Of a stretch of DNA of 64,000 nucleotides, positions 1-64,000 are shown piece after piece. The stretch is from a virus (taxonomy: Duplodnaviria; Heunggongvirae; Uroviricota; Caudoviricetes), in IMG/VR virus record IMGVR_UViG_2974624538_000001, positions 46,771-110,770 of that record. The stretch is one strand, 5' to 3'. Numbering within the stretch: the stretch's first letter is position 1; every line of letters starts with the position of its first letter. Made by a program: the position numbers and the translations under genes. The notes beneath the pieces were generated by a model that did not search any database, had not been told where the DNA came from, and saw only the letters and a list, made by a program, of their open reading frames with translations.

Positions 1-598
1 TGGCTTTTCCGCAAAGAAGGATATCATCGCGGTCCCAATGCACACCATTAAGGGAAAGCCAGTTGGGGTTATTGGTAGGCCAGCGGACAAGGAGAATAAG
101 TTCTTCAAGAATTCGCAAGGTTTGCCAACGAGCAAGACGCTATGGAATATTCATAGAGCAAAGCGACACGGTGAAGTGGTCATTGTGTGCGAAGCATCAT
201 TTGATGCAATGAGAATTCATCAAGCCGGGTTTCCCAATGTGGTTGCTTGTCTTGGAGGAAACTTCAGTCCGTATCACTTTGAGCAGTTGAATCGGCACTT
301 CAGTCGTGTTATTATTATGACTGACTTTGACAAGAAGGAAAAGCACATCTACAAGAATTGTAGAAAGTGTAAGAGGAAGGGTTACAATCTCTGTGTAGGC
401 CACAATCCTGGAAGAGACTTGGGTGCAACAATTGCGGCGGGCCTTCACAGGAAGGATATCCTATGGGCTTCTTACCAAGAAGGAATGGTATATCCTGGAA
501 TGGCCAAGGATGCTGGAGATATGACTGACGATGAAATTCGTCAGTGCCTCAAGAATGCGGTTCCAAACTTCGTATACGAGGGATGGAATTTGTACTGA
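1..598 (+). CDS. dnaG: DNA primase, C-terminal TOPRIM part (5'-truncated by window edge)
   Basis: TOPRIM motifs VIVCEASFDAMRIHQAGF (E..D) and IIMTDFDKKE (DxD) typical of DnaG-type primases; ORF runs off the 5' edge. Confidence 0.65.
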   Translation, partial: GFSAKKDIIAVPMHTIKGKPVGVIGRPADKENKFFKNSQGLPTSKTLWNIHRAKRHGEVVIVCEASFDAMRIHQAGFPNVVACLGGNFSPYHFEQLNRHFSRVIIMTDFDKKEKHIYKNCRKCKRKGYNLCVGHNPGRDLGATIAAGLHRKDILWASYQEGMVYPGMAKDAGDMTDDEIRQCLKNAVPNFVYEGWNLY

Positions 599-710
599 GG
601 GACGGGAGGAACATTCCTCCCAAGCTTGCCTTTGCGAGAGCGAAGGTGGTACAATAGTAATTAGTAGCCTCGGTAGTAGGCTCGAATATACATAGGAGAT
701 TATAAAACAA

Positions 711-1421
711 ATGGCAAAGGTTATTAAGGGACTCGCGTCCATTCAGGCAAACCAGAAGGCGCAGCAGGAGCGCGCTGAGGCAGGTAATCGCCCCAAGGCG
801 GATTGGTTCAAGTTTCCGAAGGGTCAGTCTAATGTGACTGTTCGTTTCCTTCAGGAGCTGGACCCTGGAATGGAGGGTTATCGTGAGGACCGTGGTATTG
901 GCTTCATTGCAACGGAGCACAATGCCCCTGGCCCGGATGGCTGGAAGCGTCGCGGACTGTGCACGGTTGACGATGGCGCATGTTACGCTTGTGAGCGTCA
1001 CAAGTTGGACTACAAGGCTGGTTGGAGGCAGAAGCAGAACCTTTACATCAATGTTCTCGCTGACCTCGGAGATGGGCCTAAGGTCTACATTCTGACTCGT
1101 AATGGAAACTCTGCCTTTGCTCAGTCTCTCATTGAAGAGGCTGTTCTTGAGGGAAGCATTACGAACGCAAACTTCCGAATCACCAAGACTGGTGAGGGTA
1201 CGTCTACTCAGTGGCTTCTCCGTCGAATGAAGGATGAGCCTTTCGATGACAGCAAGGTTGAGGTCTGGGACCTTGACAAGACTGCTGTTCGTGAGGTAGA
1301 GTACGAGAAGCAGCCGGAATACTACGGTGAGGTCGCCTCTGAGAGCGATGCACCTGCTACTTCCACTTCTAAGGCTTCTTCTTACACCCCGTCTACCAGC
1401 ACTGCTGACGACGAGTGGTGA
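711..1421 (+). CDS. ssDNA-binding protein, gp32-like (putative)
   Basis: His/Cys3 cluster (EHNAP...GLCTVDDGACYAC) with spacing like the T4 gp32 Zn site, acidic C-terminal tail ADDEW, position beside primase/polymerase. Confidence 0.4.
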   Translation: MAKVIKGLASIQANQKAQQERAEAGNRPKADWFKFPKGQSNVTVRFLQELDPGMEGYREDRGIGFIATEHNAPGPDGWKRRGLCTVDDGACYACERHKLDYKAGWRQKQNLYINVLADLGDGPKVYILTRNGNSAFAQSLIEEAVLEGSITNANFRITKTGEGTSTQWLLRRMKDEPFDDSKVEVWDLDKTAVREVEYEKQPEYYGEVASESDAPATSTSKASSYTPSTSTADDEW

Positions 1422-1433
1422 TGTGATTTAGCT

Positions 1434-1468
1434 GGAACCCCCGCTGTTGATTCGGCGGGGGTTCTTTG
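1434..1468 (+). terminator. rho-independent terminator
   Basis: GGAACCCCCGC-loop-GCGGGGGTTC followed by a T-rich tract. Confidence 0.6.
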
Positions 1469-1480
1469 CTATGATAGAGC

Positions 1481-1777
1481 ATGTTTGAATTTAGCGAAGA
1501 GTATAAGAGGTATATCGGTAGTGACCGATGGAAGCTTGTGTGTGCTAGATACTGGACAACGTTCGGCAGGAAGTGCCAGGCGTGTGGGTCCAGAAAAAAT
1601 CTGCACGTACATCATAATACCTATGAAAGGTTCGGCCGGGAGCGTTTGTCAGACCTTACAGGGGTTTGTCAGTCATGCCATAAGGTCATCCACGCGATTC
1701 ATCGGCGGGATAGACGAAAGAGCCTGAGGTCTGTTACACTAAGCTTCGTAAACAAAAAGAGATTGAGTCGTCTGTAG
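1481..1777 (+). CDS. HNH endonuclease
   Basis: HVHHNTYERFG...CQSCHKVIH HNH/zinc motif. Confidence 0.7.
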   Translation: MFEFSEEYKRYIGSDRWKLVCARYWTTFGRKCQACGSRKNLHVHHNTYERFGRERLSDLTGVCQSCHKVIHAIHRRDRRKSLRSVTLSFVNKKRLSRL

Positions 1778-1826
1778 CCCATGAGCCTATAAGCGCTATA
1801 GATTATGAAAATGAAAGGAAAAGGCT

Positions 1827-4800
1827 TTGGCATATACTGAATTGCATTTGCACGATTACTATTCAACTCTGGATGGTCTGAATTCTCCAGAGGAGTACAT
1901 GGTCCGTGCCAAGGAACTGGGAATGACCCACCTTGCACAGACTAATCACGGTACCCTTCTTGGCCACCGTGAATTCCAGAAGGCTGCTAATAGCGCCGGA
2001 ATTGTTCCCATCCTTGGCGTTGAGGCGTACATTTCGCCTACCGACCGGTTTGACCGTCGAGCTAAGGCTAAGCGTACTGACGGAACGAATGTTTACAACC
2101 ACCTTATCATTGTGTCTCAGAATGAGACTGGCCTGAAGACTCTTCAGACTCTCAATGAAAAGGCATGGACGGAGGGCTTTTACAACAAGCCACGTATCGA
2201 CATGGAACTGCTTGAGGAGCACAATGAGGGGCTTATCGTTCTTTCTGGCTGTCTCAACTCCATGCTCTGTAAGGCGATTGAGGCTGGTAATTACGAAGAG
2301 GCTGAAAGGATTGCGCTTGAGTTTAAGCGGATTCTTGGTGACCGATTCTACATTGAGGTCCAGGCTCACAATCCAGTCAAGATGAACGAGGCTCTGTTCA
2401 AGATTGCTGATGACAATGGCATTAAGCCTGTCGTAACTTCTGACTGTCATTATGCCAGGAAGGAAGACCTTTGGATTGAAGAGGCAATGCTAATTCTGTC
2501 TACAAATCCGAAGTTCAGCAAGGAATACGACTTCAGCAAGTCTCAGAAGATGGACATGCTTGAGCGGTTCAACTATCTCTATCCTGACCGCACGATGACA
2601 TTCGAGGAAATTCAGATTTATCTGAAGTCTGCCGAAGAGCAGCTTAATGACTTCAGGAGTCATGGATTCGACCGAGAAGACATTGTAAAGAATACGGAAG
2701 AGATTGCCTCTCGCATTGAGGAGTATCCTTTCCATCAGAATCTTGACCTTCTCCCGAAGCCCAAGAGTGGAAATCCTGATGACCTTCTGGAAAAGAAGGC
2801 GCGGGCGGGCCTGCGTAATCGTGGTCTGGATAAGAACCCTGAGTACGTTGCTCGTCTAGAAGAGGAATTGGAGATTATCAAGTCTAAGGACTTCTCCACC
2901 TACTTCCTTGTTGTTGCCAACATGATTAAGTGGGCAAAGGACCAGGGAATTTTGGTTGGTCCTGGCCGTGGTTCTGGTGCTGGTTCACTCGTGAATTACG
3001 CGCTTGGAATTACTGAGGTTGACCCAATTAAGTGGGGCTTGCTGTTCTTCCGATTCATCAATCCGGAACGAAATGACTTCCCTGACATTGACACCGACTT
3101 TGAGGACCGTAGGCGTAACGAGATTAAGGACTATCTAACCCGAAAGTTCACTCATGTTGCATCTATTGCCACGGTTGGTTATTTCAAGGATAAGGGTGTT
3201 GTTCGTGACGCTGCACGAGTTTTCCGAATTGACCCTAAGGAAACCGACGAGGCCCTTAAGACGATTGCAACCTTTGAAGAGTACCAGACTTCTTCTGCCA
3301 CAGAGGAATATCGAAAGAAGTATCCTGAGGTAGAGAAGTTGGCGAATGAGCTTCGTGGTCGTATTCGTCAGACTGGTATGCACGCGGCCGGTATCGTAAT
3401 CTCTAAGGAACCTATTGCAAAGTACGCTCCGATTGAGACTGCTGCTGACCCGAAGGATAAGACAGCTCCGCGACGTGCTCTTGTGGCTTTGGACATGAAT
3501 GAGGCTGCTGACCTTGGCCTTATTAAGTTGGATGCTCTTGGATTGAAGACGCTTTCTGTTATGGGTGACGCTTTGGCAATGATTGAGAAGCGACACGGCA
3601 GGAAGATTGTCTTGACAGACATCCCTCTTGAAGACCCTAAGGTGTACAGCATGATTTCTGCCGGACATACAAAGGGAATCTTCCAGTGTGAGGCTACGCC
3701 GTATACTGGTCTTATCATGAATATGGGTGGTGTGAATTCATTCGCTGAGCTTGCAGCGTCTAACGCTCTTGTTCGGCCGGGTGCTATGAATACCATTGGT
3801 GCTGAGTACATCGCTCGAAAGAACGGTGAATCTGCTGTCACCTTCCCTCATGAAGACATGCGTTGGTTTACCGAAGAGACGTATGGTGAGATTCTTTATC
3901 AGGAGCAGGTTATGCTTACCATGACCGAGCTTGCTGGAATGTCTATGGCTACTGCTGATAAGGTTAGGAAGATTATCGGTAAGAAGAAGGATGCTCGTGA
4001 ATTCGACGCATATCGTGACGAGTTTATCCAGGGCGCTTCTAAGAAGGTTTCAAAGGCTGTGGCTGAAAAGCTCTGGCATGACTTTGAGGCTCACGCTGGA
4101 TACTCCTTCAACAAGAGCCACGCTGTGGCTTACTCGATGATTTCCTACTGGACTGCATGGCTCAAGACGTACTACCCAGTTGAGTTCATTTATGCTATGA
4201 TGAAGAACGAGAACGACAAGGACGTTCGAACCACGTACCTTATTGAAGCCAAGCGTATTGGTGTGAAGGTGAAGTTGCCTCACGTCAATCATTCCGAGCT
4301 TGACTTTTCCGTTGAGGATGATGGTATTCGATTCGGACTGGCAAACATCAAGTTCATTTCAGATAATCTCGGAAAGAAGTTGATTGATTCACGACCTTAC
4401 GAGAATTACGCTGCCCTAGAGGCAAAGGTGATGGAAAAGGGTAACGGGCTCAATATCAGGGTTCTCAAGTCTCTGAATGCAATTGGAGCGGCCACTTTTG
4501 TGGACAATCCTAAGCGAGGAGATGAGAGGCATTACTTCTACGAGTATCTGAGCATTCCTGCGTTCGAGGTGCCAGATATGCCTCCGGGTGTTCGTGACCA
4601 ATTCACTCCACTGAGTGAGTTCCGTGAAGATGAAACCAGTATTATCATGGGAATGGTTAAGAATGTGAAGCGTGGCAAGGGATGGTCTAGAATTGAAGTG
4701 GTGGACGAAACTGGAGAGGCGTCGTTCTTCCACAAGGAAGATACGCTAATTGCTCCCGGTAACATGTATGCTATGCTGATTGCAAACAAGAGATTGGCTA

Positions 4801-5117
4801 GATATGTGGAAGCGAGTGATTTTGTCCGGGGTTCGCAGAACACCTTTGTGAGATTCGTATACACAAGGTCTTTCAATACGCTAACGGACGGATTCTACTA
4901 TGTTGTTTCCAATCAGACTCGAAAGACAAAGGCTGGAAAGAACATGGCTGACCTAGTTCTGGCGGATGCGGAAAAGAACTTGTACCCGGTGCTAGCATTT
5001 CCACAGATGTTCCATAAGGCTTATGGCTACTGTAAGGAAGGTGCCACGGTCGAAGCAACACTAAAGAAGACTCAGGACGGAGATAGTTACTTCCTTGATG
5101 AAGTGATTCCGCGTTGA
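1827..5117 (+). CDS. dnaE: DNA polymerase III alpha subunit (DnaE-type replicative polymerase)
   Basis: N-terminal PHP domain (LHLHDYYSTLDG), polymerase core motif GPGRGSGAGSLVNYALGITEVDP, 1096 aa. Confidence 0.9.
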   Translation: MAYTELHLHDYYSTLDGLNSPEEYMVRAKELGMTHLAQTNHGTLLGHREFQKAANSAGIVPILGVEAYISPTDRFDRRAKAKRTDGTNVYNHLIIVSQNETGLKTLQTLNEKAWTEGFYNKPRIDMELLEEHNEGLIVLSGCLNSMLCKAIEAGNYEEAERIALEFKRILGDRFYIEVQAHNPVKMNEALFKIADDNGIKPVVTSDCHYARKEDLWIEEAMLILSTNPKFSKEYDFSKSQKMDMLERFNYLYPDRTMTFEEIQIYLKSAEEQLNDFRSHGFDREDIVKNTEEIASRIEEYPFHQNLDLLPKPKSGNPDDLLEKKARAGLRNRGLDKNPEYVARLEEELEIIKSKDFSTYFLVVANMIKWAKDQGILVGPGRGSGAGSLVNYALGITEVDPIKWGLLFFRFINPERNDFPDIDTDFEDRRRNEIKDYLTRKFTHVASIATVGYFKDKGVVRDAARVFRIDPKETDEALKTIATFEEYQTSSATEEYRKKYPEVEKLANELRGRIRQTGMHAAGIVISKEPIAKYAPIETAADPKDKTAPRRALVALDMNEAADLGLIKLDALGLKTLSVMGDALAMIEKRHGRKIVLTDIPLEDPKVYSMISAGHTKGIFQCEATPYTGLIMNMGGVNSFAELAASNALVRPGAMNTIGAEYIARKNGESAVTFPHEDMRWFTEETYGEILYQEQVMLTMTELAGMSMATADKVRKIIGKKKDAREFDAYRDEFIQGASKKVSKAVAEKLWHDFEAHAGYSFNKSHAVAYSMISYWTAWLKTYYPVEFIYAMMKNENDKDVRTTYLIEAKRIGVKVKLPHVNHSELDFSVEDDGIRFGLANIKFISDNLGKKLIDSRPYENYAALEAKVMEKGNGLNIRVLKSLNAIGAATFVDNPKRGDERHYFYEYLSIPAFEVPDMPPGVRDQFTPLSEFREDETSIIMGMVKNVKRGKGWSRIEVVDETGEASFFHKEDTLIAPGNMYAMLIANKRLARYVEASDFVRGSQNTFVRFVYTRSFNTLTDGFYYVVSNQTRKTKAGKNMADLVLADAEKNLYPVLAFPQMFHKAYGYCKEGATVEATLKKTQDGDSYFLDEVIPR

Positions 5118-5161
5118 GTTAGCGGCCCTTCGGGGCCGCAAGCTTTCTTGTAAGGAGGAAT

Positions 5162-5353
5162 ATGGCTGAGGAGCCTACGCAAATTGACCTTGCTCCATTT
5201 CTGGCGGCGGCGGTAGAGGAGGCAGGCGGAGAAATCCGAATTCCCTACGACGTATTTAGAAGTCAGGTTGGAGAGAAGGCTCTTGCAATTGATATTGAAG
5301 ATGACGGAGCAACGCTAGTTCTCCGAGTAGTAGATGGGATTCCAAATGAGTGA
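5162..5353 (+). CDS. hypothetical protein
   Basis: ORF with AAGGAGG RBS directly downstream of a hairpin+AAGCTT element. Confidence 0.4.
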   Translation: MAEEPTQIDLAPFLAAAVEEAGGEIRIPYDVFRSQVGEKALAIDIEDDGATLVLRVVDGIPNE

Positions 5354-5702
5354 TTACAGCATGTCAATGAATCAGTACCAGGACTTTACGCTTGATACAG
5401 CTATGTATCCTGGTGCTGGAGAGGGTGACCTTCAGGCCATCCTTTACACAACCCTTGGTCTCGCTGGAGAGGCTGGAGAAATTCCTAACAAGGTCAAGAA
5501 AATCCTCCGGGATGACAACGGCGTTCTGACTGAGGAGAAGCGTAAGGCAATTCTTGACGAGGTTGGTGACGTGCTTTGGTACGCTGCCCGACTTGCTCAC
5601 GAACTAGGTGCCCGTCTTGGTGACATTGCCGAGGCTAATGTCGATAAGTTGGACGACCGAGCAAATCGTGGAGTTATCCAGGGTAGTGGAGACTACCGCT
5701 AA
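5334..5702 (+). CDS. mazG: MazG-like nucleoside triphosphate pyrophosphohydrolase
   Basis: MazG motifs LGLAGEAGE, EVGDVLWY, LGDIAEANVDKLDDR. Confidence 0.7.
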   Translation: MGFQMSDYSMSMNQYQDFTLDTAMYPGAGEGDLQAILYTTLGLAGEAGEIPNKVKKILRDDNGVLTEEKRKAILDEVGDVLWYAARLAHELGARLGDIAEANVDKLDDRANRGVIQGSGDYR

Positions 5703-5718
5703 CTGGTATAATCATAGT

Positions 5719-5919
5719 ATGATGAACGGCTACTTCCTCAGGGGAATCACAGAAGATAACATTCTGGTTTTCAGAAGTGATGACCCTGAGGAACTTCTGC
5801 GAATTATCAAGCGACTATGCGCCAGCCGCGATAAACAAATTAGAGCGCTTGCCCAGCAACTAGAAATCGACTGGAATAGTCGAGAAAATACAAGAAAAGG
5901 TAATAATCGTAACAGATGA
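5719..5919 (+). CDS. hypothetical small protein
   Basis: in-frame ATG inside the longer 5608 ORF, avoiding overlap with MazG. Confidence 0.3.
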   Translation: MMNGYFLRGITEDNILVFRSDDPEELLRIIKRLCASRDKQIRALAQQLEIDWNSRENTRKGNNRNR

Positions 5920-6938
5920 GTTTTGAAGATTTCATGTCGAGATTGGACCCCAAGACTGCCAAGCGTCTTAAGGTTGCTCAGGAGATTGAGACTGTACAGC
6001 TCCCTCTTGCAAGCATTGGTCTAACGCACGCTTTGAATGGAGGAATCGGAACCGGTAGGGTTTCTACCTTCTACGGTAATCAGAGTAGTGGTAAGTCTCT
6101 CGTTCTCATGCAGACAATTGGTTTGCTTCAGAGGCAGGGATTCGTATGCGCATATGCAGACGCGGAAGGTACCTACACAAAGGAATTCGGTAAGCGTCTT
6201 GGTATCAACAATGATGAGTTGATTTATGTACGAAAGAAGTCAACAGGTGCAATGACTGACAGTATTATCCCGTATATTGAGGCGGGAGTTGATTTCATGG
6301 TGATTGACAGTATTAGTGATTTGCTTCCTGAGGTTTTCGTTGGAACTGATGGAAATGTAAAGGAATTCGCGGATATGAAGCAGATTGGTGCTCACGCAAA
6401 GTCTATTACAGCAATGCTTAATGCAATTCACTATGCTAATGAAAAAACGGCGGTTGCTCTTGTCAGTCAGACAACTACCAAGATTGAGTCAACCTATGTA
6501 CAGCAGGTTCCTCACGGAGGCCAGAAGGTTCTATTTGGTTCTTCTCAGATTGTAAAGTTGACGTCAAGCAATACCGACGCCAAGCAAATTAAGGGCATGG
6601 TTCAGCAAGGAGACCGATTGGTTGAAAAGCCTATCGGTCGTAGAGTTGACCTACTCGTTGAAAAGAACAAGTTGGGACCGCAGCATCGCCGCTGTGCATA
6701 CGATATGTATTACGATGGTCCCCAGGTAGGCGTAGACCTTGCGGGTGAAGTATTCGACCTTGCTGTAGATTTCGGTATTGTAAACAAGTCTGGCGCATGG
6801 TTTAATTACAATGACAAGACTGTTTACACTCAGGGACGACCAGCGTTCCTTGAGGAAATCAAGAAGGACGATGAACTATATTCACAGCTAAAGAAGGAGG
6901 TCAACATCGCTCTAAACGGTGGTGTTATTGACGAGTGA
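5916..6938 (+). CDS. recA: RecA-like recombinase
   Basis: Walker A GNQSSGKS, RecA-like core (CAYADAEGTYTKEFGKRLGIN..., DFMVIDSISDL). Confidence 0.85.
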   Translation: MSFEDFMSRLDPKTAKRLKVAQEIETVQLPLASIGLTHALNGGIGTGRVSTFYGNQSSGKSLVLMQTIGLLQRQGFVCAYADAEGTYTKEFGKRLGINNDELIYVRKKSTGAMTDSIIPYIEAGVDFMVIDSISDLLPEVFVGTDGNVKEFADMKQIGAHAKSITAMLNAIHYANEKTAVALVSQTTTKIESTYVQQVPHGGQKVLFGSSQIVKLTSSNTDAKQIKGMVQQGDRLVEKPIGRRVDLLVEKNKLGPQHRRCAYDMYYDGPQVGVDLAGEVFDLAVDFGIVNKSGAWFNYNDKTVYTQGRPAFLEEIKKDDELYSQLKKEVNIALNGGVIDE

Positions 6939-7126
6939 AGTTTAGTGAATTTGTTGCTCAGGAGCAGGAAGCGGAAGCCCCAAAGGGTATGGCTATTGAT
7001 GGCGGATTTAGTTGTCAGACCTGCTATGAGCAAGTTGATGAGGCGGAATATTTTCGTCTAGAAAAGATTTTGAAGTGGAAGTGTTCGGAGGGACACATTT
7101 CCTATGTTGAGGAATTTGTTCTCTGA
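6935..7126 (+). CDS. hypothetical Cys-containing small protein
   Basis: CxxC...C..H pattern. Confidence 0.3.
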   Translation: MKFSEFVAQEQEAEAPKGMAIDGGFSCQTCYEQVDEAEYFRLEKILKWKCSEGHISYVEEFVL

Positions 7127-7237
7127 GATTACAGAGAACGTAAGTCTATTTCTCGGCGGTATGCTTTTGGGGGTGGCTTTGGGAATCATTGCCACCCTCA
7201 TTGGCGTTACGGCTTATATGAATAAGGATAAAGAATA

Positions 7238-7465
7238 ATGTGGTGGTCATGGATTTTGACCGCTGTCGGAGTGACAGGTCTGTATTTTGCAGGCAAGAAC
7301 AATAAAATTGGTTGGGCCATCGGGATTTTTGCTCAGACCTTGTGGACAGCCTATGCTCTGACGACAGAGCAGTATGGATTCCTGGTCTCAGCTTTTGCCT
7401 ATGGTTGGGTTTATGTAAAGAATTATCTAGCATGGAGGAAAATTGAGCGAAGCGGAAGAGATTAA
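7238..7465 (+). CDS. small membrane protein
   Basis: two hydrophobic helices (WWSWILTAVGVTGLYFA, GFLVSAFAYGWVYV). Confidence 0.4.
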   Translation: MWWSWILTAVGVTGLYFAGKNNKIGWAIGIFAQTLWTAYALTTEQYGFLVSAFAYGWVYVKNYLAWRKIERSGRD

Positions 7466-7751
7466 GCGAGACGGCGCTACGCCTGTGAAAAATTCCGGGC
7501 GGGGTCTGCACAAGGGAGATGCCATTCTTGAACCGTTTCTGGTAGACTATAAGGAATACAGCAAGTCCTTTGGTGTGACTCAGGAGATGTGGGCAAAGGT
7601 TTCTACAGATTCAATCAAGAACGGTCGTAGACAGCCTGCCCTAAAGTTGGTCATTGGTAAGGAAGGTGAGGTTCGTACCCGCCTTTGGGTTATCGGTGAC
7701 AAGATGTTCCATGAGATGCTAGAGGCATGGAAGGAAAAGTATGACGTGTGA
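7443..7751 (+). CDS. hypothetical protein, possible PD-(D/E)XK-type nuclease
   Basis: GDAILEPFLVDYK resembles a D...(D/E)xK motif; weak. Confidence 0.3.
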   Translation: MSEAEEIKRDGATPVKNSGRGLHKGDAILEPFLVDYKEYSKSFGVTQEMWAKVSTDSIKNGRRQPALKLVIGKEGEVRTRLWVIGDKMFHEMLEAWKEKYDV

Positions 7752-7944
7752 ATATGAAGATGGTTGCTGTGACACTTGCGACGGAAAGGGAACATCATAT
7801 GATGAGCAAACGAGTGGCAAGTGTTGGGATTGCAGAGGAACAGGTCACGTTCATGTAATCGTGGAAGTTCGAGGAGTAATTACAGCAGACCAAATCAATC
7901 GTGAGATTGGTAGAATGATTCAGCAGAGTTCGAGGTTTAGGTGA
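7741..7944 (+). CDS. DnaJ-type CxxCxGxG zinc-finger protein
   Basis: CDTCDGKG...CWDCRGTG repeats. Confidence 0.5.
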   Translation: MTCEYEDGCCDTCDGKGTSYDEQTSGKCWDCRGTGHVHVIVEVRGVITADQINREIGRMIQQSSRFR

Positions 7945-8270
7945 CAGACGAGAATCCACTAGAGACTGTCTCTGTTCTAACAGAGTTCAATGATTTGACT
8001 GAGTTCATGCAGGACGACCAGCTTGACCGTGCTCTTGAACTGGCAATCAAATGTATCGCACAGCCGGATATTGCGGCTGTAAAGGCTCCACGACTAATTG
8101 TTGAGCTTCAGGCAATTTCCTTCAAGTTCGCTGTGAAGGCCGTTGAGTACGCAACCATTAAGAAGGACCGGGCGGGTACAGACAACAACCATCGCAAGAA
8201 CGTTTATTACTCAACCAAGGAAGCATTGGACCGATTGGTAGACGCATTGAAGTACGCTGCTAGAGCGTAA
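7941..8270 (+). CDS. hypothetical protein
   Basis: ORF, start overlaps upstream stop (ATGA). Confidence 0.45.
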   Translation: MTDENPLETVSVLTEFNDLTEFMQDDQLDRALELAIKCIAQPDIAAVKAPRLIVELQAISFKFAVKAVEYATIKKDRAGTDNNHRKNVYYSTKEALDRLVDALKYAARA

Positions 8271-8330
8271 ACTAGTCAACCAAGATTTAATGTGTTACAA
8301 TGGTTATACAATAAACAAGATAGGAATTAA

Positions 8331-9113
8331 ATGAAGCGAGAGATTATCCAGGGTCTCAAGTTTCGTAAGCAGCCCGAGGGTTTCGATGCCAATGAGCTTT
8401 CCGAAATCCTTGAGGCTGCCTATATGAAGCAGCGACGCCCTAATAAGCATACACAGAAGAAGACATTTTCACCCAGTACCATTGGTTACGGTCATGGAAC
8501 CTGCCCAAGGTATTGGTTTCTTGCGTTTACTGGCGGGATGTTTGTAGAGACAGTAGATGCATTGGGAATTGCCAATATGTCTAATGGAACACAGGCTCAC
8601 GAACGTATTGAGAAGTTGTTTGATGAGTCCGGAATTCGCCTAGGAAATGAAATTGAGATTACTATGTCGGACCCGCCTGTGCGCGGATTTGCTGACGTAG
8701 AAATCAATTGGAAGGGCGAAGAGGTAATTGGTGAAATCAAGACAACGCGACAAGAGTCTTTCCTTGTCCGACAGGCAACAATGAAGCCAACACCAAATCA
8801 CCTTTTCCAGATTCTCATTTACATGAAGGCAAGAAATCGTAAGATGGGTTTCCTCTTGTATGAAAACAAGAATTCACAGGAATTCCTCATTCTTCCAATT
8901 GAGATGAATGAAACTAATGAGAAGATTGTCGATAATGCGCTTGATTGGATGAGAGAGACCTATAAGGCGTATACTGACGGCAATGTTCCGAACAGACCAT
9001 TGCAGAAGCGCAGCAAGATTTGTAAGGGCTGCCCATTTTACGAATGGTGCTGGAGTGACGATTCTCCTGAGGGAACGATTGATATTCCTGTAATGGAGGT
9101 TCCGAAGATTTGA
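8331..9113 (+). CDS. Cas4/RecB-family PD-(D/E)XK exonuclease with Fe-S cysteine cluster
   Basis: N-terminal CPRYW and C-terminal CKGCPFYEWC cysteines; DVEINWKGEEVIGEIKT (D..E.K) nuclease core. Confidence 0.65.
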   Translation: MKREIIQGLKFRKQPEGFDANELSEILEAAYMKQRRPNKHTQKKTFSPSTIGYGHGTCPRYWFLAFTGGMFVETVDALGIANMSNGTQAHERIEKLFDESGIRLGNEIEITMSDPPVRGFADVEINWKGEEVIGEIKTTRQESFLVRQATMKPTPNHLFQILIYMKARNRKMGFLLYENKNSQEFLILPIEMNETNEKIVDNALDWMRETYKAYTDGNVPNRPLQKRSKICKGCPFYEWCWSDDSPEGTIDIPVMEVPKI

Positions 9114-9391
9114 TTACGTGTGCATACGCTGAGTGTGGTCGTTTGTTTGAGGCAAAGACGCATAATCAGCGTTATTGTTCAGACGAATGTTGCCGGAAGG
9201 CGACCAATGCTCGATTGATGGAGCAATACTACGAAAAGAAGGCTCGTAGACAGGGCCACATTCGTGTATGCAAAAACTCTGACTGTAACACAAGACTGTC
9301 TAGATACAATGACAGCAATGAGTGTCAGAGTTGTGCTGCGGCCAAGGAAACTGAGCGCCGCAAGCAGTTGTTTAATCTTGTAGGAATTTAA
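9110..9391 (+). CDS. Cys-rich zinc-ribbon protein
   Basis: multiple CxxC pairs. Confidence 0.4.
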   Translation: MITCAYAECGRLFEAKTHNQRYCSDECCRKATNARLMEQYYEKKARRQGHIRVCKNSDCNTRLSRYNDSNECQSCAAAKETERRKQLFNLVGI

Positions 9392-9392
9392 T

Positions 9393-9980
9393 ATGTCACT
9401 GCTAGACCTGAAGAAGACCAAGGCGAGTAGGGTGATGGGGATTGACTGTTCCACCCACTCGCTCGCTTTTACCATCTTCTACAATAGAAGGCCCATCAAG
9501 TGGGGCAAGATTATTTTTGAAGGCGCTGACGTTTTTGACAGGCTGGAGGATGCAGCAAATAAGCTCCGGGCCGTCAAGGACGAGTTTGATGTTGACTACA
9601 TCGCCTTTGAGAGCGCCATCCTTGCCCGCACGAAGAATGCCGACGTGACAATCAAGTTGGCGATGGTGTATGGTGCTTGTATCGCAGAGTTGATGCGGAA
9701 GGGTGTTAAGGTAGTTACCGTTAAGCCATTGACGTGGCAGTCGTATATTGGTAATCCAAACTTTAAGCCTGCCGAGAAGGCTGCGTTGAAGGTTCAATTT
9801 CCAGATAAGTCAGCTTCCTGGTATTCAGCAAAAATTAGAGAACTTCGGAAGCAAAGAACTATGGATTACTTCAACAAGAAGTGGCCTCACATGGAGCTAA
9901 CAGATAATGATGTTGGCGACTCTGCGGGAATTGCTTACTATGCCTACTACAGTTTGACAACTCGTGGTAAGGTAGATTGA
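9393..9980 (+). CDS. RuvC-like Holliday junction resolvase
   Basis: RNase H-fold start VMGIDCSTHSLAF, C-terminal DSAGIA catalytic Asp motif. Confidence 0.65.
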   Translation: MSLLDLKKTKASRVMGIDCSTHSLAFTIFYNRRPIKWGKIIFEGADVFDRLEDAANKLRAVKDEFDVDYIAFESAILARTKNADVTIKLAMVYGACIAELMRKGVKVVTVKPLTWQSYIGNPNFKPAEKAALKVQFPDKSASWYSAKIRELRKQRTMDYFNKKWPHMELTDNDVGDSAGIAYYAYYSLTTRGKVD

Positions 9981-10014
9981 GCAATAGGGCTTCGGCCCAA
10001 GCTTAGGAGGGAAC

Positions 10015-10224
10015 ATGTCAGATTATATAGATTGTGATGCGTGTGATTGGGTTGACATCGGAGTAGGAATGCAAATGGTTCGTCCTGACCATTTCTGCCG
10101 GGTTAAGAGTCACCGAATTGATGCGTATGCATATTATGATGAATTGCGTGGTCAAGAGCTTATTGATGCAGTGGAAGAGAATTGGCCACCTTACTGGAAT
10201 ACTTCATTGGAGAGTATTGAATGA
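10015..10224 (+). CDS. hypothetical protein
   Basis: ORF after hairpin+AAGCTT+RBS. Confidence 0.4.
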   Translation: MSDYIDCDACDWVDIGVGMQMVRPDHFCRVKSHRIDAYAYYDELRGQELIDAVEENWPPYWNTSLESIE

Positions 10225-10724
10225 TTGTTGTAGGAACAGGCCATCGGCCCGAGAAGATTACTGACAGAGATTGGCTTTTGGAGCAAATCACATATGTGTA
10301 CATGCTTGCTGGAGCCGAGAAGGTAATTCAAGGCTGCGCGGCCGGTGCGGATTTGCTGTTTGCCTATGCTGCTCATGCGATGAACATTCCGTATGTTGCG
10401 GCCAAGCCTTGGGAGAATCACAAGGCTAGAATGGGTGGCTCTTCTGGATTCAAGAATGAGGATGCTGTCGTTTATGACAAGATGATTAAGTATGCTTCTG
10501 AGGTTGTCAATGTAACTGGAGAGATTGATTATCCAGGACCGTGGGCATACTTTCGTCGTAACGAATGGATGGTTGACCAAATCACCCCGGACACTGGTAT
10601 TGTGCTGGCAGTTTGGAATGGAAAGCCAAGCGGTACCTCTCACTGCCTTGAATACGCTCAGAAGAAGGGTATCAGGGTTTTTCAGATTAATCCAGAAAGT
10701 AATGAGGTGGTTGGATGGCTGTAA
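10221..10724 (+). CDS. SLOG-family (DprA/LOG-like) Rossmann-fold protein
   Basis: VVGTGHRP, GCAAGAD and VWNGKPSGT glycine-rich motifs resemble YpsA/DprA/LOG-type nucleotide-binding folds. Confidence 0.4.
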   Translation: MIVVGTGHRPEKITDRDWLLEQITYVYMLAGAEKVIQGCAAGADLLFAYAAHAMNIPYVAAKPWENHKARMGGSSGFKNEDAVVYDKMIKYASEVVNVTGEIDYPGPWAYFRRNEWMVDQITPDTGIVLAVWNGKPSGTSHCLEYAQKKGIRVFQINPESNEVVGWL

Positions 10725-10867
10725 AAAAGCATCTGTCTAGAGCATGGCTTTATCGTCAATATATTGTTCTTAGGAGAAATGTTGACGATATTGCTGAAGA
10801 ATGCAATGTGGATAGAAGGACTATCTATCGGCAGCTAAACACTTTTCAAATCGTAAAGAAGAGGTAA

Positions 10868-11494
10868 ATGCGATATACAATTTTTAGTGTTGATAATTCA
10901 AGACAGCACTACATTGATGAAATTAAAAATCAACTACGTAATGAAGAATATGTAGAAACAGAAGTAGTTGATGGGCGGGACCCCGAACAACTTCGGGCAG
11001 CTATGAAAAAGTGGCCGTATGAAATTAAGTACGATGCCAAGGTAGGCCATCTGGGTATTTGGTACACAGTTCTTAATTCCTTGGAGTATGCTCCGCTGGT
11101 AACATTTGAGGATGACGCTCTTCTGAATGAGAATTTTATGACTGAATTCGGATGGAGAATTGGTGAGCTTCCCGGAGACACCGACTTCTTTTCTCTATTC
11201 CTTCCTCGTGACAGTGACCACATGTACACAGAAGACCTCTCTGTCGGAACATTCACATGCCGTACCTATCAAAGATACGGCGGGGTTTCCATGTTGTACA
11301 CTCAGCATGGAGCAGATATGATTAAGGAACTTCTTAAGAGGGATGGAATCACTGGACAGTACGATGACACTTTGTACATGTACTCTAAGAGTGGTGAACT
11401 AAAGGGGTATTGCTCAAAGCCGAGATACAATGATTTGGTTTACATCACTGGTACTGAAAAGAGCATTGTTCAGGAGACGGAGGATTATAGATGA
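10868..11494 (+). CDS. putative glycosyltransferase (GT25-like)
   Basis: GHLGIWYTVLNSL...FEDDALL resembles GT25 motifs; weak. Confidence 0.4.
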   Translation: MRYTIFSVDNSRQHYIDEIKNQLRNEEYVETEVVDGRDPEQLRAAMKKWPYEIKYDAKVGHLGIWYTVLNSLEYAPLVTFEDDALLNENFMTEFGWRIGELPGDTDFFSLFLPRDSDHMYTEDLSVGTFTCRTYQRYGGVSMLYTQHGADMIKELLKRDGITGQYDDTLYMYSKSGELKGYCSKPRYNDLVYITGTEKSIVQETEDYR

Positions 11495-12147
11495 GGATTT
11501 TGGTTATTGTTCCTACTCGCGGTAGGCCAGAAAATATCGTCCGGCTGGACCAGGCGATGCTTGACACCAAGGTGGATGTTGAGGTAATGTACTGTGTTGA
11601 TGAGGACGACCCGAGCCTTGCCGATTATGTAAGAACTGGCATTCCTCTGGTTATTGGTCCCCGGAAGCGACTAGTTGGCACATTGAACGATGTTGCCACT
11701 CAGTTTGCTGACGAATATGATATTGTCGGCTTCCTTGGGGATGACGTTCTTCCTAAGACCCCTCGTTGGGATAACGTGCTACGTGACAATTTCAAGTCCA
11801 ACATGGTAGCCTATGGTAATGATGGTCACCAGGGAGAGGGTCTTCCGACTGGTGTATTTTTGGATGCTCGAATCGTAACTGGTTTGGGCTACATGGTTCC
11901 GCCAACATTTATCCACTTGTTTGCGGATAATTTCTGGAAGACTCTCGGTGAGGCTCTAGGAACCCTGACATATTTGCCAGGGGTTGACATGGAGCACCTA
12001 CACCCATATGCTGGTAAGGCAGAGCACGACCAAACCTATGCAGAAGCCAACTCAGGTCCTACATGGGAAAATGATGAGCGTGCCTATAATGAGTACGTCA
12101 GGAATGACCTGGCGTTTGATGTGGAGATTTTGACACTTAATGAGTAA
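11491..12147 (+). CDS. putative glycosyltransferase (GT2-like N-terminus)
   Basis: VIVPTRGRPENI start resembles GT-A fold N-terminus. Confidence 0.35.
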   Translation: MRILVIVPTRGRPENIVRLDQAMLDTKVDVEVMYCVDEDDPSLADYVRTGIPLVIGPRKRLVGTLNDVATQFADEYDIVGFLGDDVLPKTPRWDNVLRDNFKSNMVAYGNDGHQGEGLPTGVFLDARIVTGLGYMVPPTFIHLFADNFWKTLGEALGTLTYLPGVDMEHLHPYAGKAEHDQTYAEANSGPTWENDERAYNEYVRNDLAFDVEILTLNE

Positions 12148-12592
12148 CATCGTGTACACCGGTGGAACATTTGACTTGTTCCACGAGGGTCATGTAGAGT
12201 TGCTTCGTTCGTGCAAAAGAATGGCTGGACCGGATGGAATTGTCGTTGTCTCTCTTAATACAGATGAGTTTATTAAGAGGTTCAAGATTAATCCTCCGGT
12301 CCAGACGTATCGAGAGCGAGAGGTTGTATTGACTTCTTGCCGGTATGTTGATAAGGTCGTTCCGAATGTAGGCGAAGAGAATTCTAAAATCACTATTGAG
12401 AAGTTTATGATGGACGAAAGGAAGTCCATTGATATTGTGGCGATTGGTTCTGATTGGGCTGGTCGTGACTACTATGGACAAATGGGGTTCACTAAGGCTT
12501 GGCTCGATAGTCTAGATATCATGCTTGTCTATGTAGACAGGCGAACAGGAATGTCAACTACTAAGATTAAGGATAAGTTGAGAAATGGCTGA
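12140..12592 (+). CDS. cytidylyltransferase (TagD/ADP-heptose synthase-like nucleotidyltransferase)
   Basis: GGTFDLFHEGHVELL HxGH motif. Confidence 0.7.
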   Translation: MSNIVYTGGTFDLFHEGHVELLRSCKRMAGPDGIVVVSLNTDEFIKRFKINPPVQTYREREVVLTSCRYVDKVVPNVGEENSKITIEKFMMDERKSIDIVAIGSDWAGRDYYGQMGFTKAWLDSLDIMLVYVDRRTGMSTTKIKDKLRNG

Positions 12593-12770
12593 TAAGGGCC
12601 AAGGATACGCTCCCTATCCTGAGGGAGATAATTGGACGTACCGAGGAATTCCTGTTCCTGGTCGTCTAAAGGCGACGTGGAATAATGTTTCCGGCCGGTG
12701 GTGGAGACAGGGTATTGATGACGCTCTGGATTCCATCGATGATTTTGAACAGGAGACTTTTGGACGATGA
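12585..12770 (+). CDS. hypothetical small protein
   Basis: ORF only. Confidence 0.3.
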   Translation: MADKGQGYAPYPEGDNWTYRGIPVPGRLKATWNNVSGRWWRQGIDDALDSIDDFEQETFGR

Positions 12771-13255
12771 AAGAACTTGTATTTGTTGACACTGAGACTA
12801 CGGGCCTTGATGCATCATCTGATTACCTAGTTGAACTTTCATATGCTAGGCTTGAAGGTGACATCAAGACTTTGTACTTTGGCGTTAAGGAAGTACCGGA
12901 CTTTATCGACAACCTCACCAAGTTTTACGAGCGTGGTGTCGATAAGATGCCTGAGGCCACAATGGACGAAATCAGGGAGTTTTTGGATGTAATGGAGGGC
13001 AACACAATGGTTGCCGCTAATCCTGCATTCGATAAGACTTTCCTTGAGTCTGAGGCTCTTTGGAACGCTCACTATCGAATGCTTGACATTGAGTCCTACG
13101 CTATGGCAAGATTGGGTCTAGATGAAGTTCCTTCCATGTTCAAGATTGTTCAGGAACTTGAGAAGCGAGGCTATGTCTTGACACAGCCGGACCATTCGTC
13201 ATACAATGACGTAAAGGCCCTTCGAGAGGCATACAAGATTTTGAGGTATATGTAA
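12767..13255 (+). CDS. DnaQ-like DEDDh 3'-5' exonuclease
   Basis: ExoI VFVDTETTGLD, ExoII ANPAFDKTFL, ExoIII HSSYNDVKALREAY. Confidence 0.75.
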   Translation: MKELVFVDTETTGLDASSDYLVELSYARLEGDIKTLYFGVKEVPDFIDNLTKFYERGVDKMPEATMDEIREFLDVMEGNTMVAANPAFDKTFLESEALWNAHYRMLDIESYAMARLGLDEVPSMFKIVQELEKRGYVLTQPDHSSYNDVKALREAYKILRYM

Positions 13256-13256
13256 A

Positions 13257-13805
13257 ATGATTATCGGCTTGGCTGGATACGCTAGGTCAGGTAAGGATTC
13301 GGCAGCCGATGCTCTGGAGAGCATCGGCTTTCGCCGTATTGCCTTCGCTGACAAATTGAGAGAATTCATGTATGAGATGAATCCCCCACTAAACTGTAAT
13401 GGAATGATTGCAAATTTGCGGGATGTAATCGATAGGTACGGATGGAATGGGTACAAAGATACAATTTGGGCTCAGGATATCAGAAGGTGGATGCAGGTAG
13501 TTGGTACTAACTGTGTTCGCGGTATTCTCGGAAATGAAATTTGGGCGGATGCCACATTCAACTCCATGCATATGAATAGGAATTATGTAGTGACGGATGT
13601 TCGCTTCGTTAACGAGGCTAATGGCATTAGACAGCGTGGCGGAAGAATGTATAGGATTGTTCGAGAGGGTGTTGGTCCTGCGAACAACCATGTTTCTGAA
13701 ACCGCCCTGGATAATTATGATTATGATGGATTCATTCATAATGATGGCTCTCTTGAGGAATTTCATGATAGTGTAAGGAGAAGGATTCTTGAGGGTAGGA
13801 TTTGA
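13257..13805 (+). CDS. deoxynucleoside monophosphate kinase (T4 gp1-like)
   Basis: GLAGYARSGKDSAAD P-loop resembling the T4 dNMP kinase N-terminus. Confidence 0.55.
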   Translation: MIIGLAGYARSGKDSAADALESIGFRRIAFADKLREFMYEMNPPLNCNGMIANLRDVIDRYGWNGYKDTIWAQDIRRWMQVVGTNCVRGILGNEIWADATFNSMHMNRNYVVTDVRFVNEANGIRQRGGRMYRIVREGVGPANNHVSETALDNYDYDGFIHNDGSLEEFHDSVRRRILEGRI

Positions 13806-14358
13806 TATCGATGGCGTAATGTACGATTTCGCTGAATCTCTTCGCCAATACATGAGGTACTTTGGTTATGACAAGAGGTACAAGATGTGTGAGGGTGAAG
13901 TTAGCGAATGGTACTTTTACCGTCATTGGGGCATGACAGACAGTGAGTTCGTAAACCACTGTCACAAGGGTGTGGACGCGGGCTTCGTTTTCGCTCATGG
14001 AGGCACCCGTGACAATTCTTCTGACGCTGTGAGATTTGTGAAGGACCTGGGTCACTCGGTTCATATCATTACGGACAGGAGTTTTGGCAGCACCCCAGAG
14101 CGTTCTCATTTCGCCACGAAGCAGTGGCTCTATCTGAACGATATTCCGTATGATACGATTGACTTCTCTGCTGACAAGACGTGTCGAGAGACTGACATGT
14201 TCATTGAGGACAAGTTGGAGAACTATGATGCCCTTGTTGCGGCGGGTGTTGACTGCTATCTTGTAAATCGACCGTGGAACATGGTTCCTGGAGACAACAG
14301 GAAGCGCATCAAGAGTATTCAGGAGTATGCTACAATTATTGGAAATCTTAGTGTTTGA
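13789..14358 (+). CDS. HAD-family 5'(3')-deoxyribonucleotidase
   Basis: FDIDGVMYDF HAD motif I; NT5C-like layout. Confidence 0.6.
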   Translation: MRVGFDIDGVMYDFAESLRQYMRYFGYDKRYKMCEGEVSEWYFYRHWGMTDSEFVNHCHKGVDAGFVFAHGGTRDNSSDAVRFVKDLGHSVHIITDRSFGSTPERSHFATKQWLYLNDIPYDTIDFSADKTCRETDMFIEDKLENYDALVAAGVDCYLVNRPWNMVPGDNRKRIKSIQEYATIIGNLSV

Positions 14359-14401
14359 CTTTTTGGTTGACTAAGATTACAATTGTTTTAGAAAGGATAA
14401 T

Positions 14402-14578
14402 ATGCCAATTTATACATACTGGTGTCAGTGTTGTGACGATGACCAGGAAAAGATTGTAAGCATCGCAGAGCGTGATAGCCAGAAGTGTGAGTCTTGTGGT
14501 AACAGGCTTATTCGCGCTATTGACCGTCCTGGTGGCGTTTGGGCTCCAACTAGTACAAGTGGGGGTTTGAAGGTATAA
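14402..14578 (+). CDS. FmdB-type zinc-ribbon small protein
   Basis: YWCQCCD...CESCGNRL paired CxxC, 58 aa (below the ORF-track cutoff). Confidence 0.35.
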   Translation: MPIYTYWCQCCDDDQEKIVSIAERDSQKCESCGNRLIRAIDRPGGVWAPTSTSGGLKV

Positions 14579-14883
14579 TGGCACCAAGGACCAAAAATGT
14601 TGCTAACGCAGATGCGTGGTGGCAGCAGGCATATCAGAACCATCCAGACATTGAGGCTTCATTTGAGTATGAACATAATGGAGACACAATGGTTCCTGGA
14701 ACAAAATTCAAGGTAAAGTACCACAGAGGAGAGTTTAAGTTTCGCTGCCTTGCGACTAACACAAAGACCGGAAAGGTCTGGATTGATTGCATGGAAGTAG
14801 GTTCGGCTTTTAGGTCGTTCTATCCAGAAGCAATCAAGGGTGTCGTAAAGCCTAAGCGTAGGCGACGAACAAAGAAGGTATGA
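14578..14883 (+). CDS. hypothetical protein (basic C-terminus)
   Basis: ORF. Confidence 0.45.
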   Translation: MAPRTKNVANADAWWQQAYQNHPDIEASFEYEHNGDTMVPGTKFKVKYHRGEFKFRCLATNTKTGKVWIDCMEVGSAFRSFYPEAIKGVVKPKRRRRTKKV

Positions 14884-15098
14884 GACGGTTTAATCTCGTA
14901 AGAAATGAAGATGAGACCGGTGTTTCTGGCACCGGTACCGTCGCACAGGGAGTCCAGTTTGATGATGGAACTTGTGCGATGCGATGGCTTACCGAATTTT
15001 CAAGTACAGCTCTGTACAATAACATTGTTGAACTTGAGAAGATTCATGGTCATGGCGGTAAGACAGTAATTGAATGGATTGATACGGTAAATGTCTAA
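14880..15098 (+). CDS. hypothetical protein
   Basis: ORF. Confidence 0.4.
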   Translation: MRRFNLVRNEDETGVSGTGTVAQGVQFDDGTCAMRWLTEFSSTALYNNIVELEKIHGHGGKTVIEWIDTVNV

Positions 15099-15633
15099 CG
15101 AAATTGAATTGCTTGATAGATATGAGCAAATCAATAAGGTAGCCCAGCTATATATTAAGGGCACAACCAACCCAACTACTATTGCTAAGGAGTTGGGCAT
15201 TAAGCGTGCTGAAGCACTCGACCTTATTTCCGAATGGCGCGAAATTGCACGGGAAAATGATGACATCAAGGAACAGGCTGCGGAGGCATTGCAGGCTGGT
15301 ATTCAGCACTATTCCATGATTGTTGAGCGTTTCTGGGAAACCGTCGAACAGGCAGATACCAACCAGGATTACAAGACAAAGAATGCTGTTCTGAAGAATA
15401 TTGCTGACGTTGAAGCCAAGAAGATTGATATGCTTCAAAAGGCGGGTCTTTATGATGACGCTGCAATTGGTGACGAGCTTGCTGAGATGGAAGAAAAGCA
15501 GGCTATCCTCATCAATATTCTAAAGGAAGTCACAAGCGATTGTGAGCATTGTAAGTATGAAGTTGCACGACGCTTGTCCAAGGTGACAGGCAAGACTGAA
15601 CCAGTGACACTTGCTGGGGAGGTGGAAAGCTGA
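15091..15633 (+). CDS. putative terminase small subunit
   Basis: HTH-like N-terminus (TIAKELGIKRAEALDLI) and position immediately upstream of the large terminase. Confidence 0.4.
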   Translation: MSNEIELLDRYEQINKVAQLYIKGTTNPTTIAKELGIKRAEALDLISEWREIARENDDIKEQAAEALQAGIQHYSMIVERFWETVEQADTNQDYKTKNAVLKNIADVEAKKIDMLQKAGLYDDAAIGDELAEMEEKQAILINILKEVTSDCEHCKYEVARRLSKVTGKTEPVTLAGEVES

Positions 15634-15676
15634 TACCCTGTCCTCCGTAAGGAGGGCGGGGCTATTGGCGTTTCTC

Positions 15677-17488
15677 ATGTCATTCGATTTTAATGACCTA
15701 CTAAATATTCTGGACGGTGAAGAATTTGAAGAGCGTCCAGTCACCATTGAAGAATTTGTGCAGTCTGAGGATTACCTCGGGCTACCACCACTGTCAAAGT
15801 ATCAGTACACCCTAATCAAAGCTTCTACACAGATTTACAAGCGCGAAACGCTGCACAACCTGTATGGTTTCGAAGAGGGGGAGAAGCGATGGTCTCAGAC
15901 ATGTAACGAGGTTATCTTCCAGCTAGGCAAGGGAAGTGGTAAGGACTATACGTCAACCATCGCCTGTGCCTACATCGTGTATCTGCTGCTGTGTCTAAAG
16001 GACCCGGCCAAGTATTATGGCAAGCCTCCCGGTGACACCATCGATATTTTGAACATCGCTATTAACGCTCAGCAGGCCACGAACGTCTTCTTCAAGGGCT
16101 TTAAGAACCGCATTGAGCGCTCACCTTGGTTCATCGGAAAGTACGACATCAAGAATGGTCAGGTAACCTTTGATAAGAACGTCAACGTTTATTCCGGTCA
16201 CTCTGAGCGCGAGGCTTGGGAAGGATATAACGTAATTTACGTTGTTCTTGACGAGATTTCCGGTTTTGCTCTTGAGTCTACTTCTGGAAATGAACAGGCA
16301 AAGACGGCTGAGGCTGTGTATAAGATGTATAGGGCTTCAGTTTCATCACGATTCCCTGACTTTGGTAAGCTGGTTTTGCTTTCGTTCCCTCGTTTCCGAG
16401 ACGACTTTATTCAGCAGCGTTACAAGGCTGTTATTGCCGAGAAGGAAACAATTATTCGCAAGCACACATTTAAGCTTGACCCCGAGCTTCCTGACGATAC
16501 AGAAGGAAATGAATTCTCTATCGAATGGGAAGAGGACAACATTATCTCATACAAGACGCCTAGGGTTTATGCCCTTAAGCGTCCTACATGGGAAGTTAAT
16601 CCTACAAAGTCAATCGATGACTTTACTCGTGATTTCTTTGATGACCCTATTGATAGTCTATCCAGATTCGCATGTATGCCACCTGATGCTATCGACGCGT
16701 TCTTCAAGGACCGGGCCAAGATTGAGACAGCGTTTAATTCTCAGAGCACGCTAAACGATGACAACACCTTCCGTCCAAACTTTATTCCGGACTCGGAGAA
16801 GCGTTATTACGTCCACGTGGACCTTGCTCGTGTCCACGACCATGCGGCGGTTGCTCTGGCTCACGTAGAAAAGTGGGAGCAGAGAAATATTGGTGGTAAG
16901 ATGACAGAACCAGCACCGGTTGTAGTTGTTGACCAAGTGAGATACTGGACTCCGAGCAAGACGAAGAACGTAGACTTTACTGAGATTCGTGAATATATCC
17001 TGAGTCTCAAGCGTCGTGGGTTCAATATTCGTCTCGTCACATTTGACCGCTGGGAGTCTCACGACACTATGGAGTATTTGAAGGAGCGTGGATTGAATTC
17101 CGAGCGGCTATCTGTAGCAAAGAAGCACTATGAGGACTTTGCTATGGTAGTAGCAGAGGAAAGACTTGTCGGCCCTAAGATTGAATTGCTTATTGAAGAG
17201 CTTCTACAGCTTAGGATTATGAAGAATGACAAGGTTGACCACCCAAGAAAGGGCTCAAAGGACTTGGCGGATGCTGTTTGTGGTGCAATTTACAATGCTA
17301 TCGCACATACGCCACGAAATCTAGATGAGGTTGTTGAGGTTAAGACTCTAGAATCTGTACGGCAAGAGGTCAGGCGGAATAGCATTGAAGACTATGAACA
17401 GATGAAGAAGGATGGCGTGATTCGTGCTCCAAAGAGGCAGATGCCGAAGGAGCTTGAAGAGTACCTTGCCAGAATCTCCACAATCTGA
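15677..17488 (+). CDS. terminase large subunit
   Basis: Walker B VVLDEISGF; C-terminal nuclease motifs VHVDLARVHDHAAV and DLADAVCGAIYNA; ORF track begins at a TTG (15611), so start is uncertain. Confidence 0.75.
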   Translation: MSFDFNDLLNILDGEEFEERPVTIEEFVQSEDYLGLPPLSKYQYTLIKASTQIYKRETLHNLYGFEEGEKRWSQTCNEVIFQLGKGSGKDYTSTIACAYIVYLLLCLKDPAKYYGKPPGDTIDILNIAINAQQATNVFFKGFKNRIERSPWFIGKYDIKNGQVTFDKNVNVYSGHSEREAWEGYNVIYVVLDEISGFALESTSGNEQAKTAEAVYKMYRASVSSRFPDFGKLVLLSFPRFRDDFIQQRYKAVIAEKETIIRKHTFKLDPELPDDTEGNEFSIEWEEDNIISYKTPRVYALKRPTWEVNPTKSIDDFTRDFFDDPIDSLSRFACMPPDAIDAFFKDRAKIETAFNSQSTLNDDNTFRPNFIPDSEKRYYVHVDLARVHDHAAVALAHVEKWEQRNIGGKMTEPAPVVVVDQVRYWTPSKTKNVDFTEIREYILSLKRRGFNIRLVTFDRWESHDTMEYLKERGLNSERLSVAKKHYEDFAMVVAEERLVGPKIELLIEELLQLRIMKNDKVDHPRKGSKDLADAVCGAIYNAIAHTPRNLDEVVEVKTLESVRQEVRRNSIEDYEQMKKDGVIRAPKRQMPKELEEYLARISTI

Positions 17489-17491
17489 CTC

Positions 17492-17521
17492 TTGACAGCA
17501 TCCTAGGAGAGGAGTTAGAAT
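17492..17521 (+). promoter_or_regulatory. sigma70-like promoter TTGACA-N18-TAGAAT
   Basis: seen directly downstream of the terminase stop. Confidence 0.4.
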
Positions 17522-17553
17522 AGAAACTAATTAAAACAATTAGTAGCAAAGAG

Positions 17554-17793
17554 ATGAAGATTACTCTAGTTAATACTAATGAAGTATGTGAATGCGTGGG
17601 CAAGCACATCCCGAAGCCCAACAAGCTCTATCGGGTTGACTATGCTGATGGTCAGGTGTACGTTTGTCCTACTGCCTACGCAAATCTTGTAGCTCTTGAA
17701 GAAGAGTACACAAGATACGGCGGACTTCCGCCCGGCTCTGTTCGTAAGCACTATTCGGAGTTCACGCACAACCTTTACAGGCTCTTGACATGA
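17554..17793 (+). CDS. hypothetical protein
   Basis: ORF, CxC pairs. Confidence 0.4.
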   Translation: MKITLVNTNEVCECVGKHIPKPNKLYRVDYADGQVYVCPTAYANLVALEEEYTRYGGLPPGSVRKHYSEFTHNLYRLLT

Positions 17794-17848
17794 GAGTCAG
17801 TGCTGAGTTAAGCTTCTAAGCATCAGTTAACGAACGAAGGGAAACAAA

Positions 17849-18130
17849 ATGTCCACCGTTGAAGAGCGTTTCGAGCTTGCTAAGGGTGCCGTTGAGGCGG
17901 TTGCCAAGGTTACGAAGGACATGCACGCTATCGGTGTGTATGACGAGCCTGAGTACAAGGCAGCAGCAGTCTTGCTTATCACCCTGACTCGTGCTATGGT
18001 TGTTCTCGACCCTGAGAAGACAAGGGAGTACAGCAAGGAGTCTCTTGAGGCTGCTAAGACTGACATTCTCGCTCAGCGTCCTGAGCTTGCGAGTCTTTTT
18101 GATGGTAAGGGTCTTGGCCAGTACCTCTGA
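17849..18130 (+). CDS. hypothetical protein
   Basis: ORF with GAAGGGAAAC RBS. Confidence 0.5.
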   Translation: MSTVEERFELAKGAVEAVAKVTKDMHAIGVYDEPEYKAAAVLLITLTRAMVVLDPEKTREYSKESLEAAKTDILAQRPELASLFDGKGLGQYL

Positions 18131-18211
18131 TTGCACAAATCGGGGGGTTATGGTAGACTAAAAACATGAGAGGCCAGGTCCGGATAGGGTTCGGTCACCA
18201 GCTTCTCACCT

Positions 18212-18282
18212 GTGGGTATAGTGAAGTGGTATAACGGGTGTTTTGGGAACATCTGACGTCGGTTCGATTCCGGCTACCCGCA
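18212..18282 (+). tRNA. tRNA-Pro(TGG), probable (imperfect D-stem)
   Basis: acceptor GTGGGTA/TACCCGC, anticodon arm GGTGT-TTTGGGA-ACATC, T-arm GTCGG-TTCGATT-CCGGC. Confidence 0.45.
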
Positions 18283-18450
18283 CGATGGGGAATGTAGAAG
18301 CTCTCCAGGAGTATCGAAGGACGTAACCTGAGGATACGAAAACGCTAGACGGCAGACGTGCTACGAACTAGTGTGTCGCTTCTACAAGCTTATTCAATGC
18401 GCATTGAAGAACCTCGGTATAGGCACACCGGGCGAAATAAGTGCCTGCCT

Positions 18451-18525
18451 CGGGATATAGCTCAGCTTGGTCAGAGCGCTGCATTTGGGATGCAGAAGTC
18501 GTCAGTTCGAATCTGACTATCCCGA
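18451..18525 (+). tRNA. tRNA-Pro(TGG)
   Basis: acceptor CGGGATA/TATCCCG, D-arm GCTC-AGCTTGGTCA-GAGC, anticodon arm CTGCA-TTTGGGA-TGCAG, T-arm GTCAG-TTCGAAT-CTGAC. Confidence 0.7.
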
Positions 18526-18557
18526 CTCTCAATAAATTGCCATGCGAGGAAAGAGAT

Positions 18558-19079
18558 ATGAATGACATAATGACGCGCGAGGACCTAATCCTTGCGATTG
18601 AGGCTAGAGACGGTTTAGACTGTTTCTTGTGTAAGAAGCCATTTTCTAAGGATATAAACAGTGAATGGCATGAGGTAACCATTGACCACTGGTACCCACA
18701 GTCTGTAGCATATGCAGAAGGATGGACCTATGAGCAGGTCAATGACCTTTCGAACCTTAGGAAGGCTCACAGACCTTGCAATACTCAAAAGAGTGATATT
18801 GTTCCCAATCCAGATGGAACGCTTCCTGAGCGTCCAAAGAAGGATAGAACAATCAGGGTTCCTCGTCCAGTGTCATGTGATACCTGCATGAATGGCAGAA
18901 TTCTTCTTCTCGGAGAATTCTGCCCGGATTGTAATTCTGGACCACAACCGGCTGCATTCCCTAAGACGCTTCAGAAGCGACCAAAGGAATGTGACCACAG
19001 TAAGTTTCACTGTTGGATGTGTGTTATCGGACACATACCACGTAAAAGTGCTATCCAAGCAATAATAATTGGAGATTAA
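18558..19079 (+). CDS. HNH endonuclease
   Basis: HEVTIDHWYPQS...NLRKAHRPCNTQK HNH motif and C-terminal Cys cluster; the longer 18441 ORF start overlaps a tRNA, so the ATG at 18558 (RBS GAGGAAAGAG) is used. Confidence 0.6.
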   Translation: MNDIMTREDLILAIEARDGLDCFLCKKPFSKDINSEWHEVTIDHWYPQSVAYAEGWTYEQVNDLSNLRKAHRPCNTQKSDIVPNPDGTLPERPKKDRTIRVPRPVSCDTCMNGRILLLGEFCPDCNSGPQPAAFPKTLQKRPKECDHSKFHCWMCVIGHIPRKSAIQAIIIGD

Positions 19080-19438
19080 TGTCTGAGTGGGATTGGCCAC
19101 TTGAGTCATTTAAGGATGAGCCTGACAAGATTGAGAAGCATTATGCTGAACGAGCTAAGTCAGGCTTTTCCACATTTGACTGGTGGAATTTTGATACGTA
19201 CATTGCTGGTGTTATTGGCCGGGCTGTGAGAGAATTCTCAGATGGTCACGGATACCATAGTGACTTCAGCAACATGGAAGATTTTGCGGAGTTCTGCAAG
19301 ACAATCTACGAACCCCTTGAGTTTTACGCTAGCAGGGAATACAGTAGACTTAAGTTTGACGAACAGGCAGTCAAGTATGAAGAGGCTGTCGAAGCAATGA
19401 AGAAGTTTTCCGAGCGTCTAGGCGCTTGGTGGGACTGA
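19079..19438 (+). CDS. hypothetical protein
   Basis: ORF, start overlaps upstream stop. Confidence 0.5.
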   Translation: MSEWDWPLESFKDEPDKIEKHYAERAKSGFSTFDWWNFDTYIAGVIGRAVREFSDGHGYHSDFSNMEDFAEFCKTIYEPLEFYASREYSRLKFDEQAVKYEEAVEAMKKFSERLGAWWD

Positions 19439-19439
19439 C

Positions 19440-19469
19440 TTGACAACCCCAGTCGTCAAGTGGTAAGGT
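19440..19469 (+). promoter_or_regulatory. sigma70-like promoter TTGACA-N18-TAAGGT with -35 inside inverted repeat TTGAC...GTCAA
   Basis: seen immediately upstream of the tRNA-like/Y RNA cluster. Confidence 0.35.
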
Positions 19470-19516
19470 AGTAACACGTCAGAAGCCTTCGGAAGACGTT
19501 AAAACATCCGGGCTCT

Positions 19517-19590
19517 TGCTCGCTAGCACAATTGGCAGTTGCACTCCGCTCTGGACGGAGAGGTTCCAGGTTCGAATCCTGGGCGGGCAG
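19517..19590 (+). tRNA. tRNA-like element, possibly tRNA-Gln(CTG) (non-canonical D-arm)
   Basis: acceptor TGCTCGC/GCGGGCA, anticodon arm CTCCG-CTCTGGA-CGGAG, T-arm CCAGG-TTCGAAT-CCTGG; flanked by an ATATCC motif. Confidence 0.4.
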
Positions 19591-19642
19591 CAATTGGGTT
19601 AAGGACATATCCATCGGTGAGAATCCGTAAAAACTGTCCCAT

Positions 19643-19713
19643 ATCTCAGAGCGTAGGTTGTGTCGGTCGGTCTCCAAAACCGACTCGTGAGAGTTCGAAT
19701 CTCTCCTGGGGTG
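19643..19713 (+). tRNA. tRNA-like element, possibly tRNA-Trp(CCA) (D-arm does not fold canonically)
   Basis: acceptor ATCTCAG/CTGGGGT (wobble-rich), anticodon arm TCGGT-CTCCAAA-ACCGA, T-arm GAGAG-TTCGAAT-CTCTC. Confidence 0.4.
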
Positions 19714-19845
19714 CTTGACTTCCAAGTCTTGGAGGTGCTACGATGGTATACAAGTTGAAGGCATTGTTCTTCAAGTTCCGCCCGGTGGTTGACAAGCTGC
19801 TGAGTAGATGGTACGTTAGAAGAACAAAGTAAGCAGCAAGCTTTC

Positions 19846-19962
19846 GGGTCGGCTGGATGAGGGTTATCTAACCTAAATTATACAACAGTCAATGGTAATT
19901 CCTGGTGGATTCCAGGGAGTGTGGTGACTATAACACTATCTCCCTCGCCTACAACATATCCG
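19846..19962 (+). ncRNA. Y RNA-like element 1
   Basis: 5' GGGTCGGCTGGATG...GGTTATCT...3' ACATATCCG shared framework; AAGCTT ends 2 nt upstream; internal hairpin TTCCTGG/CCAGGGA. Confidence 0.55.
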
Positions 19963-19989
19963 AAATGTTTTACAGCGCTTAGGCGCTAT

Positions 19990-20064
19990 TGGGGTGTAGC
20001 TCGGTCTGGTTAGAGCATTCCGCTGATAACGGAACGGTCGTGGGTTCAAATCCCACCGCCCCAA
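19990..20064 (+). tRNA. tRNA-Ile(GAT)
   Basis: acceptor TGGGGTG/CGCCCCA, D GCTC-GGTCTGGTTA-GAGC, anticodon arm TTCCG-CTGATAA-CGGAA, T GTGGG-TTCAAAT-CCCAC. Confidence 0.75.
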
Positions 20065-20070
20065 CTTTAT

Positions 20071-20202
20071 GGGTCGGATTCAATAGTTTAACTTAAATCC
20101 AAACCGCGTGTCCTAGGTTCGAATCCTAGTCCCGGCTTTCAAGTCGGGGTAGCTCAGTGGCAGAGCAGTGGTCATTAAAAACACTATTGAAACAACATAT
20201 CC
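20071..20202 (+). ncRNA. Y RNA-like element 2 with tRNA-like module (YrlA-like)
   Basis: 5' GGGTCGGAT...3' ACATATCC; internal T-arm CCTAGG-TTCGAAT-CCTAG and an acceptor/D-arm-like GGGGTAGCTCAGTGGCAGAGC segment. Confidence 0.55.
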
Positions 20203-20222
20203 ATGAAAAACTTAAAATTTGC

Positions 20223-20358
20223 GGGTCGGATGAATTCAGTTATCTTCCTACCATAAATCAGAAAGTCAAGGTTCGACTCCTTGAAGGGGTGAATGAGAGA
20301 GGTCTCAGCTAGCCTGAACAGTTAGTGAATCCCACTTCTGAATTCAATATTATATCCG
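20223..20358 (+). ncRNA. Y RNA-like element 3 with tRNA-like T-arm
   Basis: GGGTCGGATGAATTCAGTTATCT...CTGAATTCAATATTATATCCG terminal stem (GAATTCAG/CTGAATTC 8 bp); internal CAAGG-TTCGACT-CCTTG. Confidence 0.6.
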
Positions 20359-20368
20359 CAAAAGCTTT

Positions 20369-20462
20369 GGGTCGGATGGAAATCTTTATCATAAGTTCAA
20401 CTCTTATCATCCCCCCTCATGGGGATGGGGCGTGGTGCCCACTGGTTTACTGCAACATACCC
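20369..20462 (+). ncRNA. Y RNA-like element 4
   Basis: GGGTCGGATGG...TTTATC...ACATACCC; AAGCTT ends 1 nt upstream. Confidence 0.5.
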
Positions 20463-20468
20463 AATTAT

Positions 20469-20552
20469 GGAGGCGCTAACATCGGCGGCGTGGAACGGTC
20501 TTGAAAACCGTACGTTCGAAAGGACGTGTGAGTTCGAATCTCACCGCCTCCG
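20469..20552 (+). tRNA. tRNA-Ser(TGA)
   Basis: acceptor GGAGGCG/CGCCTCC, anticodon arm ACGGT-CTTGAAA-ACCGT, long variable arm, T GTGAG-TTCGAAT-CTCAC. Confidence 0.7.
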
Positions 20553-20573
20553 CTTTACCCTAAGGAGTAAAGT

Positions 20574-20759
20574 ATGACTGAGACAGAGAATGTCGGTCCT
20601 ACTTCGTATCAGCTAGCAATCATCCTTGCACTTCAGAGCAAGCATGTCTATGCTAATACAGTTAGTTACGAAGAGATTGCACGACGACGTAAGGCAAGCA
20701 AGCGAGCGCGGCTTCAGCGCAGAGTAAACAGAAGGCTTGACACGACACGTCGCTCGTGA
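20574..20759 (+). CDS. hypothetical small basic protein
   Basis: ORF with TAAGGAG RBS. Confidence 0.4.
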   Translation: MTETENVGPTSYQLAIILALQSKHVYANTVSYEEIARRRKASKRARLQRRVNRRLDTTRRS

Positions 20760-20851
20760 TAAGGTTTTATTAGTGCAGGGGAATTGATTGACCAATGGTC
20801 AGGCAAGAAGCACGCGGGTTCTTCATCATCCCGTCCCCATAAAATGAATAT

Positions 20852-20928
20852 GCGCCGTGGGGCTGCTAGGTTGTGGCCACTGCCCTGTCAAGGCAGACAT
20901 CAGGCGGGTTCGATTCCCGTACGGCGCG
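20852..20928 (+). tRNA. tRNA-Asp(GTC)
   Basis: acceptor GCGCCGT/ACGGCGC, anticodon arm CTGCC-CTGTCAA-GGCAG, T CGGG-TTCGATT-CCCG. Confidence 0.7.
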
Positions 20929-20956
20929 CTTTCGTAAATGAACAAAAGGAGTTCTG

Positions 20957-21157
20957 ATGGCACGAGTTAAGAAGTTCGACCTTGTTGAGCTTGACAAGGA
21001 CGGGTGGTTCTCTGCTAAGGTTAGTGGAAAGTTCCGGGGTTTGGTCGAGAAGACTGGTCGTAGCAACTACACACTTCACCTTGGCAAGAATGATGTGACA
21101 AACTTCAAGACTAAGAAGGCTCTTGAGACGTGGCTCACCGAGAAGTGGGCATCTTAA
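20957..21157 (+). CDS. hypothetical protein
   Basis: ORF with AAAGGAG RBS. Confidence 0.45.
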   Translation: MARVKKFDLVELDKDGWFSAKVSGKFRGLVEKTGRSNYTLHLGKNDVTNFKTKKALETWLTEKWAS

Positions 21158-21178
21158 ACAATTGAATATTTAGCGTTC

Positions 21179-21239
21179 GGGTCGGATGCAATCGCTTATC
21201 TATTATGGGAATATAAACGCGATTGCTCTAACATATCCG
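21179..21239 (+). ncRNA. Y RNA-like element 5 (minimal form)
   Basis: GGGTCGGATG-CAATCGC-TTATCT...-GCGATTG-CTCTAACATATCCG. Confidence 0.5.
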
Positions 21240-21251
21240 TTCTAAACTTCT

Positions 21252-21408
21252 AGCCCCTAATGATTTCGGGTCGGATGTTTCTTGGTTATCTTACTGTGAA
21301 TGAGGAGTTCTGGGTTCGAATCCCAGCGGGTCCACTCTTGGGCCTGTAGTTTAACTGGCAAAACGTAAACCCGAGGAACGCTTATATATCCGTCATATCA
21401 TTAGGGGC
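21252..21408 (+). ncRNA. Y RNA-like element 6 with tRNA-like T-arm and extended terminal stem
   Basis: core GGGTCGGATG...GGTTATCT...ATATATCCG (21268-21392) enclosed by a perfect 13-bp inverted repeat AGCCCCTAATGAT/ATCATTAGGGGCT; internal CTGGG-TTCGAAT-CCCAG. Confidence 0.6.
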
Positions 21409-21415
21409 TAAGCTT

Positions 21416-21622
21416 TTGTCTAGAAAAGGAGAGACAATGCCTCGCTACGAGAAGAAGCCGAAGATTAACGCAAACCTTGTGAAGAAGTTTGATGAGGAGT
21501 ATTACCGCGTACTTGACGATGTGCAGATGCGTGCGCTAAAGTTCAAGGGCAACGTGCGGCCGGAAGGCAAGGTTGTTGAAACCAAGACGCACATCATCAG
21601 TTATTACATTGAGGTGGATTAA
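21416..21622 (+). CDS. hypothetical protein
   Basis: ORF with AAAAGGAGAG RBS. Confidence 0.45.
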   Translation: MSRKGETMPRYEKKPKINANLVKKFDEEYYRVLDDVQMRALKFKGNVRPEGKVVETKTHIISYYIEVD

Positions 21623-21988
21623 ATGCTGAACTGGCTAGGCCAGGACGTAAAGGTAGGCTCTGTGGTTTTTCGCGGGGCTAGGCAAGGCAACTCTTCCAGT
21701 CACAAGATTGGTGTGGTAGAGTCTATCAATGAGAAGACACGCAAGGCGCGGGTTGCATGGAAGTATGAATGTGGTGTCCAGTGGATTCGTCCAGCACAAG
21801 GACAGTCATACTACCTTGAGTGTCCATACAAGTTGAGTGATAAGTCAAAGGGAAATCCTGACGTCGGTCCTCTTGTGGTTGTTCCTCATGGTCTGCTAAC
21901 ATCAGCAGAGAACATGATTAAGGGTGCGGAGATGGCTAAGGCTCAGAATGTTCCAGCCGATGAAATTGACAATTTCATTCAGGTCTAA
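21623..21988 (+). CDS. hypothetical protein (KOW-like N-terminus)
   Basis: VKVGSVVFRGARQGN...HKIGVVESI resembles the small KOW-like paralogue family. Confidence 0.45.
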   Translation: MLNWLGQDVKVGSVVFRGARQGNSSSHKIGVVESINEKTRKARVAWKYECGVQWIRPAQGQSYYLECPYKLSDKSKGNPDVGPLVVVPHGLLTSAENMIKGAEMAKAQNVPADEIDNFIQV

Positions 21989-22059
21989 AATTTAATAGCC
22001 GGTAATACCGGCAAGCTTCCATAAACAATATGCCCAGAATGGGCCGAAAGGATTAGAAA

Positions 22060-23676
22060 ATGTCTAATGCACTTGGTAAGTTTGCTGCTTCTCAGAAGCA
22101 GGACCGTGTTTCTACTCCTCAGACAAAGCGTACCCCTGGTCGCACGGATGAGGTAAAGAACAACGCGGGCGGGTTTGTGTTCAAGGTAGACGACAAGTCT
22201 CGCCTTGAGCGATTCCTGGTTCTTGGTACTGACAAGGGTACCTACTACGTTGGTGAGCAGAAGTTGACGGCTCAGAACATTTCCTTCCTGAAGGAGATGG
22301 TCCGTAAGGATGAGCGTCTGGTCGTGGACACTGCTGTTGACGTCTCTGTAAATGGTCGTGCGCTTAAGAATTCTCCTGCGCTCTTCGCTATGGCTACGGT
22401 TATGACGGAGGGTCAGGATAAGGCTTACGCTCGTGAGGCCGTTCAGAAGGTTGCTCGTACTTCTACCCACCTGTTCGAGTACGCACAGTACATCGATGAC
22501 CTTGGTGGTTGGGGTCGTGCAAAGCGTCGTTCTGTCGCTGAGTGGTACGAGAACAAGTCTCTGGATATGCTTGCATACCAGGCTGTCAAGTACCGTCAGA
22601 GGAATGGTTGGACGCACCGTGACCTGTTCCGTCTGTCTCATCCTCAGGGTGTGGACCAGGGCGTTGGCAACTTCATCCTTGGCAAGGACGTAGAGTCTGA
22701 GGTGGAAATTCTTAAGGGCTTCGCTGAGATGCAGTCTGCGACTTCGGTCAAGGATGTTATCAGGACGCTGGAGACTTTTAGGAACCTTCCTTGGGAGACC
22801 ATTCCTACTCAGTTCCTCAAGGACGTGAAGGTGTGGAAGACTCTCTTCTACAATGGTCAGCTTCGTGGCCAGGCTCTCATTCGTAACATCACTCGACTCG
22901 CTCGAATTGGTGCGTTTGATGACATGGTTTTCGCAACTGACTACGCGAATGCAATTGCTAACCAGGAAATGATTCAGAAGACTCGTCTTCACCCAATCAA
23001 CTTCCTGAATGCGGTTGTTGTTCACGAGTACGGTCAGATTGACCGTAACGGTTACAGCATGTGGAGTGCCGGACGTAAGAAGGATTGGAAGTCTAATGGA
23101 AAGATTGTGGATGCTCTCAATGAGGGATTCCACATGGCATTCAAGACTGTCGAGCCTTCTGGCAAGAGGACTCTCGTTGCAACTGACGTTTCTGGCTCCA
23201 TGAGTCAGAGCGCCATCGGACTTGACCTTTCTTGCGCTCAGGTTTCTGCGGCTGTTGCCATGACGGTTGCTCGCACTGAGCCTTACAGTGACATTGTTGG
23301 CTTCTCTAGCAGCATTGTTGACTTGGGCATTACCGCTAAGAGTTCTTTTGCCGACGCAATGCGTAAGGTGAGTAACAGGAACTTCGGTGGTACGGATGCG
23401 GCTGCTGCAATTAAGTACGCTGACCAGAAGGGAATTCAGGTTGACACCTTCGTTGTTATCACTGATAACGAGACGTGGGGCGGAAGCCAGAAGCCTTTCC
23501 AGGCACTTAAGCAGTACCGTCAGAAGACCGGAATTGATGCGCGTCTTGCGGTTCTCGGTGTGGCGTCTACGGACTTCACCATCGCTGACCCTACGGACCG
23601 TGGAATGATGGACTTCGTTGGTTTCGATGCAAATGCGCCTAAGGCCCTCGCGGACTTCAGCGCTGGTCGTATCTGA
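22060..23676 (+). CDS. rsr: Ro60-like ribonucleoprotein (TROVE domain plus C-terminal vWA/MIDAS), Rsr orthologue
   Basis: 538 aa; TROVE-like N-terminal region; vWA with MIDAS DVSGSM...TDNETWGG; adjacent to the Y RNA-like array. Confidence 0.8.
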   Translation: MSNALGKFAASQKQDRVSTPQTKRTPGRTDEVKNNAGGFVFKVDDKSRLERFLVLGTDKGTYYVGEQKLTAQNISFLKEMVRKDERLVVDTAVDVSVNGRALKNSPALFAMATVMTEGQDKAYAREAVQKVARTSTHLFEYAQYIDDLGGWGRAKRRSVAEWYENKSLDMLAYQAVKYRQRNGWTHRDLFRLSHPQGVDQGVGNFILGKDVESEVEILKGFAEMQSATSVKDVIRTLETFRNLPWETIPTQFLKDVKVWKTLFYNGQLRGQALIRNITRLARIGAFDDMVFATDYANAIANQEMIQKTRLHPINFLNAVVVHEYGQIDRNGYSMWSAGRKKDWKSNGKIVDALNEGFHMAFKTVEPSGKRTLVATDVSGSMSQSAIGLDLSCAQVSAAVAMTVARTEPYSDIVGFSSSIVDLGITAKSSFADAMRKVSNRNFGGTDAAAAIKYADQKGIQVDTFVVITDNETWGGSQKPFQALKQYRQKTGIDARLAVLGVASTDFTIADPTDRGMMDFVGFDANAPKALADFSAGRI

Positions 23677-23731
23677 AACACTGGGGGGTGAAGAGAAATC
23701 TTCACCCCCCAAGCTTGTTTTAAGGAGACGA

Positions 23732-24676
23732 ATGTTCATGTACAATGATGCCTTCGTCAATTATGAAGTCAGTGCTGACCATGATTATATGGATGTGTAT
23801 GCAGACCAATATTCTGCACCATTCCAATATAAACTAGAAAGTAAGATTGTGCATAAGTTGCACGTAAGGACTCTGGACACAGAAGCAAACGTCCGAATGG
23901 AGACAGGCTACAAATATTCTACAGCCGTTGTAATCTCCTGCCTACTAGCTGCACTGAAGAATATTGATGATGGCTACGTTTTTAGCCTGGCCTGTAAGAG
24001 GATTGAATCTCAGATGGGCTTTGAGGTAGATAGCTGGATTTCCCCCAAGATTATTGGGGGTATGGATATTGAATATCAGTATGTTGATAGCACCATATTC
24101 AATATTGATATTGTGGCAAGCATGTATTCCGGCGGGATTCATGAGCCAACGCTAGAACTAATCAAGACAGATTTGCAGTGGGATGTAACAATGAGACTCA
24201 ATTATTACTCTGGAGTTCATAAGGGTTGTATTGATATCACAATCCCACAAGAATGCATTCATGATTCGACAGCAATGAACCACGCACAAAATGTTCTATG
24301 GTCAAAGGCGTACGAAGTTATGCCAATGATGGGTCCTGACCTCTCATTTATGAGGTATACTCTTGGCATGTTGAATGGAGCAAAGTACCACAGCGGCGGG
24401 TTTGTTCCGCCACCAACTAAGGAAGTAAATTTCTCCGGTCCACTTGCGCACAGCAAGCAGCCGGTATATAGTGGTAAGGATGAGAGAGTGAATTTGCTGC
24501 CGGGTGTTAGAGAAAAGGTAAAGCATCCAGTAACAGGTTCAGAAAATACTCTGGAAAGAGTTATTATTAGTTTGAATGACCAGCATAAATGGACAAGGGA
24601 AGAGATTGCTGATTGGCTAGACACCCTTGACATTGACCTAACTTTTAAGGTAGAGGTAGATAATGAACAAGATTGA
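23732..24676 (+). CDS. hypothetical protein co-oriented immediately downstream of rsr
   Basis: ORF with AAGGAGA RBS after hairpin+AAGCTT; no recognisable motifs. Confidence 0.5.
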   Translation: MFMYNDAFVNYEVSADHDYMDVYADQYSAPFQYKLESKIVHKLHVRTLDTEANVRMETGYKYSTAVVISCLLAALKNIDDGYVFSLACKRIESQMGFEVDSWISPKIIGGMDIEYQYVDSTIFNIDIVASMYSGGIHEPTLELIKTDLQWDVTMRLNYYSGVHKGCIDITIPQECIHDSTAMNHAQNVLWSKAYEVMPMMGPDLSFMRYTLGMLNGAKYHSGGFVPPPTKEVNFSGPLAHSKQPVYSGKDERVNLLPGVREKVKHPVTGSENTLERVIISLNDQHKWTREEIADWLDTLDIDLTFKVEVDNEQD

Positions 24677-24869
24677 TGAGAAGGCCAAGGAACTTCAGGA
24701 GACCATCAATGAAATTGGCATGAGTGTTCTCACGAGTTACACCCTTGCTGATGCTATTCGTGATGGCTCAAAGGTCTCTGAGCAGGAGTATGGTTGGGGA
24801 GATGGCGAGACTGCCTGTGCTCTCACCGCTGCTGTAATCGGTGCCAAGTCTCGTGGATATGTCGATTGA
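24663..24869 (+). CDS. hypothetical protein
   Basis: ORF. Confidence 0.4.
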   Translation: MNKIDEKAKELQETINEIGMSVLTSYTLADAIRDGSKVSEQEYGWGDGETACALTAAVIGAKSRGYVD

Positions 24870-24946
24870 CATTGACTCGTGGTCATGTTAGTATAACTAC
24901 ATGAGGTCTTAAGGAAACCGTTGGGCCGTTGTCAACGGAACCACTT

Positions 24947-25019
24947 AGTCCCGTAGCTCAGGGGATAGAGCGTCACACTGCGGATGTGAAGGTCGGAGGT
25001 TCGAATCCTCTCGGGACTG
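24947..25019 (+). tRNA. tRNA-Arg(GCG)
   Basis: acceptor AGTCCCG/CGGGACT, D GCTC-AGGGGATA-GAGC, anticodon arm TCACA-CTGCGGA-TGTGA, T GGAGG-TTCGAAT-CCTCT. Confidence 0.6.
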
Positions 25020-25161
25020 CGTTAGCGAGTGTTAGCCTAGCTTATTTTTGGCGGGTAGCATAAGCCATTAATAGGCAAGACACAATGTGAAAAGGATAGA
25101 CCATGCTACAGTCTCCTGAGTAACTAGTAGGAAATAGGTCTCCAAGGTGCGCTAACACCAT

Positions 25162-25235
25162 GCCCCAGTAATGGCCCGGTCTTCTAAACCAGAGGTGCAT
25201 AACGGATGATGCTGGTTCGAATCCAGTCTGGGGTG
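25162..25235 (+). tRNA. tRNA-like element, anticodon/D region non-canonical (identity undetermined)
   Basis: acceptor GCCCCAG/CTGGGGT and T-arm GCTGG-TTCGAAT-CCAGT are clear; the middle does not fold as a standard D/anticodon arm. Confidence 0.35.
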
Positions 25236-25381
25236 CGTGGAACGTAAACTAACTATCTATTACGAATCCAATTCACAAATCGATGAAGACGCTCTGTTTG
25301 AGCACATTCATCGATTCTTTTGTGAAAATCCGGAAGACCCGGATGTGGACAACTGTCCTCTGTATGCCATGACAGCTCAGA

Positions 25382-26008
25382 ATGTATTGGACTAAGAATA
25401 ATATGAGTGGTAGGATACTCCTAAGAAGAAAATTTAGGAGGACTGAGTTGCCTAAGAGAAAGTTTTTTTATGATACCGAATTCCATGAGGATGGTAAGAC
25501 GATTGACTTGATTTCAATTGGCATTGTTCGTGGAGACGGTAAGGAATACTATGCGGTATCATCTGATGCAGATTATCGCAGGGTGTTCGAGAATACATGG
25601 CTAATGAACCATGTAATGAATACTATCGACCATGTAGTGGTTGAAGACATTAATCATGGTGGATATACAATCATTCCAACAGGGCCTTTCGTAAAGACAC
25701 GTGAACAAATTCGAGATGAAATTATCGAATTTGTTATGGAAAGTCAGGACGAATTCCATGACCCTCATGGAGAAGCAAAGGCTGAACTGTGGGCCTGGTA
25801 TGCTGATTATGACCATGTAGCGCTCTGTCAGCTCTTTGGTAAAATGATTGATTTGCCTACCGGATTCCCGATGTTTACAAGAGATTTGAGACAGCATTGG
25901 GAATACAAGGGATATCCAGAGCTGCCAAGGCAGTCTGATGGAGAGCACAACGCGCTTGACGATGCACGCCACAATCTGGTAATGTATAAGTACATGGAAG
26001 GTCTGTGA
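25382..26008 (+). CDS. DEDDh 3'-5' exo(ribo)nuclease (RNase T/oligoribonuclease-like)
   Basis: ExoI FYDTEFHEDG, ExoII WAWYADYDHVAL, ExoIII HNALDDARHNLVMY. Confidence 0.65.
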   Translation: MYWTKNNMSGRILLRRKFRRTELPKRKFFYDTEFHEDGKTIDLISIGIVRGDGKEYYAVSSDADYRRVFENTWLMNHVMNTIDHVVVEDINHGGYTIIPTGPFVKTREQIRDEIIEFVMESQDEFHDPHGEAKAELWAWYADYDHVALCQLFGKMIDLPTGFPMFTRDLRQHWEYKGYPELPRQSDGEHNALDDARHNLVMYKYMEGL

Positions 26009-26155
26009 GCGTCATGGAAGAGTATACACTAACTTTGCAGTTGACTGTAAAGATTGAGGCACCTGACGCAGGAGACGCACTAGACGTTGCTCTCGACAAT
26101 TTTGGCAAGGGTTGCGCGGGTGGCGTTGATGTGGTAGAGTATGAGGTGTTGAAGA

Positions 26156-26362
26156 TTGCTGAACCTAAGTGACCTAGAAAACCAAGGGCTGACTGTAAAG
26201 AAGTTCTGTGGGCTAGACATTCAAGAAAATGTGGGTTGCACTGGAGAGGCTGTAGGTGATATTGTTGCAGAGATGGAAGATGGAATGCAAATTCCAATCC
26301 CAGTCTGCCAGCAGCACCTAGATGTAATTCAGTCACATTTTGATGTTGAAAGTCTAGGTTGA
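26156..26362 (+). CDS. hypothetical protein
   Basis: ORF. Confidence 0.3.
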   Translation: MLNLSDLENQGLTVKKFCGLDIQENVGCTGEAVGDIVAEMEDGMQIPIPVCQQHLDVIQSHFDVESLG

Positions 26363-26388
26363 CACACACCAAGACTCTTGCTATGATA
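26359..26388 (+). promoter_or_regulatory. sigma70-like promoter TTGACA-N18-TATGAT
   Basis: about 13 nt upstream of tRNA-Ala. Confidence 0.5.
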
Positions 26389-26400
26389 GAAGAGTCAATG

Positions 26401-26474
26401 GGGGCTTAGCTCATCGTAGGTAGAGCACTTGCCTTGCAAGCAAGAGGTGGCCGGTTCGAGCCCGGCAGTCTCCA
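26401..26474 (+). tRNA. tRNA-Ala(TGC)
   Basis: acceptor GGGGCTT with G3:U70, anticodon arm CTTGC-CTTGCAA-GCAAG, T GCCGG-TTCGAGC-CCGGC. Confidence 0.7.
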
Positions 26475-26509
26475 CTGGTCATATTTGACCTACAAGGAGG
26501 TGGACAGCT

Positions 26510-26569
26510 ATGCTGTACACACTACTAGTAATCTTGGTAATCATCGTTATCTTGATGCTGATTTTCTAA
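26510..26569 (+). CDS. 19-aa hydrophobic micropeptide MLYTLLVILVIIVILMLIF
   Basis: AAGGAGG RBS 7 nt upstream of ATG; wholly hydrophobic. Confidence 0.3.
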   Translation: MLYTLLVILVIIVILMLIF

Positions 26570-26580
26570 GGAGGGTTGGC

Positions 26581-26670
26581 ATGAGAGGTAGCGACGTAGT
26601 ATGGACAATCGCAGGAGTTCTTATCTGTATTGCTCTTGTCGTATGGCTTGCAGATAATGTGAGCTTCTGA
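26581..26670 (+). CDS. 29-aa hydrophobic micropeptide MRGSDVVWTIAGVLICIALVVWLADNVSF
   Basis: TAAGGAGGG RBS; single TM helix. Confidence 0.35.
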   Translation: MRGSDVVWTIAGVLICIALVVWLADNVSF

Positions 26671-26780
26671 TAGAGTAAAGCTAAACGGCCACGATGGAGG
26701 TCAAGGTAATCAGGAAGTTGGCTATGGATTGCCGGAAGTTCGAGACGCGGAGCCAAACCTACGTCGAACAATCCATCAAT

Positions 26781-26853
26781 GCTCCGGTAGCTCAGTTGGC
26801 AGAGCAGGCGGCTCTTAACCGTCGTGTCGGGAGTTCAAGTCTCCCTCGGAGTA
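26781..26853 (+). tRNA. tRNA-Lys(CTT)
   Basis: acceptor GCTCCGG/TCGGAGT, D GCTC-AGTTGGCA-GAGC, anticodon arm GGCGG-CTCTTAA-CCGTC, T GGGAG-TTCAAGT-CTCCC. Confidence 0.65.
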
Positions 26854-26865
26854 CGTAAAATTAAA

Positions 26866-26896
26866 ACACCCCCGTTAGTTTCTGGCGGGGGTTTTC
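26866..26896 (+). terminator. rho-independent terminator
   Basis: ACCCCCGttagtttctgGCGGGGGTTTT. Confidence 0.6.
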
Positions 26897-26921
26897 CATT
26901 TAATAAAACAAAGGAGAAAAA

Positions 26922-27722
26922 ATGTTCGGTCGTCGCAAGGCTTTCGTCGCTGATAACTCTAAGCGTGTCCTCAAGACTGTTAAGGTTGTCAAGCGTGACC
27001 CTTCTGTCGCCGCTGCACCTGTTGACCTTATTAAGAAGGTTGGTGTTTCTTTCGAGAAGAAGGTTGAGTCTGCTGTTAACCTGAACAAGAATGTTAGTGG
27101 TCCTTCTCGCGGTGTTGTGTGGAATGTAATTGGTCTGCTCGATGAGTCTTACTCTATGGACCCGTTCTTCTATGATGGTACTGTTCAGGAGATTGTTGAC
27201 CGTGTGCTTGCGTGGTCTGCCTCGGTTGATGCTGATGGTCTGGTGCCCTTTGGCGGGTTTGCTAACAGTCACGTTTGGCATGGTGACGTTGACCTGACGA
27301 ACGTTAATAACGTCGTTCAGACGAATAACTGGTCCCCGTGGGGCGGTACGAATCTCGCTGACTCTCTCAAGGCTATCCTTGACATGGTTAAGGATATGGG
27401 AGATGCTTGGCAGGAGAACCCCATCCTTCTCTTCATCGTGACGGATGGTATGCCTCAGAATCAGGGTCTTGTGAAGCAGTACATTCAGGAGCTTTCTCAG
27501 TATCCTGTGTTCATCAAGATTCTTCGGGTTGGCAATGACCTCGGTGCCAAGGCTTTCGTTGAGGACCTTGACAACATGACCACCGGTCGTCTTGTGGATA
27601 ATGTTGAGGCTCCGGATGATGGTCTTTACAAGGGTATGCCCGACGATGCGTTTAATGCTGCTATGATTCATGACATGGACAAGTACGTGAATGACGCAAC
27701 TGCGGTGGGTCTTCTCAGTTGA
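26922..27722 (+). CDS. von Willebrand factor A (vWA) domain protein
   Basis: MIDAS DESYSMD...GGTN...TDGMP; TerY-like layout. Confidence 0.6.
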   Translation: MFGRRKAFVADNSKRVLKTVKVVKRDPSVAAAPVDLIKKVGVSFEKKVESAVNLNKNVSGPSRGVVWNVIGLLDESYSMDPFFYDGTVQEIVDRVLAWSASVDADGLVPFGGFANSHVWHGDVDLTNVNNVVQTNNWSPWGGTNLADSLKAILDMVKDMGDAWQENPILLFIVTDGMPQNQGLVKQYIQELSQYPVFIKILRVGNDLGAKAFVEDLDNMTTGRLVDNVEAPDDGLYKGMPDDAFNAAMIHDMDKYVNDATAVGLLS

Positions 27723-27748
27723 CAAGCCTGAGCTTGTCATGTAGTATA
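27720..27748 (+). promoter_or_regulatory. sigma70-like promoter TTGACA-N17-TAGTAT; -35 within palindrome TTGACAAGC..GCTTGTCA
   Basis: about 28 nt upstream of tRNA-Met. Confidence 0.5.
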
Positions 27749-27776
27749 TAAGAACAAGGCGTCGAGAGACGCTGTG

Positions 27777-27850
27777 GCGGTATAGCTCAGTTGGTCAGAG
27801 CGTTCCCCTCATAAGGGAAAGGCCACTGGTTCGAGTCCAGTTGCCGCTAC
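27777..27850 (+). tRNA. tRNA-Met(CAT), elongator type
   Basis: acceptor GGCGGTA/TGCCGCT, anticodon arm TTCCC-CTCATAA-GGGAA, T ACTGG-TTCGAGT-CCAGT. Confidence 0.65.
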
Positions 27851-27851
27851 T

Positions 27852-27925
27852 GCGCGGTAGTGAAGTTCGGTTATCACGCGGGGCTCATAATCCCGTATCG
27901 TGGGTTCAAATCCCACCTGCGCCAC
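27852..27925 (+). tRNA. tRNA-fMet(CAT), initiator type
   Basis: unpaired 1:72 (T1 x C72), three consecutive G:C pairs in anticodon stem (GGGG-CTCATAA-TCCC), D GTGA/TCAC. Confidence 0.6.
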
Positions 27926-27926
27926 G

Positions 27927-27998
27927 GTCCTTTAGCTTAGTTGGTAAAGCGGTCGGTTGAAGCCCGATAGTCTACGGTTCGATTCCGTGAGGGACCAC
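27927..27998 (+). tRNA. tRNA-Phe(GAA)
   Basis: acceptor GGTCCTT/AGGGACC, anticodon arm GTCGG-TTGAAGC-CCGAT, T ACGG-TTCGATT-CCGT. Confidence 0.7.
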
Positions 27999-28284
27999 AT
28001 GGTTAATACAAATAAGAAACCATTGCACAAGGCTCAGTCTAGAATTGAGGCAGATGCATGGATTGCGAGTATTGGAAAGAGTCAGTATCCTGGTGAGAAG
28101 CTAATTGTTCATCGTCAGGGTAACGAGTGGCACGTCTATAAGGGGTAAAAATGGGAATCTTCAGCAAGAGTCCAAAGCCTGTTTCGACGGGTGATGATTC
28201 AACGCCAGAAGAGAAGGCAGACCAGAAGTTGAAGTTTGCTACCGCATCTGCTAGGTTTGGTCCAGTAGGAAGGCGAGACAAGAC

Positions 28285-28479
28285 ATGGCAAGAGCAGAGC
28301 AAGTGACGGTTTATGATGAAGTCATTGAGCGAATGGCAGTCAAGCTAGGCTTGACAGTCCAGGAGGTTGATGCCATCATGGACATGTACACGGAAGAGTC
28401 CAAGCAAGTTCACATTGAACGAGGTCACATTCGGCCGGATTCAAGGCTTGCATCCACACAACGCACTGTGGTAAGGTAA
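28285..28479 (+). CDS. hypothetical protein
   Basis: ORF. Confidence 0.3.
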   Translation: MARAEQVTVYDEVIERMAVKLGLTVQEVDAIMDMYTEESKQVHIERGHIRPDSRLASTQRTVVR

Positions 28480-28649
28480 ATACATGAACAGAGAGCAGTA
28501 CGAAAAGTTCAAGGAACGAGCGAAGAATGCTGGTCTCCACCTAGATAAGGATGGTTTCCAAAAGCACATGGAAGAGATTATGTCGAATCCGTCTGCTAGA
28601 GTGAACTATCTGAATCTAATGAAGTAAGTAAAACGCCCGAAAGGGCAAT

Positions 28650-28735
28650 GGATGGATAACACGTAATTGGTAGCGTCGCGGCCTGTAAAGCCGTTGTCCG
28701 AAAGGGCTCTGGGGGTTCAAGTCCCTCTCCATCCA
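28650..28735 (+). tRNA. tRNA-Tyr(GTA)
   Basis: acceptor GGATGGA/TCCATCC, anticodon arm CGGC-CTGTAAA-GCCG, long variable arm, T GGGGG-TTCAAGT-CCCTC. Confidence 0.65.
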
Positions 28736-28737
28736 CT

Positions 28738-28810
28738 GTGACTGTAGCATAACGGCTAATGCACTGCGTTGTGGTCGCAGCCAATGCGGGTTCGAGTCCC
28801 GTCAGTCACC
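28738..28810 (+). tRNA. tRNA-His(GTG)
   Basis: acceptor GTGACTG/CAGTCAC with C73, anticodon arm CTGCG-TTGTGGT-CGCAG. Confidence 0.7.
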
Positions 28811-28812
28811 CC

Positions 28813-28884
28813 GGTCCTTTGTTGCGAGTGGTTAGCAATCGGTCTGCAAAACCGAATACGTCGGTTCGAATCCGACAAGGGCCT
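28813..28884 (+). tRNA. tRNA-Cys(GCA)
   Basis: acceptor GGTCCTT/AAGGGCC with U73, anticodon arm TCGGT-CTGCAAA-ACCGA, T GTCGG-TTCGAAT-CCGAC. Confidence 0.7.
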
Positions 28885-29250
28885 CTATACATTCCCCACC
28901 TGAATGTAGAAGGTAACCGAAAGTGTAAAAGTCAGCTAACTGACTGCCTGTGTAAGTGGAACGGGACTCCTCTAGCAGGGAGATTGAAACCATAGGGAAT
29001 AGCCCGTATAGACCTATGGCACCACGGACTACGATGTGCTAGCATTGGTGGTGGTTCCGGGGAAGAGTCTAGTCAACTCCAACTGGGTATTATGCAATGA
29101 GGTGTTTCACCAGTCGTCACCTTGTAAATCTAGGCTGGAGCGACTAATTTAAGTTAGGGGCGGTAAGCCCAGACCTTAAAGAATGGCCGGGATAGTGCAT
29201 CCTGTCGCGCAAGCACTCTAGAGCGTAGGCTAGTTAAACCTACGCATCAT

Positions 29251-29325
29251 TCCCTCGTAGCTCAATGGCAGAGCAGAGAGCTGTTAACTCTAAGGTTGTT
29301 GGTTCGAGTCCAGCCGGGGGAGCCA
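29251..29325 (+). tRNA. tRNA-Asn(GTT), CCA encoded
   Basis: acceptor TCCCTCG/CGGGGGA, D GCTC-AATGGCA-GAGC, anticodon arm GAGAG-CTGTTAA-CTCTA, 3' GCCA. Confidence 0.75.
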
Positions 29326-29576
29326 CACGCACAGAATTGGGAAAAGAACGGATTTGGAAGCCATGTAATAACCTAGGTAAAGATGGTGAAAGATGAAGGG
29401 GAGATACTGAAGAGCGGTGCGCCAAGACTATTATCCTGGTTAGGCACCCGCGTGGGACCACTTCAAATTTTACGGCATCGGTTGAATGCCCACAAAGGAT
29501 AACTCGTATATCCTGGTAGACGCGCTTTCGCGGCGGGTTATCTGAATGTAAAGGAGTCACGCCCAATCAACCACTT

Positions 29577-29647
29577 GCCTCTATGGTGTAAGGGATGCAC
29601 AATGGTCTTCGGAACCATTAGTCCGGGTTCGAATCCTGGTGGGGGTA
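29577..29647 (+). tRNA. tRNA-Arg(TCG)
   Basis: acceptor GCCTCTA/TGGGGGT (wobble pairs), anticodon arm ATGGT-CTTCGGA-ACCAT, T CCGGG-TTCGAAT-CCTGG. Confidence 0.6.
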
Positions 29648-29648
29648 C

Positions 29649-29828
29649 ATGGCAAAGGAAGTGTATGTCGGGGCTCAAATCCTTATTCTTTCTGGACCTT
29701 ATGATGGTCAGATGGCTACGGTAGAAAGAATTGACCGTAGAAAGGATGTTTGGGCAAAGATTAATAGAGGAAGTGACGCTGGTGAAAAGACTAGAGTCAC
29801 TAAGGGAAACTATAAGGTGGTAGCATAA
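29649..29828 (+). CDS. small KOW-like protein (59 aa)
   Basis: MAKEVYVGAQILILSGPYDGQMATV... KOW-like GxxV.I..G..xG pattern; below the ORF-track cutoff. Confidence 0.4.
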   Translation: MAKEVYVGAQILILSGPYDGQMATVERIDRRKDVWAKINRGSDAGEKTRVTKGNYKVVA

Positions 29829-30004
29829 TGCCAACTGTAAAGGTAGGCGAGATTGTGAAAATCACCGGTGGACAGCGTTCAGGAAATAAGGCTAAGGTCT
29901 TGGCTAACCTGAACGCTTTTGCTATTAAGGCACAAATTATCGGTGGTAAGTACGATGGATTGATTCTGAACAATGTTAGATTCAATCACTATGAGAAGGC
30001 TTGA
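29828..30004 (+). CDS. small KOW-like protein (58 aa)
   Basis: MPTVKVGEIVKITGGQRSGNKAKV...; paralogous to the preceding ORF. Confidence 0.4.
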   Translation: MPTVKVGEIVKITGGQRSGNKAKVLANLNAFAIKAQIIGGKYDGLILNNVRFNHYEKA

Positions 30005-30055
30005 CACAAGCATCACCATGATGTAAGGTATAAGCACAGACAAACAGTCTGTGTC

Positions 30056-30127
30056 TGTTCCTGAAGTTCAACGGATGAACAACTCCCTCCTAAGGAGTAG
30101 GCTGCTGGTTCGAATCCAGTCAGGAAC
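30056..30127 (+). tRNA. tRNA-Arg(CCT)
   Basis: acceptor GTTCCTG/CAGGAAC, D GTTC-AACGGAT-GAAC, anticodon arm ACTCC-CTCCTAA-GGAGT, T GCTGG-TTCGAAT-CCAGT. Confidence 0.7.
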
Positions 30128-30223
30128 ACTTTACAAGACACGGGGGCTTGGCCCGTCCCCCAATCATGAGTCTTGGGCTCTCGTCCATAGAGAGTTTATA
30201 GTTAACGGGCCTGCCAAGCTATG

Positions 30224-30393
30224 AGAATCAAAAAGGGCCGGGTGTATGAAATTGAGCCTGGTGGAAGAGCATATGAAATTCTGAATGATGATGAAATTAT
30301 CTATCTAAAGGACCTTCAGTCTGGTAAGATTGTTCAGAGATTTAGAGGACAACTAAAAACTGACCACATTCGTGATAAGCGACGTGGCGAATA
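30224..30393 (+). CDS. hypothetical small protein (57 aa)
   Basis: ATG directly after GCCAAGCT; stop codon abuts the tmRNA 5' end. Confidence 0.3.
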
Positions 30394-30661
30394 AGGGCCT
30401 GCTTGGTTTCGACTTTGCTGGACGGGATATAGACGCAACCCTTCTTGGTCAAAGAAGTAAAACGGGCCAAAACAATAGATGCAAATTCTAACTTTGCTCT
30501 CGCTGCGTAAGTAGCCGGATTTGTCGGGAACCTTGGAACAGAATCCCGACTAGACAAAATGTGTAGATAATGTGTAAGACCCTTCAGTGTGATTGACAAT
30601 GGTTGTAGAACGGATATATGCTAGATAGTGAAGGACAGGGGTTCGACTCCCCTCAGGTCCA
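30394..30661 (+). ncRNA. ssrA: tmRNA (SsrA), tag peptide (A)ANSNFALAA
   Basis: 5' GGGCCTGCTTGGTTTCGAC and 3' GGTTCGACTCCCCTCAGGTCCA form a tRNA-Ala-like acceptor with G3:U70; internal frame GCA AAT TCT AAC TTT GCT CTC GCT GCG TAA (30481-30510) encodes ANSNFALAA-stop. Confidence 0.75.
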
Positions 30662-30678
30662 CACAGAAAGATACGGTA

Positions 30679-30852
30679 ATGAAAGTAACTAATCTATATA
30701 TCTACGGTAACAGCGATTACCTACGTAGACTGGAAGAAGATTACGTGTTCATGGGTAGACAGGTGAGGCTAGAAGATGATAGGCTTATCGTATTCGCTCT
30801 CCCAAAGAAGAGGCGGAAGAAGTCTCCCAGCAAGCAGCGTCGTAGGCGTTGA
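30679..30852 (+). CDS. hypothetical small basic protein
   Basis: internal ATG of the 30628 ORF chosen to avoid overlapping the tmRNA 3' end; Lys/Arg-rich tail. Confidence 0.3.
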   Translation: MKVTNLYIYGNSDYLRRLEEDYVFMGRQVRLEDDRLIVFALPKKRRKKSPSKQRRRR

Positions 30853-31576
30853 CAGGCAGGGTTGGAACCTGCTAGAGTATGACTAAGAGGTCAGGCAGTC
30901 GGACAAGGCTTAGGCGGATGAGAGTAGTTCAAGCGGTGGTAACTTAAATGCCCACTTAATGATGCTCAACAAGCCGGTGGGATGCGAGTGGACTAGTCCT
31001 GACCTTTTAAGCTTGCAAGGTTCAGAGCAGATTAATCGCCAACGTAGGATAGCGTAGGTTGCCTTGCAGAGGCCCGAGGAGTAGGATGTGGGTAGGCAGT
31101 CGGAGCCGTTGCGTATGCGGCGGGGTTAGCGACGTGTAGGGTCTCAAGCTTCAATCTGTGGATAACGAAAGGGGTCCGGCGTTCTGTGAACTGGCAGTCG
31201 GGTAGCCTGGCATGATACAATAAGCCTCTAGCGGGGCTAGTCACCCAAGAGTAAAGTTCATTGAGGGTGAGCAGATTGAAAACATGGTTGCGAGAGGGCC
31301 AACGGGTATGCTAAGGTGGTGTACAACACCGAAGCGCAAAGGAGATAGGGGCACCAAGTAAATGGGTGCTGTGTATCGCAACCAAGCTTTGCAGCAAGCA
31401 GGCCAAACGCTATAGACAGGGATACAAGGTTCTGAAAAGGTAACGCCCATTTGGCAGGGTAGGAAGTTACCACCTGATGATATCCATGCTGCAACTATGG
31501 AGATGACCGGAAACTTCTCCATAAGCTTCCTTCGTAAAAGCTGTAATGTAGTAAACAAAACACGAAGGGTATTAAA

Positions 31577-32458
31577 ATGGGTTACATTGTTTTCGCTAGC
31601 ATCTTCGTTCTTATTGGACTGATTGCTCTTGGAGTCGGCTTTGCCGCACGAAATGAGCCGGGAGTCCGAAGGGGAGCGTTTGGTGTAACTGCGGGAATGT
31701 TTGTACTACTTCTTGTCGTCACTGCGTTTAATTCTGTGACTAGTGTTGGCGCTCGTAATGTTGGTATTCAGACTGCTTTCGGTCGATACCAGGGAACGCT
31801 TGACAATGGTCTTCAGATTATCGCTCCGTGGTCTGAGCACGAGGACTTCTCTACTCAGATTCAGTACCTTGACCTTGATGGTGATAAGGATTCGGATGGC
31901 GCTGAAGTGACTTTCGCTGGTGGTGGTCGCGGTGTTGTGATGGCTACTCCGCGTTGGTACATTAACGAGAAGGATGCTGGTCAGCTCTGGAAGAAGTACA
32001 AGAATTTCGACAATGTTCGGGACCAGCTTGTTCAGTCTTCTGCTAAGGCTTCCTTCCGTGATGTTGTAAAGGATTACGCTCCGAATGAGGCTCTTGTTCA
32101 GACTGGCAAGATTGCCAATGAGGTGAAGGCTAACCTTGAGGCTTCTCTTGCCGACGATGGTGTTAAGATTGATTCCATCAGTATCCGAACGATTCGCCTT
32201 GATGGTCGTAGTCAGCAGTCCCTTGACAAGATTGTTCAGGCTAACAACGACATTGAGCGTGCTAAGGCTGAGCAGGAGCGGGCTAAGATTGATGCCGAGA
32301 CTGCCAAGATTCGTGAGAAGACTGGTGCTCTCAAGCCTGAGGCTCTTCAGCGTTACTGCCTTGACGTTGTGAACAACTGGGATGTCAAGAAGAATGGTTC
32401 TCTGCCCGCAGGCTTTAACTGCAACAGCAGCGTTCCTTTCACTGTTACCAACAAGTAA
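31577..32458 (+). CDS. SPFH/band-7 (prohibitin/stomatin-like) membrane protein
   Basis: N-terminal TM segments followed by an SPFH-like core (IAPWSEHEDF...IRTIRLD) and a coiled-coil tail. Confidence 0.65.
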   Translation: MGYIVFASIFVLIGLIALGVGFAARNEPGVRRGAFGVTAGMFVLLLVVTAFNSVTSVGARNVGIQTAFGRYQGTLDNGLQIIAPWSEHEDFSTQIQYLDLDGDKDSDGAEVTFAGGGRGVVMATPRWYINEKDAGQLWKKYKNFDNVRDQLVQSSAKASFRDVVKDYAPNEALVQTGKIANEVKANLEASLADDGVKIDSISIRTIRLDGRSQQSLDKIVQANNDIERAKAEQERAKIDAETAKIREKTGALKPEALQRYCLDVVNNWDVKKNGSLPAGFNCNSSVPFTVTNK

Positions 32459-32515
32459 CAACAGGGTGGCCTTCGGGCCACCAAGCTTACCTGACAAATT
32501 ACCTAAGGAGTTGAA

Positions 32516-32818
32516 ATGGCTACCGGCAAGGAGCGCGGCTACAAGGATTGGAAGCTCTCCAAGGAATTTAAGCGCAGCGCTCGAAACTATACTGAGTCCG
32601 ATGTTATGCCCGCTCGTAAGGTCCGCCCCAAGAACGCTAAGAAGTGGTGTAAGAAGAAGGTCGGTCGTGAGCACAAGTTCGAGAAGACCGGAATGACTTT
32701 CTTTTGGGCGGGTTATTTTCCCTGGCAGACTCGTGACGAATGGCGTACTAGCTATAAGTGCACTGACTGTGGTGCCACTAAGACCGAAAGCATCTTCCGA
32801 AACAATCCGGTTGACTGA
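32516..32818 (+). CDS. hypothetical protein (C-terminal CxxC)
   Basis: ORF after hairpin+AAGCTT. Confidence 0.45.
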   Translation: MATGKERGYKDWKLSKEFKRSARNYTESDVMPARKVRPKNAKKWCKKKVGREHKFEKTGMTFFWAGYFPWQTRDEWRTSYKCTDCGATKTESIFRNNPVD

Positions 32819-32879
32819 TTGGACAGACAACCTCAGACTGGTATAATGGATAATGAATCCATCAAGTTGGGAGGAAATT

Positions 32880-33305
32880 ATGAGCGATACTTTCCTAGAA
32901 CAAATGGGATTTAAGTTCATTGCCGACCTATTGACGGAAATCCGAGAAGGCCAGATGAGATTGGAGGTTACAATGGCAGACCTACAGACAGAAGTTGCAA
33001 ACCTTCGTGACGCGGTAACCGGTGTTTCACAGCGTGTTGACGCTCTCGTTGGTCCTCTTACGGATGCCGTAAGGGAGGCACAGGATGCTCTTGCAGCAGA
33101 GCGTGAAGCAGCCGCAAATCTAGCAGCAGCAGAAGATGCTGAGGACGTTGAGCAGAACCGTCAGCTAGACGAGGCTAAGGCAGCAACAGACGCCGCTCTC
33201 GCAAATGCTCAGGCAGCAGCAGATGAGATTGGAGCTGAGACATCACGTCTTAATTCAATCGCACAGCCTGCAAATCCAGAGCAGCCAGAAGAGCCAACAG
33301 CCTAA
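32880..33305 (+). CDS. coiled-coil protein (Ala/Glu-rich)
   Basis: ATG with GGGAGG RBS inside the 32853 ORF; low-complexity AAEDAEDVEQ repeats. Confidence 0.45.
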   Translation: MSDTFLEQMGFKFIADLLTEIREGQMRLEVTMADLQTEVANLRDAVTGVSQRVDALVGPLTDAVREAQDALAAEREAAANLAAAEDAEDVEQNRQLDEAKAATDAALANAQAAADEIGAETSRLNSIAQPANPEQPEEPTA

Positions 33306-33324
33306 TAACAACTGAATACTTCAG

Positions 33325-33355
33325 AACCCCGCTTCGGCGGGGTTTCTGTTTTTGG
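33325..33355 (+). terminator. rho-independent terminator
   Basis: GAACCCCGCttcgGCGGGGTTTCTGTTTTT. Confidence 0.6.
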
Positions 33356-33362
33356 AGGATGT

Positions 33363-33545
33363 ATGATAAAGTTCTATGCAATTGCATGTGACCAAGCAGA
33401 AGCAATTAAGAATTGTGCTTCAGGCAAGTATACGAATCAGCCATATTGGCCTGAGCATAAAACTTTGGTACCATATCTAAAGAGAGCGCAAGAAGAGAAT
33501 CCAGAACTTCAATTGAGAATCTTCGTAATTAAGGTTGGTGGATGA
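33363..33545 (+). CDS. hypothetical protein
   Basis: ORF. Confidence 0.35.
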   Translation: MIKFYAIACDQAEAIKNCASGKYTNQPYWPEHKTLVPYLKRAQEENPELQLRIFVIKVGG

Positions 33546-33822
33546 CATGTCAAAGAGCCGGAAGAAGTTTCTTTGCCTGGATTGCGGAATTGATACCGGG
33601 CGGATTGGCGAACACTACATGCTCATTGATGAAACATGGCACTTGACAGGGCTTCGTAAGTATGGAATGCTCTGTATTGAGCACGTAGAGAGCCGGATTG
33701 GAAGGAAGCTCGTTCCATCTGATTTTAACAACTCGTATTTGAATCGAGCAAGAACTGGTATTGTAAGCCAGAGACTATCGGATAGGATGATGCTAAATGG
33801 AAACCAACGAGCTGGTGAATGA
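33535..33822 (+). CDS. hypothetical zinc-finger protein
   Basis: CLDCG...C..H pattern. Confidence 0.35.
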   Translation: MVDDMSKSRKKFLCLDCGIDTGRIGEHYMLIDETWHLTGLRKYGMLCIEHVESRIGRKLVPSDFNNSYLNRARTGIVSQRLSDRMMLNGNQRAGE

Positions 33823-34159
33823 GTTCCTTCTTGACAAGTTTAAGAGGGAGGCGAAGCAGAGGTATCGAATTGGATTTGCGAGAGAAGATGAGCTTCCTGG
33901 ATACGATAAGGAAAAGCATCTAGCAAATTGTGAGACAACTTCCATTCGAAGTGCTGAATGTGAATGGTCTTGTGGATGTTATTCATGTTACACTCGTGAT
34001 GACAGTTTTGATATGTCTGCGCATGTAGGTTGTGATTGCGGCGTAGAAATGCGTTGGCGTTACGGTTACATGTACGATTTGCCAAATTTCATCACAGAAC
34101 TTGATGAGTACAAGAACAATGAAGTTTGTAGTCACAGCGATGATTGCGAATACTGCTAG
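33797..34159 (+). CDS. Cys-rich hypothetical protein
   Basis: many Cys pairs (CEWSCGCYSCY, CDCG, CSHSDDCEYC). Confidence 0.4.
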   Translation: METNELVNEFLLDKFKREAKQRYRIGFAREDELPGYDKEKHLANCETTSIRSAECEWSCGCYSCYTRDDSFDMSAHVGCDCGVEMRWRYGYMYDLPNFITELDEYKNNEVCSHSDDCEYC

Positions 34160-34193
34160 AACATGGTAAACTAAAAAGACCCGAAAGGGTCCG

Positions 34194-34268
34194 GCACACG
34201 TAGCCCAATTTGGTAGAGGCGCAGCGTTGAGGTCGCTGTTGTTGGAGGTTCGAGTCCTCTCGTGTGCA
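34194..34268 (+). tRNA. tRNA with anticodon GAG in a class-I (short variable arm) scaffold, nominally Leu(GAG), atypical
   Basis: acceptor GCACACG/CGTGTGC, anticodon arm CAGCG-TTGAGGT-CGCTG, T GGAGG-TTCGAGT-CCTCT; no long variable arm. Confidence 0.45.
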
Positions 34269-34269
34269 C

Positions 34270-34459
34270 GTCCTTGTAGCTTAAAAGGAAGAGCGCCGTA
34301 AAAACGGAGACGGGTCATGGTAGGATGGTTTGCGGATGCACCGGGACCGGGCCGTGGTACTTAAAAGGTACATGGTTGGGGAACCTTAACCCCCGGCAGG
34401 GAAGCGCGTATATTCCACGTCTACCTACATTGGTGTGAGTTCGAATCTCACCGGGGACA
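34270..34459 (+). ncRNA. 190-nt composite tRNA-like element (acceptor, D-arm and T-arm modules around a ~115-nt insertion)
   Basis: 5' GTCCTTG-TA-GCTT-AAAAGGAA-GAGC and 3' GTGAG-TTCGAAT-CTCAC-CGGGGAC pair as an acceptor stem; AGACG/CGTCT stem flanks an insert with hairpins and GGATGG/ATATTCC motifs. Confidence 0.4.
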
Positions 34460-34630
34460 CATGGTATATTTGAGAGTAGGTGGCCGGGCCACAATTTGTG
34501 AAAACCATATCATCAATGGCGTCAATTACAAGAATGTAACCGGTCGCGTACTGATGATTACTCGCAAGCTTGTGACCCTTGAAGTTGGACGAACAACGCT
34601 TTTTATTCCAAAGGATAAGGTGGTTCCAGC

Positions 34631-34906
34631 ATGAGTTATATCGTTTGGCGTGACCTTCTTGATATGGACGAGGATGACCCGATTTTCGAGCGGGTCAATG
34701 GACTGGATGATATTATCGTTCAGAAGTATCAGCAAGGTTGGGTAGAAGATGAATTTGGGCAGGGTTGGACAATTGAACAGGCTGAGGAATACATGAAGGA
34801 AAAGGGCTATCCTGCCTTCTTTCCAGAGCCTAGCAGCTACAATACTTTGCTCATCCTTATTCACATGATTAAGAATGGAGAAATTGACCTCAATGGGAAT
34901 CTTTAA
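34631..34906 (+). CDS. hypothetical protein
   Basis: ORF. Confidence 0.4.
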   Translation: MSYIVWRDLLDMDEDDPIFERVNGLDDIIVQKYQQGWVEDEFGQGWTIEQAEEYMKEKGYPAFFPEPSSYNTLLILIHMIKNGEIDLNGNL

Positions 34907-35060
34907 GCGAAATGGCTTTAGCAAGGGCCAGAAGGTTTATGTGGTTCGTAAGGCCGAGTTTGGTCGCATTGAGCAGTTCAAGGACGGACTGATTAAGGTT
35001 CGTGGCTTTAAGACTGGCGAGATGTGGGTTCGTGCCTCAGACATTGAGGCAGGAGACTAA
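34875..35060 (+). CDS. small KOW-like protein
   Basis: KGQKVYVVRKAEFGRIEQFKDGLIKV pattern. Confidence 0.4.
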   Translation: MEKLTSMGIFKRNGFSKGQKVYVVRKAEFGRIEQFKDGLIKVRGFKTGEMWVRASDIEAGD

Positions 35061-35079
35061 CAAAAGCCCTTCGGGGCAT

Positions 35080-35169
35080 GGAAGTGTGGCTGAGTCCGGT
35101 TTAAGGCGCTTCACTGCTAATGAAGTGGTTTCGTAAAGAGGCCCGCAGGTTCGAATCCTGTCACTTCCG
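35080..35169 (+). tRNA. tRNA-Ser(GCT)
   Basis: acceptor GGAAGTG/CACTTCC, anticodon arm GCTTCA-CTGCTAA-TGAAGT, long variable arm containing GGTTTCGTAAAGAGGCCC, T GCAGG-TTCGAAT-CCTGT. Confidence 0.75.
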
Positions 35170-35205
35170 CTGCTACCCTATGTAGAACCGTGTAGGGGCT
35201 ATGCA

Positions 35206-35559
35206 ATGTACCACGGGGTTGGTATCCCGAACGGTTCAAGCTATAATGGTGTCATGAAGATGAATCGACATCGTTACGAGGGGAGTTTCGTAAGACGTCA
35301 CAGTCTTTCGCTAGCTCTCCTTTTTGTTTTCTTGCTTCAATCAATCATCGTATGGTACAGTGGCTACGCAGATTGGAAGCAGGACCAAATTACACACAAG
35401 CAGGATGTTGCAATCTGGCCGGGGTTCGTGATTTACTATCTCTATCAGATGTCAGTCAGCATCGTAGCTGATACGTATGGGGCTCTCCTTCTGGTACTTT
35501 TTGCTAAATGGTTCTATGAAAAGGGTAGCCCAGAATCGGAAGACAATGGGAATTCTTAG
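35206..35559 (+). CDS. membrane protein
   Basis: three predicted TM helices. Confidence 0.4.
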   Translation: MYHGVGIPNGSSYNGVMKMNRHRYEGSFVRRHSLSLALLFVFLLQSIIVWYSGYADWKQDQITHKQDVAIWPGFVIYYLYQMSVSIVADTYGALLLVLFAKWFYEKGSPESEDNGNS

Positions 35560-35701
35560 AAGGAAATGGAAGTTTAAGAAAAAGGATTGTCCTCACATGC
35601 ACATTCGAAATATCCACGGTGATGAAATTATCGCAGCGGGTTGGAAGAGAAGTCAGTGCATGGATTGTGGTAAGTTCTTCAATAACCTAAACGGAAGGTA
35701 A
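35477..35701 (+). CDS. hypothetical zinc-ribbon protein (start uncertain)
   Basis: CPHMH...CMDCGKFF. Confidence 0.3.
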   Translation: MGLSFWYFLLNGSMKRVAQNRKTMGILRRKWKFKKKDCPHMHIRNIHGDEIIAAGWKRSQCMDCGKFFNNLNGR

Positions 35702-35706
35702 AAGAA

Positions 35707-36774
35707 ATGGTACACGTTTCGTCAATCTTCTCTGTGGATGACCTGGAGAAGGCAATTGCTGATGGTTGGGTGCGAGTTCAGACCAATGAGGACAACACCC
35801 TGTCTATTTACAATTACACTGAGGAGGCTCAGTATAAGCGTTACTGGAATGAGGTAACGCTGAATTGCCGTGGCTTGATTCTCGACAACTACATGCACGT
35901 CGTTGCCCGTCCTTGGAAGAAGTTTTTCAATTTCGGTGAGCGGCCTCTTCTTTTCAGCACTGACACTCCGGTTGAGGTGACGGACAAGAAGGATGGCAGT
36001 CTTGGCATTCTTTATCGACACCCGATGACTGGCGATTATCGAATCGCTACGCGAGGGTCTTTCCTTTCGGAGCAGGCTCTTCACGCAACGGATGTCTGGA
36101 ATGACAAGTATTCCCATATTGCTCAGCCGTGGGATGGAGTGACTTTCTTGTTCGAGATTGTGTATCCCGAGAACCGAATTGTTTTGAACTATGGTGAGAT
36201 GGATGACCTTATCCTTCTCGGTGCGGTTCACAATCAGTACGGTTGGTATTACGGTCCGAACGAGACTGCCGGGATGCTCAACTGGACTGGTCCAGTCACG
36301 GAGGTCTTTGAGTACCGCACCACGAACGACTGCTTCAAGGTGCATCGCTCAAATGCTGAGGGTCTGGTAATTCGGGCGGGCAGCGAGATGGTCAAGATGA
36401 AGCAGGAGGACTACGTAGCTTTGCACAAGCTGGTTACGGGTCTTAATGAGCGAGCAGTCTGGGAGCGCTTGAAGGATGGTGAGAGCCGTGCTAGTATCTG
36501 TTCAGCACTACCGGATGAGTTCCACGACTTTGTTGACAGGGTTGCAGATGACCTAGAGGCTCAGTTCAAGGAGATTTACCACAGTTCACACGTGGACTAT
36601 TGTAAGATTCTGAACAAGATGCCTGGCAAGTCTTCTATGGCTCAGAGTGAATGGCGAAAGCTATTCGCTTCGTATGCGACAAAGATGCCCAACTATGACC
36701 TTATCTTCAACTACTTGGACAACCGACCGGTTGCTGAGTCGATTTGGAAGATGATTCGTCCGAAGGGTGAGTAA
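35707..36774 (+). CDS. ATP-dependent RNA ligase (Rnl family, T4 Rnl-like)
   Basis: nucleotidyltransferase motif I TDKKDGSLG (KxDG), motif FEIVYPENRIV; 355 aa; followed by a polynucleotide kinase. Confidence 0.6.
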   Translation: MVHVSSIFSVDDLEKAIADGWVRVQTNEDNTLSIYNYTEEAQYKRYWNEVTLNCRGLILDNYMHVVARPWKKFFNFGERPLLFSTDTPVEVTDKKDGSLGILYRHPMTGDYRIATRGSFLSEQALHATDVWNDKYSHIAQPWDGVTFLFEIVYPENRIVLNYGEMDDLILLGAVHNQYGWYYGPNETAGMLNWTGPVTEVFEYRTTNDCFKVHRSNAEGLVIRAGSEMVKMKQEDYVALHKLVTGLNERAVWERLKDGESRASICSALPDEFHDFVDRVADDLEAQFKEIYHSSHVDYCKILNKMPGKSSMAQSEWRKLFASYATKMPNYDLIFNYLDNRPVAESIWKMIRPKGE

Positions 36775-36933
36775 TTAAATGTGGTTCCTGATTCCCCCAG
36801 CATATCTGTTACTTGGAATTGCTGGGGGTTCTTGGGTTAACTTGTCATTTTGGTCTGGTCTACTGACACTATGTGTGGTAGGTTGGGTTAAGTCAAGCTA
36901 ACCACTGCGGGCTAGTCCCGCAAGCTTGGAGGT

Positions 36934-37206
36934 ATGATGGATTACGAAAAGATTATTGATGGATATAATGACCTTCGTGAGACATGTCTTGTCATCGCTA
37001 AGCTTAACGATGAGTTGATGGGTCCAGACAGATGGTTGAAGTTTGCCATCCAAGACTCAGACATCACGTTGATGTTTACAGAGCGAGGCGTTGTGTGCTA
37101 TGGTAGTGCTTACACGACACAGACGATGGACAACGAACACTTCAGTTTCATGATTCCGTTCGAGTATCTAGAGGAGTTTGAGGCAAATGCTAGAGATGGT
37201 GATTAA
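36934..37206 (+). CDS. hypothetical protein
   Basis: ORF after hairpin+AAGCTT+GGAGG. Confidence 0.45.
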   Translation: MMDYEKIIDGYNDLRETCLVIAKLNDELMGPDRWLKFAIQDSDITLMFTERGVVCYGSAYTTQTMDNEHFSFMIPFEYLEEFEANARDGD

Positions 37207-37606
37207 TCGGGGGATTCCCGGAAGCGGTAAGTCCACGTATGCTCGAAAGTGGGTCTTGACGCCTGGTACACGACGTGCTAGGGTTAATCGTGATGACATT
37301 CGGAAGCAGCTTTATGGAGTTGATTTCGGGGTTCCGATTGAAGAGACTGTAGTTACGGCAATTGAAGACCAGATGATTCACACTCTCCTTGCAGAGGGAG
37401 TCTCGGTTATCGTTGACGACTGCAATATTTCACAGAAGTACATCAACAGATTCACCAAAATTGCTGAGCAGTATGGTGCAGAGGTGAGTGTAAACCTCAT
37501 CAATGTTGACCTTCAGACAGCAATCAACAGGAATCAGGGCCGTGAGCGTTTTGTTCCTGTCCATGTGATTAAGCGGATGTACAAGCAACTTCAGGAGTCT
37601 CTGTGA
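37178..37606 (+). CDS. polynucleotide 5'-kinase (T4 Pnk kinase-domain-like P-loop kinase)
   Basis: GIPGSGKSTYARKW Walker A similar to the T4 Pnk N-terminus; 142 aa kinase domain only. Confidence 0.6.
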   Translation: MRQMLEMVINRGIPGSGKSTYARKWVLTPGTRRARVNRDDIRKQLYGVDFGVPIEETVVTAIEDQMIHTLLAEGVSVIVDDCNISQKYINRFTKIAEQYGAEVSVNLINVDLQTAINRNQGRERFVPVHVIKRMYKQLQESL

Positions 37607-37800
37607 TGTTTCTGGGCATTCTTGGCGCGCTGCTTGTAACATGGTTCCTTGCCGGGTTCTTCCTTGCAGGTATTTGGGCGGGAATGGCATCATCAATGTG
37701 GTATGATAGACTGACTGGATGGCTGGTTAGCTCTGGTTGCCTCGGTCTTTGGTACTGGATTGTAGGGACCCATATTAACTGGGGAGGTTTGATTAAGTGA
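37603..37800 (+). CDS. small membrane protein
   Basis: two TM helices. Confidence 0.4.
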   Translation: MMFLGILGALLVTWFLAGFFLAGIWAGMASSMWYDRLTGWLVSSGCLGLWYWIVGTHINWGGLIK

Positions 37801-38018
37801 ACATTCCTGAGGCGGATTACTTTGACAACATTGAAGTAATGCCACACGAAGAGGATTTCACAATGTGGAAGGTGGTTGGCGTCAGAGTTGATATTGACCA
37901 TGTTAAGATGACCACACTTAAGGAGTACATTGCCAACAAGCCTCTTGCGGAAGCGTTCGTAAGATGGTACACTGATAAGTATTGGTCGGACATGCTCGAT
38001 GGTGCACAAGATTGTTGA
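37797..38018 (+). CDS. hypothetical protein
   Basis: ORF. Confidence 0.4.
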   Translation: MNIPEADYFDNIEVMPHEEDFTMWKVVGVRVDIDHVKMTTLKEYIANKPLAEAFVRWYTDKYWSDMLDGAQDC

Positions 38019-38041
38019 GCAACTGCGGCTTCGGCCGCAAG

Positions 38042-38071
38042 CTTGACAACCACATTGGTTGTCTGTTAGTA
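38042..38071 (+). promoter_or_regulatory. sigma70-like promoter AAGCTTGACA-N18-TAGTAT with palindrome GACAACCA/TGGTTGTC over the -35
   Basis: about 17 nt upstream of tRNA-Leu(TAG). Confidence 0.5.
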
Positions 38072-38087
38072 TAGAATACATAATGCA

Positions 38088-38168
38088 AGCGCCCGTGGCG
38101 GAATTAGGCAGACGCGCTGGTCTTAGGAACCAGTCTTTCGGGGTGCAGGTTCGAGTCCTGTCGGGCGT
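38088..38168 (+). tRNA. tRNA-Leu(TAG)
   Basis: acceptor GCGCCCG/CGGGCGT, anticodon arm CTGGT-CTTAGGA-ACCAG, long variable arm, T GCAGG-TTCGAGT-CCTGT. Confidence 0.7.
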
Positions 38169-38198
38169 ACTTTATCGTTAATTACAAAGGGGAATGTA

Positions 38199-38369
38199 AT
38201 GGGTTACACGCGAGTCCGCAAGGGTGACAATGTTTTTGTCCAGAAGGGTCCGGACAAGGGCAAGAAGTTGAAGGTCACGGAAGAGGGCAAGGGTATGAAC
38301 CGGGATTACATCAAGTTGTCGAATGGTGAGTGGTATCACCAGGACATGGTTTCCGGCACTGGGATGTAA
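38199..38369 (+). CDS. small KOW-like protein (56 aa)
   Basis: KGDNVFVQKGPDKGKK... strongly KOW/L24-like. Confidence 0.4.
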   Translation: MGYTRVRKGDNVFVQKGPDKGKKLKVTEEGKGMNRDYIKLSNGEWYHQDMVSGTGM

Positions 38370-38409
38370 AAAATGGCGGGGTTCGCCCCGCCAAGCTTAG
38401 GAGGTCATA

Positions 38410-38601
38410 ATGGCTAAGAGACCAAGAATGAATTCTCCTGTTAGAATCACAAAACCAAATAACGCAATCAACAGGAGATACAAGAACGAACTTGGTATCA
38501 TTTTTGATATCAAGACAGAAGGACGAAATACTTATTATATGGTTCGTCTAAATGGAGGTCACGAAATCTCAGTTGATAAGAGCGAGATTACGGTGCTATG
38601 A
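38410..38601 (+). CDS. small KOW-like protein
   Basis: ORF after hairpin+AAGCTT+AGGAGG. Confidence 0.45.
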   Translation: MAKRPRMNSPVRITKPNNAINRRYKNELGIIFDIKTEGRNTYYMVRLNGGHEISVDKSEITVL

Positions 38602-38789
38602 AACTACCACATTATATCAGTAGAAAGTCATGGTCACAGGGTGACCGAGTGGTTGTCGCAGTTGGACAGTACAAGGGCAAACATGGTACGGTGAAGCTAT
38701 TCGCCACGAAGCACAACTACTTGGTGCTTCTTGATGGTGAAGAGAGACCAAGACAGTTTCACAAAGGTGCACTAGACCCAGAGAAGTAG
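38598..38789 (+). CDS. small KOW-like protein
   Basis: GDRVVVAVGQYKGKHGTV. Confidence 0.45.
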   Translation: MKLPHYISRKSWSQGDRVVVAVGQYKGKHGTVKLFATKHNYLVLLDGEERPRQFHKGALDPEK

Positions 38790-38985
38790 GAGATTAAAAT
38801 GGGCAGAGGCGGAATGAGTCCAGTTCCACCATCAGCTAAGTACGCCGTTAAGTGTGATAAGTCAAACACTGGTAAGCATAAGCCACAGACTTACGAAGGT
38901 AAGTTTGATGGAAAGCCTATCAAGTGGAAGGCTTGCACAGAGTGCGGTTTTACGCTAAAGTAATACCAAGGCCCTTCGGGGTCAC

Positions 38986-39057
38986 GCCGGGTTAGCTCAG
39001 TGGGAGAGCGTCTGCCTTACAAGCAGAGGGCCGGGGGTTCGAATCCCTCACCCGGTA
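38986..39057 (+). tRNA. tRNA-Val(TAC)
   Basis: acceptor GCCGGGT/ACCCGGT, D GCTC-AGTGGGA-GAGC, anticodon arm TCTGC-CTTACAA-GCAGA. Confidence 0.7.
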
Positions 39058-39181
39058 CACTATTCTCTTGAAGTGCCAGCATTAGCAGAGAGAAGGCCAT
39101 TGGCGTCTGGCAGCGCTCGAATGGTACCCTGTGGGTAGTAACCACTTGGGAGGGGTTGAGCCTAGGGCTATCTCCCAACAT

Positions 39182-39266
39182 GGCCGCATGGCGGAATTTG
39201 GCATACGCGATAGTCTCAAAAACTATTGTCCGAAAGGAATTGAGGGTTCAAGTCCCTCTGCGGCTA
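39182..39266 (+). tRNA. tRNA-Leu(CAA)
   Basis: acceptor GGCCGCA/TGCGGCT, anticodon arm ATAGT-CTCAAAA-ACTAT, long variable arm, T GAGGG-TTCAAGT-CCCTC. Confidence 0.7.
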
Positions 39267-39290
39267 CTTCCCGAAACAAAAAGGAGAACA

Positions 39291-39506
39291 ATGATGCAGT
39301 TTACTCAGGTTGACGAAGATGCTTTTGATGTTCGTGTGAATCTCAACACGATTTCACGAATTGGTGAGGCTTTTGATGCTCTTGTCGGTTCTGGAAACGC
39401 AGACGAGCGCGATGAAGTTCTTCGTAGGTCTTTCAATGGCGCTTATGCCAAGTTGACTCAGTCTGACGCTGAAGAGGTTGAAGAGGCTGATTCCGGTCTT
39501 GAGTGA
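39291..39506 (+). CDS. hypothetical acidic protein
   Basis: ATG with AAAAGGAGAA RBS downstream of tRNA-Leu; the longer 39156 ORF overlaps the tRNA. Confidence 0.45.
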   Translation: MMQFTQVDEDAFDVRVNLNTISRIGEAFDALVGSGNADERDEVLRRSFNGAYAKLTQSDAEEVEEADSGLE

Positions 39507-39553
39507 CCCTGCGGCCCTTCGGGGCCGCTAGCTTTTTGAGAGAGGGTGGAAAA

Positions 39554-39778
39554 ATGTCCAAGTGGATTCAGCCGGGACACCGGATTATGGACAAGGCGTA
39601 TTTGCGCCACGGCCGAGTGACATACACTGGCGAACAACTTGTGCTAGCATTGCTGCTACACACCAAGGGTCGAACCAAGCGAGGCTCAGGAGAGCTTGAG
39701 CAGGTAGCTAAGATGCTTGATGACCCGAATGTAAATCGAAAGAGGAAGAACCCCCGTAGGAAGCCTAAGGCAGCCTGA
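39554..39778 (+). CDS. hypothetical basic protein
   Basis: RBS GAGAGGGTGG; internal ATG of the 39503 ORF. Confidence 0.4.
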   Translation: MSKWIQPGHRIMDKAYLRHGRVTYTGEQLVLALLLHTKGRTKRGSGELEQVAKMLDDPNVNRKRKNPRRKPKAA

Positions 39779-39806
39779 CGGGGGTTTCCCGTTTAAGGAG
39801 ATAATC

Positions 39807-40160
39807 ATGGCACAAATCATTATCAACCGTTCAGATTCTAGATGTGGTAATTGTGGTAAGCCAGCCTTTATGGAAGAGAATGGGCATTACACAATTGCTG
39901 GTTACAAGGACAACGGAAAGCCGGGTTGCGGAGAGAGCTGGGATAGTGTAGGCTCTGACTATCTCGACATTCCTGAGATGGTTGCTTCCAGTGACCAGGG
40001 TTACTGGTTTGCAGACAATTTGCGGGGGCTTCCCGTTTATGATGCAGCACATACAGAGTCGATTGGAGTTTACGGTGGCCCGTCAAGAAAGAATGCGGAA
40101 GTGTCAGCGCTGCGGCGTCAGGCGGATATCTCCGTTTCTAGAGACGACAATTTGCGGTGA
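39807..40160 (+). CDS. hypothetical protein (CxxC pairs)
   Basis: ORF with AAGGAGA RBS. Confidence 0.45.
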   Translation: MAQIIINRSDSRCGNCGKPAFMEENGHYTIAGYKDNGKPGCGESWDSVGSDYLDIPEMVASSDQGYWFADNLRGLPVYDAAHTESIGVYGGPSRKNAEVSALRRQADISVSRDDNLR

Positions 40161-40337
40161 ATGCAAGGCACTCGATATCATTGGAGAGATAAGAAATGGC
40201 GGATTGGTACAGGGACCACAATGTGAGTCCGGAAGCAGTGAGTGACGAAGAGTATCGTGACTGGCTTGCTGTGAACGTAGGGGTTGAAGAGGCAGAGCGC
40301 TTCTGGTATGGTGTTGAAGACGCAGAGTTTCTAGGGG

Positions 40338-40577
40338 ATGATGATGGCTGGACTTCCTAAGAAGATGTATTACGTGCTTATCAAGCCTGGCGGTAAGCCT
40401 CTCGGGTATGGTAAAAAGGGTGGTGGAACATACACCATCGAGAAGAACGCACGTGGGCAGTATGAGCATCTGAAGTCTCAGGGATGCAAGGTTGAGCTTT
40501 ACACTACTGAAGTTAGCTGGAGCATGCTAGAGTCTAATGTAAACGACCCAATCGAAGGGCAGGAACCACTATGGTAA
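40338..40577 (+). CDS. hypothetical protein
   Basis: ORF. Confidence 0.4.
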   Translation: MMMAGLPKKMYYVLIKPGGKPLGYGKKGGGTYTIEKNARGQYEHLKSQGCKVELYTTEVSWSMLESNVNDPIEGQEPLW

Positions 40578-41059
40578 TGTATGTCAAGGGTGACGCTACT
40601 AAGCCTCAGGGTGATGGTAAGAAGATTATCGCCCATGTTTGTAATGATGAGGGCGGATGGGGAGCAGGATTTGTTCTCGCTCTTGATAGGATGTCACCGT
40701 TGCCGCGCATTTCTTATCTCCAGGAATACAAGTATTGGACCAAGAATGAGGGTCTGACTTTCATCCCTCTTGGCCTGATTCAGGTTGTTAGCGCTGGACA
40801 TGCAAATCCTGATGTTGAGGTTTGCAACATGATTGCTCAGCACCGAACAATTCGAAATGTTCCAAAGCCTATTTGTTACAAGTCTCTTGAGGTTGCTCTC
40901 ACCCGACTTGCTGAGGAGGCTATTGAAAAGAATGCTACGGTTCATATGCCTCGTATCGGTTGCGGACTTGCGGGTGGCGACTGGAACGTGGTAGAGTCAA
41001 TCATCAACCGAACGCTAACGCTGAGGGATGTTGACGTGACTGTGTATGACCTGCCGTAA
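40571..41059 (+). CDS. Macro domain protein (ADP-ribose binding/hydrolase)
   Basis: IAHVCNDEGGWGAGFVLAL and HMPRIGCGLAGGDW macro-domain signatures. Confidence 0.7.
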   Translation: MVMYVKGDATKPQGDGKKIIAHVCNDEGGWGAGFVLALDRMSPLPRISYLQEYKYWTKNEGLTFIPLGLIQVVSAGHANPDVEVCNMIAQHRTIRNVPKPICYKSLEVALTRLAEEAIEKNATVHMPRIGCGLAGGDWNVVESIINRTLTLRDVDVTVYDLP

Positions 41060-41122
41060 TTCGGCCGGGGTTCGTAAAGAACCCCAAGCTTCATTGGTTC
41101 GTAAACAAAGGAGAAATAACCA

Positions 41123-43048
41123 ATGCGACCTAATGCAAATGTGGCTGAGCGCAAGGGTGACCTTGGTGGCCAGAAGATTGCAATGACGTTTGACCAGAAC
41201 AGTCTAGCTCATCTTATGAATGTCATGACCGACCTTTATGCCGATGCCGAGCTTGCGGTAATTCGTGAGTACAGCACTAATGCATGGGATTCGCACAAGG
41301 CGGCGGGCATTAATAAGCCTATTGAGGTTACGCTTCCTAATGGACTTTCACCTTACTTCAAGGTGAAGGATTATGGTCTGGGAATGGATATTGACGATAT
41401 TGAGAACATCTATTCTCAGTATGGTGCTTCTACCAAGCGTGACACTGATGACCAAGTTGGTATGCTTGGTCTGGGATGTAAGTCTGCACTCTCTTATACC
41501 CAGCAATTTAACGTTGTGGCCGTGAAGAATGGTCACAAGTACAATGTTGCTGTGAGTAGGACTGAGAATGGTTCTGGTGTTATGGAGATTGTTCTTGACA
41601 CTGAGACCGATGAGCCTAATGGCGTGGAAATCATTGTCCCTGCTAAGCGTGGAAACATGTTTGAGCAGAAGGCTAAGGAGTTTTACCAGTTCTGGGAGCG
41701 CGGAAGTGTTCTTGTTAATGGTGAAGAGCCTGATTACATTTCCGGCCGGGAGGTGAAGGATGGACTTCTTATGGTTCCCGAGCTGTCCAAGGATTACCTG
41801 ATTATGGGTAACGTTGGATATCCTCTCGATGACCGACACCAGATTGGTAATCGCACCTATTACTCTCGATATGGTGTTGTTGCTCGTGTTGAGATTGGTG
41901 ATGTCAACTTTACGCCTTCTCGTGAGTCTCTGCACTACACGAAGAAGACTGAGGCTACTATCAATCGAATCCGTGAGGAATTCAAGACGGGGCTCGATGG
42001 AATTGTTGAGCGTGATGTTACTGCCTGTGCAACTCAGGAAGAGGCTCTTAACACTTATCTTGAGTGGTACAATCTTCTTGGCGGCGGATACAATCGATAC
42101 CCGTTTGCTGATGTTGAATACCAGGGCAAGAAGGTTCCTCTGCGAATTGAGCACCCCTTCCTTGTGTATAAGGTGAATCACACGCGATATGCAGTTGATT
42201 CTCACAACTTCATTGACATCAAGACTGCGCGCGATACCCCTATCATTTATGGGTTCGCTGGTGAAAAGATTAGCGGCCATCAGCGAGAGAAGATGCGTAC
42301 ATGGCGCACTCTCAATGGATTCACTTCCAACAACATTCTTATCTGTGATGAACTGCCGGATGTTCTTGAAGAGGATTGGATTCCTGAGAGCAAGGTCTAC
42401 TCTTGGGATGACGTAAAGACTGCTAAGGCTCCAGGCCAGAAGTCTGGTCGGCCCGCTGCTCTGTATGACGTTTATCTGCCGGGTGCCACTCGCATCAAGC
42501 AAATCAAGGCTGACGAATTTCCTGAGGATGTGGAAATTGCTCTGGTGGCTCCGAGGGACCTGCCTAACTTCCGTACCGTTAAGGCTTTCCTTGAGGAGAA
42601 GGACAATGTTATGATTGTTCGACTTCAGCAGTACCGTTGGGAAAAGTTCCGCAGGAGTTACCCTGATGCAAAGGACCTTACTTCCTTCTTCAAGGAAATG
42701 TATGAGTCTGCCGTTAATGGTCTGACTGAGGATGACAAGTTCAACCTTGGCCTTGACTACCGGGTGCGAAGTCTGCTACAGTCTCTTAATGAGAAGGAAA
42801 TTGCAGACCCGGAGCTGGTAACGGCAATCATCGCTGCAAAGGAGGTCAAGCCTAGCGATACTCTCAAGCGATATGAGCAAATGAAGGAGCTGTATGGCAA
42901 CTTCCACTTTGCCCGCTATGGCCAGAGGGAAGTCGAGAGGGTCAATCCTCTTGAGAAGTATGTTCTTCTCAAGTATCATTACTACGACATGGACATTGAG
43001 CACGCAACGGTTTACATCAATGCGGCTTACGAGAAGTTCGTAAAGTAA
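41123..43048 (+). CDS. GHKL-family ATPase domain protein (possibly rIIA-like)
   Basis: N-terminal Bergerat-fold motifs (EYSTNAWDS N-box, DYGLGMD G1, GMLGLGCKSAL G2); 641 aa. Confidence 0.45.
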   Translation: MRPNANVAERKGDLGGQKIAMTFDQNSLAHLMNVMTDLYADAELAVIREYSTNAWDSHKAAGINKPIEVTLPNGLSPYFKVKDYGLGMDIDDIENIYSQYGASTKRDTDDQVGMLGLGCKSALSYTQQFNVVAVKNGHKYNVAVSRTENGSGVMEIVLDTETDEPNGVEIIVPAKRGNMFEQKAKEFYQFWERGSVLVNGEEPDYISGREVKDGLLMVPELSKDYLIMGNVGYPLDDRHQIGNRTYYSRYGVVARVEIGDVNFTPSRESLHYTKKTEATINRIREEFKTGLDGIVERDVTACATQEEALNTYLEWYNLLGGGYNRYPFADVEYQGKKVPLRIEHPFLVYKVNHTRYAVDSHNFIDIKTARDTPIIYGFAGEKISGHQREKMRTWRTLNGFTSNNILICDELPDVLEEDWIPESKVYSWDDVKTAKAPGQKSGRPAALYDVYLPGATRIKQIKADEFPEDVEIALVAPRDLPNFRTVKAFLEEKDNVMIVRLQQYRWEKFRRSYPDAKDLTSFFKEMYESAVNGLTEDDKFNLGLDYRVRSLLQSLNEKEIADPELVTAIIAAKEVKPSDTLKRYEQMKELYGNFHFARYGQREVERVNPLEKYVLLKYHYYDMDIEHATVYINAAYEKFVK

Positions 43049-43109
43049 TTGATACGCTCCCGAAAGGGAGCAAGCTCCGGAAAACTAATCTAATATTAGG
43101 AGAAAATAA

Positions 43110-44117
43110 ATGAAGTATAATCTTGTCCAGATGGAAGATGGCGGAGAGGCTAACCTTACCGTCGTTCATGATGGAGAGATGTACGTTGCAACGGATACTC
43201 ACCCGAATTTCGCGCGAATTGTCGCCGGTCTTGCTACGGGTGATGAGAGTGTAGTTGAACTGTTTGATGTTCAGAAGACTGCACAGAAGCGTTTCGAGCG
43301 CCTTTCTGAGCGGGTTACTGTTTCAAACGGCAAGGTCTATCTCGATGGTGAAGAGGTGGATAACGCTCTCACTCAGCAGGTTATCAACTTTATCAATGCT
43401 GGTGTTGAGGACTTCAAGCCCCTCATCAACTTCTTTGAGAAGGTTGAGACTAACCCTAACCCTCACAGTCGAGTTCAGCTCTATTCTTGGCTTCGTGACC
43501 GTAACATCACCCTGACTGAGGATGGCAATTTCATTGCCTACAAGGGTGTTCGTGTTGAGAATGACGAGTATTTCAGCATTTCCACTGGAAAGGCTATTTC
43601 GAATGGCGTCGAGTATGATGGTGCTATTCCTAACCCTCTCGGTGCTGTGGTTGAGATGCCTCGTTCTGAGGTTCAGCATGACCCTAGTGTTGGCTGTCAC
43701 ACTGGTCTGCACGCTGGTACGTGGAATTACGCTCGTGATTTTGCGCGGGGTGCGGTTCTGACTGTTGAGATTAATCCGCGTGACGTGGTTTCCGTTCCTA
43801 CGGACTGTGATGCTCAGAAGTTGCGTGTCTGTCGATACGTGGTTAAGGATGTGACGGAGGTTGAGCTTGACACCCCTGTCTACCCTAAGTACGATGACTA
43901 CAGTGTTGACGAGTACGATGACCTTGGTTATGACGACTACGATGATGATGAGGATGTTGACACCGACACCCCTACTCATGTAGAGTCTGAGGAAGAGAAG
44001 GAGGCCACCGAGTCTACGGGCGTGGTGACTGCTGATGTCTCTAGTGCAATTACTTGGCGTCCTGTAGAGTCCCACTGGGCTCCAGAGGACCCGGATGCAC
44101 CTTGGAACCGAGTCTAA
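43110..44117 (+). CDS. hypothetical protein with acidic C-terminal tail (possible rIIB-like partner)
   Basis: gene order after the GHKL ATPase; DDYDDDEDVD tail; no motifs recognised. Confidence 0.35.
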   Translation: MKYNLVQMEDGGEANLTVVHDGEMYVATDTHPNFARIVAGLATGDESVVELFDVQKTAQKRFERLSERVTVSNGKVYLDGEEVDNALTQQVINFINAGVEDFKPLINFFEKVETNPNPHSRVQLYSWLRDRNITLTEDGNFIAYKGVRVENDEYFSISTGKAISNGVEYDGAIPNPLGAVVEMPRSEVQHDPSVGCHTGLHAGTWNYARDFARGAVLTVEINPRDVVSVPTDCDAQKLRVCRYVVKDVTEVELDTPVYPKYDDYSVDEYDDLGYDDYDDDEDVDTDTPTHVESEEEKEATESTGVVTADVSSAITWRPVESHWAPEDPDAPWNRV

Positions 44118-44159
44118 TCGGTTCGGCCCTTCGGGGCCAAGCTTATTAAGGAGGAACAA

Positions 44160-44316
44160 TGACGGTTGCAGAATTGATTGCGAAGTTGCAGACGTATCAC
44201 AACCAGGATGCTAAGGTTAAGGTTCTTGTTGATGACGGATGTGGTTGTTGTTCAAGTGGGGGAACCTACGAGGACATTGATGTTGATGTAGTTGATGGAG
44301 AAATCCGGATTTCATG
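44160..44316 (+). CDS. hypothetical small protein (51 aa)
   Basis: TAAGGAGG RBS after hairpin+AAGCTT. Confidence 0.35.
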
Positions 44317-44363
44317 ATACACTAGCCTCTACGGAGGCAAGCTTCCTAACGAAAGGAGAAATA

Positions 44364-45143
44364 ATGTCCAAGATTATGGTCCTCGGTGATGTTCATGGAG
44401 AGACAAAGTGGCTGGTCAATATGATTAACAAGGCGAGTCGAATGGGCGTGAAGAAGATTCTCCAGGTTGGAGATTTCGGAATCTGGACCCATGAGGCTGA
44501 GGGTCACCGGTTTCTCGACCGTGCCAATGAGGAGCTTCGTAAGAATGGCATTAAGCTCTATTTCGTTGGCGGTAATCACGAGAACTGGGACCACCTGAAT
44601 TGGCACGAGAAGAATGGTGCCAAGGATTGGAATGGTCACACCTTTATTCGGTCTCACATTCTTTACACGGGCCGGGTGAATCGGTGGACTTGGGGCGAGA
44701 AGGGTTCTGAGAAGGTTTTTCAGGCCGTTGGTGGGGCTTATTCAATTGACCGTCGTCGGCGGGTTGTTGGAAAGACTCTCTGGCTTGATGAGGAGATTCC
44801 GGACCGTGTTGTTTATGGTCTGGAGAAGGCAAACAGGAAGTGTGACTATCTATTCACGCATGATGGCCCTACCTGCCTTCCTTACGCTAATCTGAAGCCT
44901 GATGTTGATTCTCAGATTCATCGTCAGAAGATGGACCGGATTGGCCAGGCTACTCGACCCAATCTGTGGTTCCACGGTCATTACCACAAGTGGATGGAGT
45001 ATACCTTTAACCACACTCAGCACACAGACTACGCCTTTGTGTATGGTCTTGACCGGGATTACCAGTTCTACAGTTACGTCATTCTCGACACTGAGACTGA
45101 CGATATTGAGACTGCTACTGGTAAGATTATCCAGCACGGATGA
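44364..45143 (+). CDS. calcineurin-like metallophosphatase (Ser/Thr phosphatase family)
   Basis: GDVHG, GDFG and GNHE motifs. Confidence 0.7.
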   Translation: MSKIMVLGDVHGETKWLVNMINKASRMGVKKILQVGDFGIWTHEAEGHRFLDRANEELRKNGIKLYFVGGNHENWDHLNWHEKNGAKDWNGHTFIRSHILYTGRVNRWTWGEKGSEKVFQAVGGAYSIDRRRRVVGKTLWLDEEIPDRVVYGLEKANRKCDYLFTHDGPTCLPYANLKPDVDSQIHRQKMDRIGQATRPNLWFHGHYHKWMEYTFNHTQHTDYAFVYGLDRDYQFYSYVILDTETDDIETATGKIIQHG

Positions 45144-45231
45144 GCATTTGCCATTTGAAAACATTTCCAATACAATGAAATGTATGGAGGTTTTATACCT
45201 CCGACAGATTTTGAGGAGGTGTACATACCAA

Positions 45232-45669
45232 ATGGCAAATGAGAATGAGAACGAGTCTCGTATCCTTTCTGACAAGGAGCGTGCGGCTGCCCTAAAGGAA
45301 GCTGATGCTCGTGCTGCAAAGAAGGACTACAATCCTACTACAGCTCAGGATGCTGTAGCCCCACATGGTCCACATGGAGTTGAGGAGGCTGCTGCTAAGC
45401 GCGCTAAGGATGCTGGAGTCACTGACCCTGCGTTCGTTAATTACGCTGAGGCTCTAGAGAATTACCAGGCCCGTCCAGACGTTGAGCCACTTGATGAGCG
45501 TCGCGCTCGTGAGGGTGGGCGTGATTTCCAGGCTGCGTCTTTCCGTCGTGAAATCGGTGGTACTGACAATTCTGGAGTTACCACTTCTGAGGACGTTTCT
45601 ACTGGAGCGGCTGAGGATAACAAGGACAACAACAAGACTGTTGGTGCCCGTAAGCCTTCAGCTAAGTAA
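45232..45669 (+). CDS. hypothetical low-complexity acidic protein
   Basis: in-frame ATG with GAGGAGG RBS inside the 44902 ORF. Confidence 0.4.
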   Translation: MANENENESRILSDKERAAALKEADARAAKKDYNPTTAQDAVAPHGPHGVEEAAAKRAKDAGVTDPAFVNYAEALENYQARPDVEPLDERRAREGGRDFQAASFRREIGGTDNSGVTTSEDVSTGAAEDNKDNNKTVGARKPSAK

Positions 45670-45689
45670 GGTTCATGCTTTTAGTGAAA

Positions 45690-45727
45690 ACCCGGTGTTG
45701 ACAAAGCACCGGGTTTTTGCATATAAT
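45690..45727 (+). promoter_or_regulatory. terminator hairpin with embedded sigma70 promoter (TTGACA in loop - N18 - TATAAT)
   Basis: AAAACCCGGTG-TTGACAAAG-CACCGGGTTTTTGC followed by TATAAT at 45722-45727. Confidence 0.55.
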
Positions 45728-45746
45728 GATAAGCCAAGGAGGGAAC

Positions 45747-46031
45747 ATGCAATTCGAAAAGGCTCTGAAGGTTTGGGGTGCACAGCGACTTTCAAACTCC
45801 CACAGGACTGTCAACCCTGACATCGTTAAGGTTGAGATGGAGTTCAATGAGGGGTATGCTTGTTGTGGTGGCACTGACCCTGACTGTTATTGTTCGTACG
45901 CCGAGTCTCCATCTGCTAAGGTGGTTATTTCGGCGGGTAGGGTAAGGGATACCATTGACGTAGAAGATTTCGATTTTGCTGAGATTCTTGGTGAAATCGT
46001 AAAGGCTGCAAATGGTACTATTACCGAGTAA
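45747..46031 (+). CDS. hypothetical protein
   Basis: AGGAGGGAAC RBS. Confidence 0.45.
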   Translation: MQFEKALKVWGAQRLSNSHRTVNPDIVKVEMEFNEGYACCGGTDPDCYCSYAESPSAKVVISAGRVRDTIDVEDFDFAEILGEIVKAANGTITE

Positions 46032-46045
46032 GGGCTTCGGCCCCT

Positions 46046-46118
46046 GATTCGTTAGCTCAGTTGGTAGAGCGGGGAACTTTTAATTCCACGGTCCTCGGTT
46101 CGAGTCCGAGACGAATCA
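46046..46118 (+). tRNA. tRNA-Lys(TTT)
   Basis: acceptor GATTCGT/ACGAATC, D GCTC-AGTTGGTA-GAGC, anticodon loop CTTTTAA, T CTCGG-TTCGAGT-CCGAG. Confidence 0.75.
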
Positions 46119-46122
46119 CTAT

Positions 46123-46151
46123 TGACACTCAGTTGTCAATCATGTTAAGAT
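46123..46151 (+). promoter_or_regulatory. sigma70-like promoter TTGACA-N17-TAAGAT within inverted repeat TTGACA...TTGTCAA
   Basis: seen directly after tRNA-Lys. Confidence 0.4.
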
Positions 46152-46188
46152 GTTTGTACAATGCAACTTAAGCGAAAGGTAAGGACTA

Positions 46189-46422
46189 ATGCCTAATCTC
46201 GATTACAAGGCGGCACACCGATTTGTTCGTGAGCAGCGTCGCAGTGGAAATGATGTGCGTTGGGAAGGCTGGGATATGGTATTCTGGAAGCCTACTCGAC
46301 ACGGATTCACTAGCGTGAATGGTGCTTTCAAGAATGGACGTTGGGGTGTAGAATCCCGGATTTCCGTTAATGAAGACGGTGTGTGGATGGTCCCTAAGAA
46401 GAATGTCAAGACTACTCGATGA
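46189..46422 (+). CDS. hypothetical protein
   Basis: ORF. Confidence 0.4.
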   Translation: MPNLDYKAAHRFVREQRRSGNDVRWEGWDMVFWKPTRHGFTSVNGAFKNGRWGVESRISVNEDGVWMVPKKNVKTTR

Positions 46423-46711
46423 ACTAGGTCTCGACCCTGAGGATTTCGAATGGCAAGACTTGGCTCTGTGTTCTAATATGCCGACTTCTTTCTTCTATGA
46501 CAATTATGAGTCAGACCAAGAAACGGCAAAGGCCACAGACCAAGTTTGCCTTCGTTGTCCAGTACAAAAGCAGTGCTTTTTTGCCGGTGCGGGTGGAGAG
46601 CATGGAGTATGGGGCGGGGTCTATTGGAACGGTGCTGGAAAGCCCGACAAGAATAGAAACGCACACAAAACCGAAGAGGTTTGGAACGAAATACAGAGGA
46701 AGGTAACATGA
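46370..46711 (+). CDS. WhiB-like (Wbl) Fe-S transcription factor (start uncertain, 46370 or 46403)
   Basis: Cys pattern C...C..C.....C (ALCSN...VCLRCPVQKQC) and GVWGG turn motif. Confidence 0.6.
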   Translation: MKTVCGWSLRRMSRLLDELGLDPEDFEWQDLALCSNMPTSFFYDNYESDQETAKATDQVCLRCPVQKQCFFAGAGGEHGVWGGVYWNGAGKPDKNRNAHKTEEVWNEIQRKVT

Positions 46712-46968
46712 GTCTTTATACTCAAGAAGTACAAAAAGTATTTAAGACCATTAAGCCTCCGTATCCAAACTTTATCGTAGACATGGTAGAGTACCAAGAC
46801 TACCTTGCTTTGAGAGTTTACAAGGATAATATCGAATCGTTCAGCGACAATCAGAAGGTTGCGCTCGCTGAATATCTCTATCAACTAAGAGATGCAATTA
46901 GGTCCGAATGTAAATGCCACATTGAAGGAGTCGAAAATGCACCACCGTCTAGAGGAAGTACGAAATAA
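46708..46968 (+). CDS. hypothetical protein
   Basis: ATG with GAGGAAGG RBS inside the 46681 ORF. Confidence 0.4.
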   Translation: MSLYTQEVQKVFKTIKPPYPNFIVDMVEYQDYLALRVYKDNIESFSDNQKVALAEYLYQLRDAIRSECKCHIEGVENAPPSRGSTK

Positions 46969-47134
46969 CTATCCTCTGATTTACATTATCGAAGAAAGGG
47001 TGTGGGGTTTTCTGATTCAAGAGAACGCTTTCTTTTCTGAGGTGAGGTACAGCGTAGGTGGAATTGAATACAACACTTGTCTGGAAAATGATGAAATCTT
47101 TGTTCCAGACCAGATTGGATATGAGAAGGGTTAA
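46937..47134 (+). CDS. hypothetical protein
   Basis: ATG with GAAGGAG RBS inside the 46892 ORF. Confidence 0.35.
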   Translation: MHHRLEEVRNNYPLIYIIEERVWGFLIQENAFFSEVRYSVGGIEYNTCLENDEIFVPDQIGYEKG

Positions 47135-47373
47135 TGAGCCAGGCAGAATGCAGTTCATGCGGAAGACAGCATAATGACCTGAGAGCACATAGGTCAAAGT
47201 TGCTCATCGGAACAACGTTTCTTATGTGCCCAACCTGCCGGGCAGGAAAGATGGAGCCGAGATTTGCCATCATTCTTGCTGGCAGGTCACAGGGTGTAGA
47301 TGTCGTTTCCGAGTATGTAAAGAATAGGCGATATTGTGGGGCAGATATCCTCGCAAAGGAACTTATGGTCTAA
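47134..47373 (+). CDS. zinc-ribbon protein
   Basis: CSSCG...CPTC. Confidence 0.4.
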   Translation: MSQAECSSCGRQHNDLRAHRSKLLIGTTFLMCPTCRAGKMEPRFAIILAGRSQGVDVVSEYVKNRRYCGADILAKELMV

Positions 47374-47404
47374 CAACTAAAAATCGGCGGGTTTATCCCG
47401 CTAC

Positions 47405-47476
47405 CCCTGGTTAGCTAATTGGTAAAGCAAGCGGTTTATAGCCGAACGAATGTGGGTTCGAATCCCACACCAGGGA
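47405..47476 (+). tRNA. tRNA with anticodon loop TTTATAG, nominally Ile(TAT); weak anticodon stem
   Basis: acceptor CCCTGGT/ACCAGGG, D GCTA-ATTGGTAA-AGC, T GTGGG-TTCGAAT-CCCAC; only a 3-bp anticodon stem. Confidence 0.45.
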
Positions 47477-47518
47477 CAATGATTGGACATTTAAGCATGT
47501 CACAGTTATACTTTAATC

Positions 47519-47950
47519 ATGTCCAGACTAGTAAATCTAGCGAGGGCTGCTGCCGAAAAGCCTACTGAAGCTGTCGAATACATCATTGGTGTAGCCGTTC
47601 TTTTTGTGGGACTTTGGTTTGTTAGCCCTTTTTATGAGCCATCTACGTCTATTCAGTCTCAGATTTGGGAGAATGCACATATCCCCCGCTACACTGGTGC
47701 TGTTCAGGCTTTGGTGGCAGCAACATTGTTGTTTGCTCTGGTCAGGAAAAAGTGGACAAGGAGGCAAACGGTTCGTCGTCAGGCAACGTTTGCCATTTTT
47801 GTTCTTTACCTATTTTACGGCTTCTCTTCCACAATCATTCTAGGAATGGGGAGGGTGTCATGGATTGCCACATTTGCACTTGCACTAATTTCGGGTGTGG
47901 CACATCTGAGGTTGAAGTGGGAGGAGGGTGAAGCTAATGCCAGAAATTAA
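47519..47950 (+). CDS. membrane protein (4 predicted TM helices)
   Basis: hydrophobic segments. Confidence 0.45.
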   Translation: MSRLVNLARAAAEKPTEAVEYIIGVAVLFVGLWFVSPFYEPSTSIQSQIWENAHIPRYTGAVQALVAATLLFALVRKKWTRRQTVRRQATFAIFVLYLFYGFSSTIILGMGRVSWIATFALALISGVAHLRLKWEEGEANARN

Positions 47951-48236
47951 TCAGGCTTGGCTAGCCCTACTGGGAGCTTTGCTGGGTGGTTCGGGACTTA
48001 AATTCATTGAACATTGGCTAAATCGCTCGAAGGTTAAGGAAGATGCTGCTGCGCAAATGAGAACAGAGCTTCGTGATGAAATTAAGATTCTTCGTGAAGA
48101 ATTGCGTACGGTAGAAGACGAACTAGACAAGTGGCGTGGCAAGTATTACGAACTAATGGATGAGTTCATGAAGGCCAAGGGTGACCTTGCTGAAGCTCTG
48201 CGCAAAGCTCAAGAAAAGTCTAATGGTGATTCCTGA
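47928..48236 (+). CDS. membrane-anchored coiled-coil protein (holin/spanin-like topology)
   Basis: N-terminal TM (WLALLGALLGGSGL) followed by a charged coiled coil. Confidence 0.35.
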   Translation: MKLMPEINQAWLALLGALLGGSGLKFIEHWLNRSKVKEDAAAQMRTELRDEIKILREELRTVEDELDKWRGKYYELMDEFMKAKGDLAEALRKAQEKSNGDS

Positions 48237-48323
48237 CCTTAAAAGCGAGCGGAGCGCTATATCTCCGCATTTTATTTCTAAACGATTATATAGTAGAATA
48301 GTTACGAAAGGAGGTGCACAATT

Positions 48324-48599
48324 TTGGCCTTTTACGTCGTAAACTCATTCTATTACAATGAGGAAACTGGCAACATGTTCCTTTATCTGACAAAGCCTGC
48401 GGACGTTTCTTACGAACACTCACCTGAGTACGCAGCCGAGGATATTTTTGAAGCTCAGATTTTCCTTGATGGCGGTATTCAGCTCATTGGAAAGAACCGT
48501 CCACCATCTGAGGATGGTACAATTCCAGGAGGTATGTACGGTCGTACAGCTAGCCCTAGCGACGACACGGTTAACCCACTGGAAGATGCTCCAGAGTGA
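48324..48599 (+). CDS. hypothetical protein
   Basis: ORF. Confidence 0.4.
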   Translation: MAFYVVNSFYYNEETGNMFLYLTKPADVSYEHSPEYAAEDIFEAQIFLDGGIQLIGKNRPPSEDGTIPGGMYGRTASPSDDTVNPLEDAPE

Positions 48600-48602
48600 C
48601 GC

Positions 48603-48632
48603 TTGACAGACCCGTTGAGGTTCTGGTAAGGT
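48603..48632 (+). promoter_or_regulatory. sigma70-like promoter TTGACA-N18-TAAGGT
   Basis: upstream of tRNA-Glu. Confidence 0.4.
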
Positions 48633-48674
48633 ATTAAGTACAAGGTAAGGCAACCGCCCAAGAGTTGCCAACAT

Positions 48675-48750
48675 GCTCCGGTGGTCTAGTCTGGTCTAGG
48701 ATACTTGACTCTCAATCAAGAGGACACGGGTTCGAATCCCGTTCGGAGTA
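48675..48750 (+). tRNA. tRNA-Glu(CTC)
   Basis: acceptor GCTCCGG/TCGGAGT, anticodon arm CTTGA-CTCTCAA-TCAAG, T ACGGG-TTCGAAT-CCCGT. Confidence 0.6.
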
Positions 48751-48898
48751 CAAATCGGTTCTGGTTGTATAGGGTAAAACGGTTGCAACCAATCCAGAAC
48801 TGGTCTAGGCTCAGTAGGTAACATTACGAACCCTCAATAGCCGACTCTAGACTTACAGCATGAGGGTGAATATCCAAAATGCTGTAAGATAGAGACAC

Positions 48899-48973
48899 GC
48901 CCCATTAGTCTAGCGGCCTAGGATTCCGGATTTTCACTCCGCGAGAACGTCGGTTCGAATCCGACATGGGGTA
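48899..48973 (+). tRNA. tRNA-Glu(TTC)
   Basis: acceptor GCCCCAT/ATGGGGT, anticodon arm CCGGA-TTTTCAC-TCCGC, T GTCGG-TTCGAAT-CCGAC. Confidence 0.65.
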
Positions 48974-48974
48974 C

Positions 48975-49160
48975 ATGAATTTAACTCCAAGAGCAAAATG
49001 GAACAGAGGAAGTAGAGTTTACTCTCAGATTCATGGAGCAAACGCTACTGTTGTTGCTGTTGACACTGACAATGCAGTTCCTATTTATATCATCAGGGTT
49101 GATGGTGCCACGAAGGATAGCTATAACGTTTACGAACGTCAGCTAAGAAATCCAAAGTAA
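48975..49160 (+). CDS. small KOW-like protein
   Basis: RGSRVYSQIHGANATVVAV pattern; ATG placed after the tRNA. Confidence 0.4.
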   Translation: MNLTPRAKWNRGSRVYSQIHGANATVVAVDTDNAVPIYIIRVDGATKDSYNVYERQLRNPK

Positions 49161-49180
49161 AATCTGGGCTTCGGCCCTAT

Positions 49181-49254
49181 TCCGGCGTAGTGAAATGGTA
49201 TCACGCAACTTTGCCAAAGTTGTAGCGCGAGTTCGATTCTCGTCGCCGGGACCA
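49181..49254 (+). tRNA. tRNA-Gly(GCC), CCA encoded
   Basis: acceptor TCCGGCG/CGCCGGG, D GTGA-AATGGTA-TCAC, anticodon arm CAACT-TTGCCAA-AGTTG, 3' ACCA. Confidence 0.75.
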
Positions 49255-49255
49255 C

Positions 49256-49300
49256 AAGCAGTCACACCGGGTAAAGCCGCACTGACTGCTTCTTTTTTAT
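49256..49300 (+). terminator. rho-independent terminator
   Basis: AAGCAGTCA...TGACTGCTT followed by TCTTTTTTAT. Confidence 0.6.
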
Positions 49301-49325
49301 CCATTTAACATAGTTAGGATTAAGA

Positions 49326-49847
49326 ATGATTCAGATGGGTGTTCGAGTTCGCGTCAAGGACAATTACGCTGGTGGACTTGACAACGTGGTGGGTCGCACT
49401 GGTAAGGTTCTTCGTGGAACTGCTGATGGTCTCTACCTTCTTGACATCAAGGGGAAGCGTAAGGCTTCTTGGGGTGACTACACGTATGAGCGTGAGGTTA
49501 TCGTTGAAGAGCACGAGGTTGAGGCTGTTGATTTTGAAATCAAGGATTCTCAGGGGCGCAAGATTGAGCTTGGTGATAAGATTGCTTACGGTCCTCTTGG
49601 TGGTGGTGTGACGATTGGTACGGTCGTAGATATTGACGAGCGTGGAGACGGCTGGAATCGTGCGGTGAAGTTCCGTCTTGAAACCAAGAGTCGTGAGTTT
49701 TTCTCTGATGGCGGAGACAGGACCATCGATGGGGCCAACGTGACCACTTATCGATGGTATGCACATCCCGGTCGGTGTGTTATTCTTGAGAAGAATCCCA
49801 TTAACCGGGACGTTTTTGAACTTCGCTCTGTTCCTGTCGCCTTCTGA
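49326..49847 (+). CDS. hypothetical protein with KOW-like N-terminus
   Basis: VRVRVKDNYAGGLDNVVGRTGKV. Confidence 0.45.
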   Translation: MIQMGVRVRVKDNYAGGLDNVVGRTGKVLRGTADGLYLLDIKGKRKASWGDYTYEREVIVEEHEVEAVDFEIKDSQGRKIELGDKIAYGPLGGGVTIGTVVDIDERGDGWNRAVKFRLETKSREFFSDGGDRTIDGANVTTYRWYAHPGRCVILEKNPINRDVFELRSVPVAF

Positions 49848-49848
49848 G

Positions 49849-49879
49849 GTTGACGAGACAGCGCAACATGTGTTAGTAT
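49849..49879 (+). promoter_or_regulatory. sigma70-like promoter TTGACG-N19-TAGTAT driving Y RNA-like element 7
   Basis: -10 hexamer ends about 6 nt before the Y RNA 5' end. Confidence 0.5.
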
Positions 49880-49884
49880 AGATA

Positions 49885-49970
49885 CATCGGGTCGGAGGAA
49901 AGACGGTTATCTTTCATTTGGCGAAAATCGCGGGAATGCCCGCTTTCCGTCTTCCACACCATATCCGATG
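49885..49970 (+). ncRNA. Y RNA-like element 7
   Basis: CATCGGGTCGGAGG...GGTTATCT...CCATATCCGATG terminal stem, inner stem GGAAAGACGG/CCGTCTTCC, hairpin GCGGGaatgCCCGC. Confidence 0.6.
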
Positions 49971-49974
49971 TAAT

Positions 49975-50047
49975 GCGGGTGTAACTCAATTGGCAGAGTG
50001 CTAGCCTTCCAAGCTAGATGTTGCCGGTTCGACCCCGGTCACCCGCT
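49975..50047 (+). tRNA. tRNA-Gly(TCC)
   Basis: acceptor GCGGGTG/CACCCGC with U73, D ACTC-AATTGGCA-GAGT, anticodon arm CTAGC-CTTCCAA-GCTAG. Confidence 0.75.
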
Positions 50048-50059
50048 CGGAACGAATAC

Positions 50060-50090
50060 CCCGCTAGTAAAAACTGGCGGGGTTTCGTTA
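50060..50090 (+). terminator. rho-independent terminator
   Basis: CCCCGCtagtaaaaactgGCGGGGTTTCGTTATTT. Confidence 0.55.
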
Positions 50091-50111
50091 TTTCTATGGT
50101 AAGATGGAGTC

Positions 50112-50309
50112 ATGGAAGAAATCGTATCCTACAGCTTTGCTGTAGACATTTACAAGAACGACTCTGGAACATTCACTTATGGTGTTTTCCAAGAGTTGGA
50201 GTCAGACGAAGAGGATGAGCTACAGTTGCTTGAGACTGGCGAGGCTGATACACTAGCCGAAGCAGCAGAGATTGCAGGACGTAGTATCAAGACTCTTTTC
50301 GCAGTCTGA
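50112..50309 (+). CDS. hypothetical acidic protein
   Basis: ORF. Confidence 0.4.
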   Translation: MEEIVSYSFAVDIYKNDSGTFTYGVFQELESDEEDELQLLETGEADTLAEAAEIAGRSIKTLFAV

Positions 50310-50351
50310 AATTTTCCGGCAAATTTTGTCGGGGGTTCGTAAAGGACCCAA

Positions 50352-50423
50352 TCCCCCTTAGTGTAATTGGCAGCACAACGGATTTTGGTTCCGTTAGTTC
50401 GAGTTCGAGTCTCGCCGGGGGAG
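50352..50423 (+). tRNA. tRNA-Gln(TTG)
   Basis: acceptor TCCCCCT/CGGGGGA (one mismatch), D GTGT-AATTGGCA-GCAC, anticodon arm ACGGA-TTTTGGT-TCCGT. Confidence 0.6.
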
Positions 50424-50447
50424 CAACCATAACAAAAGGAGAATGTA

Positions 50448-50684
50448 ATGGTTATCGCAGCAATTGTTATTTGGGTTATTGGGCTGCTCATGGCCCTTGT
50501 TGCTGGCTTCGGCTTTACGCTTGAAACGGAGCCTCACGACACGGAAGAGTTTGAGAAGTATTACAAGTCATGGGGCGGAACGCGATTCTACACCCTGTGG
50601 TTTATTGCCCTTCTCATTCTGGCCGTCATTTGGCCTATCGCCCTGGTCTCTCTTTGGATTGTCGCTCTTATCAAGGGATGGTAG
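50448..50684 (+). CDS. membrane protein
   Basis: TM helices. Confidence 0.45.
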   Translation: MVIAAIVIWVIGLLMALVAGFGFTLETEPHDTEEFEKYYKSWGGTRFYTLWFIALLILAVIWPIALVSLWIVALIKGW

Positions 50685-50685
50685 A

Positions 50686-50901
50686 ATGATTTTCCTGTGG
50701 ATTTATCTCATTGGGTTGATTGTCTGTCTCTTGGGTGGTACGGTTACAGCACTGTACGAGAAGCGCAAGTTTGATGAGAACAATGTTTCCAAGAGTGCAT
50801 GGGGTTCTATCATCCTGTATGCTGTTTGGTGGCCGCTTCTAGTGTTTCTCTATATTATTTGCCTTCCTTTCGAGATTATAGATAAGCGGAAGGGACGCTA
50901 A
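50686..50901 (+). CDS. membrane protein
   Basis: TM helices; ATG at 50686. Confidence 0.4.
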   Translation: MIFLWIYLIGLIVCLLGGTVTALYEKRKFDENNVSKSAWGSIILYAVWWPLLVFLYIICLPFEIIDKRKGR

Positions 50902-50949
50902 TGAAATGGGGGGTTCGCCCCCAAGCTTCCATTACAAAAGGAGAAGATA

Positions 50950-51405
50950 ATGGATATTCTGTTCTGGATTTGGGTAGTACCGGCCGGATTCTTCACTACA
51001 CTTTTCCTGCTGATTGTACTATTCGCATCACTGATTAACATTCAGACAGGTGCTGTTTTCGGCGGGCTTGCTATTGGAATTTTTGGTCCGCCTGTTGCTG
51101 TTGCTCTAGGTGTTCTTTGGCCGGTTACTTGGCCTCTCTTTTCCCTTCTTGGCAAGTTGGATGAAAAGCGAACCGAAAAGCGCAATCAGGAGTATGAGAA
51201 GAGACTTGCCAAGGGAAAGAATTACGGTAAGTTGATGAGGATTACCGAGAGCCATCCTCATCTTCCCGATGAGTACCTTGGCGCTATCGTAAAGATTGTT
51301 CAATGGCATGAGCCTGGAAGGCACAATGCTTATGTTGAGTTTGTTGACCAGAGCATTCGTCCTGGTCGATTCTATTGGCGACACTCCATGATGGAGGAAG
51401 TCTGA
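50950..51405 (+). CDS. membrane protein
   Basis: TM helices; hairpin+AAGCTT+AAGGAGAAG upstream. Confidence 0.45.
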   Translation: MDILFWIWVVPAGFFTTLFLLIVLFASLINIQTGAVFGGLAIGIFGPPVAVALGVLWPVTWPLFSLLGKLDEKRTEKRNQEYEKRLAKGKNYGKLMRITESHPHLPDEYLGAIVKIVQWHEPGRHNAYVEFVDQSIRPGRFYWRHSMMEEV

Positions 51406-51447
51406 TAGAATGGGACTTCGGTCCCAAGCTTCCTGAAAGGAGATGTT

Positions 51448-51747
51448 ATGGGATGGGTGTTGGCCGTTGCTATCGTTGCTGCACTATGGTACCGTAGCAA
51501 CTACAAGGGCGCGATGAAAATGTATGAGCATGAAAAGATGCTCAACCGGCTCGCTCAGGGAGAGAATTACCGCAGGCTTGTGGGATTTACTCACAATGGT
51601 AGGAAGTATGAGGCAAGGATTCGGCGCTGGAATGTTGACGAAGCCGGGCCGGATATGGCAGAGTTGTGGTGTGTCGAAGGGTCCAATCCTGACGGATGGA
51701 CTCAATTCTTTCTATGGAACAAGAGTGACCTCAAGTTTCTTGACTAA
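51448..51747 (+). CDS. hypothetical protein (N-terminal TM)
   Basis: ORF. Confidence 0.45.
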   Translation: MGWVLAVAIVAALWYRSNYKGAMKMYEHEKMLNRLAQGENYRRLVGFTHNGRKYEARIRRWNVDEAGPDMAELWCVEGSNPDGWTQFFLWNKSDLKFLD

Positions 51748-51789
51748 GAATTCTGCCCGAAAGGGCAAGCTTTATCGTAAGGAGGAAGT

Positions 51790-52038
51790 ATGACCGCTTG
51801 GATTATGGGAATCTATTTCGTTGGTTTCGGTCTCTGTTTCCTGTTTCTGCTGATGATGGCGGGGATTGGTAATAGCCCTGGCCTTGGCAGCGGACTTGGT
51901 TCTGAGGCAGTAACATTCGTAATGCTCGGTTCCTTTCTGTGGCCTGTGCTTCTTGTAATTTCAATTATGGCTGGTGGCTGGATGGCCATTAAGCGAATGC
52001 TTGGAAAGGAAAAGAATGGACTTCGTAACACTGCATGA
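51790..52038 (+). CDS. membrane protein
   Basis: TM helices. Confidence 0.45.
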   Translation: MTAWIMGIYFVGFGLCFLFLLMMAGIGNSPGLGSGLGSEAVTFVMLGSFLWPVLLVISIMAGGWMAIKRMLGKEKNGLRNTA

Positions 52039-52630
52039 AATGATTCCTCGGGCTACCGGAGATAAACTTCATGTGATGGAAATGAAGCCATATCCTAACA
52101 TTACCCTCGCCATGCCGGGAAGACATCAGAATGATACTGACCCGGTTGGCGGGGATTTTGTTGTTATGGTAGACAGTAAGTCAAAGGGGTGGGTAAAGCA
52201 TCAATTTACTCATGGTGACCTATGGCACGACCTTGAATACAAGTTTGAAACAGACCCTACCGGAGCTAAGTTTCTCATGGTAGACTATGCCAAGGTTGTT
52301 AGAGGAGAAGACCCTAATGCACGTGGATGGGATTTTCAGCGCGGCGGATTTGATGGCGAAGTTGAAGACCCGTGGGCAAAAAGCCTACATCCTCAAACAT
52401 TTTTGTACGCCGTTCAGTGCCTCGCTGTGGCTGAGCACAGACGCTACTGGAAGCATGAACGAGACGGGGGCGGAAGGTACTTGCCAGCACGCTTCTCGGT
52501 TGGTATTGTAGAAGGCAAATGGACAGCCAAGGATGCTGAAGCCTTTCAGTACCGTGGTAGACAGGGACTCGAAAATCTGATTAAGGAAAAGGGTCGTCCA
52601 ACTTCTCTAAAGAAGTTTGCTGAAGGATAA
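52016..52630 (+). CDS. hypothetical protein
   Basis: internal ATG of the 51974 ORF. Confidence 0.4.
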   Translation: MDFVTLHEMIPRATGDKLHVMEMKPYPNITLAMPGRHQNDTDPVGGDFVVMVDSKSKGWVKHQFTHGDLWHDLEYKFETDPTGAKFLMVDYAKVVRGEDPNARGWDFQRGGFDGEVEDPWAKSLHPQTFLYAVQCLAVAEHRRYWKHERDGGGRYLPARFSVGIVEGKWTAKDAEAFQYRGRQGLENLIKEKGRPTSLKKFAEG

Positions 52631-52690
52631 TTTTCTGGCAAATTTCTGAAAGGGTTCGTAAAGAGCCCTTTCAAGCTGTATACTAGACCT

Positions 52691-52960
52691 ATGAGAGATA
52701 TTTGCGAAGAACTAGCGCACTGGTTTTTGGTGCATGATTACAAATGGAAGTTTGATTATGGCCACGGAAATCCAGATGCGGATGACATTGAGGCAGTAAT
52801 CAATAGGGCAATGCAATTGCTCAGTGTTGAAGAAACAGACACCAGACTTGAAGTTGGTAGGCTAATCTTCATGAAGAATGCTGAGCTTGGTCTGGTAGAC
52901 ATTTATGTTCATGCTGGTACTATTGAGGAGAATTCACTAAATGAGGACAGCGACGTTTGA
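52691..52960 (+). CDS. hypothetical protein
   Basis: ORF. Confidence 0.4.
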   Translation: MRDICEELAHWFLVHDYKWKFDYGHGNPDADDIEAVINRAMQLLSVEETDTRLEVGRLIFMKNAELGLVDIYVHAGTIEENSLNEDSDV

Positions 52961-53363
52961 CTACACTGAGATGGCCGTAGTTGACAGCAGCTTTATTGAT
53001 GCTGTTTACTACAACACCGGGACCAGTGAACTGGCGGTTTCAATGCTTAATGGCGACACTCACTTTTACGCTGATGTCCCCGCTCGCGTTTTTTACGACA
53101 TGGTTGACGGCCCTTCCGCTGGTGCTGCCTATAACCGAGAGGTTAAGGACCAGTACACAAACATTGCGGGTGGCCCGGTCCATGAGGTACAGTTTGTTGA
53201 GCACGAGGTTGGTGTAACCAAGAGGTTCAACGTAAAGGCTGTGGTAGAATTTCAGCAGTGGTTCGATGCTGAATCTGCTGCGGACGCTGCCAGGCAAATG
53301 GAGAAGTACATGGCTCCAAACTATGGTAGTGTATCAATTACGGAGGTTAAGGAAGTTGGGTGA
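52941..53363 (+). CDS. hypothetical protein
   Basis: ORF. Confidence 0.45.
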   Translation: MRTATFDYTEMAVVDSSFIDAVYYNTGTSELAVSMLNGDTHFYADVPARVFYDMVDGPSAGAAYNREVKDQYTNIAGGPVHEVQFVEHEVGVTKRFNVKAVVEFQQWFDAESAADAARQMEKYMAPNYGSVSITEVKEVG

Positions 53364-53667
53364 GGTTCGTAAGGTCCGTACACTAACGGAACTTCACGAA
53401 ATCATGAACGACAATGATAAGGTCGTTCTCGACTTGGCCGCACCATCTTGGTGTGTTCCATGTCAGCGACTTGCACCGCATTTCGCTAAGGCTGCTGAAA
53501 AGTCAGATGCAGCATTCGTTGAGGTAGATATTGAGGATGCCGAACAGGCAATTCTTGACACCTACCCAACACAGTCAGTTCCTACTGTTTTGCTCTTGCA
53601 GAGTGGTGAACCAACTGTTACGCTTAAGGGACGCACTTCAGTGGCGCTTCTTAAGGAGATTGCATAA
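53359..53667 (+). CDS. thioredoxin
   Basis: WCVPCQ active site; proposed TTG start at 53359 after GGAGG; the longer ORF-track start at 53266 would overlap the upstream gene. Confidence 0.65.
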   Translation, partial: GEVRKVRTLTELHEIMNDNDKVVLDLAAPSWCVPCQRLAPHFAKAAEKSDAAFVEVDIEDAEQAILDTYPTQSVPTVLLLQSGEPTVTLKGRTSVALLKEIA

Positions 53668-53730
53668 TCTCAGCGGGTGTCGTAAGACGCCCGCAAGCTT
53701 CCTATAAACATACAGAAAAGGATTAGGAAA

Positions 53731-53967
53731 ATGACTGAGTTCACCGCTGAGCAGGAAGCCCAGAGCCGCGAGTTTGTTAAGACTGCTGCGCTTGCCGCTG
53801 TTCACATCAACGCCGTCAACGAGGCTGTTAAGCTCGGTGACATGGACCTTCTTCAGGGAAGTCTTGAGTTTGGTGAGAAGATTTCCGAGACGATTCTTTC
53901 TCAGATTCCTGAGGATGTTCGCATGGAGGTTCTTCTTGAACTGCTTGGTTCCGCACTGAATCTCTGA
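53731..53967 (+). CDS. hypothetical protein
   Basis: ORF after hairpin+AAGCTT. Confidence 0.45.
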   Translation: MTEFTAEQEAQSREFVKTAALAAVHINAVNEAVKLGDMDLLQGSLEFGEKISETILSQIPEDVRMEVLLELLGSALNL

Positions 53968-54015
53968 TGTTGCAGTACAATTGGGCTAGGGGAGAAATCC
54001 CCTAGCCTTTTTGTA

Positions 54016-54255
54016 TTGGAGGAAGCTTACATGTCCATTGAATCATGGGAGAATGAAGGAGGATATGTTCAAATGACTCATTCCTATTATGACCGAATGG
54101 GTTTTGAAGAGACGCATGAAGGTAGTCAGACAGACTGTCCAACCAAGCAATGTCGTAAGGAACGTGCGTATTTTCGCCGGATTCCCAGCATTGACCCTTG
54201 GCCAGATGGCTCTGGACCGTACGGCACTGACCCGTGGATGCAGGAGGGTATCTAG
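54016..54255 (+). CDS. hypothetical protein
   Basis: ORF. Confidence 0.4.
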   Translation: MEEAYMSIESWENEGGYVQMTHSYYDRMGFEETHEGSQTDCPTKQCRKERAYFRRIPSIDPWPDGSGPYGTDPWMQEGI

Positions 54256-54258
54256 AAA

Positions 54259-54753
54259 ATGCATGTGATTCCAAAATTTGAGGGAGACCACTTCTTCCTC
54301 AGCAACTTTTACCAGGCTCCCATACGTTTTGTGATGGGTGACGAGATGGTTGTCATGGAGACAGGCGAACATGCCTTCCAGGCAGCCAAGGGGAACGCCA
54401 TCCTTGACAGGCAGAAGAAAATGCGATACGTTCTTTCTGTTGCTGACGCTCCGACGCCTGCCAAGGCTAAGCATCTTGGTCGTTCAGTCAAGATAGACCT
54501 TGACTGGTGGGAGCGCATCAAGGTAGATTGTATGCGCGAGATTGTCTTTCAGAAGTTCTTGCAGAACCCTGAGCTAAGAGTGCAGCTCTTGAAGACGGGT
54601 GATGCTATGCTTGTGGAAGGAAATACCTGGGGTGATAAATTCTGGGGACGCGTAGATGGCAAGGGCTATAATAAGCTCGGTGTCATTTTGATGGAAGTGC
54701 GTGGCTACTGGTATTGGCAGTCACGTCGTAATAGCCCGGAGATGGGGTCATGA
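54259..54753 (+). CDS. NADAR (DUF1768/YbiA-like) domain protein
   Basis: FLSNFY...GEHAFQAAK...LLKTGDAMLVEGN...DKFWG matches NADAR family signatures. Confidence 0.65.
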   Translation: MHVIPKFEGDHFFLSNFYQAPIRFVMGDEMVVMETGEHAFQAAKGNAILDRQKKMRYVLSVADAPTPAKAKHLGRSVKIDLDWWERIKVDCMREIVFQKFLQNPELRVQLLKTGDAMLVEGNTWGDKFWGRVDGKGYNKLGVILMEVRGYWYWQSRRNSPEMGS

Positions 54754-54888
54754 GTCAAAGATATCGTAAGGCTCAGCGCCTTATTGCGGCCCGTCGATAT
54801 TCTCGGCGGGTTCGTAATCGGTGGCGCAAATATGGATGTTCGTGCGGAGAGCACAACATGAGAGGAAACAAATAAATAATGGGCGAAA

Positions 54889-55047
54889 AAGAGCCTAAGT
54901 TCAAGGTGGGGCAAAGAGTAAGATTCAATGGAGACACTGGTACCATTAAGAAGGTCTGGACTACAGACCCAAATATGCCAAAGTACACTGTTGATTTCAT
55001 CTTTCACACCCATGTACTGAGGGAAAATCAAATCCGAAAGGCTTGAT
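54889..55047 (+). CDS. small KOW-like protein (52 aa)
   Basis: KFKVGQRVRFNGDTGTIKKV. Confidence 0.35.
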
Positions 55048-55320
55048 ATGTGTTGTTGTGAATGCTGCAAGCGGAATAAAAATACCTTTTCTGTCGGAGA
55101 TGTCATTCACGGATTCTGTGGTGGTCATTTCGGTCGGGATTCCTATTCTTGCAAAAAGGTAGAATATATTGGTCCCGACTATATTGTATTTCGAATCCTG
55201 AACGATTGGGGTGCGGGTGGGGTAACAATCTATTCAGGCACTCAAGAGGAAATCTACAACGACCTGTCAGAATACATGGAGAAGCAAGACTCTGAGTATT
55301 ATGAGACTTGCGATTGCTAA
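55048..55320 (+). CDS. Cys-rich hypothetical protein
   Basis: MCCCECCK start. Confidence 0.35.
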   Translation: MCCCECCKRNKNTFSVGDVIHGFCGGHFGRDSYSCKKVEYIGPDYIVFRILNDWGAGGVTIYSGTQEEIYNDLSEYMEKQDSEYYETCDC

Positions 55321-55427
55321 AAACTTTGAGGGTAGCTCTTGACAAGCTACCCTCAAGCTCGTTAGACTAGAAAAAGAATAAAACAAGTTATAGCAAAGAG
55401 AAGAATATATAGAATAGGTAATATATT

Positions 55428-55616
55428 ATGACTATCTCAATGGTGGTTCTCTTCGGTATTGCTTTGGTTGTCTGTCTTGCAAAGGATGGTTTGGGCAAGT
55501 TCCATGCATTCATTGCGGTTATGTTTGGACTATACCTTGGTTCTACTGGTGTCGGTCCTTCCCTGAAGGAAGGCACGGAGAACTTTTTGGGCTGGATTAG
55601 TCAGATTCAGTTCTGA
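55428..55616 (+). CDS. small membrane protein
   Basis: two TM helices. Confidence 0.4.
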   Translation: MTISMVVLFGIALVVCLAKDGLGKFHAFIAVMFGLYLGSTGVGPSLKEGTENFLGWISQIQF

Positions 55617-55684
55617 TTTTCTGGCAAATTTTCGAAGGGGTTCGTAAAGGACCCTTTCAAGCTTCCACGATAAAGGAGAGGAAA

Positions 55685-56332
55685 ATGCGAGAGTATTCGA
55701 AGACCGAGAACCTTTACAAGCGTAATCCTAAGAACAAGTCTCAGCTTCTTGTCGGAGAATACACCCGGCCGGAATTCAATCACATTGTTTCTTGGTGGGT
55801 TACCGAGAAGGTTGATGGCACTAACGTCCGTCTTTGGTTTGATAAGGACGAGAACAGTAATTACGGTGGGCGCACTGACAATGCACACTTCAGCCCTGTT
55901 CAGCAGGAATTCATGGAGAATCTGCGGGATTCCCTGAAGGACAAGGCTGTCGCTCTCATTCATGAGTTTGGAATTGATGAGCTGCTTATCTTTGGTGAGC
56001 TTTACGGCCCGAAGATTCTTTCTGGTGGTAACTATTCTGAGCGTCTGGAATTCCGGGCGTTTGACATGATGGTCAACGACAAGGTATGGTTGGCACCTGA
56101 TGCAGTGAACAAGAACGCTGAGCGTCTTGGTGTCGAGATGGTTCCTTATCTTGGCATGATGACCACTGCACAGATTTTCTTTATGGTTGCTGGTGGGTTT
56201 AAGTCCACCTTTGCTCGTAACAGGGATTTCGATGCTGAGGGTGTTATTGCTCAGCCTGCGGTAAATCTGTATGACCAGCGCGGAGAGCGTGTTAAGTTCA
56301 AGTTGAAGACAAAGGACCTGAAGCATGTGTAA
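55685..56332 (+). CDS. ATP-dependent nucleic-acid ligase-family nucleotidyltransferase (second RNA/DNA ligase-like enzyme)
   Basis: motif I WWVTEKVDGTNVRLWF (KxDGxN); 215 aa minimal nucleotidyltransferase. Confidence 0.5.
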   Translation: MREYSKTENLYKRNPKNKSQLLVGEYTRPEFNHIVSWWVTEKVDGTNVRLWFDKDENSNYGGRTDNAHFSPVQQEFMENLRDSLKDKAVALIHEFGIDELLIFGELYGPKILSGGNYSERLEFRAFDMMVNDKVWLAPDAVNKNAERLGVEMVPYLGMMTTAQIFFMVAGGFKSTFARNRDFDAEGVIAQPAVNLYDQRGERVKFKLKTKDLKHV

Positions 56333-56403
56333 TCATTGTAGGCAAACAACTGCTTACGTCAAAATTCTTGACCGTAAGTATGCCAATGGAATCGCAAAGG
56401 TGA

Positions 56404-56622
56404 GTGAAAATTACAATGGCTGAGATGCCCGAAGAGATGAAGAACCTTGGTGCCCTTATCGCAGTTTCCAAGATTATTGAGGTTTTCGGTAACCTCTGTG
56501 ATGCTGCGGAAAAGGCCACTCCTGAGGTTAAGGCTTTCGTAAAGCCTTTCCAGGATGAGGTTGAGAAGTCAGCAGAGGCCCTTGAGGCTCTGTTTGGCAA
56601 GGGTTTTATGGACCCTAAGTGA
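56404..56622 (+). CDS. hypothetical protein
   Basis: ORF. Confidence 0.4.
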   Translation: MKITMAEMPEEMKNLGALIAVSKIIEVFGNLCDAAEKATPEVKAFVKPFQDEVEKSAEALEALFGKGFMDPK

Positions 56623-56666
56623 AATTGGGCGGGTTGTTCGTTGACCCGCCAAGCTTTGGAGGAAAC

Positions 56667-56867
56667 ATGGCTATTTACAAGTATGAGATTACTGTGGTAG
56701 AGTCAGAGCGTGGTTGGGGCAGAGACTCTTGGACTGAAGAGTTTGACACTCCAGAGAAGGCTCAGGAACGCATTGATGAAATCAATGGAAGGAATAAGCC
56801 TGGTCCTGCTCCCGATTATTACATGCAAGCATATGCAGAAATCCGGGCGGTTCGTAAGGAGGCGTAA
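56667..56867 (+). CDS. hypothetical protein
   Basis: ATG after hairpin+AAGCTT+GGAGG. Confidence 0.45.
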   Translation: MAIYKYEITVVESERGWGRDSWTEEFDTPEKAQERIDEINGRNKPGPAPDYYMQAYAEIRAVRKEA

Positions 56868-57011
56868 TGGCTGGAAAACTACCAGGACATAAGTGGAAGG
56901 TAGAAGGCTCAGACAAAAACAAGTCGGCATTTATCTATAAGTGTAATAGGTGCGGATGTGTTACACTCAGTGGCGAACCGCTGCCAGCACCGTATGACAA
57001 GACATGCTAAC

Positions 57012-57041
57012 TTGACAACCAACGAGAAAGGTTGGTAGTAT
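57012..57041 (+). promoter_or_regulatory. sigma70-like promoter TTGACA-N18-TAGTAT with palindrome CAACCAAC/GTTGGTAG
   Basis: seen in the intergenic region. Confidence 0.45.
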
Positions 57042-57215
57042 CTGACCATGAGATACGACGTTAGGAAAGACCCAAATGACGACACACAGTGGGTTATCTG
57101 GGATACTGTAGAAGAGCGCGTTTTTGCCCGGTATAGTAATCCAGATGAACCTCAGGCTATCGTTGACAAGTATCATGCTGCACAACTAGCAGCAGAAGCA
57201 AAGGGAGAGTAATAC

Positions 57216-57593
57216 ATGGTTGAGTACAATACTACATGTATTGTTGGTGGTACCAATATTCTTTGTGACCTTAAGTTTGATAAGAAGGTTCCAGCAGAAG
57301 TGAGCTTTACATTCCATGTGGAAGAGGATAAGTCCCCTGAATGGATTTTTTCTCGTGAACTTCTCAAGGATGCCATGAATGCTGATGGCGTTTCTGGTCA
57401 TGGAGATGTTGCATTTTATGACCACGGAGATGCAATCAGTATGCTCTTGCGCTCTCCTGAAGGAACTGGCCTTGCGATTTTTCAGCGGGGTGTTATTAAG
57501 GAATTCGTAAACGATATCTACAGTGAAGTTCCTGATGACTCGCTAAACCTCAGTGATGATGAGCTGAGCGAATGGCTTGACGGTTTGGTTTAA
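57216..57593 (+). CDS. hypothetical acidic protein
   Basis: ORF. Confidence 0.45.
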   Translation: MVEYNTTCIVGGTNILCDLKFDKKVPAEVSFTFHVEEDKSPEWIFSRELLKDAMNADGVSGHGDVAFYDHGDAISMLLRSPEGTGLAIFQRGVIKEFVNDIYSEVPDDSLNLSDDELSEWLDGLV

Positions 57594-57798
57594 TAAGCTC
57601 TTGGGGGTACAATGGACTCAGGAGGCAAGAATGGATTTGAATTTCAGCATGAACCCAGGTCTAGAAGTTTGGCTAGGCATTCTCCCACCACAGTGGGATG
57701 AAGATGATTTCGATGATTGGGAGGAAGAGGAATTCAAGGTAACCCAGAAGCGCCGAATCATTAATATTCGTAAGTCAGATTTCCGGCGAAATTTCTGA
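57577..57798 (+). CDS. hypothetical protein
   Basis: ORF; 3' end overlaps the 50-bp repeat. Confidence 0.4.
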   Translation: MTVWFNKLLGVQWTQEARMDLNFSMNPGLEVWLGILPPQWDEDDFDDWEEEEFKVTQKRRIINIRKSDFRRNF

Positions 57799-57883
57799 GG
57801 GGTTCGTAAAGAGCCCTTGCCCCTTCGGGGGCAAGCTTCCAGAGGGTTGACACAAGGTCCCCTCTCGTCTAAGGTGGTTGATA

Positions 57884-58086
57884 TGCAGGTCGGAGGAATT
57901 TATCGTTTCCAGGGTTCTACCACCACTGTTCGTGTGGTAGGCTTTGAGCGTGCAGGGTTGTTCCGCAAGTACGTGAAGTTTGAGACTCTGCACAATGGTC
58001 AGGTTTGTGGTCCCGTTCGTGAGGTTCTGAAGAGCTACGCAATGAGCAACTGGGAACCTGTTGACGTAGACCACTCGGTAGTGTAA
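57884..58086 (+). CDS. hypothetical protein
   Basis: ATG with TAAGGTGG RBS. Confidence 0.4.
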
Positions 58087-58122
58087 GGTAGTAACCACAA
58101 CGACAAGCCAGGGAGGCTAACA

Positions 58123-58473
58123 ATGAAGGTTTCGGCTCGTGTTTCTCGCAACGGCGGTATCTCCATCAAGAAGCTGGGGCGTCAGTCCCAGAGCCACAAG
58201 GCTGGCACGGTGGTTATGCGCAAGGTTCGTTTCAACGGTTCCGTTCTCGGTGACCTCGTTGAGGAGTCCAAGAACCGTTACGTGCCGCGTGTCAAGTCCT
58301 CCGTGGCCTTCTCGTCCGATGGTGACCTGATTGTCACTCGTGGAATTCAGGACTGGGGTCAGGCTCGCTACATCAAGTCTCTCGGCGGTTACTACAACAT
58401 CAAGAACGGTGAGCGCGTTGAGTCCGCTGAGTACGTGTACATCGTCGGTTCCACGATTTACTACACCGACTGA
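58123..58473 (+). CDS. hypothetical protein (GC3-rich codon usage)
   Basis: ORF; marked shift to G/C-ending codons. Confidence 0.45.
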   Translation: MKVSARVSRNGGISIKKLGRQSQSHKAGTVVMRKVRFNGSVLGDLVEESKNRYVPRVKSSVAFSSDGDLIVTRGIQDWGQARYIKSLGGYYNIKNGERVESAEYVYIVGSTIYYTD

Positions 58474-58531
58474 TTGACAACTCGCCCGAAGGTCCTGTAA
58501 GGTATAACTACCAACAACGAAGGAGAAGAAA

Positions 58532-59110
58532 ATGACCGAGCGTGAGTACCTGATTTCCCTTAAGCTTGCCAAGCCCGGCCGTGGACGCTACTCTCGTGAG
58601 GCCCGTGCTGCTCTTGACAAGGCAAAGGCGGATGGTATGGTGTTCGACAAGACTGCCGCTGAGATTGCCAAGGAAGAGCGTCAGAACAAGCCCAAGAGGG
58701 TTCGTTCTACAGCTCCCAAGGCTGTGAAGGAGGCTCGTCCCTCCCAGGATGCATACGACGCAAAGGCTGTTCGTTCCTGGGGTGAGCAGACTGGTGCTAT
58801 TGAGAAGGGGAAGCGTGGTAAGCTCCCTACGGCTCTCATCAACGCGTACCTTGCGGCCAATAAGACTGCAAAGAAGGTGACCGTTCGTAGGTCCGTGGGC
58901 AAGGCCGAGAAGGTCCGTGACGTGGCCGTAGGCTTCACCTACGCTCGTCGTGGCCCGAAGGACCCTTCCTTTATCTCTGAGCCTCTGGTGGCTGTTCAGA
59001 GCTGCGGAAGCTGCTCCAAGGGAGTGTCTTACTGCAAGTGCTCTTCCGGTCCGGTTGCTCCGAAGTACCTTGGTGGTGAAGTTCTGCTCTTGACTCGTCC
59101 CCAGGACTGA
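58532..59110 (+). CDS. Lsr2-like nucleoid-associated DNA-binding protein
   Basis: C-terminal VRSWGEQTGAIEKGKRGKLPTALINAYLAA resembles the Lsr2 DNA-binding domain (RGR motif); basic linker. Confidence 0.55.
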   Translation: MTEREYLISLKLAKPGRGRYSREARAALDKAKADGMVFDKTAAEIAKEERQNKPKRVRSTAPKAVKEARPSQDAYDAKAVRSWGEQTGAIEKGKRGKLPTALINAYLAANKTAKKVTVRRSVGKAEKVRDVAVGFTYARRGPKDPSFISEPLVAVQSCGSCSKGVSYCKCSSGPVAPKYLGGEVLLLTRPQD

Positions 59111-59168
59111 GGTAGAGTAGTCATCAGTGGGGGAGAGAAAGGCTCTCCCCCCTAACCAAGGAGTGTAT

Positions 59169-59489
59169 ATGTTTGATGGCCCCCGACGTGCCGTTGACCC
59201 TACTGGAGTGCGTCTGAGTGACGCCAATCATCGAGAGGACCGGCTTTATCGACTCGTTTCCAAGCACCTTCTGAATGGTCTGGAAAACTACACATTCAAT
59301 GTTCAGACCTTTGCGAATTTCATCGTGAAGACTTCTCCCGATGTTATCAAGTCCCGACTCATGCAGCTTGCACTTGCCATTGCAGACGCTTGCGCCGATG
59401 AGTACAAGGGTGGTAACATGACTGACGGACCTATCAACGGGATGCGGGTCCAGGAAGCAGTTCAGGTCTACAACATCCCGAGGGGTTGA
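59169..59489 (+). CDS. hypothetical protein
   Basis: ATG with CAAGGAG RBS. Confidence 0.4.
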   Translation: MFDGPRRAVDPTGVRLSDANHREDRLYRLVSKHLLNGLENYTFNVQTFANFIVKTSPDVIKSRLMQLALAIADACADEYKGGNMTDGPINGMRVQEAVQVYNIPRG

Positions 59490-59555
59490 CAGAAGCTTCC
59501 CCATCCTGCTAGTCTTTATACATCAAGCCAAACGAACTAAGGAGACTTAGAAAAT

Positions 59556-60578
59556 ATGCCTGCTGGTATTGAGGTTTACAAGGACATGGCCGCTTTCGCC
59601 TCGCTTCGTCAGCCTGCCTGGCATGACCTGGGGACGGTTTTCGACAAGCCGGTTTCCACGGCTGAGATGCTGGAGCTTGCGCACATGGCTGGTTGGAACC
59701 TGCGATTTGAGGATGCGTCCGACTGGATGCCCGGATTCAACTTCGTGGATGAGACTTTCCACGTGGTCCGTGACAACCCCTTCATTCCCGGTCAGAAGGA
59801 TGTTCTGGGAACTGTTGGCGGTCGGTATAACATCTTCTCGAATGAGCAGATTTTCGACTTTGCTGACACCCTTACGGATGGCCGTAGGCGTTGGGAAACG
59901 GCTGGTAGCATTAAGAACGGTCAGAAGGTTTTTGCTACTCTCGTGGCAACGGATGACCTTGTTCTTGACCCGAATGGTTCTGCCGACACTATCCGTCGAT
60001 ACATCATGCTGGTTTCCTCTCACGACGGTTCCACCACCATGATTGTCAAGATGGTGAATACGCGAGTGGTTTGCCAGAACACCCTTAACATTGCTCTTGG
60101 TGAAAAGGGTGCTGAGTTCAAGATTCGACACACTCAGGGAATGGAAACCAAGATTCAGGATGCTAAGAAGGCTCTTGGTCTGGCTACCATTTACGATGAG
60201 GTTTTCGAGAATGAAATGCAGGCTCTCTTTGAGAAGGAGATGACCTTGACCGAATTCGAGAAGATTGTCATGGACGTTTTCCCTGAGCCGGAAGAGGACG
60301 TTCGTGGAAGTCAGAAGAAGTGGGATGACAAGATGGATACCATTCTGAATATCTGGCAGAATTCCACTGGCTCTGTTGAGAATCTTCCGAACAACGCTTA
60401 CAAGGGTCTTCAGGTTCTCACTGAGCACAATCAGTGGTTCCGTGGAATTCGTAAGAGTTCCAAGACTGGTGAGCCGAACACCGAAAACTTCCTTGCGGCT
60501 GGTGCAGGTTTCGACCTGAAGACCACCGAGTTCCGTACCGAGGTTTTTGAGCGAATGAAGGAATTCGCAATGGCGTAA
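59556..60578 (+). CDS. hypothetical 340-aa protein, possibly structural (GC3-rich)
   Basis: strong RBS AAGGAGA; terminator-like hairpin downstream; no motifs recognised. Confidence 0.45.
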   Translation: MPAGIEVYKDMAAFASLRQPAWHDLGTVFDKPVSTAEMLELAHMAGWNLRFEDASDWMPGFNFVDETFHVVRDNPFIPGQKDVLGTVGGRYNIFSNEQIFDFADTLTDGRRRWETAGSIKNGQKVFATLVATDDLVLDPNGSADTIRRYIMLVSSHDGSTTMIVKMVNTRVVCQNTLNIALGEKGAEFKIRHTQGMETKIQDAKKALGLATIYDEVFENEMQALFEKEMTLTEFEKIVMDVFPEPEEDVRGSQKKWDDKMDTILNIWQNSTGSVENLPNNAYKGLQVLTEHNQWFRGIRKSSKTGEPNTENFLAAGAGFDLKTTEFRTEVFERMKEFAMA

Positions 60579-60630
60579 CGCTTGGCGGCCCCTTCGGGGG
60601 CCGCAAGCTTTTTCCTAGAAAGGGAATATA

Positions 60631-60786
60631 ATGGAAGAGTTCATTGGTTGTGTGATTCTGTCGCTGGTGGCTGCTGCACTGATAACTCCAATTGCCAATT
60701 ATGGATTTGACCAGCACCTGAACTTCTTTGTTGTTTGGATTGTTGCGTTCTGTCTGTGCTTTCTTGGTCTTTGGATTGCTGATTAA
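60631..60786 (+). CDS. small membrane protein (51 aa)
   Basis: after hairpin+AAGCTT; TATAATG start context. Confidence 0.35.
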   Translation: MEEFIGCVILSLVAAALITPIANYGFDQHLNFFVVWIVAFCLCFLGLWIAD

Positions 60787-60825
60787 AATATGGGGCGCAA
60801 TGCCCCAAGCTTGCAAGGAGGTAAA

Positions 60826-61113
60826 ATGGAAAACATGGCTTTGCCTAAAGCCCTGAGAACAAAGGTTGTTGATGGTCGAGTGTATTTCGACCTTGAGCAA
60901 CTGCTAGAAATTATGTATGATGTATGCAATAAGACATCAGTTCTGGCTACTGAGCTGAGAGACCCGGCTCTAGCCACCATGACGCTAGGCGTAGCGAACA
61001 TGTGCAAGGCTCTGGATGACGTTCTAACGGTCCAGAAGGCTGCTCATGGTCTGACTGGTCGCAGAGCTACTGACAGCGGCTCACAGAGCGATTCTGGCGG
61101 GGTTGCCGAGTAG
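60826..61113 (+). CDS. hypothetical protein
   Basis: CAAGGAGG RBS after hairpin+AAGCTT. Confidence 0.45.
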   Translation: MENMALPKALRTKVVDGRVYFDLEQLLEIMYDVCNKTSVLATELRDPALATMTLGVANMCKALDDVLTVQKAAHGLTGRRATDSGSQSDSGGVAE

Positions 61114-61411
61114 GACCGAATCTGATACACTAATTACATGTTCGTTAGGTGATAGGACACCTTTTCTCTTAGGATTCCGGTACCTCTATCAGTCAGGTCA
61201 GGCGAGAGGCTAAGTAACTAGTCGGCAGTTATGCCGGAATCCCTTCACAATTAGATAGTTGTTTACAAATGTCCAATTAACAGAAGGAGAATTAAGATGC
61301 CCGAAGTTTACGATTACGATGACGAGTCGCAGGATGTTTTCGTTGAGTCGGATTCTCCTGTTGACAGCATTTATATTCCGGATGGACTGACCGATTTTTA
61401 GGAGTTGACTT

Positions 61412-61681
61412 ATGCACACTGGACTTGAGAACACTAAGCAAGAGACACTTGAAATCTTGATTACTAACCTTAAGTCCGGTGTGCTTAAGGTTATTGATAT
61501 GGGTCCGGCTGCTTTGGTTTCCGACAATCCAAAGGAGTGCCCGCCCGCAGCAGCATTTGAAACTAATATGATGATTCTTCAAGCCTTTGAGGCCGAATGT
61601 CTCAGGCGTGGAATCGACTTTGATTCCATTGGTCCAAACATTCGAGAGATTGAGGACCGCTGGCTTGAAGCCCGACAATAA
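61412..61681 (+). CDS. hypothetical protein
   Basis: ORF. Confidence 0.4.
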   Translation: MHTGLENTKQETLEILITNLKSGVLKVIDMGPAALVSDNPKECPPAAAFETNMMILQAFEAECLRRGIDFDSIGPNIREIEDRWLEARQ

Positions 61682-61697
61682 GGAATAGGTAAAGACA

Positions 61698-61907
61698 TTG
61701 GCAATTGTTCGTATCAGCACTGTACTTAAGAATGCTCCATCCGTTGGCATTCAGGCTTGCGTCTATGGCGTTGAGTGTGAAACCATTGAGTCTAAGGACC
61801 CGGCTGGAATTGTTTTTGAACTAATGGGAAGCCGTGAGAAGATTGCCAACGTTGTTGGTCGCACTGGCTCTCGCATTCTAAGTATTGCTGAGCCTGTAGG
61901 TAAGTGA
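61698..61907 (+). CDS. hypothetical protein (possible KH-like GxxG, non-ATG start)
   Basis: ORF. Confidence 0.3.
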   Translation: MAIVRISTVLKNAPSVGIQACVYGVECETIESKDPAGIVFELMGSREKIANVVGRTGSRILSIAEPVGK

Positions 61908-61940
61908 GTCTGCCCCGCCATTTTGGCGGGGCTTTCTCGT
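61908..61940 (+). terminator. rho-independent terminator
   Basis: CTGCCCCGCCattttGGCGGGGCTTTCTCGTCT. Confidence 0.55.
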
Positions 61941-62006
61941 CTCATTGGTAGGTTGACAGACCTACCAAGCTTGATGTACAGTCTTACCAGAACGAAGGGA
62001 GACAGG

Positions 62007-62681
62007 GTGTCCAAGGCAACGTATCCGATTAAGCGTCTGATGACCCGAGACAGGGGTGTTTGCTGGCTGTGCCGTAAGCTTGTTTCAAGGGAACACGCAA
62101 CGCGTGACCACGTTATCCCTTACTCTCATGGTGGACCAAACCATGAGGCGAACCTTAAGCTTGCTCATCGTGCGTGCAACGAAAAGCGAGAAAACAAGAA
62201 TTTGATTTCTAAGGCAGAAAGTCTTAAGATTCTCCTGAAGTGCCAGAGCCATCTGTGCTTTAGGTGTGTCTCTCCGTTGCACAGTGATGACGCAATGATT
62301 TCTATGGATTGCCCGCGCGGGTCTCTTCGTGAAATCAGGGTGGCTATCTGTAAGTCAGGATGCGAAAAGAAGCTGCTCATTCCTTTCCAAAAGAGGAAGA
62401 GCGAGAAGCGCATCAATAAGAGGATTGAATCTAGGAAGAATAGGATTCCAATGGAAATGATTGTTGCTGATTCCCTTTACGCTGACCAGCTTCAGGATGG
62501 GGATTATGTAAGGTTCTACGCTGAAGGCGCTCTCCGATTCGGAATTGTCCGGGATGTTACGGACAACGACGAATTCTTCACCATCACCCTTGAGGATGAT
62601 GTTGAGGGGGATATTCAGGAATACAGTGCTGGTCCTGAAACGGTATATTCCCTTCTTGTTCATGAGGCTGTTTCGGTCTAA
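62007..62681 (+). CDS. HNH endonuclease
   Basis: CWLC...HATRDHVIPYSHGGPNHEANLKLAHRACN HNH motif; probable GTG start after GAAGGGAGA. Confidence 0.6.
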   Translation: MSKATYPIKRLMTRDRGVCWLCRKLVSREHATRDHVIPYSHGGPNHEANLKLAHRACNEKRENKNLISKAESLKILLKCQSHLCFRCVSPLHSDDAMISMDCPRGSLREIRVAICKSGCEKKLLIPFQKRKSEKRINKRIESRKNRIPMEMIVADSLYADQLQDGDYVRFYAEGALRFGIVRDVTDNDEFFTITLEDDVEGDIQEYSAGPETVYSLLVHEAVSV

Positions 62682-62768
62682 TGAAATGGGTGGGTTGACA
62701 AAACCCACCCAAGCTTGTTAGTCTTCTTTTAGGTAACCCGATTGAAGGGAGAAAACTAGGAGAAGACT

Positions 62769-63155
62769 ATGGAAAAGAAGTGGTATATTGGCATCATCGC
62801 GTTTGCGATTGCCATTGCAACTCTGGTTATTGTGGTGGTTTCCAACATGGACACTACACAGAGTAAGTTCGAGAAGTATGAAAGTTACGCTAAGCAAGTA
62901 AACATCGTTGATTGGTCAATTAGCGAGGATACTGCTAAGAGTTTTGCTGAGGCCAATTGTGACAAGCTCGCAACAGGAGAAATGCCAGCAATCAAGTTTC
63001 AAAGCACTGACCACGTAAAGTCAAGTGCCGCTGTATTGGCAGCATATTGTCCCGCCTCATTTGATAATTTTTTGGCGGGTATTATCATGAAGTACCCAGA
63101 ATACAAGAGTACAGCAATGTACCTAAATGAAAGGCTCAAGGTTGGTTCTGATTGA
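62769..63155 (+). CDS. membrane-anchored protein
   Basis: N-terminal TM helix. Confidence 0.45.
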   Translation: MEKKWYIGIIAFAIAIATLVIVVVSNMDTTQSKFEKYESYAKQVNIVDWSISEDTAKSFAEANCDKLATGEMPAIKFQSTDHVKSSAAVLAAYCPASFDNFLAGIIMKYPEYKSTAMYLNERLKVGSD

Positions 63156-63392
63156 GTGGCTGGTAAAGTGCCTGGTCATGGCCGTTGCGTGTTGTACTGG
63201 TGCCATGCTAGGGTTGTATCTAGGTTTCCAAATGGCAGTCAATGGATGGTTTGGGTAATGGCTAAGAAGCAACATCAGGATTCGTTAGAGGAATTTGTTT
63301 ATGGCTGCGTCGGGTTCATCATGATTGTTGGGATGGTCTGTGGCGCTGTGATTGTAGGTCTGACGTGGCTAGCCTTTGAGTTGTTCGGCTAG
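63156..63392 (+). CDS. small membrane protein
   Basis: TM helices. Confidence 0.4.
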   Translation: MAGKVPGHGRCVLYWCHARVVSRFPNGSQWMVWVMAKKQHQDSLEEFVYGCVGFIMIVGMVCGAVIVGLTWLAFELFG

Positions 63393-63458
63393 CCAGAGGG
63401 GGGTTGACACCAACCCCCCAAGCTTGGTAAGGTTTTCCTACAACGAAGGGAGACGGAC

Positions 63459-63860
63459 ATGGAGTCCACGGAAGGTTACAAGCTCGCTTTCACGAAGCAC
63501 GCTGAGGACCAGCTTGAAAAGAAGAGGGTTGGTTTTCTGCGAGCCCGTGAGGCTTTCGAGAATCCGGACAAGGTTTACCCCAATAAGAAGTATGCGGGTC
63601 AGTTCCGGGTTGTCGGAAACGGTATTTGCCTCATCGGTCGTCCGATGGGAAATACCTTCAAGGTTTTCACTGTGTATGAGGATGGCGTTATGACTCCGCC
63701 CCGTCCGGACCAGCTTGAGACGGAAGAGGGTAGGGCTTACGCTGAGCTTTACGAAAAGGCTCAGCGGAATAAGGGTCGGGTTGCTCGGAACAACGAGTAT
63801 TACCCTCGCGCTAAGAAGCGTGCTCAGGCACGTGACGTTCCTCACACTTACGTTCGATAA
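63459..63860 (+). CDS. hypothetical protein
   Basis: GAAGGGAGA RBS after TTGACA-loop hairpin+AAGCTT. Confidence 0.45.
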   Translation: MESTEGYKLAFTKHAEDQLEKKRVGFLRAREAFENPDKVYPNKKYAGQFRVVGNGICLIGRPMGNTFKVFTVYEDGVMTPPRPDQLETEEGRAYAELYEKAQRNKGRVARNNEYYPRAKKRAQARDVPHTYVR

Positions 63861-63879
63861 ATAAATATGTGATAACCTA

Positions 63880-63915
63880 GTGAAATCCGCCGCCCTCAAT
63901 TCCGGGGGCGGCGCG
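63880..63915 (+). terminator. rho-independent terminator
   Basis: CCGCCGCCCtcaattccGGGGGCGGCG. Confidence 0.55.
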
Positions 63916-63940
63916 TACTAAACTTAGGAGATTTGATTTT

Positions 63941-64000
63941 ATGCATAAGAAGACTGCGGCTATCGGAACGCTTCTTGCTTCGATGACTATGGTAGTAGGC
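63941..64000 (+). CDS. secreted/lipoprotein-like protein, 5' fragment (runs off the window)
   Basis: MHKKTAAIGTLLASMTMVVG signal-peptide-like start with TAGGAG RBS. Confidence 0.35.
   Translation, partial: MHKKTAAIGTLLASMTMVVG

What the first reader, a model, noticed from the sequence alone, without database searches (positions are those of the whole stretch)
5123..63425. Recurrent intergenic module: GC-rich hairpin immediately followed by CAAGCTT, then RBS and start codon (about 25-30 copies)
AAGCTT occurs roughly 40 times in 64 kb against an expectation of about 16. Examples are 5140, 9999, 22013, 23711, 32483, 36922, 38048, 38393, 41086, 44139, 44338, 50923, 51426, 51767, 53695, 55659, 56651, 57833, 60605, 60807, 61967, 62711 and 63420. 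Nearly every copy sits 0-2 nt after a perfect GC hairpin (for example GCGGCCCttcgGGGCCGC-AAGCTT) and 10-30 nt before an SD and ATG. Two copies end 1-2 nt before the 5' end of Y RNA-like elements (19838, 20362). This fits a conserved terminator-plus-start signal. It could be a phage-specific promoter element with the transcription start just downstream, or an endonucleolytic processing site that creates short leaders.
Basis: seen in the sequence. Interest (0 to 1): 0.65.

Follow-up and report, generated by a model that had tools for sequence, protein, structure and literature searches.

The report
Phage hairpin-AAGCTT gene-boundary signal
In Streptomyces phage Gilson, about two dozen gaps between genes hold a strong RNA hairpin followed at once by AAGCTT; this lineage-specific mark most likely shows where long phage messenger RNAs are cut and capped with a protective hairpin, but no experiment has tested this.

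Summary
The window is Streptomyces phage Gilson (Loccivirinae), record positions 46771-110770. AAGCTT occurs 44 times. Of these, 34 lie in the 8,960 nt of intergenic DNA, against 2.2 expected from shuffled intergenic sequence. 24 exact copies and 2 one-base variants directly follow a GC hairpin that starts just after a stop codon and lies 9-52 nt before the next start codon.

The motif is tied to the hairpin, not to the SD, the ATG or the promoter hexamers. At the same sites in related phages the stems change by compensating or wholesale replacement, while AAGCT stays invariant. Loops are mostly UUCG or GNRA, and G.U pairs outnumber A.C 8 to 2. Selection therefore acts on the transcript. Four Loccivirinae genera carry the module; the sister subfamily Boydwoodruffvirinae lacks it.

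Where the next gene is a tRNA, the same hairpin sits 2-4 nt before the tRNA 5' end, almost always without AAGCT. My best reading (about 0.45) is an RNA punctuation mark: a hairpin that protects the 3' end, plus a single-stranded cut site. AAG|CUU fits the mycobacterial RNase E preference RR|CNU. A U-less terminator is the main rival. The promoter-element reading is not supported. No published description was found. I rate it a new variant of a known kind, of moderate interest.

The parts
604..627 (+). module: hairpin GGGAGGAacatTCCTCCC + AAGCTT (after primase, before ssb)
   Evidence: the same site carries the module in all Loccivirinae-like IMG/VR loci (positions about 1750-1810 in the loci)
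5122..5145 (+). module: GCGGCCCttcgGGGCCGC + AAGCTT, then SD and ATG at 5162 (after DnaE)
   Evidence: 11 orthologous sites keep hairpin + AAGCTT with altered stems
9987..10004 (+). module: GGGCttcgGCCC + AAGCTT
   Evidence: Comrade ortholog is TGGGGctcgtCCCCA + AGCTT
21998..22018 (+). module before the Ro-like gene
   Evidence: compensated stem in Comrade
23682..23716 (+). module with 13-bp stem, GAAA loop
   Evidence: the stem is wholly replaced in Comrade and Jada while AAGCTT is kept
32465..32488 (+). module
36906..36927 (+). module; AAGCTT is followed directly by GGAGG
38024..38044 (+). module whose AAGCTT overlaps a -35 (AAGCTTGACA-N18-TAGTAT); the only module before a tRNA (tRNA-Leu at 38089)
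38374..38398 (+). module
   Evidence: the Comrade ortholog stem has a G.U pair
39511..39534 (+). variant module: hairpin + TAGCTT
   Evidence: the Comrade ortholog has AAGCTT
41067..41091 (+). module (GUAAA loop) before the rIIA-like gene
   Evidence: three different stems in Gilson, Comrade and Annadreamy
43056..43077 (+). variant module: hairpin + AAGCTC
44125..44144 (+). module; left edge of the gp171 cassette
   Evidence: in Jada and Comrade the cassette from 44145 to 44344 is missing, with the junction exactly at AAGCTT
44325..44344 (+). module; right edge of the gp171 cassette
50907..50928 (+). module
51411..51431 (+). module TGGGACttcgGTCCCA + AGCTT
51754..51772 (+). module
53673..53700 (+). 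module; 9-bp stem with one U.G pair
55634..55664 (+). module; the hairpin belongs to the TTCGTAAAG family, with one G.U pair
56628..56656 (+). module
57816..57838 (+). module followed by promoter TTGACA(57847)-N17-TAAGGT
60585..60610 (+). module
60791..60812 (+). module
61946..61972 (+). module with the -35 TTGACA in the hairpin loop; -10 TACAGT lies 4 nt after AAGCTT
62687..62716 (+). module with TTGACA in the loop; -10 is TAGTCT
   Evidence: conserved in Annadreamy
63398..63425 (+). module with TTGACA in the loop; -10 is TAAGGT
   Evidence: the Annadreamy ortholog has AAGCTA
28635..28649 (+). example of the AAGCT-less sister arrangement: hairpin GCCCgaaaGGGC ending 3 nt before tRNA-Tyr. Similar hairpins precede the tRNAs at 19990, 27776, 34194, 35080, 38986, 46046, 47405, 49181 and 50352.
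31009..31151 (+). non-coding 137-nt segment flanked by AAGCTT on both sides (31009, 31146); absent from Comrade, which has a single AAGCTT at the junction
19838..19843 (+). AAGCTT without a hairpin, at the 5' edge of a structured non-coding element (also at 20362-20367)

Best explanation
The module is a mark at the RNA level that closes one cistron and separates it from the next.

Proposed steps:
1. Host RNA polymerase starts at the many sigma70/HrdB-type promoters and makes long rightward transcripts. This is inferred from sequence.
2. Just after a stop codon, the transcript folds into a very stable GC hairpin with a UUCG or GNRA-type loop. That this structure is selected is shown by comparative evidence.
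3. The single-stranded AAGCU(U) that follows is recognised and cut by an endoribonuclease. The most economical candidate is the host RNase E (RNase ES), cutting AAG|CUU. This step is inferred.
4. The cut leaves the upstream mRNA ending in a hairpin plus 1-3 nt, which blocks 3'-to-5' exonucleases. The downstream mRNA is left with a short 5'-monophosphate leader carrying its SD.
5. Where the next gene is a tRNA, RNase P makes the equivalent cut 2-4 nt after the same kind of hairpin, so no AAGCU is needed.

In the early region the same hairpin is also merged with host-type promoters. As a side effect, the repeated module marks the junctions of gene-cassette gains and losses.
For: The structure is selected, and on the transcript strand:
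- At the site after DnaE, 11 Loccivirinae-type sequences all have a hairpin plus AAGCTT, but with at least 6 different stems. These include G:C to C:G swaps and a U.G pair.
- 12 further Gilson/Comrade/Annadreamy ortholog sets behave the same way.
- The commonest loops are UUCG (26) and GAAA (25), then GCAA, GUAAA and GAGA.
- Among stems with a single non-Watson-Crick opposition, G.U occurs 8 times and A.C 2 times.

The motif is bound to the hairpin. The gap is 0 nt, while the distance to the start codon is 9-52 nt. Among hairpins that follow a gene in four phages, 86 are followed by exact AAGCTT. The 17 real variants differ almost only at position 6 (15 of 17), so AGCT is invariant.

The module is not a strong terminator:
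- 19 of 24 modules have no promoter before the next gene, and some of those genes are essential-looking.
- The phage also has canonical hairpin-plus-T-run terminators, at 1435-1464, 33325-33344, 53984-54007 and 61912-61932.

Parallel with tRNA junctions: 15 CDS-to-tRNA junctions have a GC hairpin, typically ending 2-4 nt before the tRNA, and only 1 has AAGCT. Among CDS-to-CDS junctions with a hairpin, 19 of 34 have AAGCT by a conservative count (Fisher p = 0.0013).

AAG|CUU matches the mycobacterial RNase E preference RR|CNU. In mycobacteria, cleavage sites are enriched in intergenic regions, 5' UTRs and single-stranded RNA (PMC10641625).

AAGCTT without a hairpin also sits at the edges of structured non-coding elements, at 19838, 20362 and 31009-31523.
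Against: - There are no 5'-end or 3'-end data for this phage or any relative.
- The generic RNase E consensus occurs about 1,050 times on the coding strand of the window and is not depleted (1051 observed against 1003 expected). That preference alone cannot explain why AAGCT is invariant across four genera.
- The conservation pattern fits RR|CNU imperfectly. The invariant U5 is 'N' in the consensus, and the variable position 6 is its 'U'.
- The RNase E preference was measured in mycobacteria, not in Streptomyces.
- AGCT is under-represented outside the modules (observed/expected 0.64 in Gilson, 0.61 in Comrade). However, it is only weakly depleted in BillNye (0.87), which has the module, and similarly in phages that lack the module (0.82-0.86). 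Avoidance therefore does not track the module.
- No phage endoribonuclease candidate was found among 20 hypothetical proteins scanned.
Confidence: 0.45

Rival explanations
1. It is a U-less ('I-shaped') intrinsic terminator or attenuator of the kind common in Streptomyces. The hairpin stops or pauses a fraction of polymerases, and AAGCUU is the lineage's preferred release or pause context.
For: The module sits immediately after stop codons. In S. clavuligerus, Term-seq found 353 highly structured transcript 3' ends without a U tract, against 182 with one (PMC8269248). In the early region the hairpins sit right at the next promoter, as insulators would.
Against: 19 of 24 modules are followed by genes with no promoter of their own, so most polymerases must read through. 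The phage uses canonical hairpin-plus-T-run terminators elsewhere. Mycobacterial RNA polymerase needs a U tract in vitro (title of PMC3993855). The U-less 3' ends in the host showed no conserved sequence, and they may arise by trimming back to the hairpin. Hairpins before tRNAs lack AAGCU, which a termination role does not predict.
Confidence: 0.2
2. AAGCU(U) next to a hairpin is the binding site of a protein specific to Loccivirinae. This could be an RNA-binding translational or antitermination regulator, a dedicated endoribonuclease, or a DNA-binding protein that reads the palindrome.
For: AAGCT is strictly invariant across four genera, and the module is absent from the sister subfamily although both infect the same hosts. 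The motif is far more specific than any known host nuclease preference. The motif is a palindrome.
Against: No candidate protein was found. Variation is asymmetric, with position 6 varying 15 times and position 1 twice. The hairpin is almost always on the 5' side on the coding strand. Both points argue against a symmetric reader of double-stranded DNA. The variable distance to the SD argues against a translational operator.
Confidence: 0.15
3. Its main role is as a recombination junction for shuffling gene cassettes, as with PeSLs in T4-type phages.
For: The gp171 cassette (44145-44344) is lost in Jada and Comrade exactly from AAGCTT to AAGCTT. A 137-nt segment is flanked by AAGCTT in Gilson and absent from Comrade. 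An HNH gene insertion in Jada ends exactly at AAGCTT. The modules lie in the region of small, variable genes.
Against: Only 3 of 20 Gilson/Jada indels touch AAGCT. The others use tRNA-associated homing-endonuclease insertions, a 10-nt microhomology, or repeated leader sequences. Six conserved bases plus variable stems give little homology to recombine on. Selection for base pairing, G.U pairs and RNA tetraloops points to a function in the transcript. Shuffling at modules is more likely a by-product.
Confidence: 0.07
4. AAGCTT is a promoter or initiator element, with transcription starting just downstream.
For: The motif lies upstream of the SD and start codon. Two copies abut the 5' edge of structured non-coding elements. 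AAGCTT has the A2 and T6 of a -10 hexamer, and at 17810 TAAGCT does serve as a predicted -10.
Against: AAGCTT has no fixed position relative to the -35 or -10 hexamers. In several modules the SD follows immediately (AAGCTTGGAGG, AAGCTTAGGAGG), so a start 6-8 nt downstream would remove the SD. The upstream sequence is a variable GC stem with no conserved bases, and there is no information downstream. No phage RNA polymerase or sigma factor is annotated. Genuine host-type promoters are abundant and look different.
Confidence: 0.05

Closest known systems
PeSL / PmSL cassettes of T4-type phages (Arbiol 2010; Comeau 2014, PMC4122927)
   Same: Each is a composite intergenic cassette: a stem-loop, then a sigma70-like early promoter, then the SD and start codon. 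PeSLs are concentrated among small variable genes and sit at indel junctions. The right-hand copies here (57833, 61967, 62711, 63420, and those beyond the window) have that layout, and some indels end at modules.
   Different: Most copies here have no promoter. The conserved part is a 5-6 nt word fixed to the 3' foot of the hairpin. The stems are not conserved in sequence. In the promoter-bearing copies the -35 lies inside the hairpin loop rather than downstream of the hairpin.
SAS / ESAS repeats of Cluster K mycobacteriophages (Pope 2011, PMC3203893)
   Same: This is an actinobacteriophage feature of unknown function. It is restricted to the non-structural half of the genome, has one orientation, and consists of an inverted repeat followed by a short conserved word upstream of start codons.
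   Different: The SAS is a 13-bp word that includes the RBS and lies 3-7 bp from the start codon. The ESAS arms are conserved in sequence. Here the word is 5-6 nt, excludes the RBS, lies at a variable distance from the start, and is glued to a hairpin of free sequence.
RNase E cleavage sites of mycobacteria, RR|CNU (Zhou 2023, PMC10641625)
   Same: AAG|CUU fits the consensus. Both occur in a single-stranded context, and mycobacterial cleavage sites are enriched between co-transcribed genes.
   Different: The known preference is loose. Here five bases are invariant. Cleavage has not been shown, and the enzyme's preference in Streptomyces was not found in the literature searched.
U-less hairpin 3' ends ('I-shaped terminators', HS-U-lack ends) of Streptomyces (PMC8269248)
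   Same: Both are stable GC stem-loops without a U tract at transcript ends.
   Different: No conserved sequence follows the host hairpins. Here AAGCU always follows, and read-through appears to be required.
Intercistronic processing signals of other phages: T7 RNase III sites, T4 intercistronic C(UUCG)G hairpins; also mitochondrial 'tRNA punctuation' (all from my own knowledge, not checked here)
   Same: Long phage transcripts are cut between genes so that each product ends in a protective stem-loop. UUCG hairpins between phage cistrons are known. tRNAs can act as alternative cut marks.
   Different: T7 sites are long double-stranded RNase III substrates. No short single-stranded word fixed to the hairpin foot is known in those systems.

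Membership tests
Canonical intrinsic (L-shaped) terminator | GC-rich hairpin just downstream of a gene | tested here: met
   Hairpins of -7 to -26 kcal/mol start 0-10 nt after stop codons.
Canonical intrinsic (L-shaped) terminator | U tract of 7-9 nt immediately 3' of the stem | tested here: not met
   The stem is followed by AAGCUU and then unconstrained sequence. True T-run terminators occur elsewhere in the window.
U-less (I-shaped) actinobacterial terminator | Stable stem-loop without a U tract at a mapped transcript 3' end | not testable with these tools
   The structure and the missing U tract are present. No 3'-end data exist. The lack of a downstream promoter in 19 of 24 modules argues that termination is at most partial.
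RNase E site (mycobacterial RR|CNU) | Sequence RR|CNU in single-stranded RNA | tested here: met
   AAG|CUU fits the consensus. The motif lies outside the predicted stem except for its first A.
RNase E site (mycobacterial RR|CNU) | The consensus is enough to account for the conserved word | tested here: not met
   RRCNU occurs 1051 times on the + strand against 1003 expected. Positions 1 and 5 are invariant although the consensus does not require them, and position 6 (the consensus U) is the variable one.
RNase E site (mycobacterial RR|CNU) | Demonstrated cleavage giving a 5'-monophosphate C | not testable with these tools
   This needs RACE or dRNA-seq, or an in vitro assay.
PeSL (T4-type promoter-early stem-loop) | Stem-loop coupled to a sigma70-like promoter, SD and start codon | tested here: inconclusive
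   Met by 5 of the 24 exact modules in the window (38039, 57833, 61967, 62711, 63420). Not met by the other 19.
PeSL (T4-type promoter-early stem-loop) | Sits at indel junctions in variable regions | tested here: inconclusive
   3 of 20 Gilson/Jada indels, plus one Gilson/Comrade indel, end at AAGCT.
SAS/ESAS (Cluster K mycobacteriophages) | 13-bp word containing the RBS, 3-7 bp from the start codon | tested here: not met
   The word is 5-6 nt, the distance to the start is 9-52 nt, and the RBS is separate.
SAS/ESAS (Cluster K mycobacteriophages) | Inverted-repeat arms conserved in sequence | tested here: not met
   Stems differ between copies and between orthologs.
Sigma70-type promoter element | Fixed position relative to the -35 and -10 hexamers | tested here: not met
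   Four different positions were seen.
Hairpin promoter of the phage N4 virion RNA polymerase type (from my own knowledge) | Conserved stem and loop bases, and a phage-encoded RNA polymerase | tested here: not met
   Stems and loops vary. No RNA polymerase gene is annotated in the record. I did not run a deep homology search for one.
Only sub-threshold matches were found (30.8 and 27.4 bits against a gathering score of 69).

The most novel reading that the evidence does not exclude
Loccivirinae phages run a dedicated mRNA punctuation system. A sequence-specific endoribonuclease activity reads single-stranded AAGCU stacked on any stable hairpin and cuts every early and middle transcript into hairpin-capped units. 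The activity would be a phage-encoded enzyme, or a phage factor that retargets a host nuclease. tRNAs cut by RNase P serve as interchangeable punctuation marks. A more speculative version holds that the self-complementary AAGCUU pairs two modules into a stacked helix of about 20 bp that RNase III can cut.
Probability: 0.18. Interest if true: 0.75.

Novelty: new variant of a known kind. Interest (0 to 1): 0.5.

Why it matters
If the module is a cut-and-protect signal, it would be a compact and portable RNA-processing and insulation part for Streptomyces, where such parts are scarce. It is about 20-30 nt long: any GC hairpin plus AAGCU.

It would also give a defined natural substrate for asking what actinobacterial RNase E, or an unknown nuclease, actually recognises. 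It would explain how 128-kb lytic phages with a base composition unlike their host's express about 200 small genes from long transcripts.

The sharp divide between two sister subfamilies that infect the same hosts makes the signal's origin and its reader tractable by comparative genomics. Even if the module turns out to be a U-less attenuator, the invariant word after the hairpin would be the first sequence determinant reported for that poorly understood class.

Tried and rejected
- Chance or composition: rejected.
- Promoter element: rejected because the motif's position relative to promoter hexamers varies and nothing downstream is conserved.
- Translation signal: rejected because the distance to the SD and start codon varies from 0 to about 40 nt.
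- Symmetric DNA palindrome site: unlikely, because variation is asymmetric and the hairpin lies on one side.
- Avoidance of the generic RNase E consensus in ORFs: tested, no depletion found.
- AGCT avoidance as a signature of a cleavage core: the depletion is strong in Gilson and Comrade, but it does not track the presence of the module across phages, so I do not rely on it.
- Strand test using the leftward genes (record 0.9-6.4 kb): uninformative. Those genes have almost no spacers and no modules.
- Search for a phage nuclease: 20 hypothetical proteins and 2 methyltransferase-annotated proteins were scanned against Pfam. No RNase-like domain was found.
- Consensus folding of the MAFFT alignment of the site after DnaE failed, because MAFFT misaligned the stems. 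I read the compensating changes directly from the sequences instead.
- Literature: no description of the motif was found in papers on these phages.
- Rfam: no family matches the module. The YrlA matches are sub-threshold and lie elsewhere.

Full report
IDENTITY OF THE WINDOW

The window is 100% identical to Streptomyces phage Gilson (MK061412.1 / NC_048742.1, 128,338 bp). The record's taxonomy is Stanwilliamsviridae; Loccivirinae; Gilsonvirus. The window covers record positions 46771-110770 on the + strand. Every annotated gene in the window is on the + strand. The window spans the replication genes, a region rich in tRNA genes (32 tRNA/tmRNA genes) and a long run of small genes of unknown function.

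AAGCTT occurs 44 times, against 20.4 +/- 5.0 in dinucleotide shuffles. Using the record's gene table, 34 copies lie in the 8,960 nt of intergenic sequence. Shuffling each intergenic region gives 2.2 +/- 1.4 copies (maximum 9 of 1000). So the enrichment does not vanish against a shuffled-intergenic background.

24 exact copies follow a GC hairpin with no gap. In about half of them the first A pairs with a T placed 5' of the stem. Two more sites have the same anatomy with one changed base: TAGCTT at 39529 and AAGCTC at 43072.

The 10 copies inside genes are ordinary coding sequence, as are all copies in relatives that lack the module.

The full anatomy is: stop codon, 0-10 nt, hairpin (-7 to -26 kcal/mol), AAGCTT, then 9-52 nt containing the SD, then the start codon.

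In the whole genome there are about 41-43 modules. All lie on the + strand between record positions 47.3 and 119.9 kb. One AAGCTG variant lies in the structural-gene block, and none lie among the leftward genes.

WHAT THE MOTIF IS ATTACHED TO

I started from hairpins that follow a gene, without using the motif to select them. In four phages, 86 such hairpins are followed by exact AAGCTT. The 17 genuine variants differ at position 6 (15 cases: G, C or A) or at position 1 (2 cases). AGCT never varies.

No position from 7 to 32 nt downstream carries more than 0.15 bit of information. The word is therefore fixed to the foot of the hairpin and floats relative to the SD and start codon. It belongs to the end of the upstream gene.

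THE HAIRPIN IS SELECTED AS STRUCTURE, ON THE TRANSCRIPT

The site after the DnaE polymerase gene was chosen by synteny, not by structure. There, Gilson and 10 other Loccivirinae-type sequences (isolates and metagenomic contigs, 78-97% protein identity) all have a hairpin plus AAGCTT, but the stems differ:
- GCGGCCC/GGGCCGC
- GCCGCCC/GGGCGGC
- GCTGCCCC/GGGGCAGC
- GGGCC/GGCCC
- GGCCCC/GGGGCC
- GCCUGCCCC/GGGGCGGC, which contains a U.G pair

Twelve other Gilson sites compared with Comrade and Annadreamy show the same pattern, including complete replacement of a 13-bp stem by an unrelated 9-bp stem.

The dominant loops are UUCG (26) and GAAA (25), followed by other GNRA-like loops. Among stems with one non-Watson-Crick opposition, G.U occurs 8 times and A.C twice. 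This is the asymmetry expected if the + strand RNA is what folds.

DISTRIBUTION

The module is present in four Loccivirinae genera:
- Gilsonvirus: Gilson, Comrade and Jada
- Annadreamyvirus: 49 AAGCTT in 36 kb
- Wilnyevirus: BillNye
- related metagenomic contigs

The module is absent from the sister subfamily Boydwoodruffvirinae. In Jay2Jay, CAAGCTT occurs 10 times against 9.2 expected, and no hairpin is followed by the motif. In StarPlatinum, all 20 AAGCTT copies lie away from hairpins, nearly all within coding sequence. Seven loci with 57-61% identity and three with 44-49% identity lack the module after DnaE.

Both subfamilies infect the same Streptomyces hosts.

WHY IT IS NOT A PROMOTER ELEMENT

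Host-type promoters (TTGACN-N16-19-TAnnnT) are very abundant in the genome: 90 against 18 in shuffles, nearly all on the + strand. Where a promoter coincides with a module, AAGCTT takes different positions relative to it:
- It overlaps the -35 (AAGCTTGACA, 38039).
- It follows the -35 directly (59493).
- It lies in the spacer, with the -35 inside the hairpin loop (61967, 62711, 63420).
- It overlaps the -10 (TAAGCT, 17810).

Nineteen of the 24 exact modules have no promoter. In several of them the SD follows the motif immediately.

WHY IT IS PROBABLY NOT A STRONG TERMINATOR

The genes downstream of those 19 modules have no other visible source of transcription, so polymerase must read through. 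The phage also has textbook hairpin-plus-T-run terminators where units end, at 1435-1464, 33325-33344, 53984-54007 and 61912-61932.

Hairpin-ended transcripts without a U tract are common in Streptomyces, with 353 such ends against 182 with a U tract in S. clavuligerus. They carry no conserved word and may arise by trimming (PMC8269248). A partial, attenuator-like effect cannot be excluded.

THE tRNA PARALLEL

Where a protein gene is followed by a tRNA gene, a GC hairpin of the same kind typically ends 2-4 nt before the mature tRNA 5' end. Examples precede the tRNAs at 19990, 27776, 28650, 34194, 35080, 38986, 46046, 47405, 49181 and 50352.

Of 15 such hairpins, only one is followed by AAGCT, and that one carries a promoter. 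By a conservative count, 19 of 34 hairpins at CDS-to-CDS junctions are followed by AAGCT (Fisher p = 0.0013).

RNase P cuts at the tRNA 5' end. That would leave the upstream RNA ending in a hairpin plus 2-4 nt. A cut within AAG|CUU would leave the same kind of end.

This is my main argument that AAGCU is a cut mark. It is an inference.

WHICH NUCLEASE

In mycobacteria, RNase E cuts 5' of cytidine with the preference RR|CNU, in single-stranded RNA, and more often in intergenic regions and 5' UTRs (PMC10641625). AAG|CUU fits this preference. A random conserved hexamer would fit in about 3-6% of cases by my own arithmetic.

The fit is incomplete in three ways:
- The loose consensus is present about 1,050 times on the coding strand and is not avoided.
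- The invariant positions 1 and 5 are not required by the consensus.
- The variable position 6 is the consensus U.

Either AAGCU is an unusually good site made effective by the adjacent hairpin, or a more specific reader exists.

I found no RNase-like domain in the 20 hypothetical proteins I scanned. I also found no published cleavage preference for Streptomyces RNase E.

SIDE EFFECT: CASSETTE JUNCTIONS

The 200-nt gp171 cassette (44145-44344) is missing from Jada and Comrade, with the junction exactly at AAGCTT. Annadreamy has two cassettes at this site.

A 137-nt non-coding segment (31015-31151) is flanked by AAGCTT in Gilson and absent from Comrade. An HNH gene inserted in Jada ends at AAGCTT.

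Only 3 of 20 Gilson/Jada indels touch the motif. The others involve homing endonucleases next to tRNAs, a 10-nt microhomology, or repeated leader sequences. I therefore treat shuffling as a consequence of having a repeated boundary element. This resembles what is proposed for PeSLs in T4-type phages (PMC4122927).

COMPARISON WITH KNOWN SYSTEMS

The closest described elements are:
- PeSLs: a stem-loop plus an early promoter, SD and start codon.
- The SAS/ESAS repeats of Cluster K mycobacteriophages: an inverted repeat plus a 13-bp word at start codons, function unknown (PMC3203893).

The module differs from both. Its conserved word is short, excludes the RBS, is fixed to the hairpin rather than to the start codon, and its stems are free in sequence.

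Functionally, it most resembles the intercistronic processing sites of T7 and the UUCG hairpins between T4 cistrons. Those two comparisons rest on my own knowledge.

I found no description of this module in the literature I could search.

VERDICT

This is a real, strongly non-random, lineage-specific gene-boundary module that acts in the transcript.
- Best mechanism: a protective hairpin plus a single-stranded cut site, confidence about 0.45. The identity of the nuclease is open.
- Main rival: a U-less attenuator, about 0.2.
- Promoter-element reading: about 0.05.

I rate it a new variant of a known kind, with interest 0.5.

Noticed in passing
whole window, and whole Gilson genome: GATC is completely absent: 0 copies against about 275 expected in the window and about 389 in the genome. 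It is also absent from the fetched parts of Comrade, Annadreamy, BillNye and Jay2Jay, but present at the expected rate in StarPlatinum (128 observed, 136 expected). This suggests strong selection against a GATC-specific restriction or methyl-dependent system.
   Followed up: partly
window about 50306, 52625, 55611, 57773; TTCGTAAA at 15 + strand sites: TTCGTAAA occurs 18 times against 1.6 expected. Four copies belong to a longer repeat of about 45 nt, aTTTTCYGGCRAATTTy..GGGG-TTCGTAAAG-RRCCC. Three of these are followed by AAGCTK and one by a tRNA. The function is unknown.
   Followed up: partly
window 17492-30849, 57012-63404 and elsewhere: Near-consensus host-type promoters (TTGACA-N17/18-TAAGGT or TAGTAT) are very abundant: 90 in the genome against 18 in shuffles, nearly all on the + strand. 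Many lie directly upstream of tRNA genes.
   Followed up: partly
window 19844-19989, 20080-20193, 20368-20468, 21307-21364, 34435-34451: Several structured non-coding elements and tRNA-like T-arm hairpins (GGTTCGAATCC) lie near the Ro-like gene (22060-23676). The Rfam YrlA matches are sub-threshold, at 30.8 and 27.4 bits against a gathering score of 69.
   Followed up: partly
window 30853-31576: This is a 720-nt stretch with no annotated gene, after the tmRNA and gp137. It holds four AAGCTT copies (31009, 31146, 31384, 31523). Its segments fold somewhat better than shuffles (z about -2.9 for two of three). The middle part is conserved in Comrade.
   Followed up: partly
window 31127-33335, compared with L034 (Jada) 18291-18300: Jada lacks 2.2 kb that includes the band-7-like gene. 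The junction is a 10-nt repeat, cggcggggtt, which is the 3' arm of a terminator hairpin.
   Followed up: no
L034 (Jada) 9024-9578, 13950-14378, 15674-16123, 19783-20136, 25597-26091, 33739-34065, 37136-37630, 39547-40143: Compared with Gilson, Jada carries many extra HNH, LAGLIDADG and PDDEXK endonuclease genes, several inserted between or next to tRNA genes. Homing endonucleases are the main source of indels between these 95-99% identical phages.
   Followed up: no
window 26922-27722, 40577-41059, 54259-54753, 57216-57593, 59556-60578, 52941-53363: Pfam domains were found in proteins annotated as hypothetical: vWA-TerF-like, Macro, NADAR, SsgA (Streptomyces sporulation/division protein), DUF932 and KTSC.
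   Followed up: no
Gilson record 47-120 kb, and Comrade 50-100 kb: Outside the modules, AGCT is the most under-represented palindromic tetramer after GATC (observed/expected 0.64 and 0.61, z about -9). Depletion is weaker in the structural block (0.82) and in the other phages examined (0.76-0.87).
   Followed up: partly
L011 (BillNye) about 1136-1162: This is one reversed arrangement: on the coding strand, AAGCTT lies 5' of a hairpin (CCGGGaaacgCCCGG). It is the only such case seen.
   Followed up: no

What the first reader, a model, noticed from the sequence alone, without database searches (positions are those of the whole stretch)
18212..50423. About 30 tRNA genes in 12 clusters, including an initiator, plus unusual anticodons and non-canonical tRNA-like elements
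Hand-folding gives Pro x2, Ile(GAT), Ser(TGA), Ser(GCT), Asp, Arg(GCG), Arg(TCG), Arg(CCT), Ala, Lys(CTT), Lys(TTT), Met, fMet, Phe, Tyr, His, Cys, Asn, Val, Leu(TAG), Leu(CAA), Glu(CTC), Glu(TTC), Gly(GCC), Gly(TCC) and Gln(TTG). Oddities include a class-I tRNA with anticodon GAG (34194) and a tRNA with loop TTTATAG (47405; Ile-TAT or a suppressor). Elements at 19517, 19643 and 25162 have good acceptor and T-arms but aberrant D or anticodon regions. No Thr tRNA was seen. The set amounts to a near-complete decoding kit spread between accessory genes.
Basis: seen in the sequence. Interest (0 to 1): 0.55.

Follow-up and report, generated by a model that had tools for sequence, protein, structure and literature searches.

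The report
Phage tRNA island with rearranged tRNA-Arg
The window is the already-annotated tRNA/tmRNA island of Streptomyces phage Gilson, which is ordinary for this phage group.

Summary
The window is 100% identical to Streptomyces phage Gilson (MK061412.1), whose GenBank record already annotates these same genes. Large tRNA sets in these low-GC phages of high-GC Streptomyces are published, so the core finding is already known.

Corrections:
- 19517 is tRNA-Gln(CTG). 19643 is tRNA-Trp(CCA) with a truly weak D arm.
- Thr tRNAs are absent from the window, but three lie elsewhere in the genome. The phage has 35 tRNAs covering all 20 amino acids.

New points:
1. 25162-25235 is not a decayed tRNA. 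It belongs to a family of 89 distinct sequences. 87 carry Arg anticodons and keep an A20-like base. They sit inside phage tRNA arrays, ARAGORN misses them, and they are nearly absent from prokaryote genomes. The D-stem strands appear to be swapped around the anticodon arm.
2. Six unannotated, covarying RNAs (19846-21392) carry the Ro60-binding motif upstream of a Ro60 gene, so they are Y RNAs.
3. The Leu(GAG) tRNA is a conserved class-I tRNA-Leu.

The parts
18212..18283 (+). tRNA-Pro(TGG)
   Evidence: ARAGORN; Rfam 53.7 bits; annotated in GenBank
18451..18526 (+). tRNA-Pro(TGG)
   Evidence: (69.4 bits)
19517..19591 (+). tRNA-Gln(CTG); U1:A72 and G73
   Evidence: (50.7 bits)
19643..19714 (+). 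tRNA-Trp(CCA) with a degenerate D arm; orthologs in other phages have a normal D arm
   Evidence: (29.1 bits)
19846..19962 (+). Y RNA-like element A (GGGUCGGCUG ... ACAUAUCCG)
19990..20065 (+). tRNA-Ile(GAT)
20071..20203 (+). Y RNA-like element B, with a YrlA-type tRNA-like module (T arm, acceptor-like hairpin, D arm)
   Evidence: Rfam YrlA 30.8 bits; covariation in A1
20223..20358 (+). Y RNA-like element C, with a T-arm-like hairpin
   Evidence: A2: 38 predicted pairs, 17 with compensatory changes
20369..20463 (+). Y RNA-like element D
20469..20553 (+). tRNA-Ser(TGA), class II
20852..20929 (+). tRNA-Asp(GTC)
   Evidence: 38.6 bits
21179..21239 (+). Y RNA-like element E (minimal: stem plus loop)
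   Evidence: A8
21252..21410 (+). Y RNA-like element F (core 21268-21392), with a YrlA-type tRNA-like module and a 14-bp outer stem
   Evidence: Rfam YrlA 27.4 bits; A7: 43 predicted pairs, 12 with compensatory changes
22060..23676 (+). Ro60 ortholog (TROVE and Ro60 vWA domains)
   Evidence: Pfam; annotation
24947..25020 (+). tRNA-Arg(GCG)
25162..25235 (+). Rearranged (D-arm-permuted) tRNA-Arg(UCU); unannotated
   Evidence: 85.2 bits on family model R1
25448..26008 (+). Rv2179c-like 3'-5' exoribonuclease (annotated as DnaQ-like)
   Evidence: Pfam
26400..26475 (+). tRNA-Ala(TGC)
26781..26854 (+). tRNA-Lys(CTT)
27776..27850 (+). tRNA-Met(CAT), elongator type
27851..27925 (+). tRNA-Met(CAT), initiator-like (U1xC72 mismatch; GGG/CCC in the anticodon stem)
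27926..27998 (+). tRNA-Phe(GAA)
28650..28736 (+). tRNA-Tyr(GTA), class II
   Evidence: (33.2 bits)
28738..28812 (+). tRNA-His(GTG), with G-1 and C73
28813..28885 (+). tRNA-Cys(GCA)
29251..29325 (+). tRNA-Asn(GTT); CCA encoded
29577..29648 (+). tRNA-Arg(TCG)
30057..30129 (+). tRNA-Arg(CCT)
30395..30662 (+). tmRNA, tag peptide ANSNFALAA
   Evidence: ARAGORN; Rfam 82.5 bits; annotated
34194..34269 (+). Class-I tRNA-Leu(GAG): 5-nt variable loop, Leu-type D arm, A73
35080..35170 (+). tRNA-Ser(GCT), class II
35707..36774 (+). T4 Rnl1-type RNA ligase
   Evidence: Pfam RNA_lig_T4_1
37187..37606 (+). Polynucleotide kinase (AAA_33 domain)
   Evidence: annotation
38089..38170 (+). tRNA-Leu(TAG), class II
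38986..39058 (+). tRNA-Val(TAC)
39182..39267 (+). tRNA-Leu(CAA), class II
44364..45143 (+). Metallophosphoesterase
46046..46119 (+). tRNA-Lys(TTT)
47405..47477 (+). tRNA-Ile(TAT)
   Evidence: compensatory changes against Stigma
48675..48751 (+). tRNA-Glu(CTC)
48899..48974 (+). tRNA-Glu(TTC)
49181..49254 (+). tRNA-Gly(GCC); CCA encoded
49975..50048 (+). tRNA-Gly(TCC)
50352..50424 (+). tRNA-Gln(TTG)

Best explanation
The region is the RNA-metabolism island of the lytic Streptomyces siphovirus Gilson (Stanwilliamsviridae, Gilsonvirus).

What it holds:
- 31 canonical tRNA genes.
- One structurally rearranged tRNA-Arg(UCU).
- A tmRNA.
- Six Y RNAs with their Ro60 partner.
- tRNA-repair and processing enzymes: a T4 Rnl1-type ligase, a polynucleotide kinase, a phosphoesterase and a 3'-5' exoribonuclease.

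How it most likely works:
- The phage genome is 47% G+C with a GC3 of 0.47. It infects hosts of about 72% G+C that rarely use A/U-ending codons.
- The phage therefore brings its own near-complete decoding set. Its mRNAs can then be translated fast without depending on rare host tRNAs. This step is inferred here and has been published for the sister cluster BE.
- The set may also keep translation going if the host cuts or depletes its own tRNAs. That would explain the repair enzymes in the same island.
- Most of the tRNA genes lack an encoded CCA, so host CCA-adding enzyme and RNase P/Z must mature them.

The element at 25162:
- It supplies the missing AGA decoder.
- It keeps the acceptor stem, T arm, anticodon arm (UCU) and a D-loop-like GC(A/G)U-AAYGGA block.
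- The D-stem 3' strand and the anticodon arm lie in front of the D-stem 5' strand and D loop.
- All three re-joined chain ends would be neighbours in a normal L-shaped tRNA. The 3D fold, and ArgRS recognition through A20 and C35, could therefore be kept. This step is inferred.

The six Y RNAs present the Ro60-binding motif in a terminal stem. They probably load or regulate the phage Ro60 for RNA quality control or decay.
For: Identity and annotation:
- 100% identity to phage Gilson, with the same tRNA and tmRNA calls.
- All 20 amino acids are covered once the four tRNAs outside the window are counted.

Codon usage:
- Genome GC is 0.474 and GC3 is 0.474.
- 85% of codons are read by the phage tRNAs under strict wobble.
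- TTA, for which there is no phage tRNA, is used at 0.6 per 1000 codons.
[quoted passage not shown] The same paper names BK as the sister cluster (PMC10690885).

Enzymes (Pfam): TROVE plus vWA_Ro60, RNA_lig_T4_1, AAA_33 kinase, Metallophos and Rv2179c-like exoribonuclease.

Rearranged tRNA-Arg:
- It is conserved from Streptomyces, Rhodococcus and Pseudomonas phages to a 735-kb megaphage.
- There are 89 distinct members. 87 have Arg anticodons, all with GGA. The 2 non-Arg members both have GGU.
- Acceptor stem is 99% paired, anticodon stem 88% and T stem 97%. Every acceptor and anticodon-stem pair shows compensatory changes, as do 2 of the 5 T-stem pairs. Pair 11:47 is U:A 23 / C:G 8 with none broken.
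- Members sit in tRNA arrays, often only 2-13 nt from a neighbouring tRNA. ARAGORN of 33.
- Sister genera carry a canonical Arg(TCT) in the same slot.
- Gilson uses AGA for 18% of Arg codons.

Y RNAs:
-.
- The 5' motif matches the published GNCGAAN0-1G.
- The elements are absent, together with Ro, from phage Muntaha.
Against: - No expression, processing or charging data are available.
- Host codon usage was not computed here. It rests on general knowledge of Streptomyces and on the published cluster BE analysis.
- For 25162, a local hairpin (CAU/AUG, columns 46-48 with 60-62) is as compatible with the sequences as the long-range D-stem, at 98% paired. The exact fold is therefore unsettled.
- The 11:47 covariation may reflect only a few independent events.
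- The search pattern fixed GC(A/G)UAAYGG and the T loop. The family as sampled is biased towards those features.
- A few contigs carry both a canonical Arg(TCT) and the rearranged UCU copy (L044, L052, L068).
- The Y RNA hits are far below the Rfam YrlA gathering score (30.8 and 27.4 against 69).
Confidence: 0.8

Rival explanations
1. The tRNA set is mainly a counter-defence device, not a codon-usage device. It replaces host tRNAs that anticodon nucleases or infection-induced shut-off destroy, and the ligase, kinase and phosphoesterase repair cut tRNAs as T4 Pnkp/Rnl1 do.
For: A T4 Rnl1-type ligase, a polynucleotide kinase and metallophosphoesterases lie inside the tRNA island. A second RNA ligase lies further right in the genome. 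The set is almost complete: it includes tRNAs for G/C-ending codons that the host decodes well, such as Arg(GCG), Gly(GCC), Leu(GAG) and Glu(CTC). Pure codon compensation would not need those.
Against: The phage's GC3 of 0.47 and the published tAI result for cluster BE already explain a large set. No host nuclease or phage anticodon-loop escape mutation was identified here. The two roles do not exclude each other.
Confidence: 0.35
2. 25162 is a non-functional remnant (pseudogene) of the tRNA-Arg(TCT) found at the same place in sister genera.
For: It is syntenic with canonical Arg(TCT) genes. ARAGORN rejects it and it falls just below Rfam's tRNA gathering score. The single-sequence fold is no better than shuffled controls, z = -0.59.
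Against: The same 74-83-nt architecture occurs in 89 distinct sequences from unrelated phages, with 53 different acceptor stems. Nearly all stem pairs show compensatory changes. Anticodons are only Arg, apart from 2 members that have also lost the A20-like base. Placement inside tRNA arrays is exact. A private pseudogene cannot produce this pattern.
Confidence: 0.05
3. The 25162 family is a tRNA mimic that is not used for decoding. It could be a decoy for an Arg-tRNA-specific nuclease or modification enzyme, or a regulatory or primer RNA.
For: The core is non-canonical. Some contigs also hold a canonical Arg(TCT). Phages do encode other tRNA mimics: the Y RNAs and the tmRNA in this same island.
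Against: A decoy would not need a perfect 7-bp acceptor stem plus discriminator base, tRNA-like spacing in arrays, anticodons spread over five Arg codon families that complement the contig's other Arg tRNAs, and a change of the A20-like base exactly in the two members whose anticodon left Arg.
Confidence: 0.15
4. The repeated GGGUCGGAUG...ACAUAUCC elements are not Y RNAs. They would be decayed tRNA genes, transcription or processing signals, or mobile repeats.
For: Two of them contain tRNA-like arms. One ortholog is annotated 'tRNA-His(gtg)' in Blueeyedbeauty. Rfam YrlA scores are below the gathering score. Annadreamy keeps the elements although it has lost Ro.
Against: The terminal stem and inner helices covary across orthologs. 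The 5' motif equals the published Ro60-binding motif. The tRNA-like modules have the YrlA order T arm, acceptor hairpin, D arm. The same module sits upstream of Ro in Samisti12 and, in three copies, in mycobacteriophage Cali. Cali's YrlA hit scores no higher, at 36.1 bits. Muntaha lacks both Ro and the elements. Annadreamy's Ro loss looks recent: it is the same species as Ro-containing Limpid.
Confidence: 0.12

Closest known systems
tRNA/tmRNA islands of cluster BE and BK Streptomyces phages (Stanwilliamsviridae) and of Bxz1-like mycobacteriophages
   Same: Large lytic actinophages with roughly 35-48 tRNAs, one tmRNA, a Ro60 gene and RNA ligase/kinase genes. Their G+C is low relative to the host. 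Codon usage matched to the phage tRNA set is published (PMC5764925, PMC10690885). The window is itself a deposited member, Gilson.
   Different: Nothing for the 31 canonical tRNAs and the tmRNA. The published annotations do not include the rearranged tRNA-Arg or the Y RNAs.
YrlA/YrlB bacterial and mycobacteriophage Y RNAs (Chen et al. 2014, PMC4201824; Rfam RF02553)
   Same: Encoded next to a Ro60 ortholog. The 5' strand carries a GNCGAAN0-1G-type motif in a stem formed by the two RNA ends. There is a tRNA-like module in the order T arm, acceptor-like hairpin, D arm (elements B and F), or a T arm only (C), like YrlB.
   Different: There are six tandem paralogs with different inner modules. The published bacteria have at least two Y RNAs each. 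The scores are far below the Rfam threshold. The conserved 3' motif (A)CAUAUCC and a UUAUCU block are specific to these phages. They are unannotated in these genomes.
D-arm-lacking mitochondrial tRNAs (for example nematode and mammalian mt tRNA-Ser)
   Same: A functional tRNA without a D arm between the acceptor and anticodon stems, with a short connector in its place.
   Different: The phage family keeps a full T arm and a D-loop-like AAYGGA block with the G18-G19-A20 equivalents, moved 3' of the anticodon arm. It is normal tRNA length (74-83 nt). It occurs in viruses of bacteria with canonical translation systems.
Circularly permuted and split tRNA genes (Cyanidioschyzon, Nanoarchaeum); allo-tRNAs with 8/4 or 9/3 acceptor branches (PMC5389517)
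   Same: Natural departures from the standard gene order or cloverleaf, found by searching beyond the standard tRNA finders. Some occur in phages.
   Different: Permuted and split genes are processed into a normal mature tRNA. Here no processing route is apparent, and the mature RNA itself would have the swapped order. Allo-tRNAs change stem lengths, not the order of segments.
T4 Pnkp/Rnl1 tRNA repair pathway
   Same: An Rnl1-family ligase and a polynucleotide kinase are encoded together in a phage that also carries tRNA genes.
   Different: The kinase here is a short AAA_33 protein of 139 aa with no recognised phosphatase domain. No matching host anticodon nuclease is known.

Membership tests
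Bacterial-type tRNA genes (the 31 ARAGORN calls) | Cloverleaf with a 7-bp acceptor stem and D, anticodon and T arms, recognised by tRNA models | tested here: met
   ARAGORN of 31. Rfam tRNA at or above gathering score for 29, plus Asp at 38.6 bits locally. Ser(TGA) matches only the tRNA-Sec model, at 37.3 bits.
Bacterial-type tRNA genes (the 31 ARAGORN calls) | Conserved in relatives, with stems kept by compensatory change | tested here: met
   The same set is in the same order in Stigma. Compensatory changes were shown for Ile(TAT), Leu(GAG) and the Met tRNAs.
Bacterial-type tRNA genes (the 31 ARAGORN calls) | Expressed, CCA-tailed and aminoacylated | not testable with these tools
   Only 2 of 31 encode CCA. 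Needs tRNA-seq or Northern blots.
tmRNA | tRNA-Ala-like domain plus an internal tag reading frame ending ALAA, above the Rfam gathering score | tested here: met
   Rfam RF00023 at 82.5 bits against 47. ARAGORN tag ANSNFALAA*.
Bacterial initiator tRNA (27851-27925) | Mismatch at pair 1:72 | tested here: met
   U1 x C72. The ortholog in Muntaha has C1 x U72 and an E. coli fMet-like D arm.
Bacterial initiator tRNA (27851-27925) | Three consecutive G:C pairs at the bottom of the anticodon stem; A11:U24 | tested here: inconclusive
   Three G:C pairs are present but are followed by G.U next to the loop. Pair 11:24 is U:A, the elongator type.
Class II tRNA-Leu (34194-34269) | Long variable arm | tested here: not met
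   The variable loop is 5 nt. The same is true in Kenrey, and in Immanuel3 with a TAG anticodon.
Class II tRNA-Leu (34194-34269) | A73 discriminator and a Leu-type D arm (3-bp stem, AAUUGGUAG-type loop) | tested here: met
   A73, with D arm GCCC-AAUUUGGUAG-AGGC. The comparison with E. coli tRNA-Leu is from memory.
Y RNA / YrlA | Encoded next to a Ro60 (TROVE) gene | tested here: met
   The elements lie 0.7-2.2 kb upstream of a TROVE plus vWA_Ro60 protein. The same holds in 9 related phages, in Samisti12 and in Cali.
Y RNA / YrlA | 5'-strand Ro60-binding motif GNCGAAN0-1G within a stem formed by the RNA's two ends | tested here: met
   GUCGGAUG in Gilson, which differs at one position. GUCGAAUG and GUCGAAAG in orthologs are exact matches. 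The terminal stem covaries.
Y RNA / YrlA | tRNA-like module: T arm, acceptor-like hairpin, D arm | tested here: met
   Present in elements B and F. C has a T arm only. A, D and E have none.
Y RNA / YrlA | Score at or above the Rfam RF02553 gathering score | tested here: not met
   30.8 and 27.4 bits against 69. The Cali mycobacteriophage locus also reaches only 36.1 bits.
Y RNA / YrlA | Bound by Ro60 | not testable with these tools
   Needs immunoprecipitation of the phage Ro60.
tRNA-Arg (element 25162-25235) | 7-bp acceptor stem plus discriminator, 5-bp T stem with a UUCGAAU loop, 5-bp anticodon stem with a 7-nt loop, U33 and an Arg anticodon | tested here: met
   A6 and (99%, 97% and 88% paired). 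Anticodons are UCU, UCG, ACG, CCU or CCG in 87 of 89 members.
tRNA-Arg (element 25162-25235) | D arm between the acceptor stem and the anticodon arm | tested here: not met
   Only 7 nt (UA plus 4 nt plus C) separate the two stems. ARAGORN makes no call. Rfam tRNA gives 28.0 bits against 29.
tRNA-Arg (element 25162-25235) | ArgRS identity elements A20 and C35 (established for E. coli) | tested here: inconclusive
   C35 is present. An A follows GG in the displaced D-loop-like block in all 87 Arg members, and is U in the 2 non-Arg members. That this base is equivalent to A20 is inferred.
tRNA-Arg (element 25162-25235) | Arginylation and use on the ribosome | not testable with these tools
   Needs charging assays or tRNA-seq.

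The most novel reading that the evidence does not exclude
Element 25162-25235 represents a phage-restricted class of functional arginine tRNAs whose core is internally permuted. The D-stem 3' strand and anticodon arm lie ahead of the D-stem 5' strand and D loop. Standard tRNA finders miss these tRNAs, and many large phages use them in place of, or beside, a canonical tRNA-Arg. They would be decoded by normal bacterial ribosomes and charged by the host ArgRS. On top of this, the phage runs a six-member Y RNA set for its own Ro60.
Probability: 0.5. Interest if true: 0.85.

Novelty: new variant of a known kind. Interest (0 to 1): 0.6.

Why it matters
The tRNA island itself adds nothing new. It is annotated, and its likely role is published for the sister cluster.

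The rearranged tRNA-Arg would matter for three reasons:
- It would show that a bacterial translation system accepts a tRNA whose segments are in a different order. That bears on what the ribosome, EF-Tu, ArgRS and RNase P really need.
- Phage tRNA counts made with standard tools would be systematically short by one Arg decoder, often the AGA one.
- It gives a natural scaffold for engineered tRNAs.

The Y RNA array gives a compact phage system, one Ro60 with six RNAs, for asking what Y RNA diversity is for. The class-I tRNA-Leu is a natural test of LeuRS independence from the long variable arm.

Tried and rejected
- 25162 as a Y RNA because it lies just downstream of Ro60: rejected. It lacks the GGGUC...AUCC motifs and belongs to a different family.
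- 25162 as a private pseudogene of Arg(TCT): rejected.
- A D-arm hairpin GCAU...AUGC between the anticodon and T arms: kept only as an alternative. It is compatible but shows no covariation, and it takes one or two pairs from a covarying T stem.
- Leu(GAG) as a recent anticodon mutant of tRNA-His, suggested by BLAST hits to BE 'tRNA-His' genes: rejected. It has A73, no G-1 and a Leu-type D arm, and a sister with a TAG anticodon exists in Immanuel3.
- The TAT tRNA as a suppressor: rejected.
- Single-sequence folding of 25162 was uninformative.
- Rfam at E-value threshold gave no family other than tRNA for 25162.
- Literature searches found no description of the rearranged tRNA. The library is incomplete, so prior description cannot be excluded.
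- My early note calling Gilson 'cluster BE' was wrong. It groups with Moab, which is named as cluster BK.

Full report
**1. What the window is**

Window bases 18000-40000 are 100% identical to Streptomyces phage Gilson (MK061412.1 / NC_048742.1, 128,338 bp; Stanwilliamsviridae, Loccivirinae, Gilsonvirus; host S. griseofuscus). Window coordinate equals record coordinate minus 46,770. More than 120 related Streptomyces phage records share the region. Gilson groups with phage Moab, which the literature names as cluster BK, the sister of cluster BE.

**2. Checking the observation**

- ARAGORN finds 31 tRNAs and one tmRNA, all on the + strand, from 18212 to 50424.
- Rfam at gathering score confirms 29 tRNAs and the tmRNA.
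- Asp reaches 38.6 bits in a local search. Ser(TGA) matches only the tRNA-Sec model, at 37.3 bits.
- The GenBank record annotates exactly these 31 tRNAs and the tmRNA.
- 19517 is tRNA-Gln(CTG), with the U1:A72 and G73 typical of Gln (50.7 bits).
- 19643 is tRNA-Trp(CCA), but its D arm is degenerate (29.1 bits). Orthologs in Stigma, Blueeyedbeauty and TunaTartare have a normal D arm.
- The lack of Thr applies only to the window. Thr(GGT), Thr(CGT), Thr(TGT) and a second Ile(GAT) lie at record 4694-5196 on the minus strand. The phage therefore has 35 canonical tRNAs for all 20 amino acids.

**3. The flagged oddities**

*Ile(TAT), 47405.* Gilson's anticodon stem has a G.A mismatch. Stigma's ortholog has a regular 5-bp stem, the same UUUAUAG loop, and compensatory changes in the anticodon and T stems. 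It is a real tRNA-Ile(UAU), not a suppressor.

*The two CAT tRNAs.*
- 27851 has a U1xC72 mismatch, three consecutive G:C pairs in the anticodon stem and a UUCAAAU T loop.
- The tRNA in the same slot in Muntaha closely resembles E. coli tRNA-fMet as I recall it.
- It is therefore initiator-like, although pair 11:24 is of the elongator type.
- 27776 is an elongator Met.

*Leu(GAG), 34194.*
- It is truly class I, with a 5-nt variable loop.
- Its D arm (3-bp stem, AAUUUGGUAG loop) and A73 are of the tRNA-Leu type.
- It is present in eight records from seven Gilsonvirus phages.
- A tRNA with the same body but anticodon TAG occurs in the unrelated 46-kb phage Immanuel3. That tRNA has compensatory changes in the acceptor and anticodon stems.
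- It looks like a tRNA-Leu lineage that has lost the long variable arm. From general knowledge, E. coli LeuRS does not need that arm, so charging with Leu is plausible but untested.

**4. Why the phage has the set**

- The genome is 47.4% G+C with a GC3 of 0.474.
- With strict wobble, the phage tRNAs read 85% of the phage's codons.
- The rest are mostly C/U-ending codons of four-codon boxes served by a U34 tRNA, plus AGA and TTA.
- TTA has no phage tRNA and, from general knowledge, depends on the developmentally regulated bldA tRNA in Streptomyces. The phage almost avoids it (0.6 per 1000 codons, 1% of Leu).
[quoted passage not shown] The phages are at about 49% G+C and the hosts at about 71-72% (PMC10690885).
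- Genome announcements report 39-48 tRNAs and a tmRNA for these phages.
- The island also holds a T4 Rnl1-type RNA ligase, a polynucleotide kinase, a metallophosphoesterase and an Rv2179c-like 3'-5' exoribonuclease, which is annotated as DnaQ-like.
- A second role, keeping translation alive when tRNAs are cut, is therefore plausible.
- Only 2 of the 31 tRNAs encode CCA, so host maturation enzymes are needed.

**5. The element at 25162-25235**

*Anatomy.* The Rfam tRNA model aligns it at 28.0 bits. It has a 7-bp acceptor stem, a T arm and an anticodon hairpin with loop CUUCUAA (UCU). There is no D arm, and about 13 extra bases lie before the T arm.

*Synteny.*
- Blueeyedbeauty, Faust, TunaTartare, Muntaha and Annadreamy carry a canonical tRNA-Arg(TCT) in the same slot.
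- A decayed copy was therefore the obvious reading.
- That reading fails. The full 74 nt is 96-100% conserved across Gilsonvirus, and Stigma changes pair 6:67 from A:U to U.G.

*Spread beyond Gilsonvirus.*

| Phage group | Identity to the Gilson element |
|---|---|
| Cluster BE phages (Mildred21 annotates it 'tRNA-OTHER') | 86-89% |
| Rhodococcus phage NiceHouse | 83% |
| 735-kb uncultured megaphage | 78% |
| Pseudomonas phages PAK_P2 and phiPsa397 (core only) | 81.5% |

*Family size.* Pattern scans of IMG/VR and of metagenomes brought the family to 89 distinct sequences of 74-83 nt, with 53 different acceptor stems.

*Covariation in a 31-sequence alignment (A6).*

| Stem | Cells paired | Pairs with compensatory changes |
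|---|---|---|
| Acceptor | 99% | 7 of 7 |
| Anticodon | 88% | 5 of 5 |
| T | 97% | 2 of 5 |

No shuffle reaches the observed covariation score, and sliding the partner columns collapses pairing to 30-48%.

*Anticodons.*
- UCU 63, UCG 13, ACG 5, CCU 5, CCG 1. That is 87 of 89, all Arg.
- All 87 have an A after the invariant GG of the block GC(A/G)U-AAYGG.
- The two members with other anticodons (UAU and UUU) both have U there.
- From general knowledge, A20 and C35 are the main ArgRS identity elements in E. coli, so this pattern is what a charged tRNA-Arg would show.

*Genomic setting.*
- The elements lie inside tRNA arrays, in many contigs only 2-13 nt from a neighbouring tRNA.
- ARAGORN calls none of 33.
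- In most contigs the anticodon complements the canonical Arg tRNAs present.
- In 185,579 prokaryote species genomes the pattern finds only three members, all on MAG contigs of 85 kb or less. The family therefore looks restricted to phages.
- A covariance model of the family gives 85.2 bits for Gilson and 82.3 for Stigma. The best canonical tRNA scores 37.3.
- Gilson uses AGA for 18% of its Arg codons and has no other UCU tRNA.

**6. Fold of the rearranged tRNA**

*Conserved features.*
- Invariant or nearly invariant: U8-A9, G12, the block G-C-(A/G)-U-A-A-Y-G-G-A, and A-U just before the T stem.
- The block reads like a canonical G10-C11-N12-U13-A14-A15-Y-G18-G19-A20.

*Model (i).*
- The four bases after U8-A9 pair with GC(A/G)U.
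- Pair 11:47 is U:A in 23 sequences and C:G in 8, never broken. Pair 12:46 is always G:C. A third pair forms on one side or the other, depending on subtype.
- The first strand then acts as the D-stem 3' strand and runs straight into the anticodon stem, as in a normal tRNA.
- The D-stem 5' strand and D loop follow the anticodon arm and run into the T stem.
- The three new junctions (9 to 22, 43 to 10, and 20/21 to 48/49) join residues that are neighbours in the standard L shape. The 3D core could therefore be kept. This is inference from textbook tRNA structure.

*Model (ii).*
- A local hairpin C(A/G)U...AUG forms just before a 4-bp T stem.
- It is 98% compatible with the sequences but shows no compensatory change.

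I favour (i), but the data do not settle it. The search pattern fixed the D-loop-like block and the T loop, so variation there is under-sampled.

**7. The unannotated RNAs upstream of Ro60**

- Six elements lie at 19846-19962, 20071-20203, 20223-20358, 20369-20463, 21179-21239 and 21268-21392. They fill the gaps that the GenBank record leaves empty.
- Each starts GGGUCGG(A/C)U(G/U) and ends (A)CAUAUCC(G/A).
- The exact 10-mer occurs four times within 1.1 kb.
- The base before GGGU covaries with the base after AUCC (c...G or u...A), and the flanks extend the stem.
- An inner helix is fully compensatory between orthologs. For element B: UCAAUAG/CUAUUGA in Gilson, GUUAUCG/CGAUAGC in Blueeyedbeauty, GAAUAUUG/CGAUAUUC in Faust, UGUAAUUG/CGAUUACA in TunaTartare.
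- RNAalifold on eight orthologs predicts 38 pairs with 17 compensatory for C, 43 with 12 for F, and 22 with 9 for B.
- B and F contain a T arm, an acceptor-like hairpin and a D arm in the YrlA order. They hit Rfam YrlA at 30.8 and 27.4 bits, below the gathering score of 69.
- The Ro locus of mycobacteriophage Cali, a member of the phage group in which YrlA RNAs were reported, scores only 36.1 bits.
- The 5' motif GUCGGAUG is a one-base variant of the published Ro60-binding motif GNCGAAN0-1G. Orthologs carry exact matches.
- The neighbouring protein has TROVE and Ro60 vWA domains.
- Muntaha lacks both Ro and the elements. Its Ile, Ser and Asp tRNAs abut.
- Samisti12 (cluster BE) has one such element upstream of Ro, and Cali has three.
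- These are Y RNAs: new members of a known kind. Six tandem paralogs is an unusually large set.
- Blueeyedbeauty's record annotates its F element as 'tRNA-His(gtg)', which is probably a mis-annotation.

**8. Verdict**

- The finding as stated, about 30 tRNAs forming a near-complete decoding kit, is real but already known and annotated. On its own it deserves a low score.
- I found no description of it in Rfam 15, in two papers on non-canonical tRNAs, or in full-text searches. The library is incomplete, and function is untested.
- The overall interest score reflects that mixture.

Noticed in passing
L006:386-541 (Streptomyces phage Faust, between tRNA-Gln and gene 95): Sub-threshold match to the Rfam manA RNA motif (46.3 bits against a gathering score of 55.2, E = 4.8e-9). 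It lies where other phages have tRNA-Trp, and Faust has no annotated Trp tRNA there. Gilson has no such hit.
   Followed up: no
L005:2109-2181 (Blueeyedbeauty): The record annotates a 'tRNA-His(gtg)' here that is the ortholog of Y RNA element F. ARAGORN does not call it. Probably a mis-annotation.
   Followed up: partly
L004:12371-12452, 17098-17188 and 33669-33741 (Stigma): ARAGORN finds an extra, unannotated tRNA-Ser(CGA). The record labels Ser(gct) as 'tRNA-Ala(gct)' and Gln(ttg) as 'tRNA-Leu(ttg)'.
   Followed up: no
window 29265-29396: Annotated CDS 130 (43 aa) overlaps tRNA-Asn (29251-29325) on the same strand, so it is probably a spurious ORF call. Likewise, NiceHouse gene 178 (L020:16-156) lies over its rearranged tRNA-Arg.
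   Followed up: no
window 25448-26008: The gene annotated 'DnaQ-like DNA polymerase III subunit' matches the Rv2179c-like 3'-5' exoribonuclease family (Pfam, 46.8 bits). This fits an RNA-processing role better than a replication role.
   Followed up: partly
L102 and L142 (metagenome contigs): Two members of the rearranged-tRNA family have non-Arg anticodons (UAU, UUU). Both have U instead of A after the GG of the D-loop-like block, which suggests a switch of amino-acid identity within the family.
   Followed up: partly
L016:56-131 (Immanuel3) and window 34194-34269: Class-I (short variable loop) tRNAs with Leu anticodons TAG and GAG and Leu-type D arms occur in unrelated Streptomyces phages. 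A related 76-nt 'tRNA-His(gtg)' with A73 exists in Jay2Jay (L017:55-130).
   Followed up: partly
L013 (Annadreamy): This phage has lost the block from the genes just upstream of Ro60 through tRNA-Arg(ACG), but it keeps most of the Y RNA-like elements. Its close relative Limpid keeps the two genes upstream of Ro; Limpid's Ro gene itself was not fetched. Looks like a recent deletion.
   Followed up: no
L003:16472-16535 (Gilson record about 117242-117305, outside the window): Weak tRNA-like hit (18.6 bits on model R1) in an unannotated gap of the right arm of the genome.
   Followed up: no
window 58001-60000: G+C rises to 0.54 against about 0.47 elsewhere in the window.
   Followed up: no
window 21252-21265 and 21397-21410: A 14-bp inverted repeat (UAGCCCCUAAUGAU / AUCAUUAGGGGCUA) encloses Y RNA element F. 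It covaries in orthologs, giving F a much longer terminal stem than its paralogs.
   Followed up: partly
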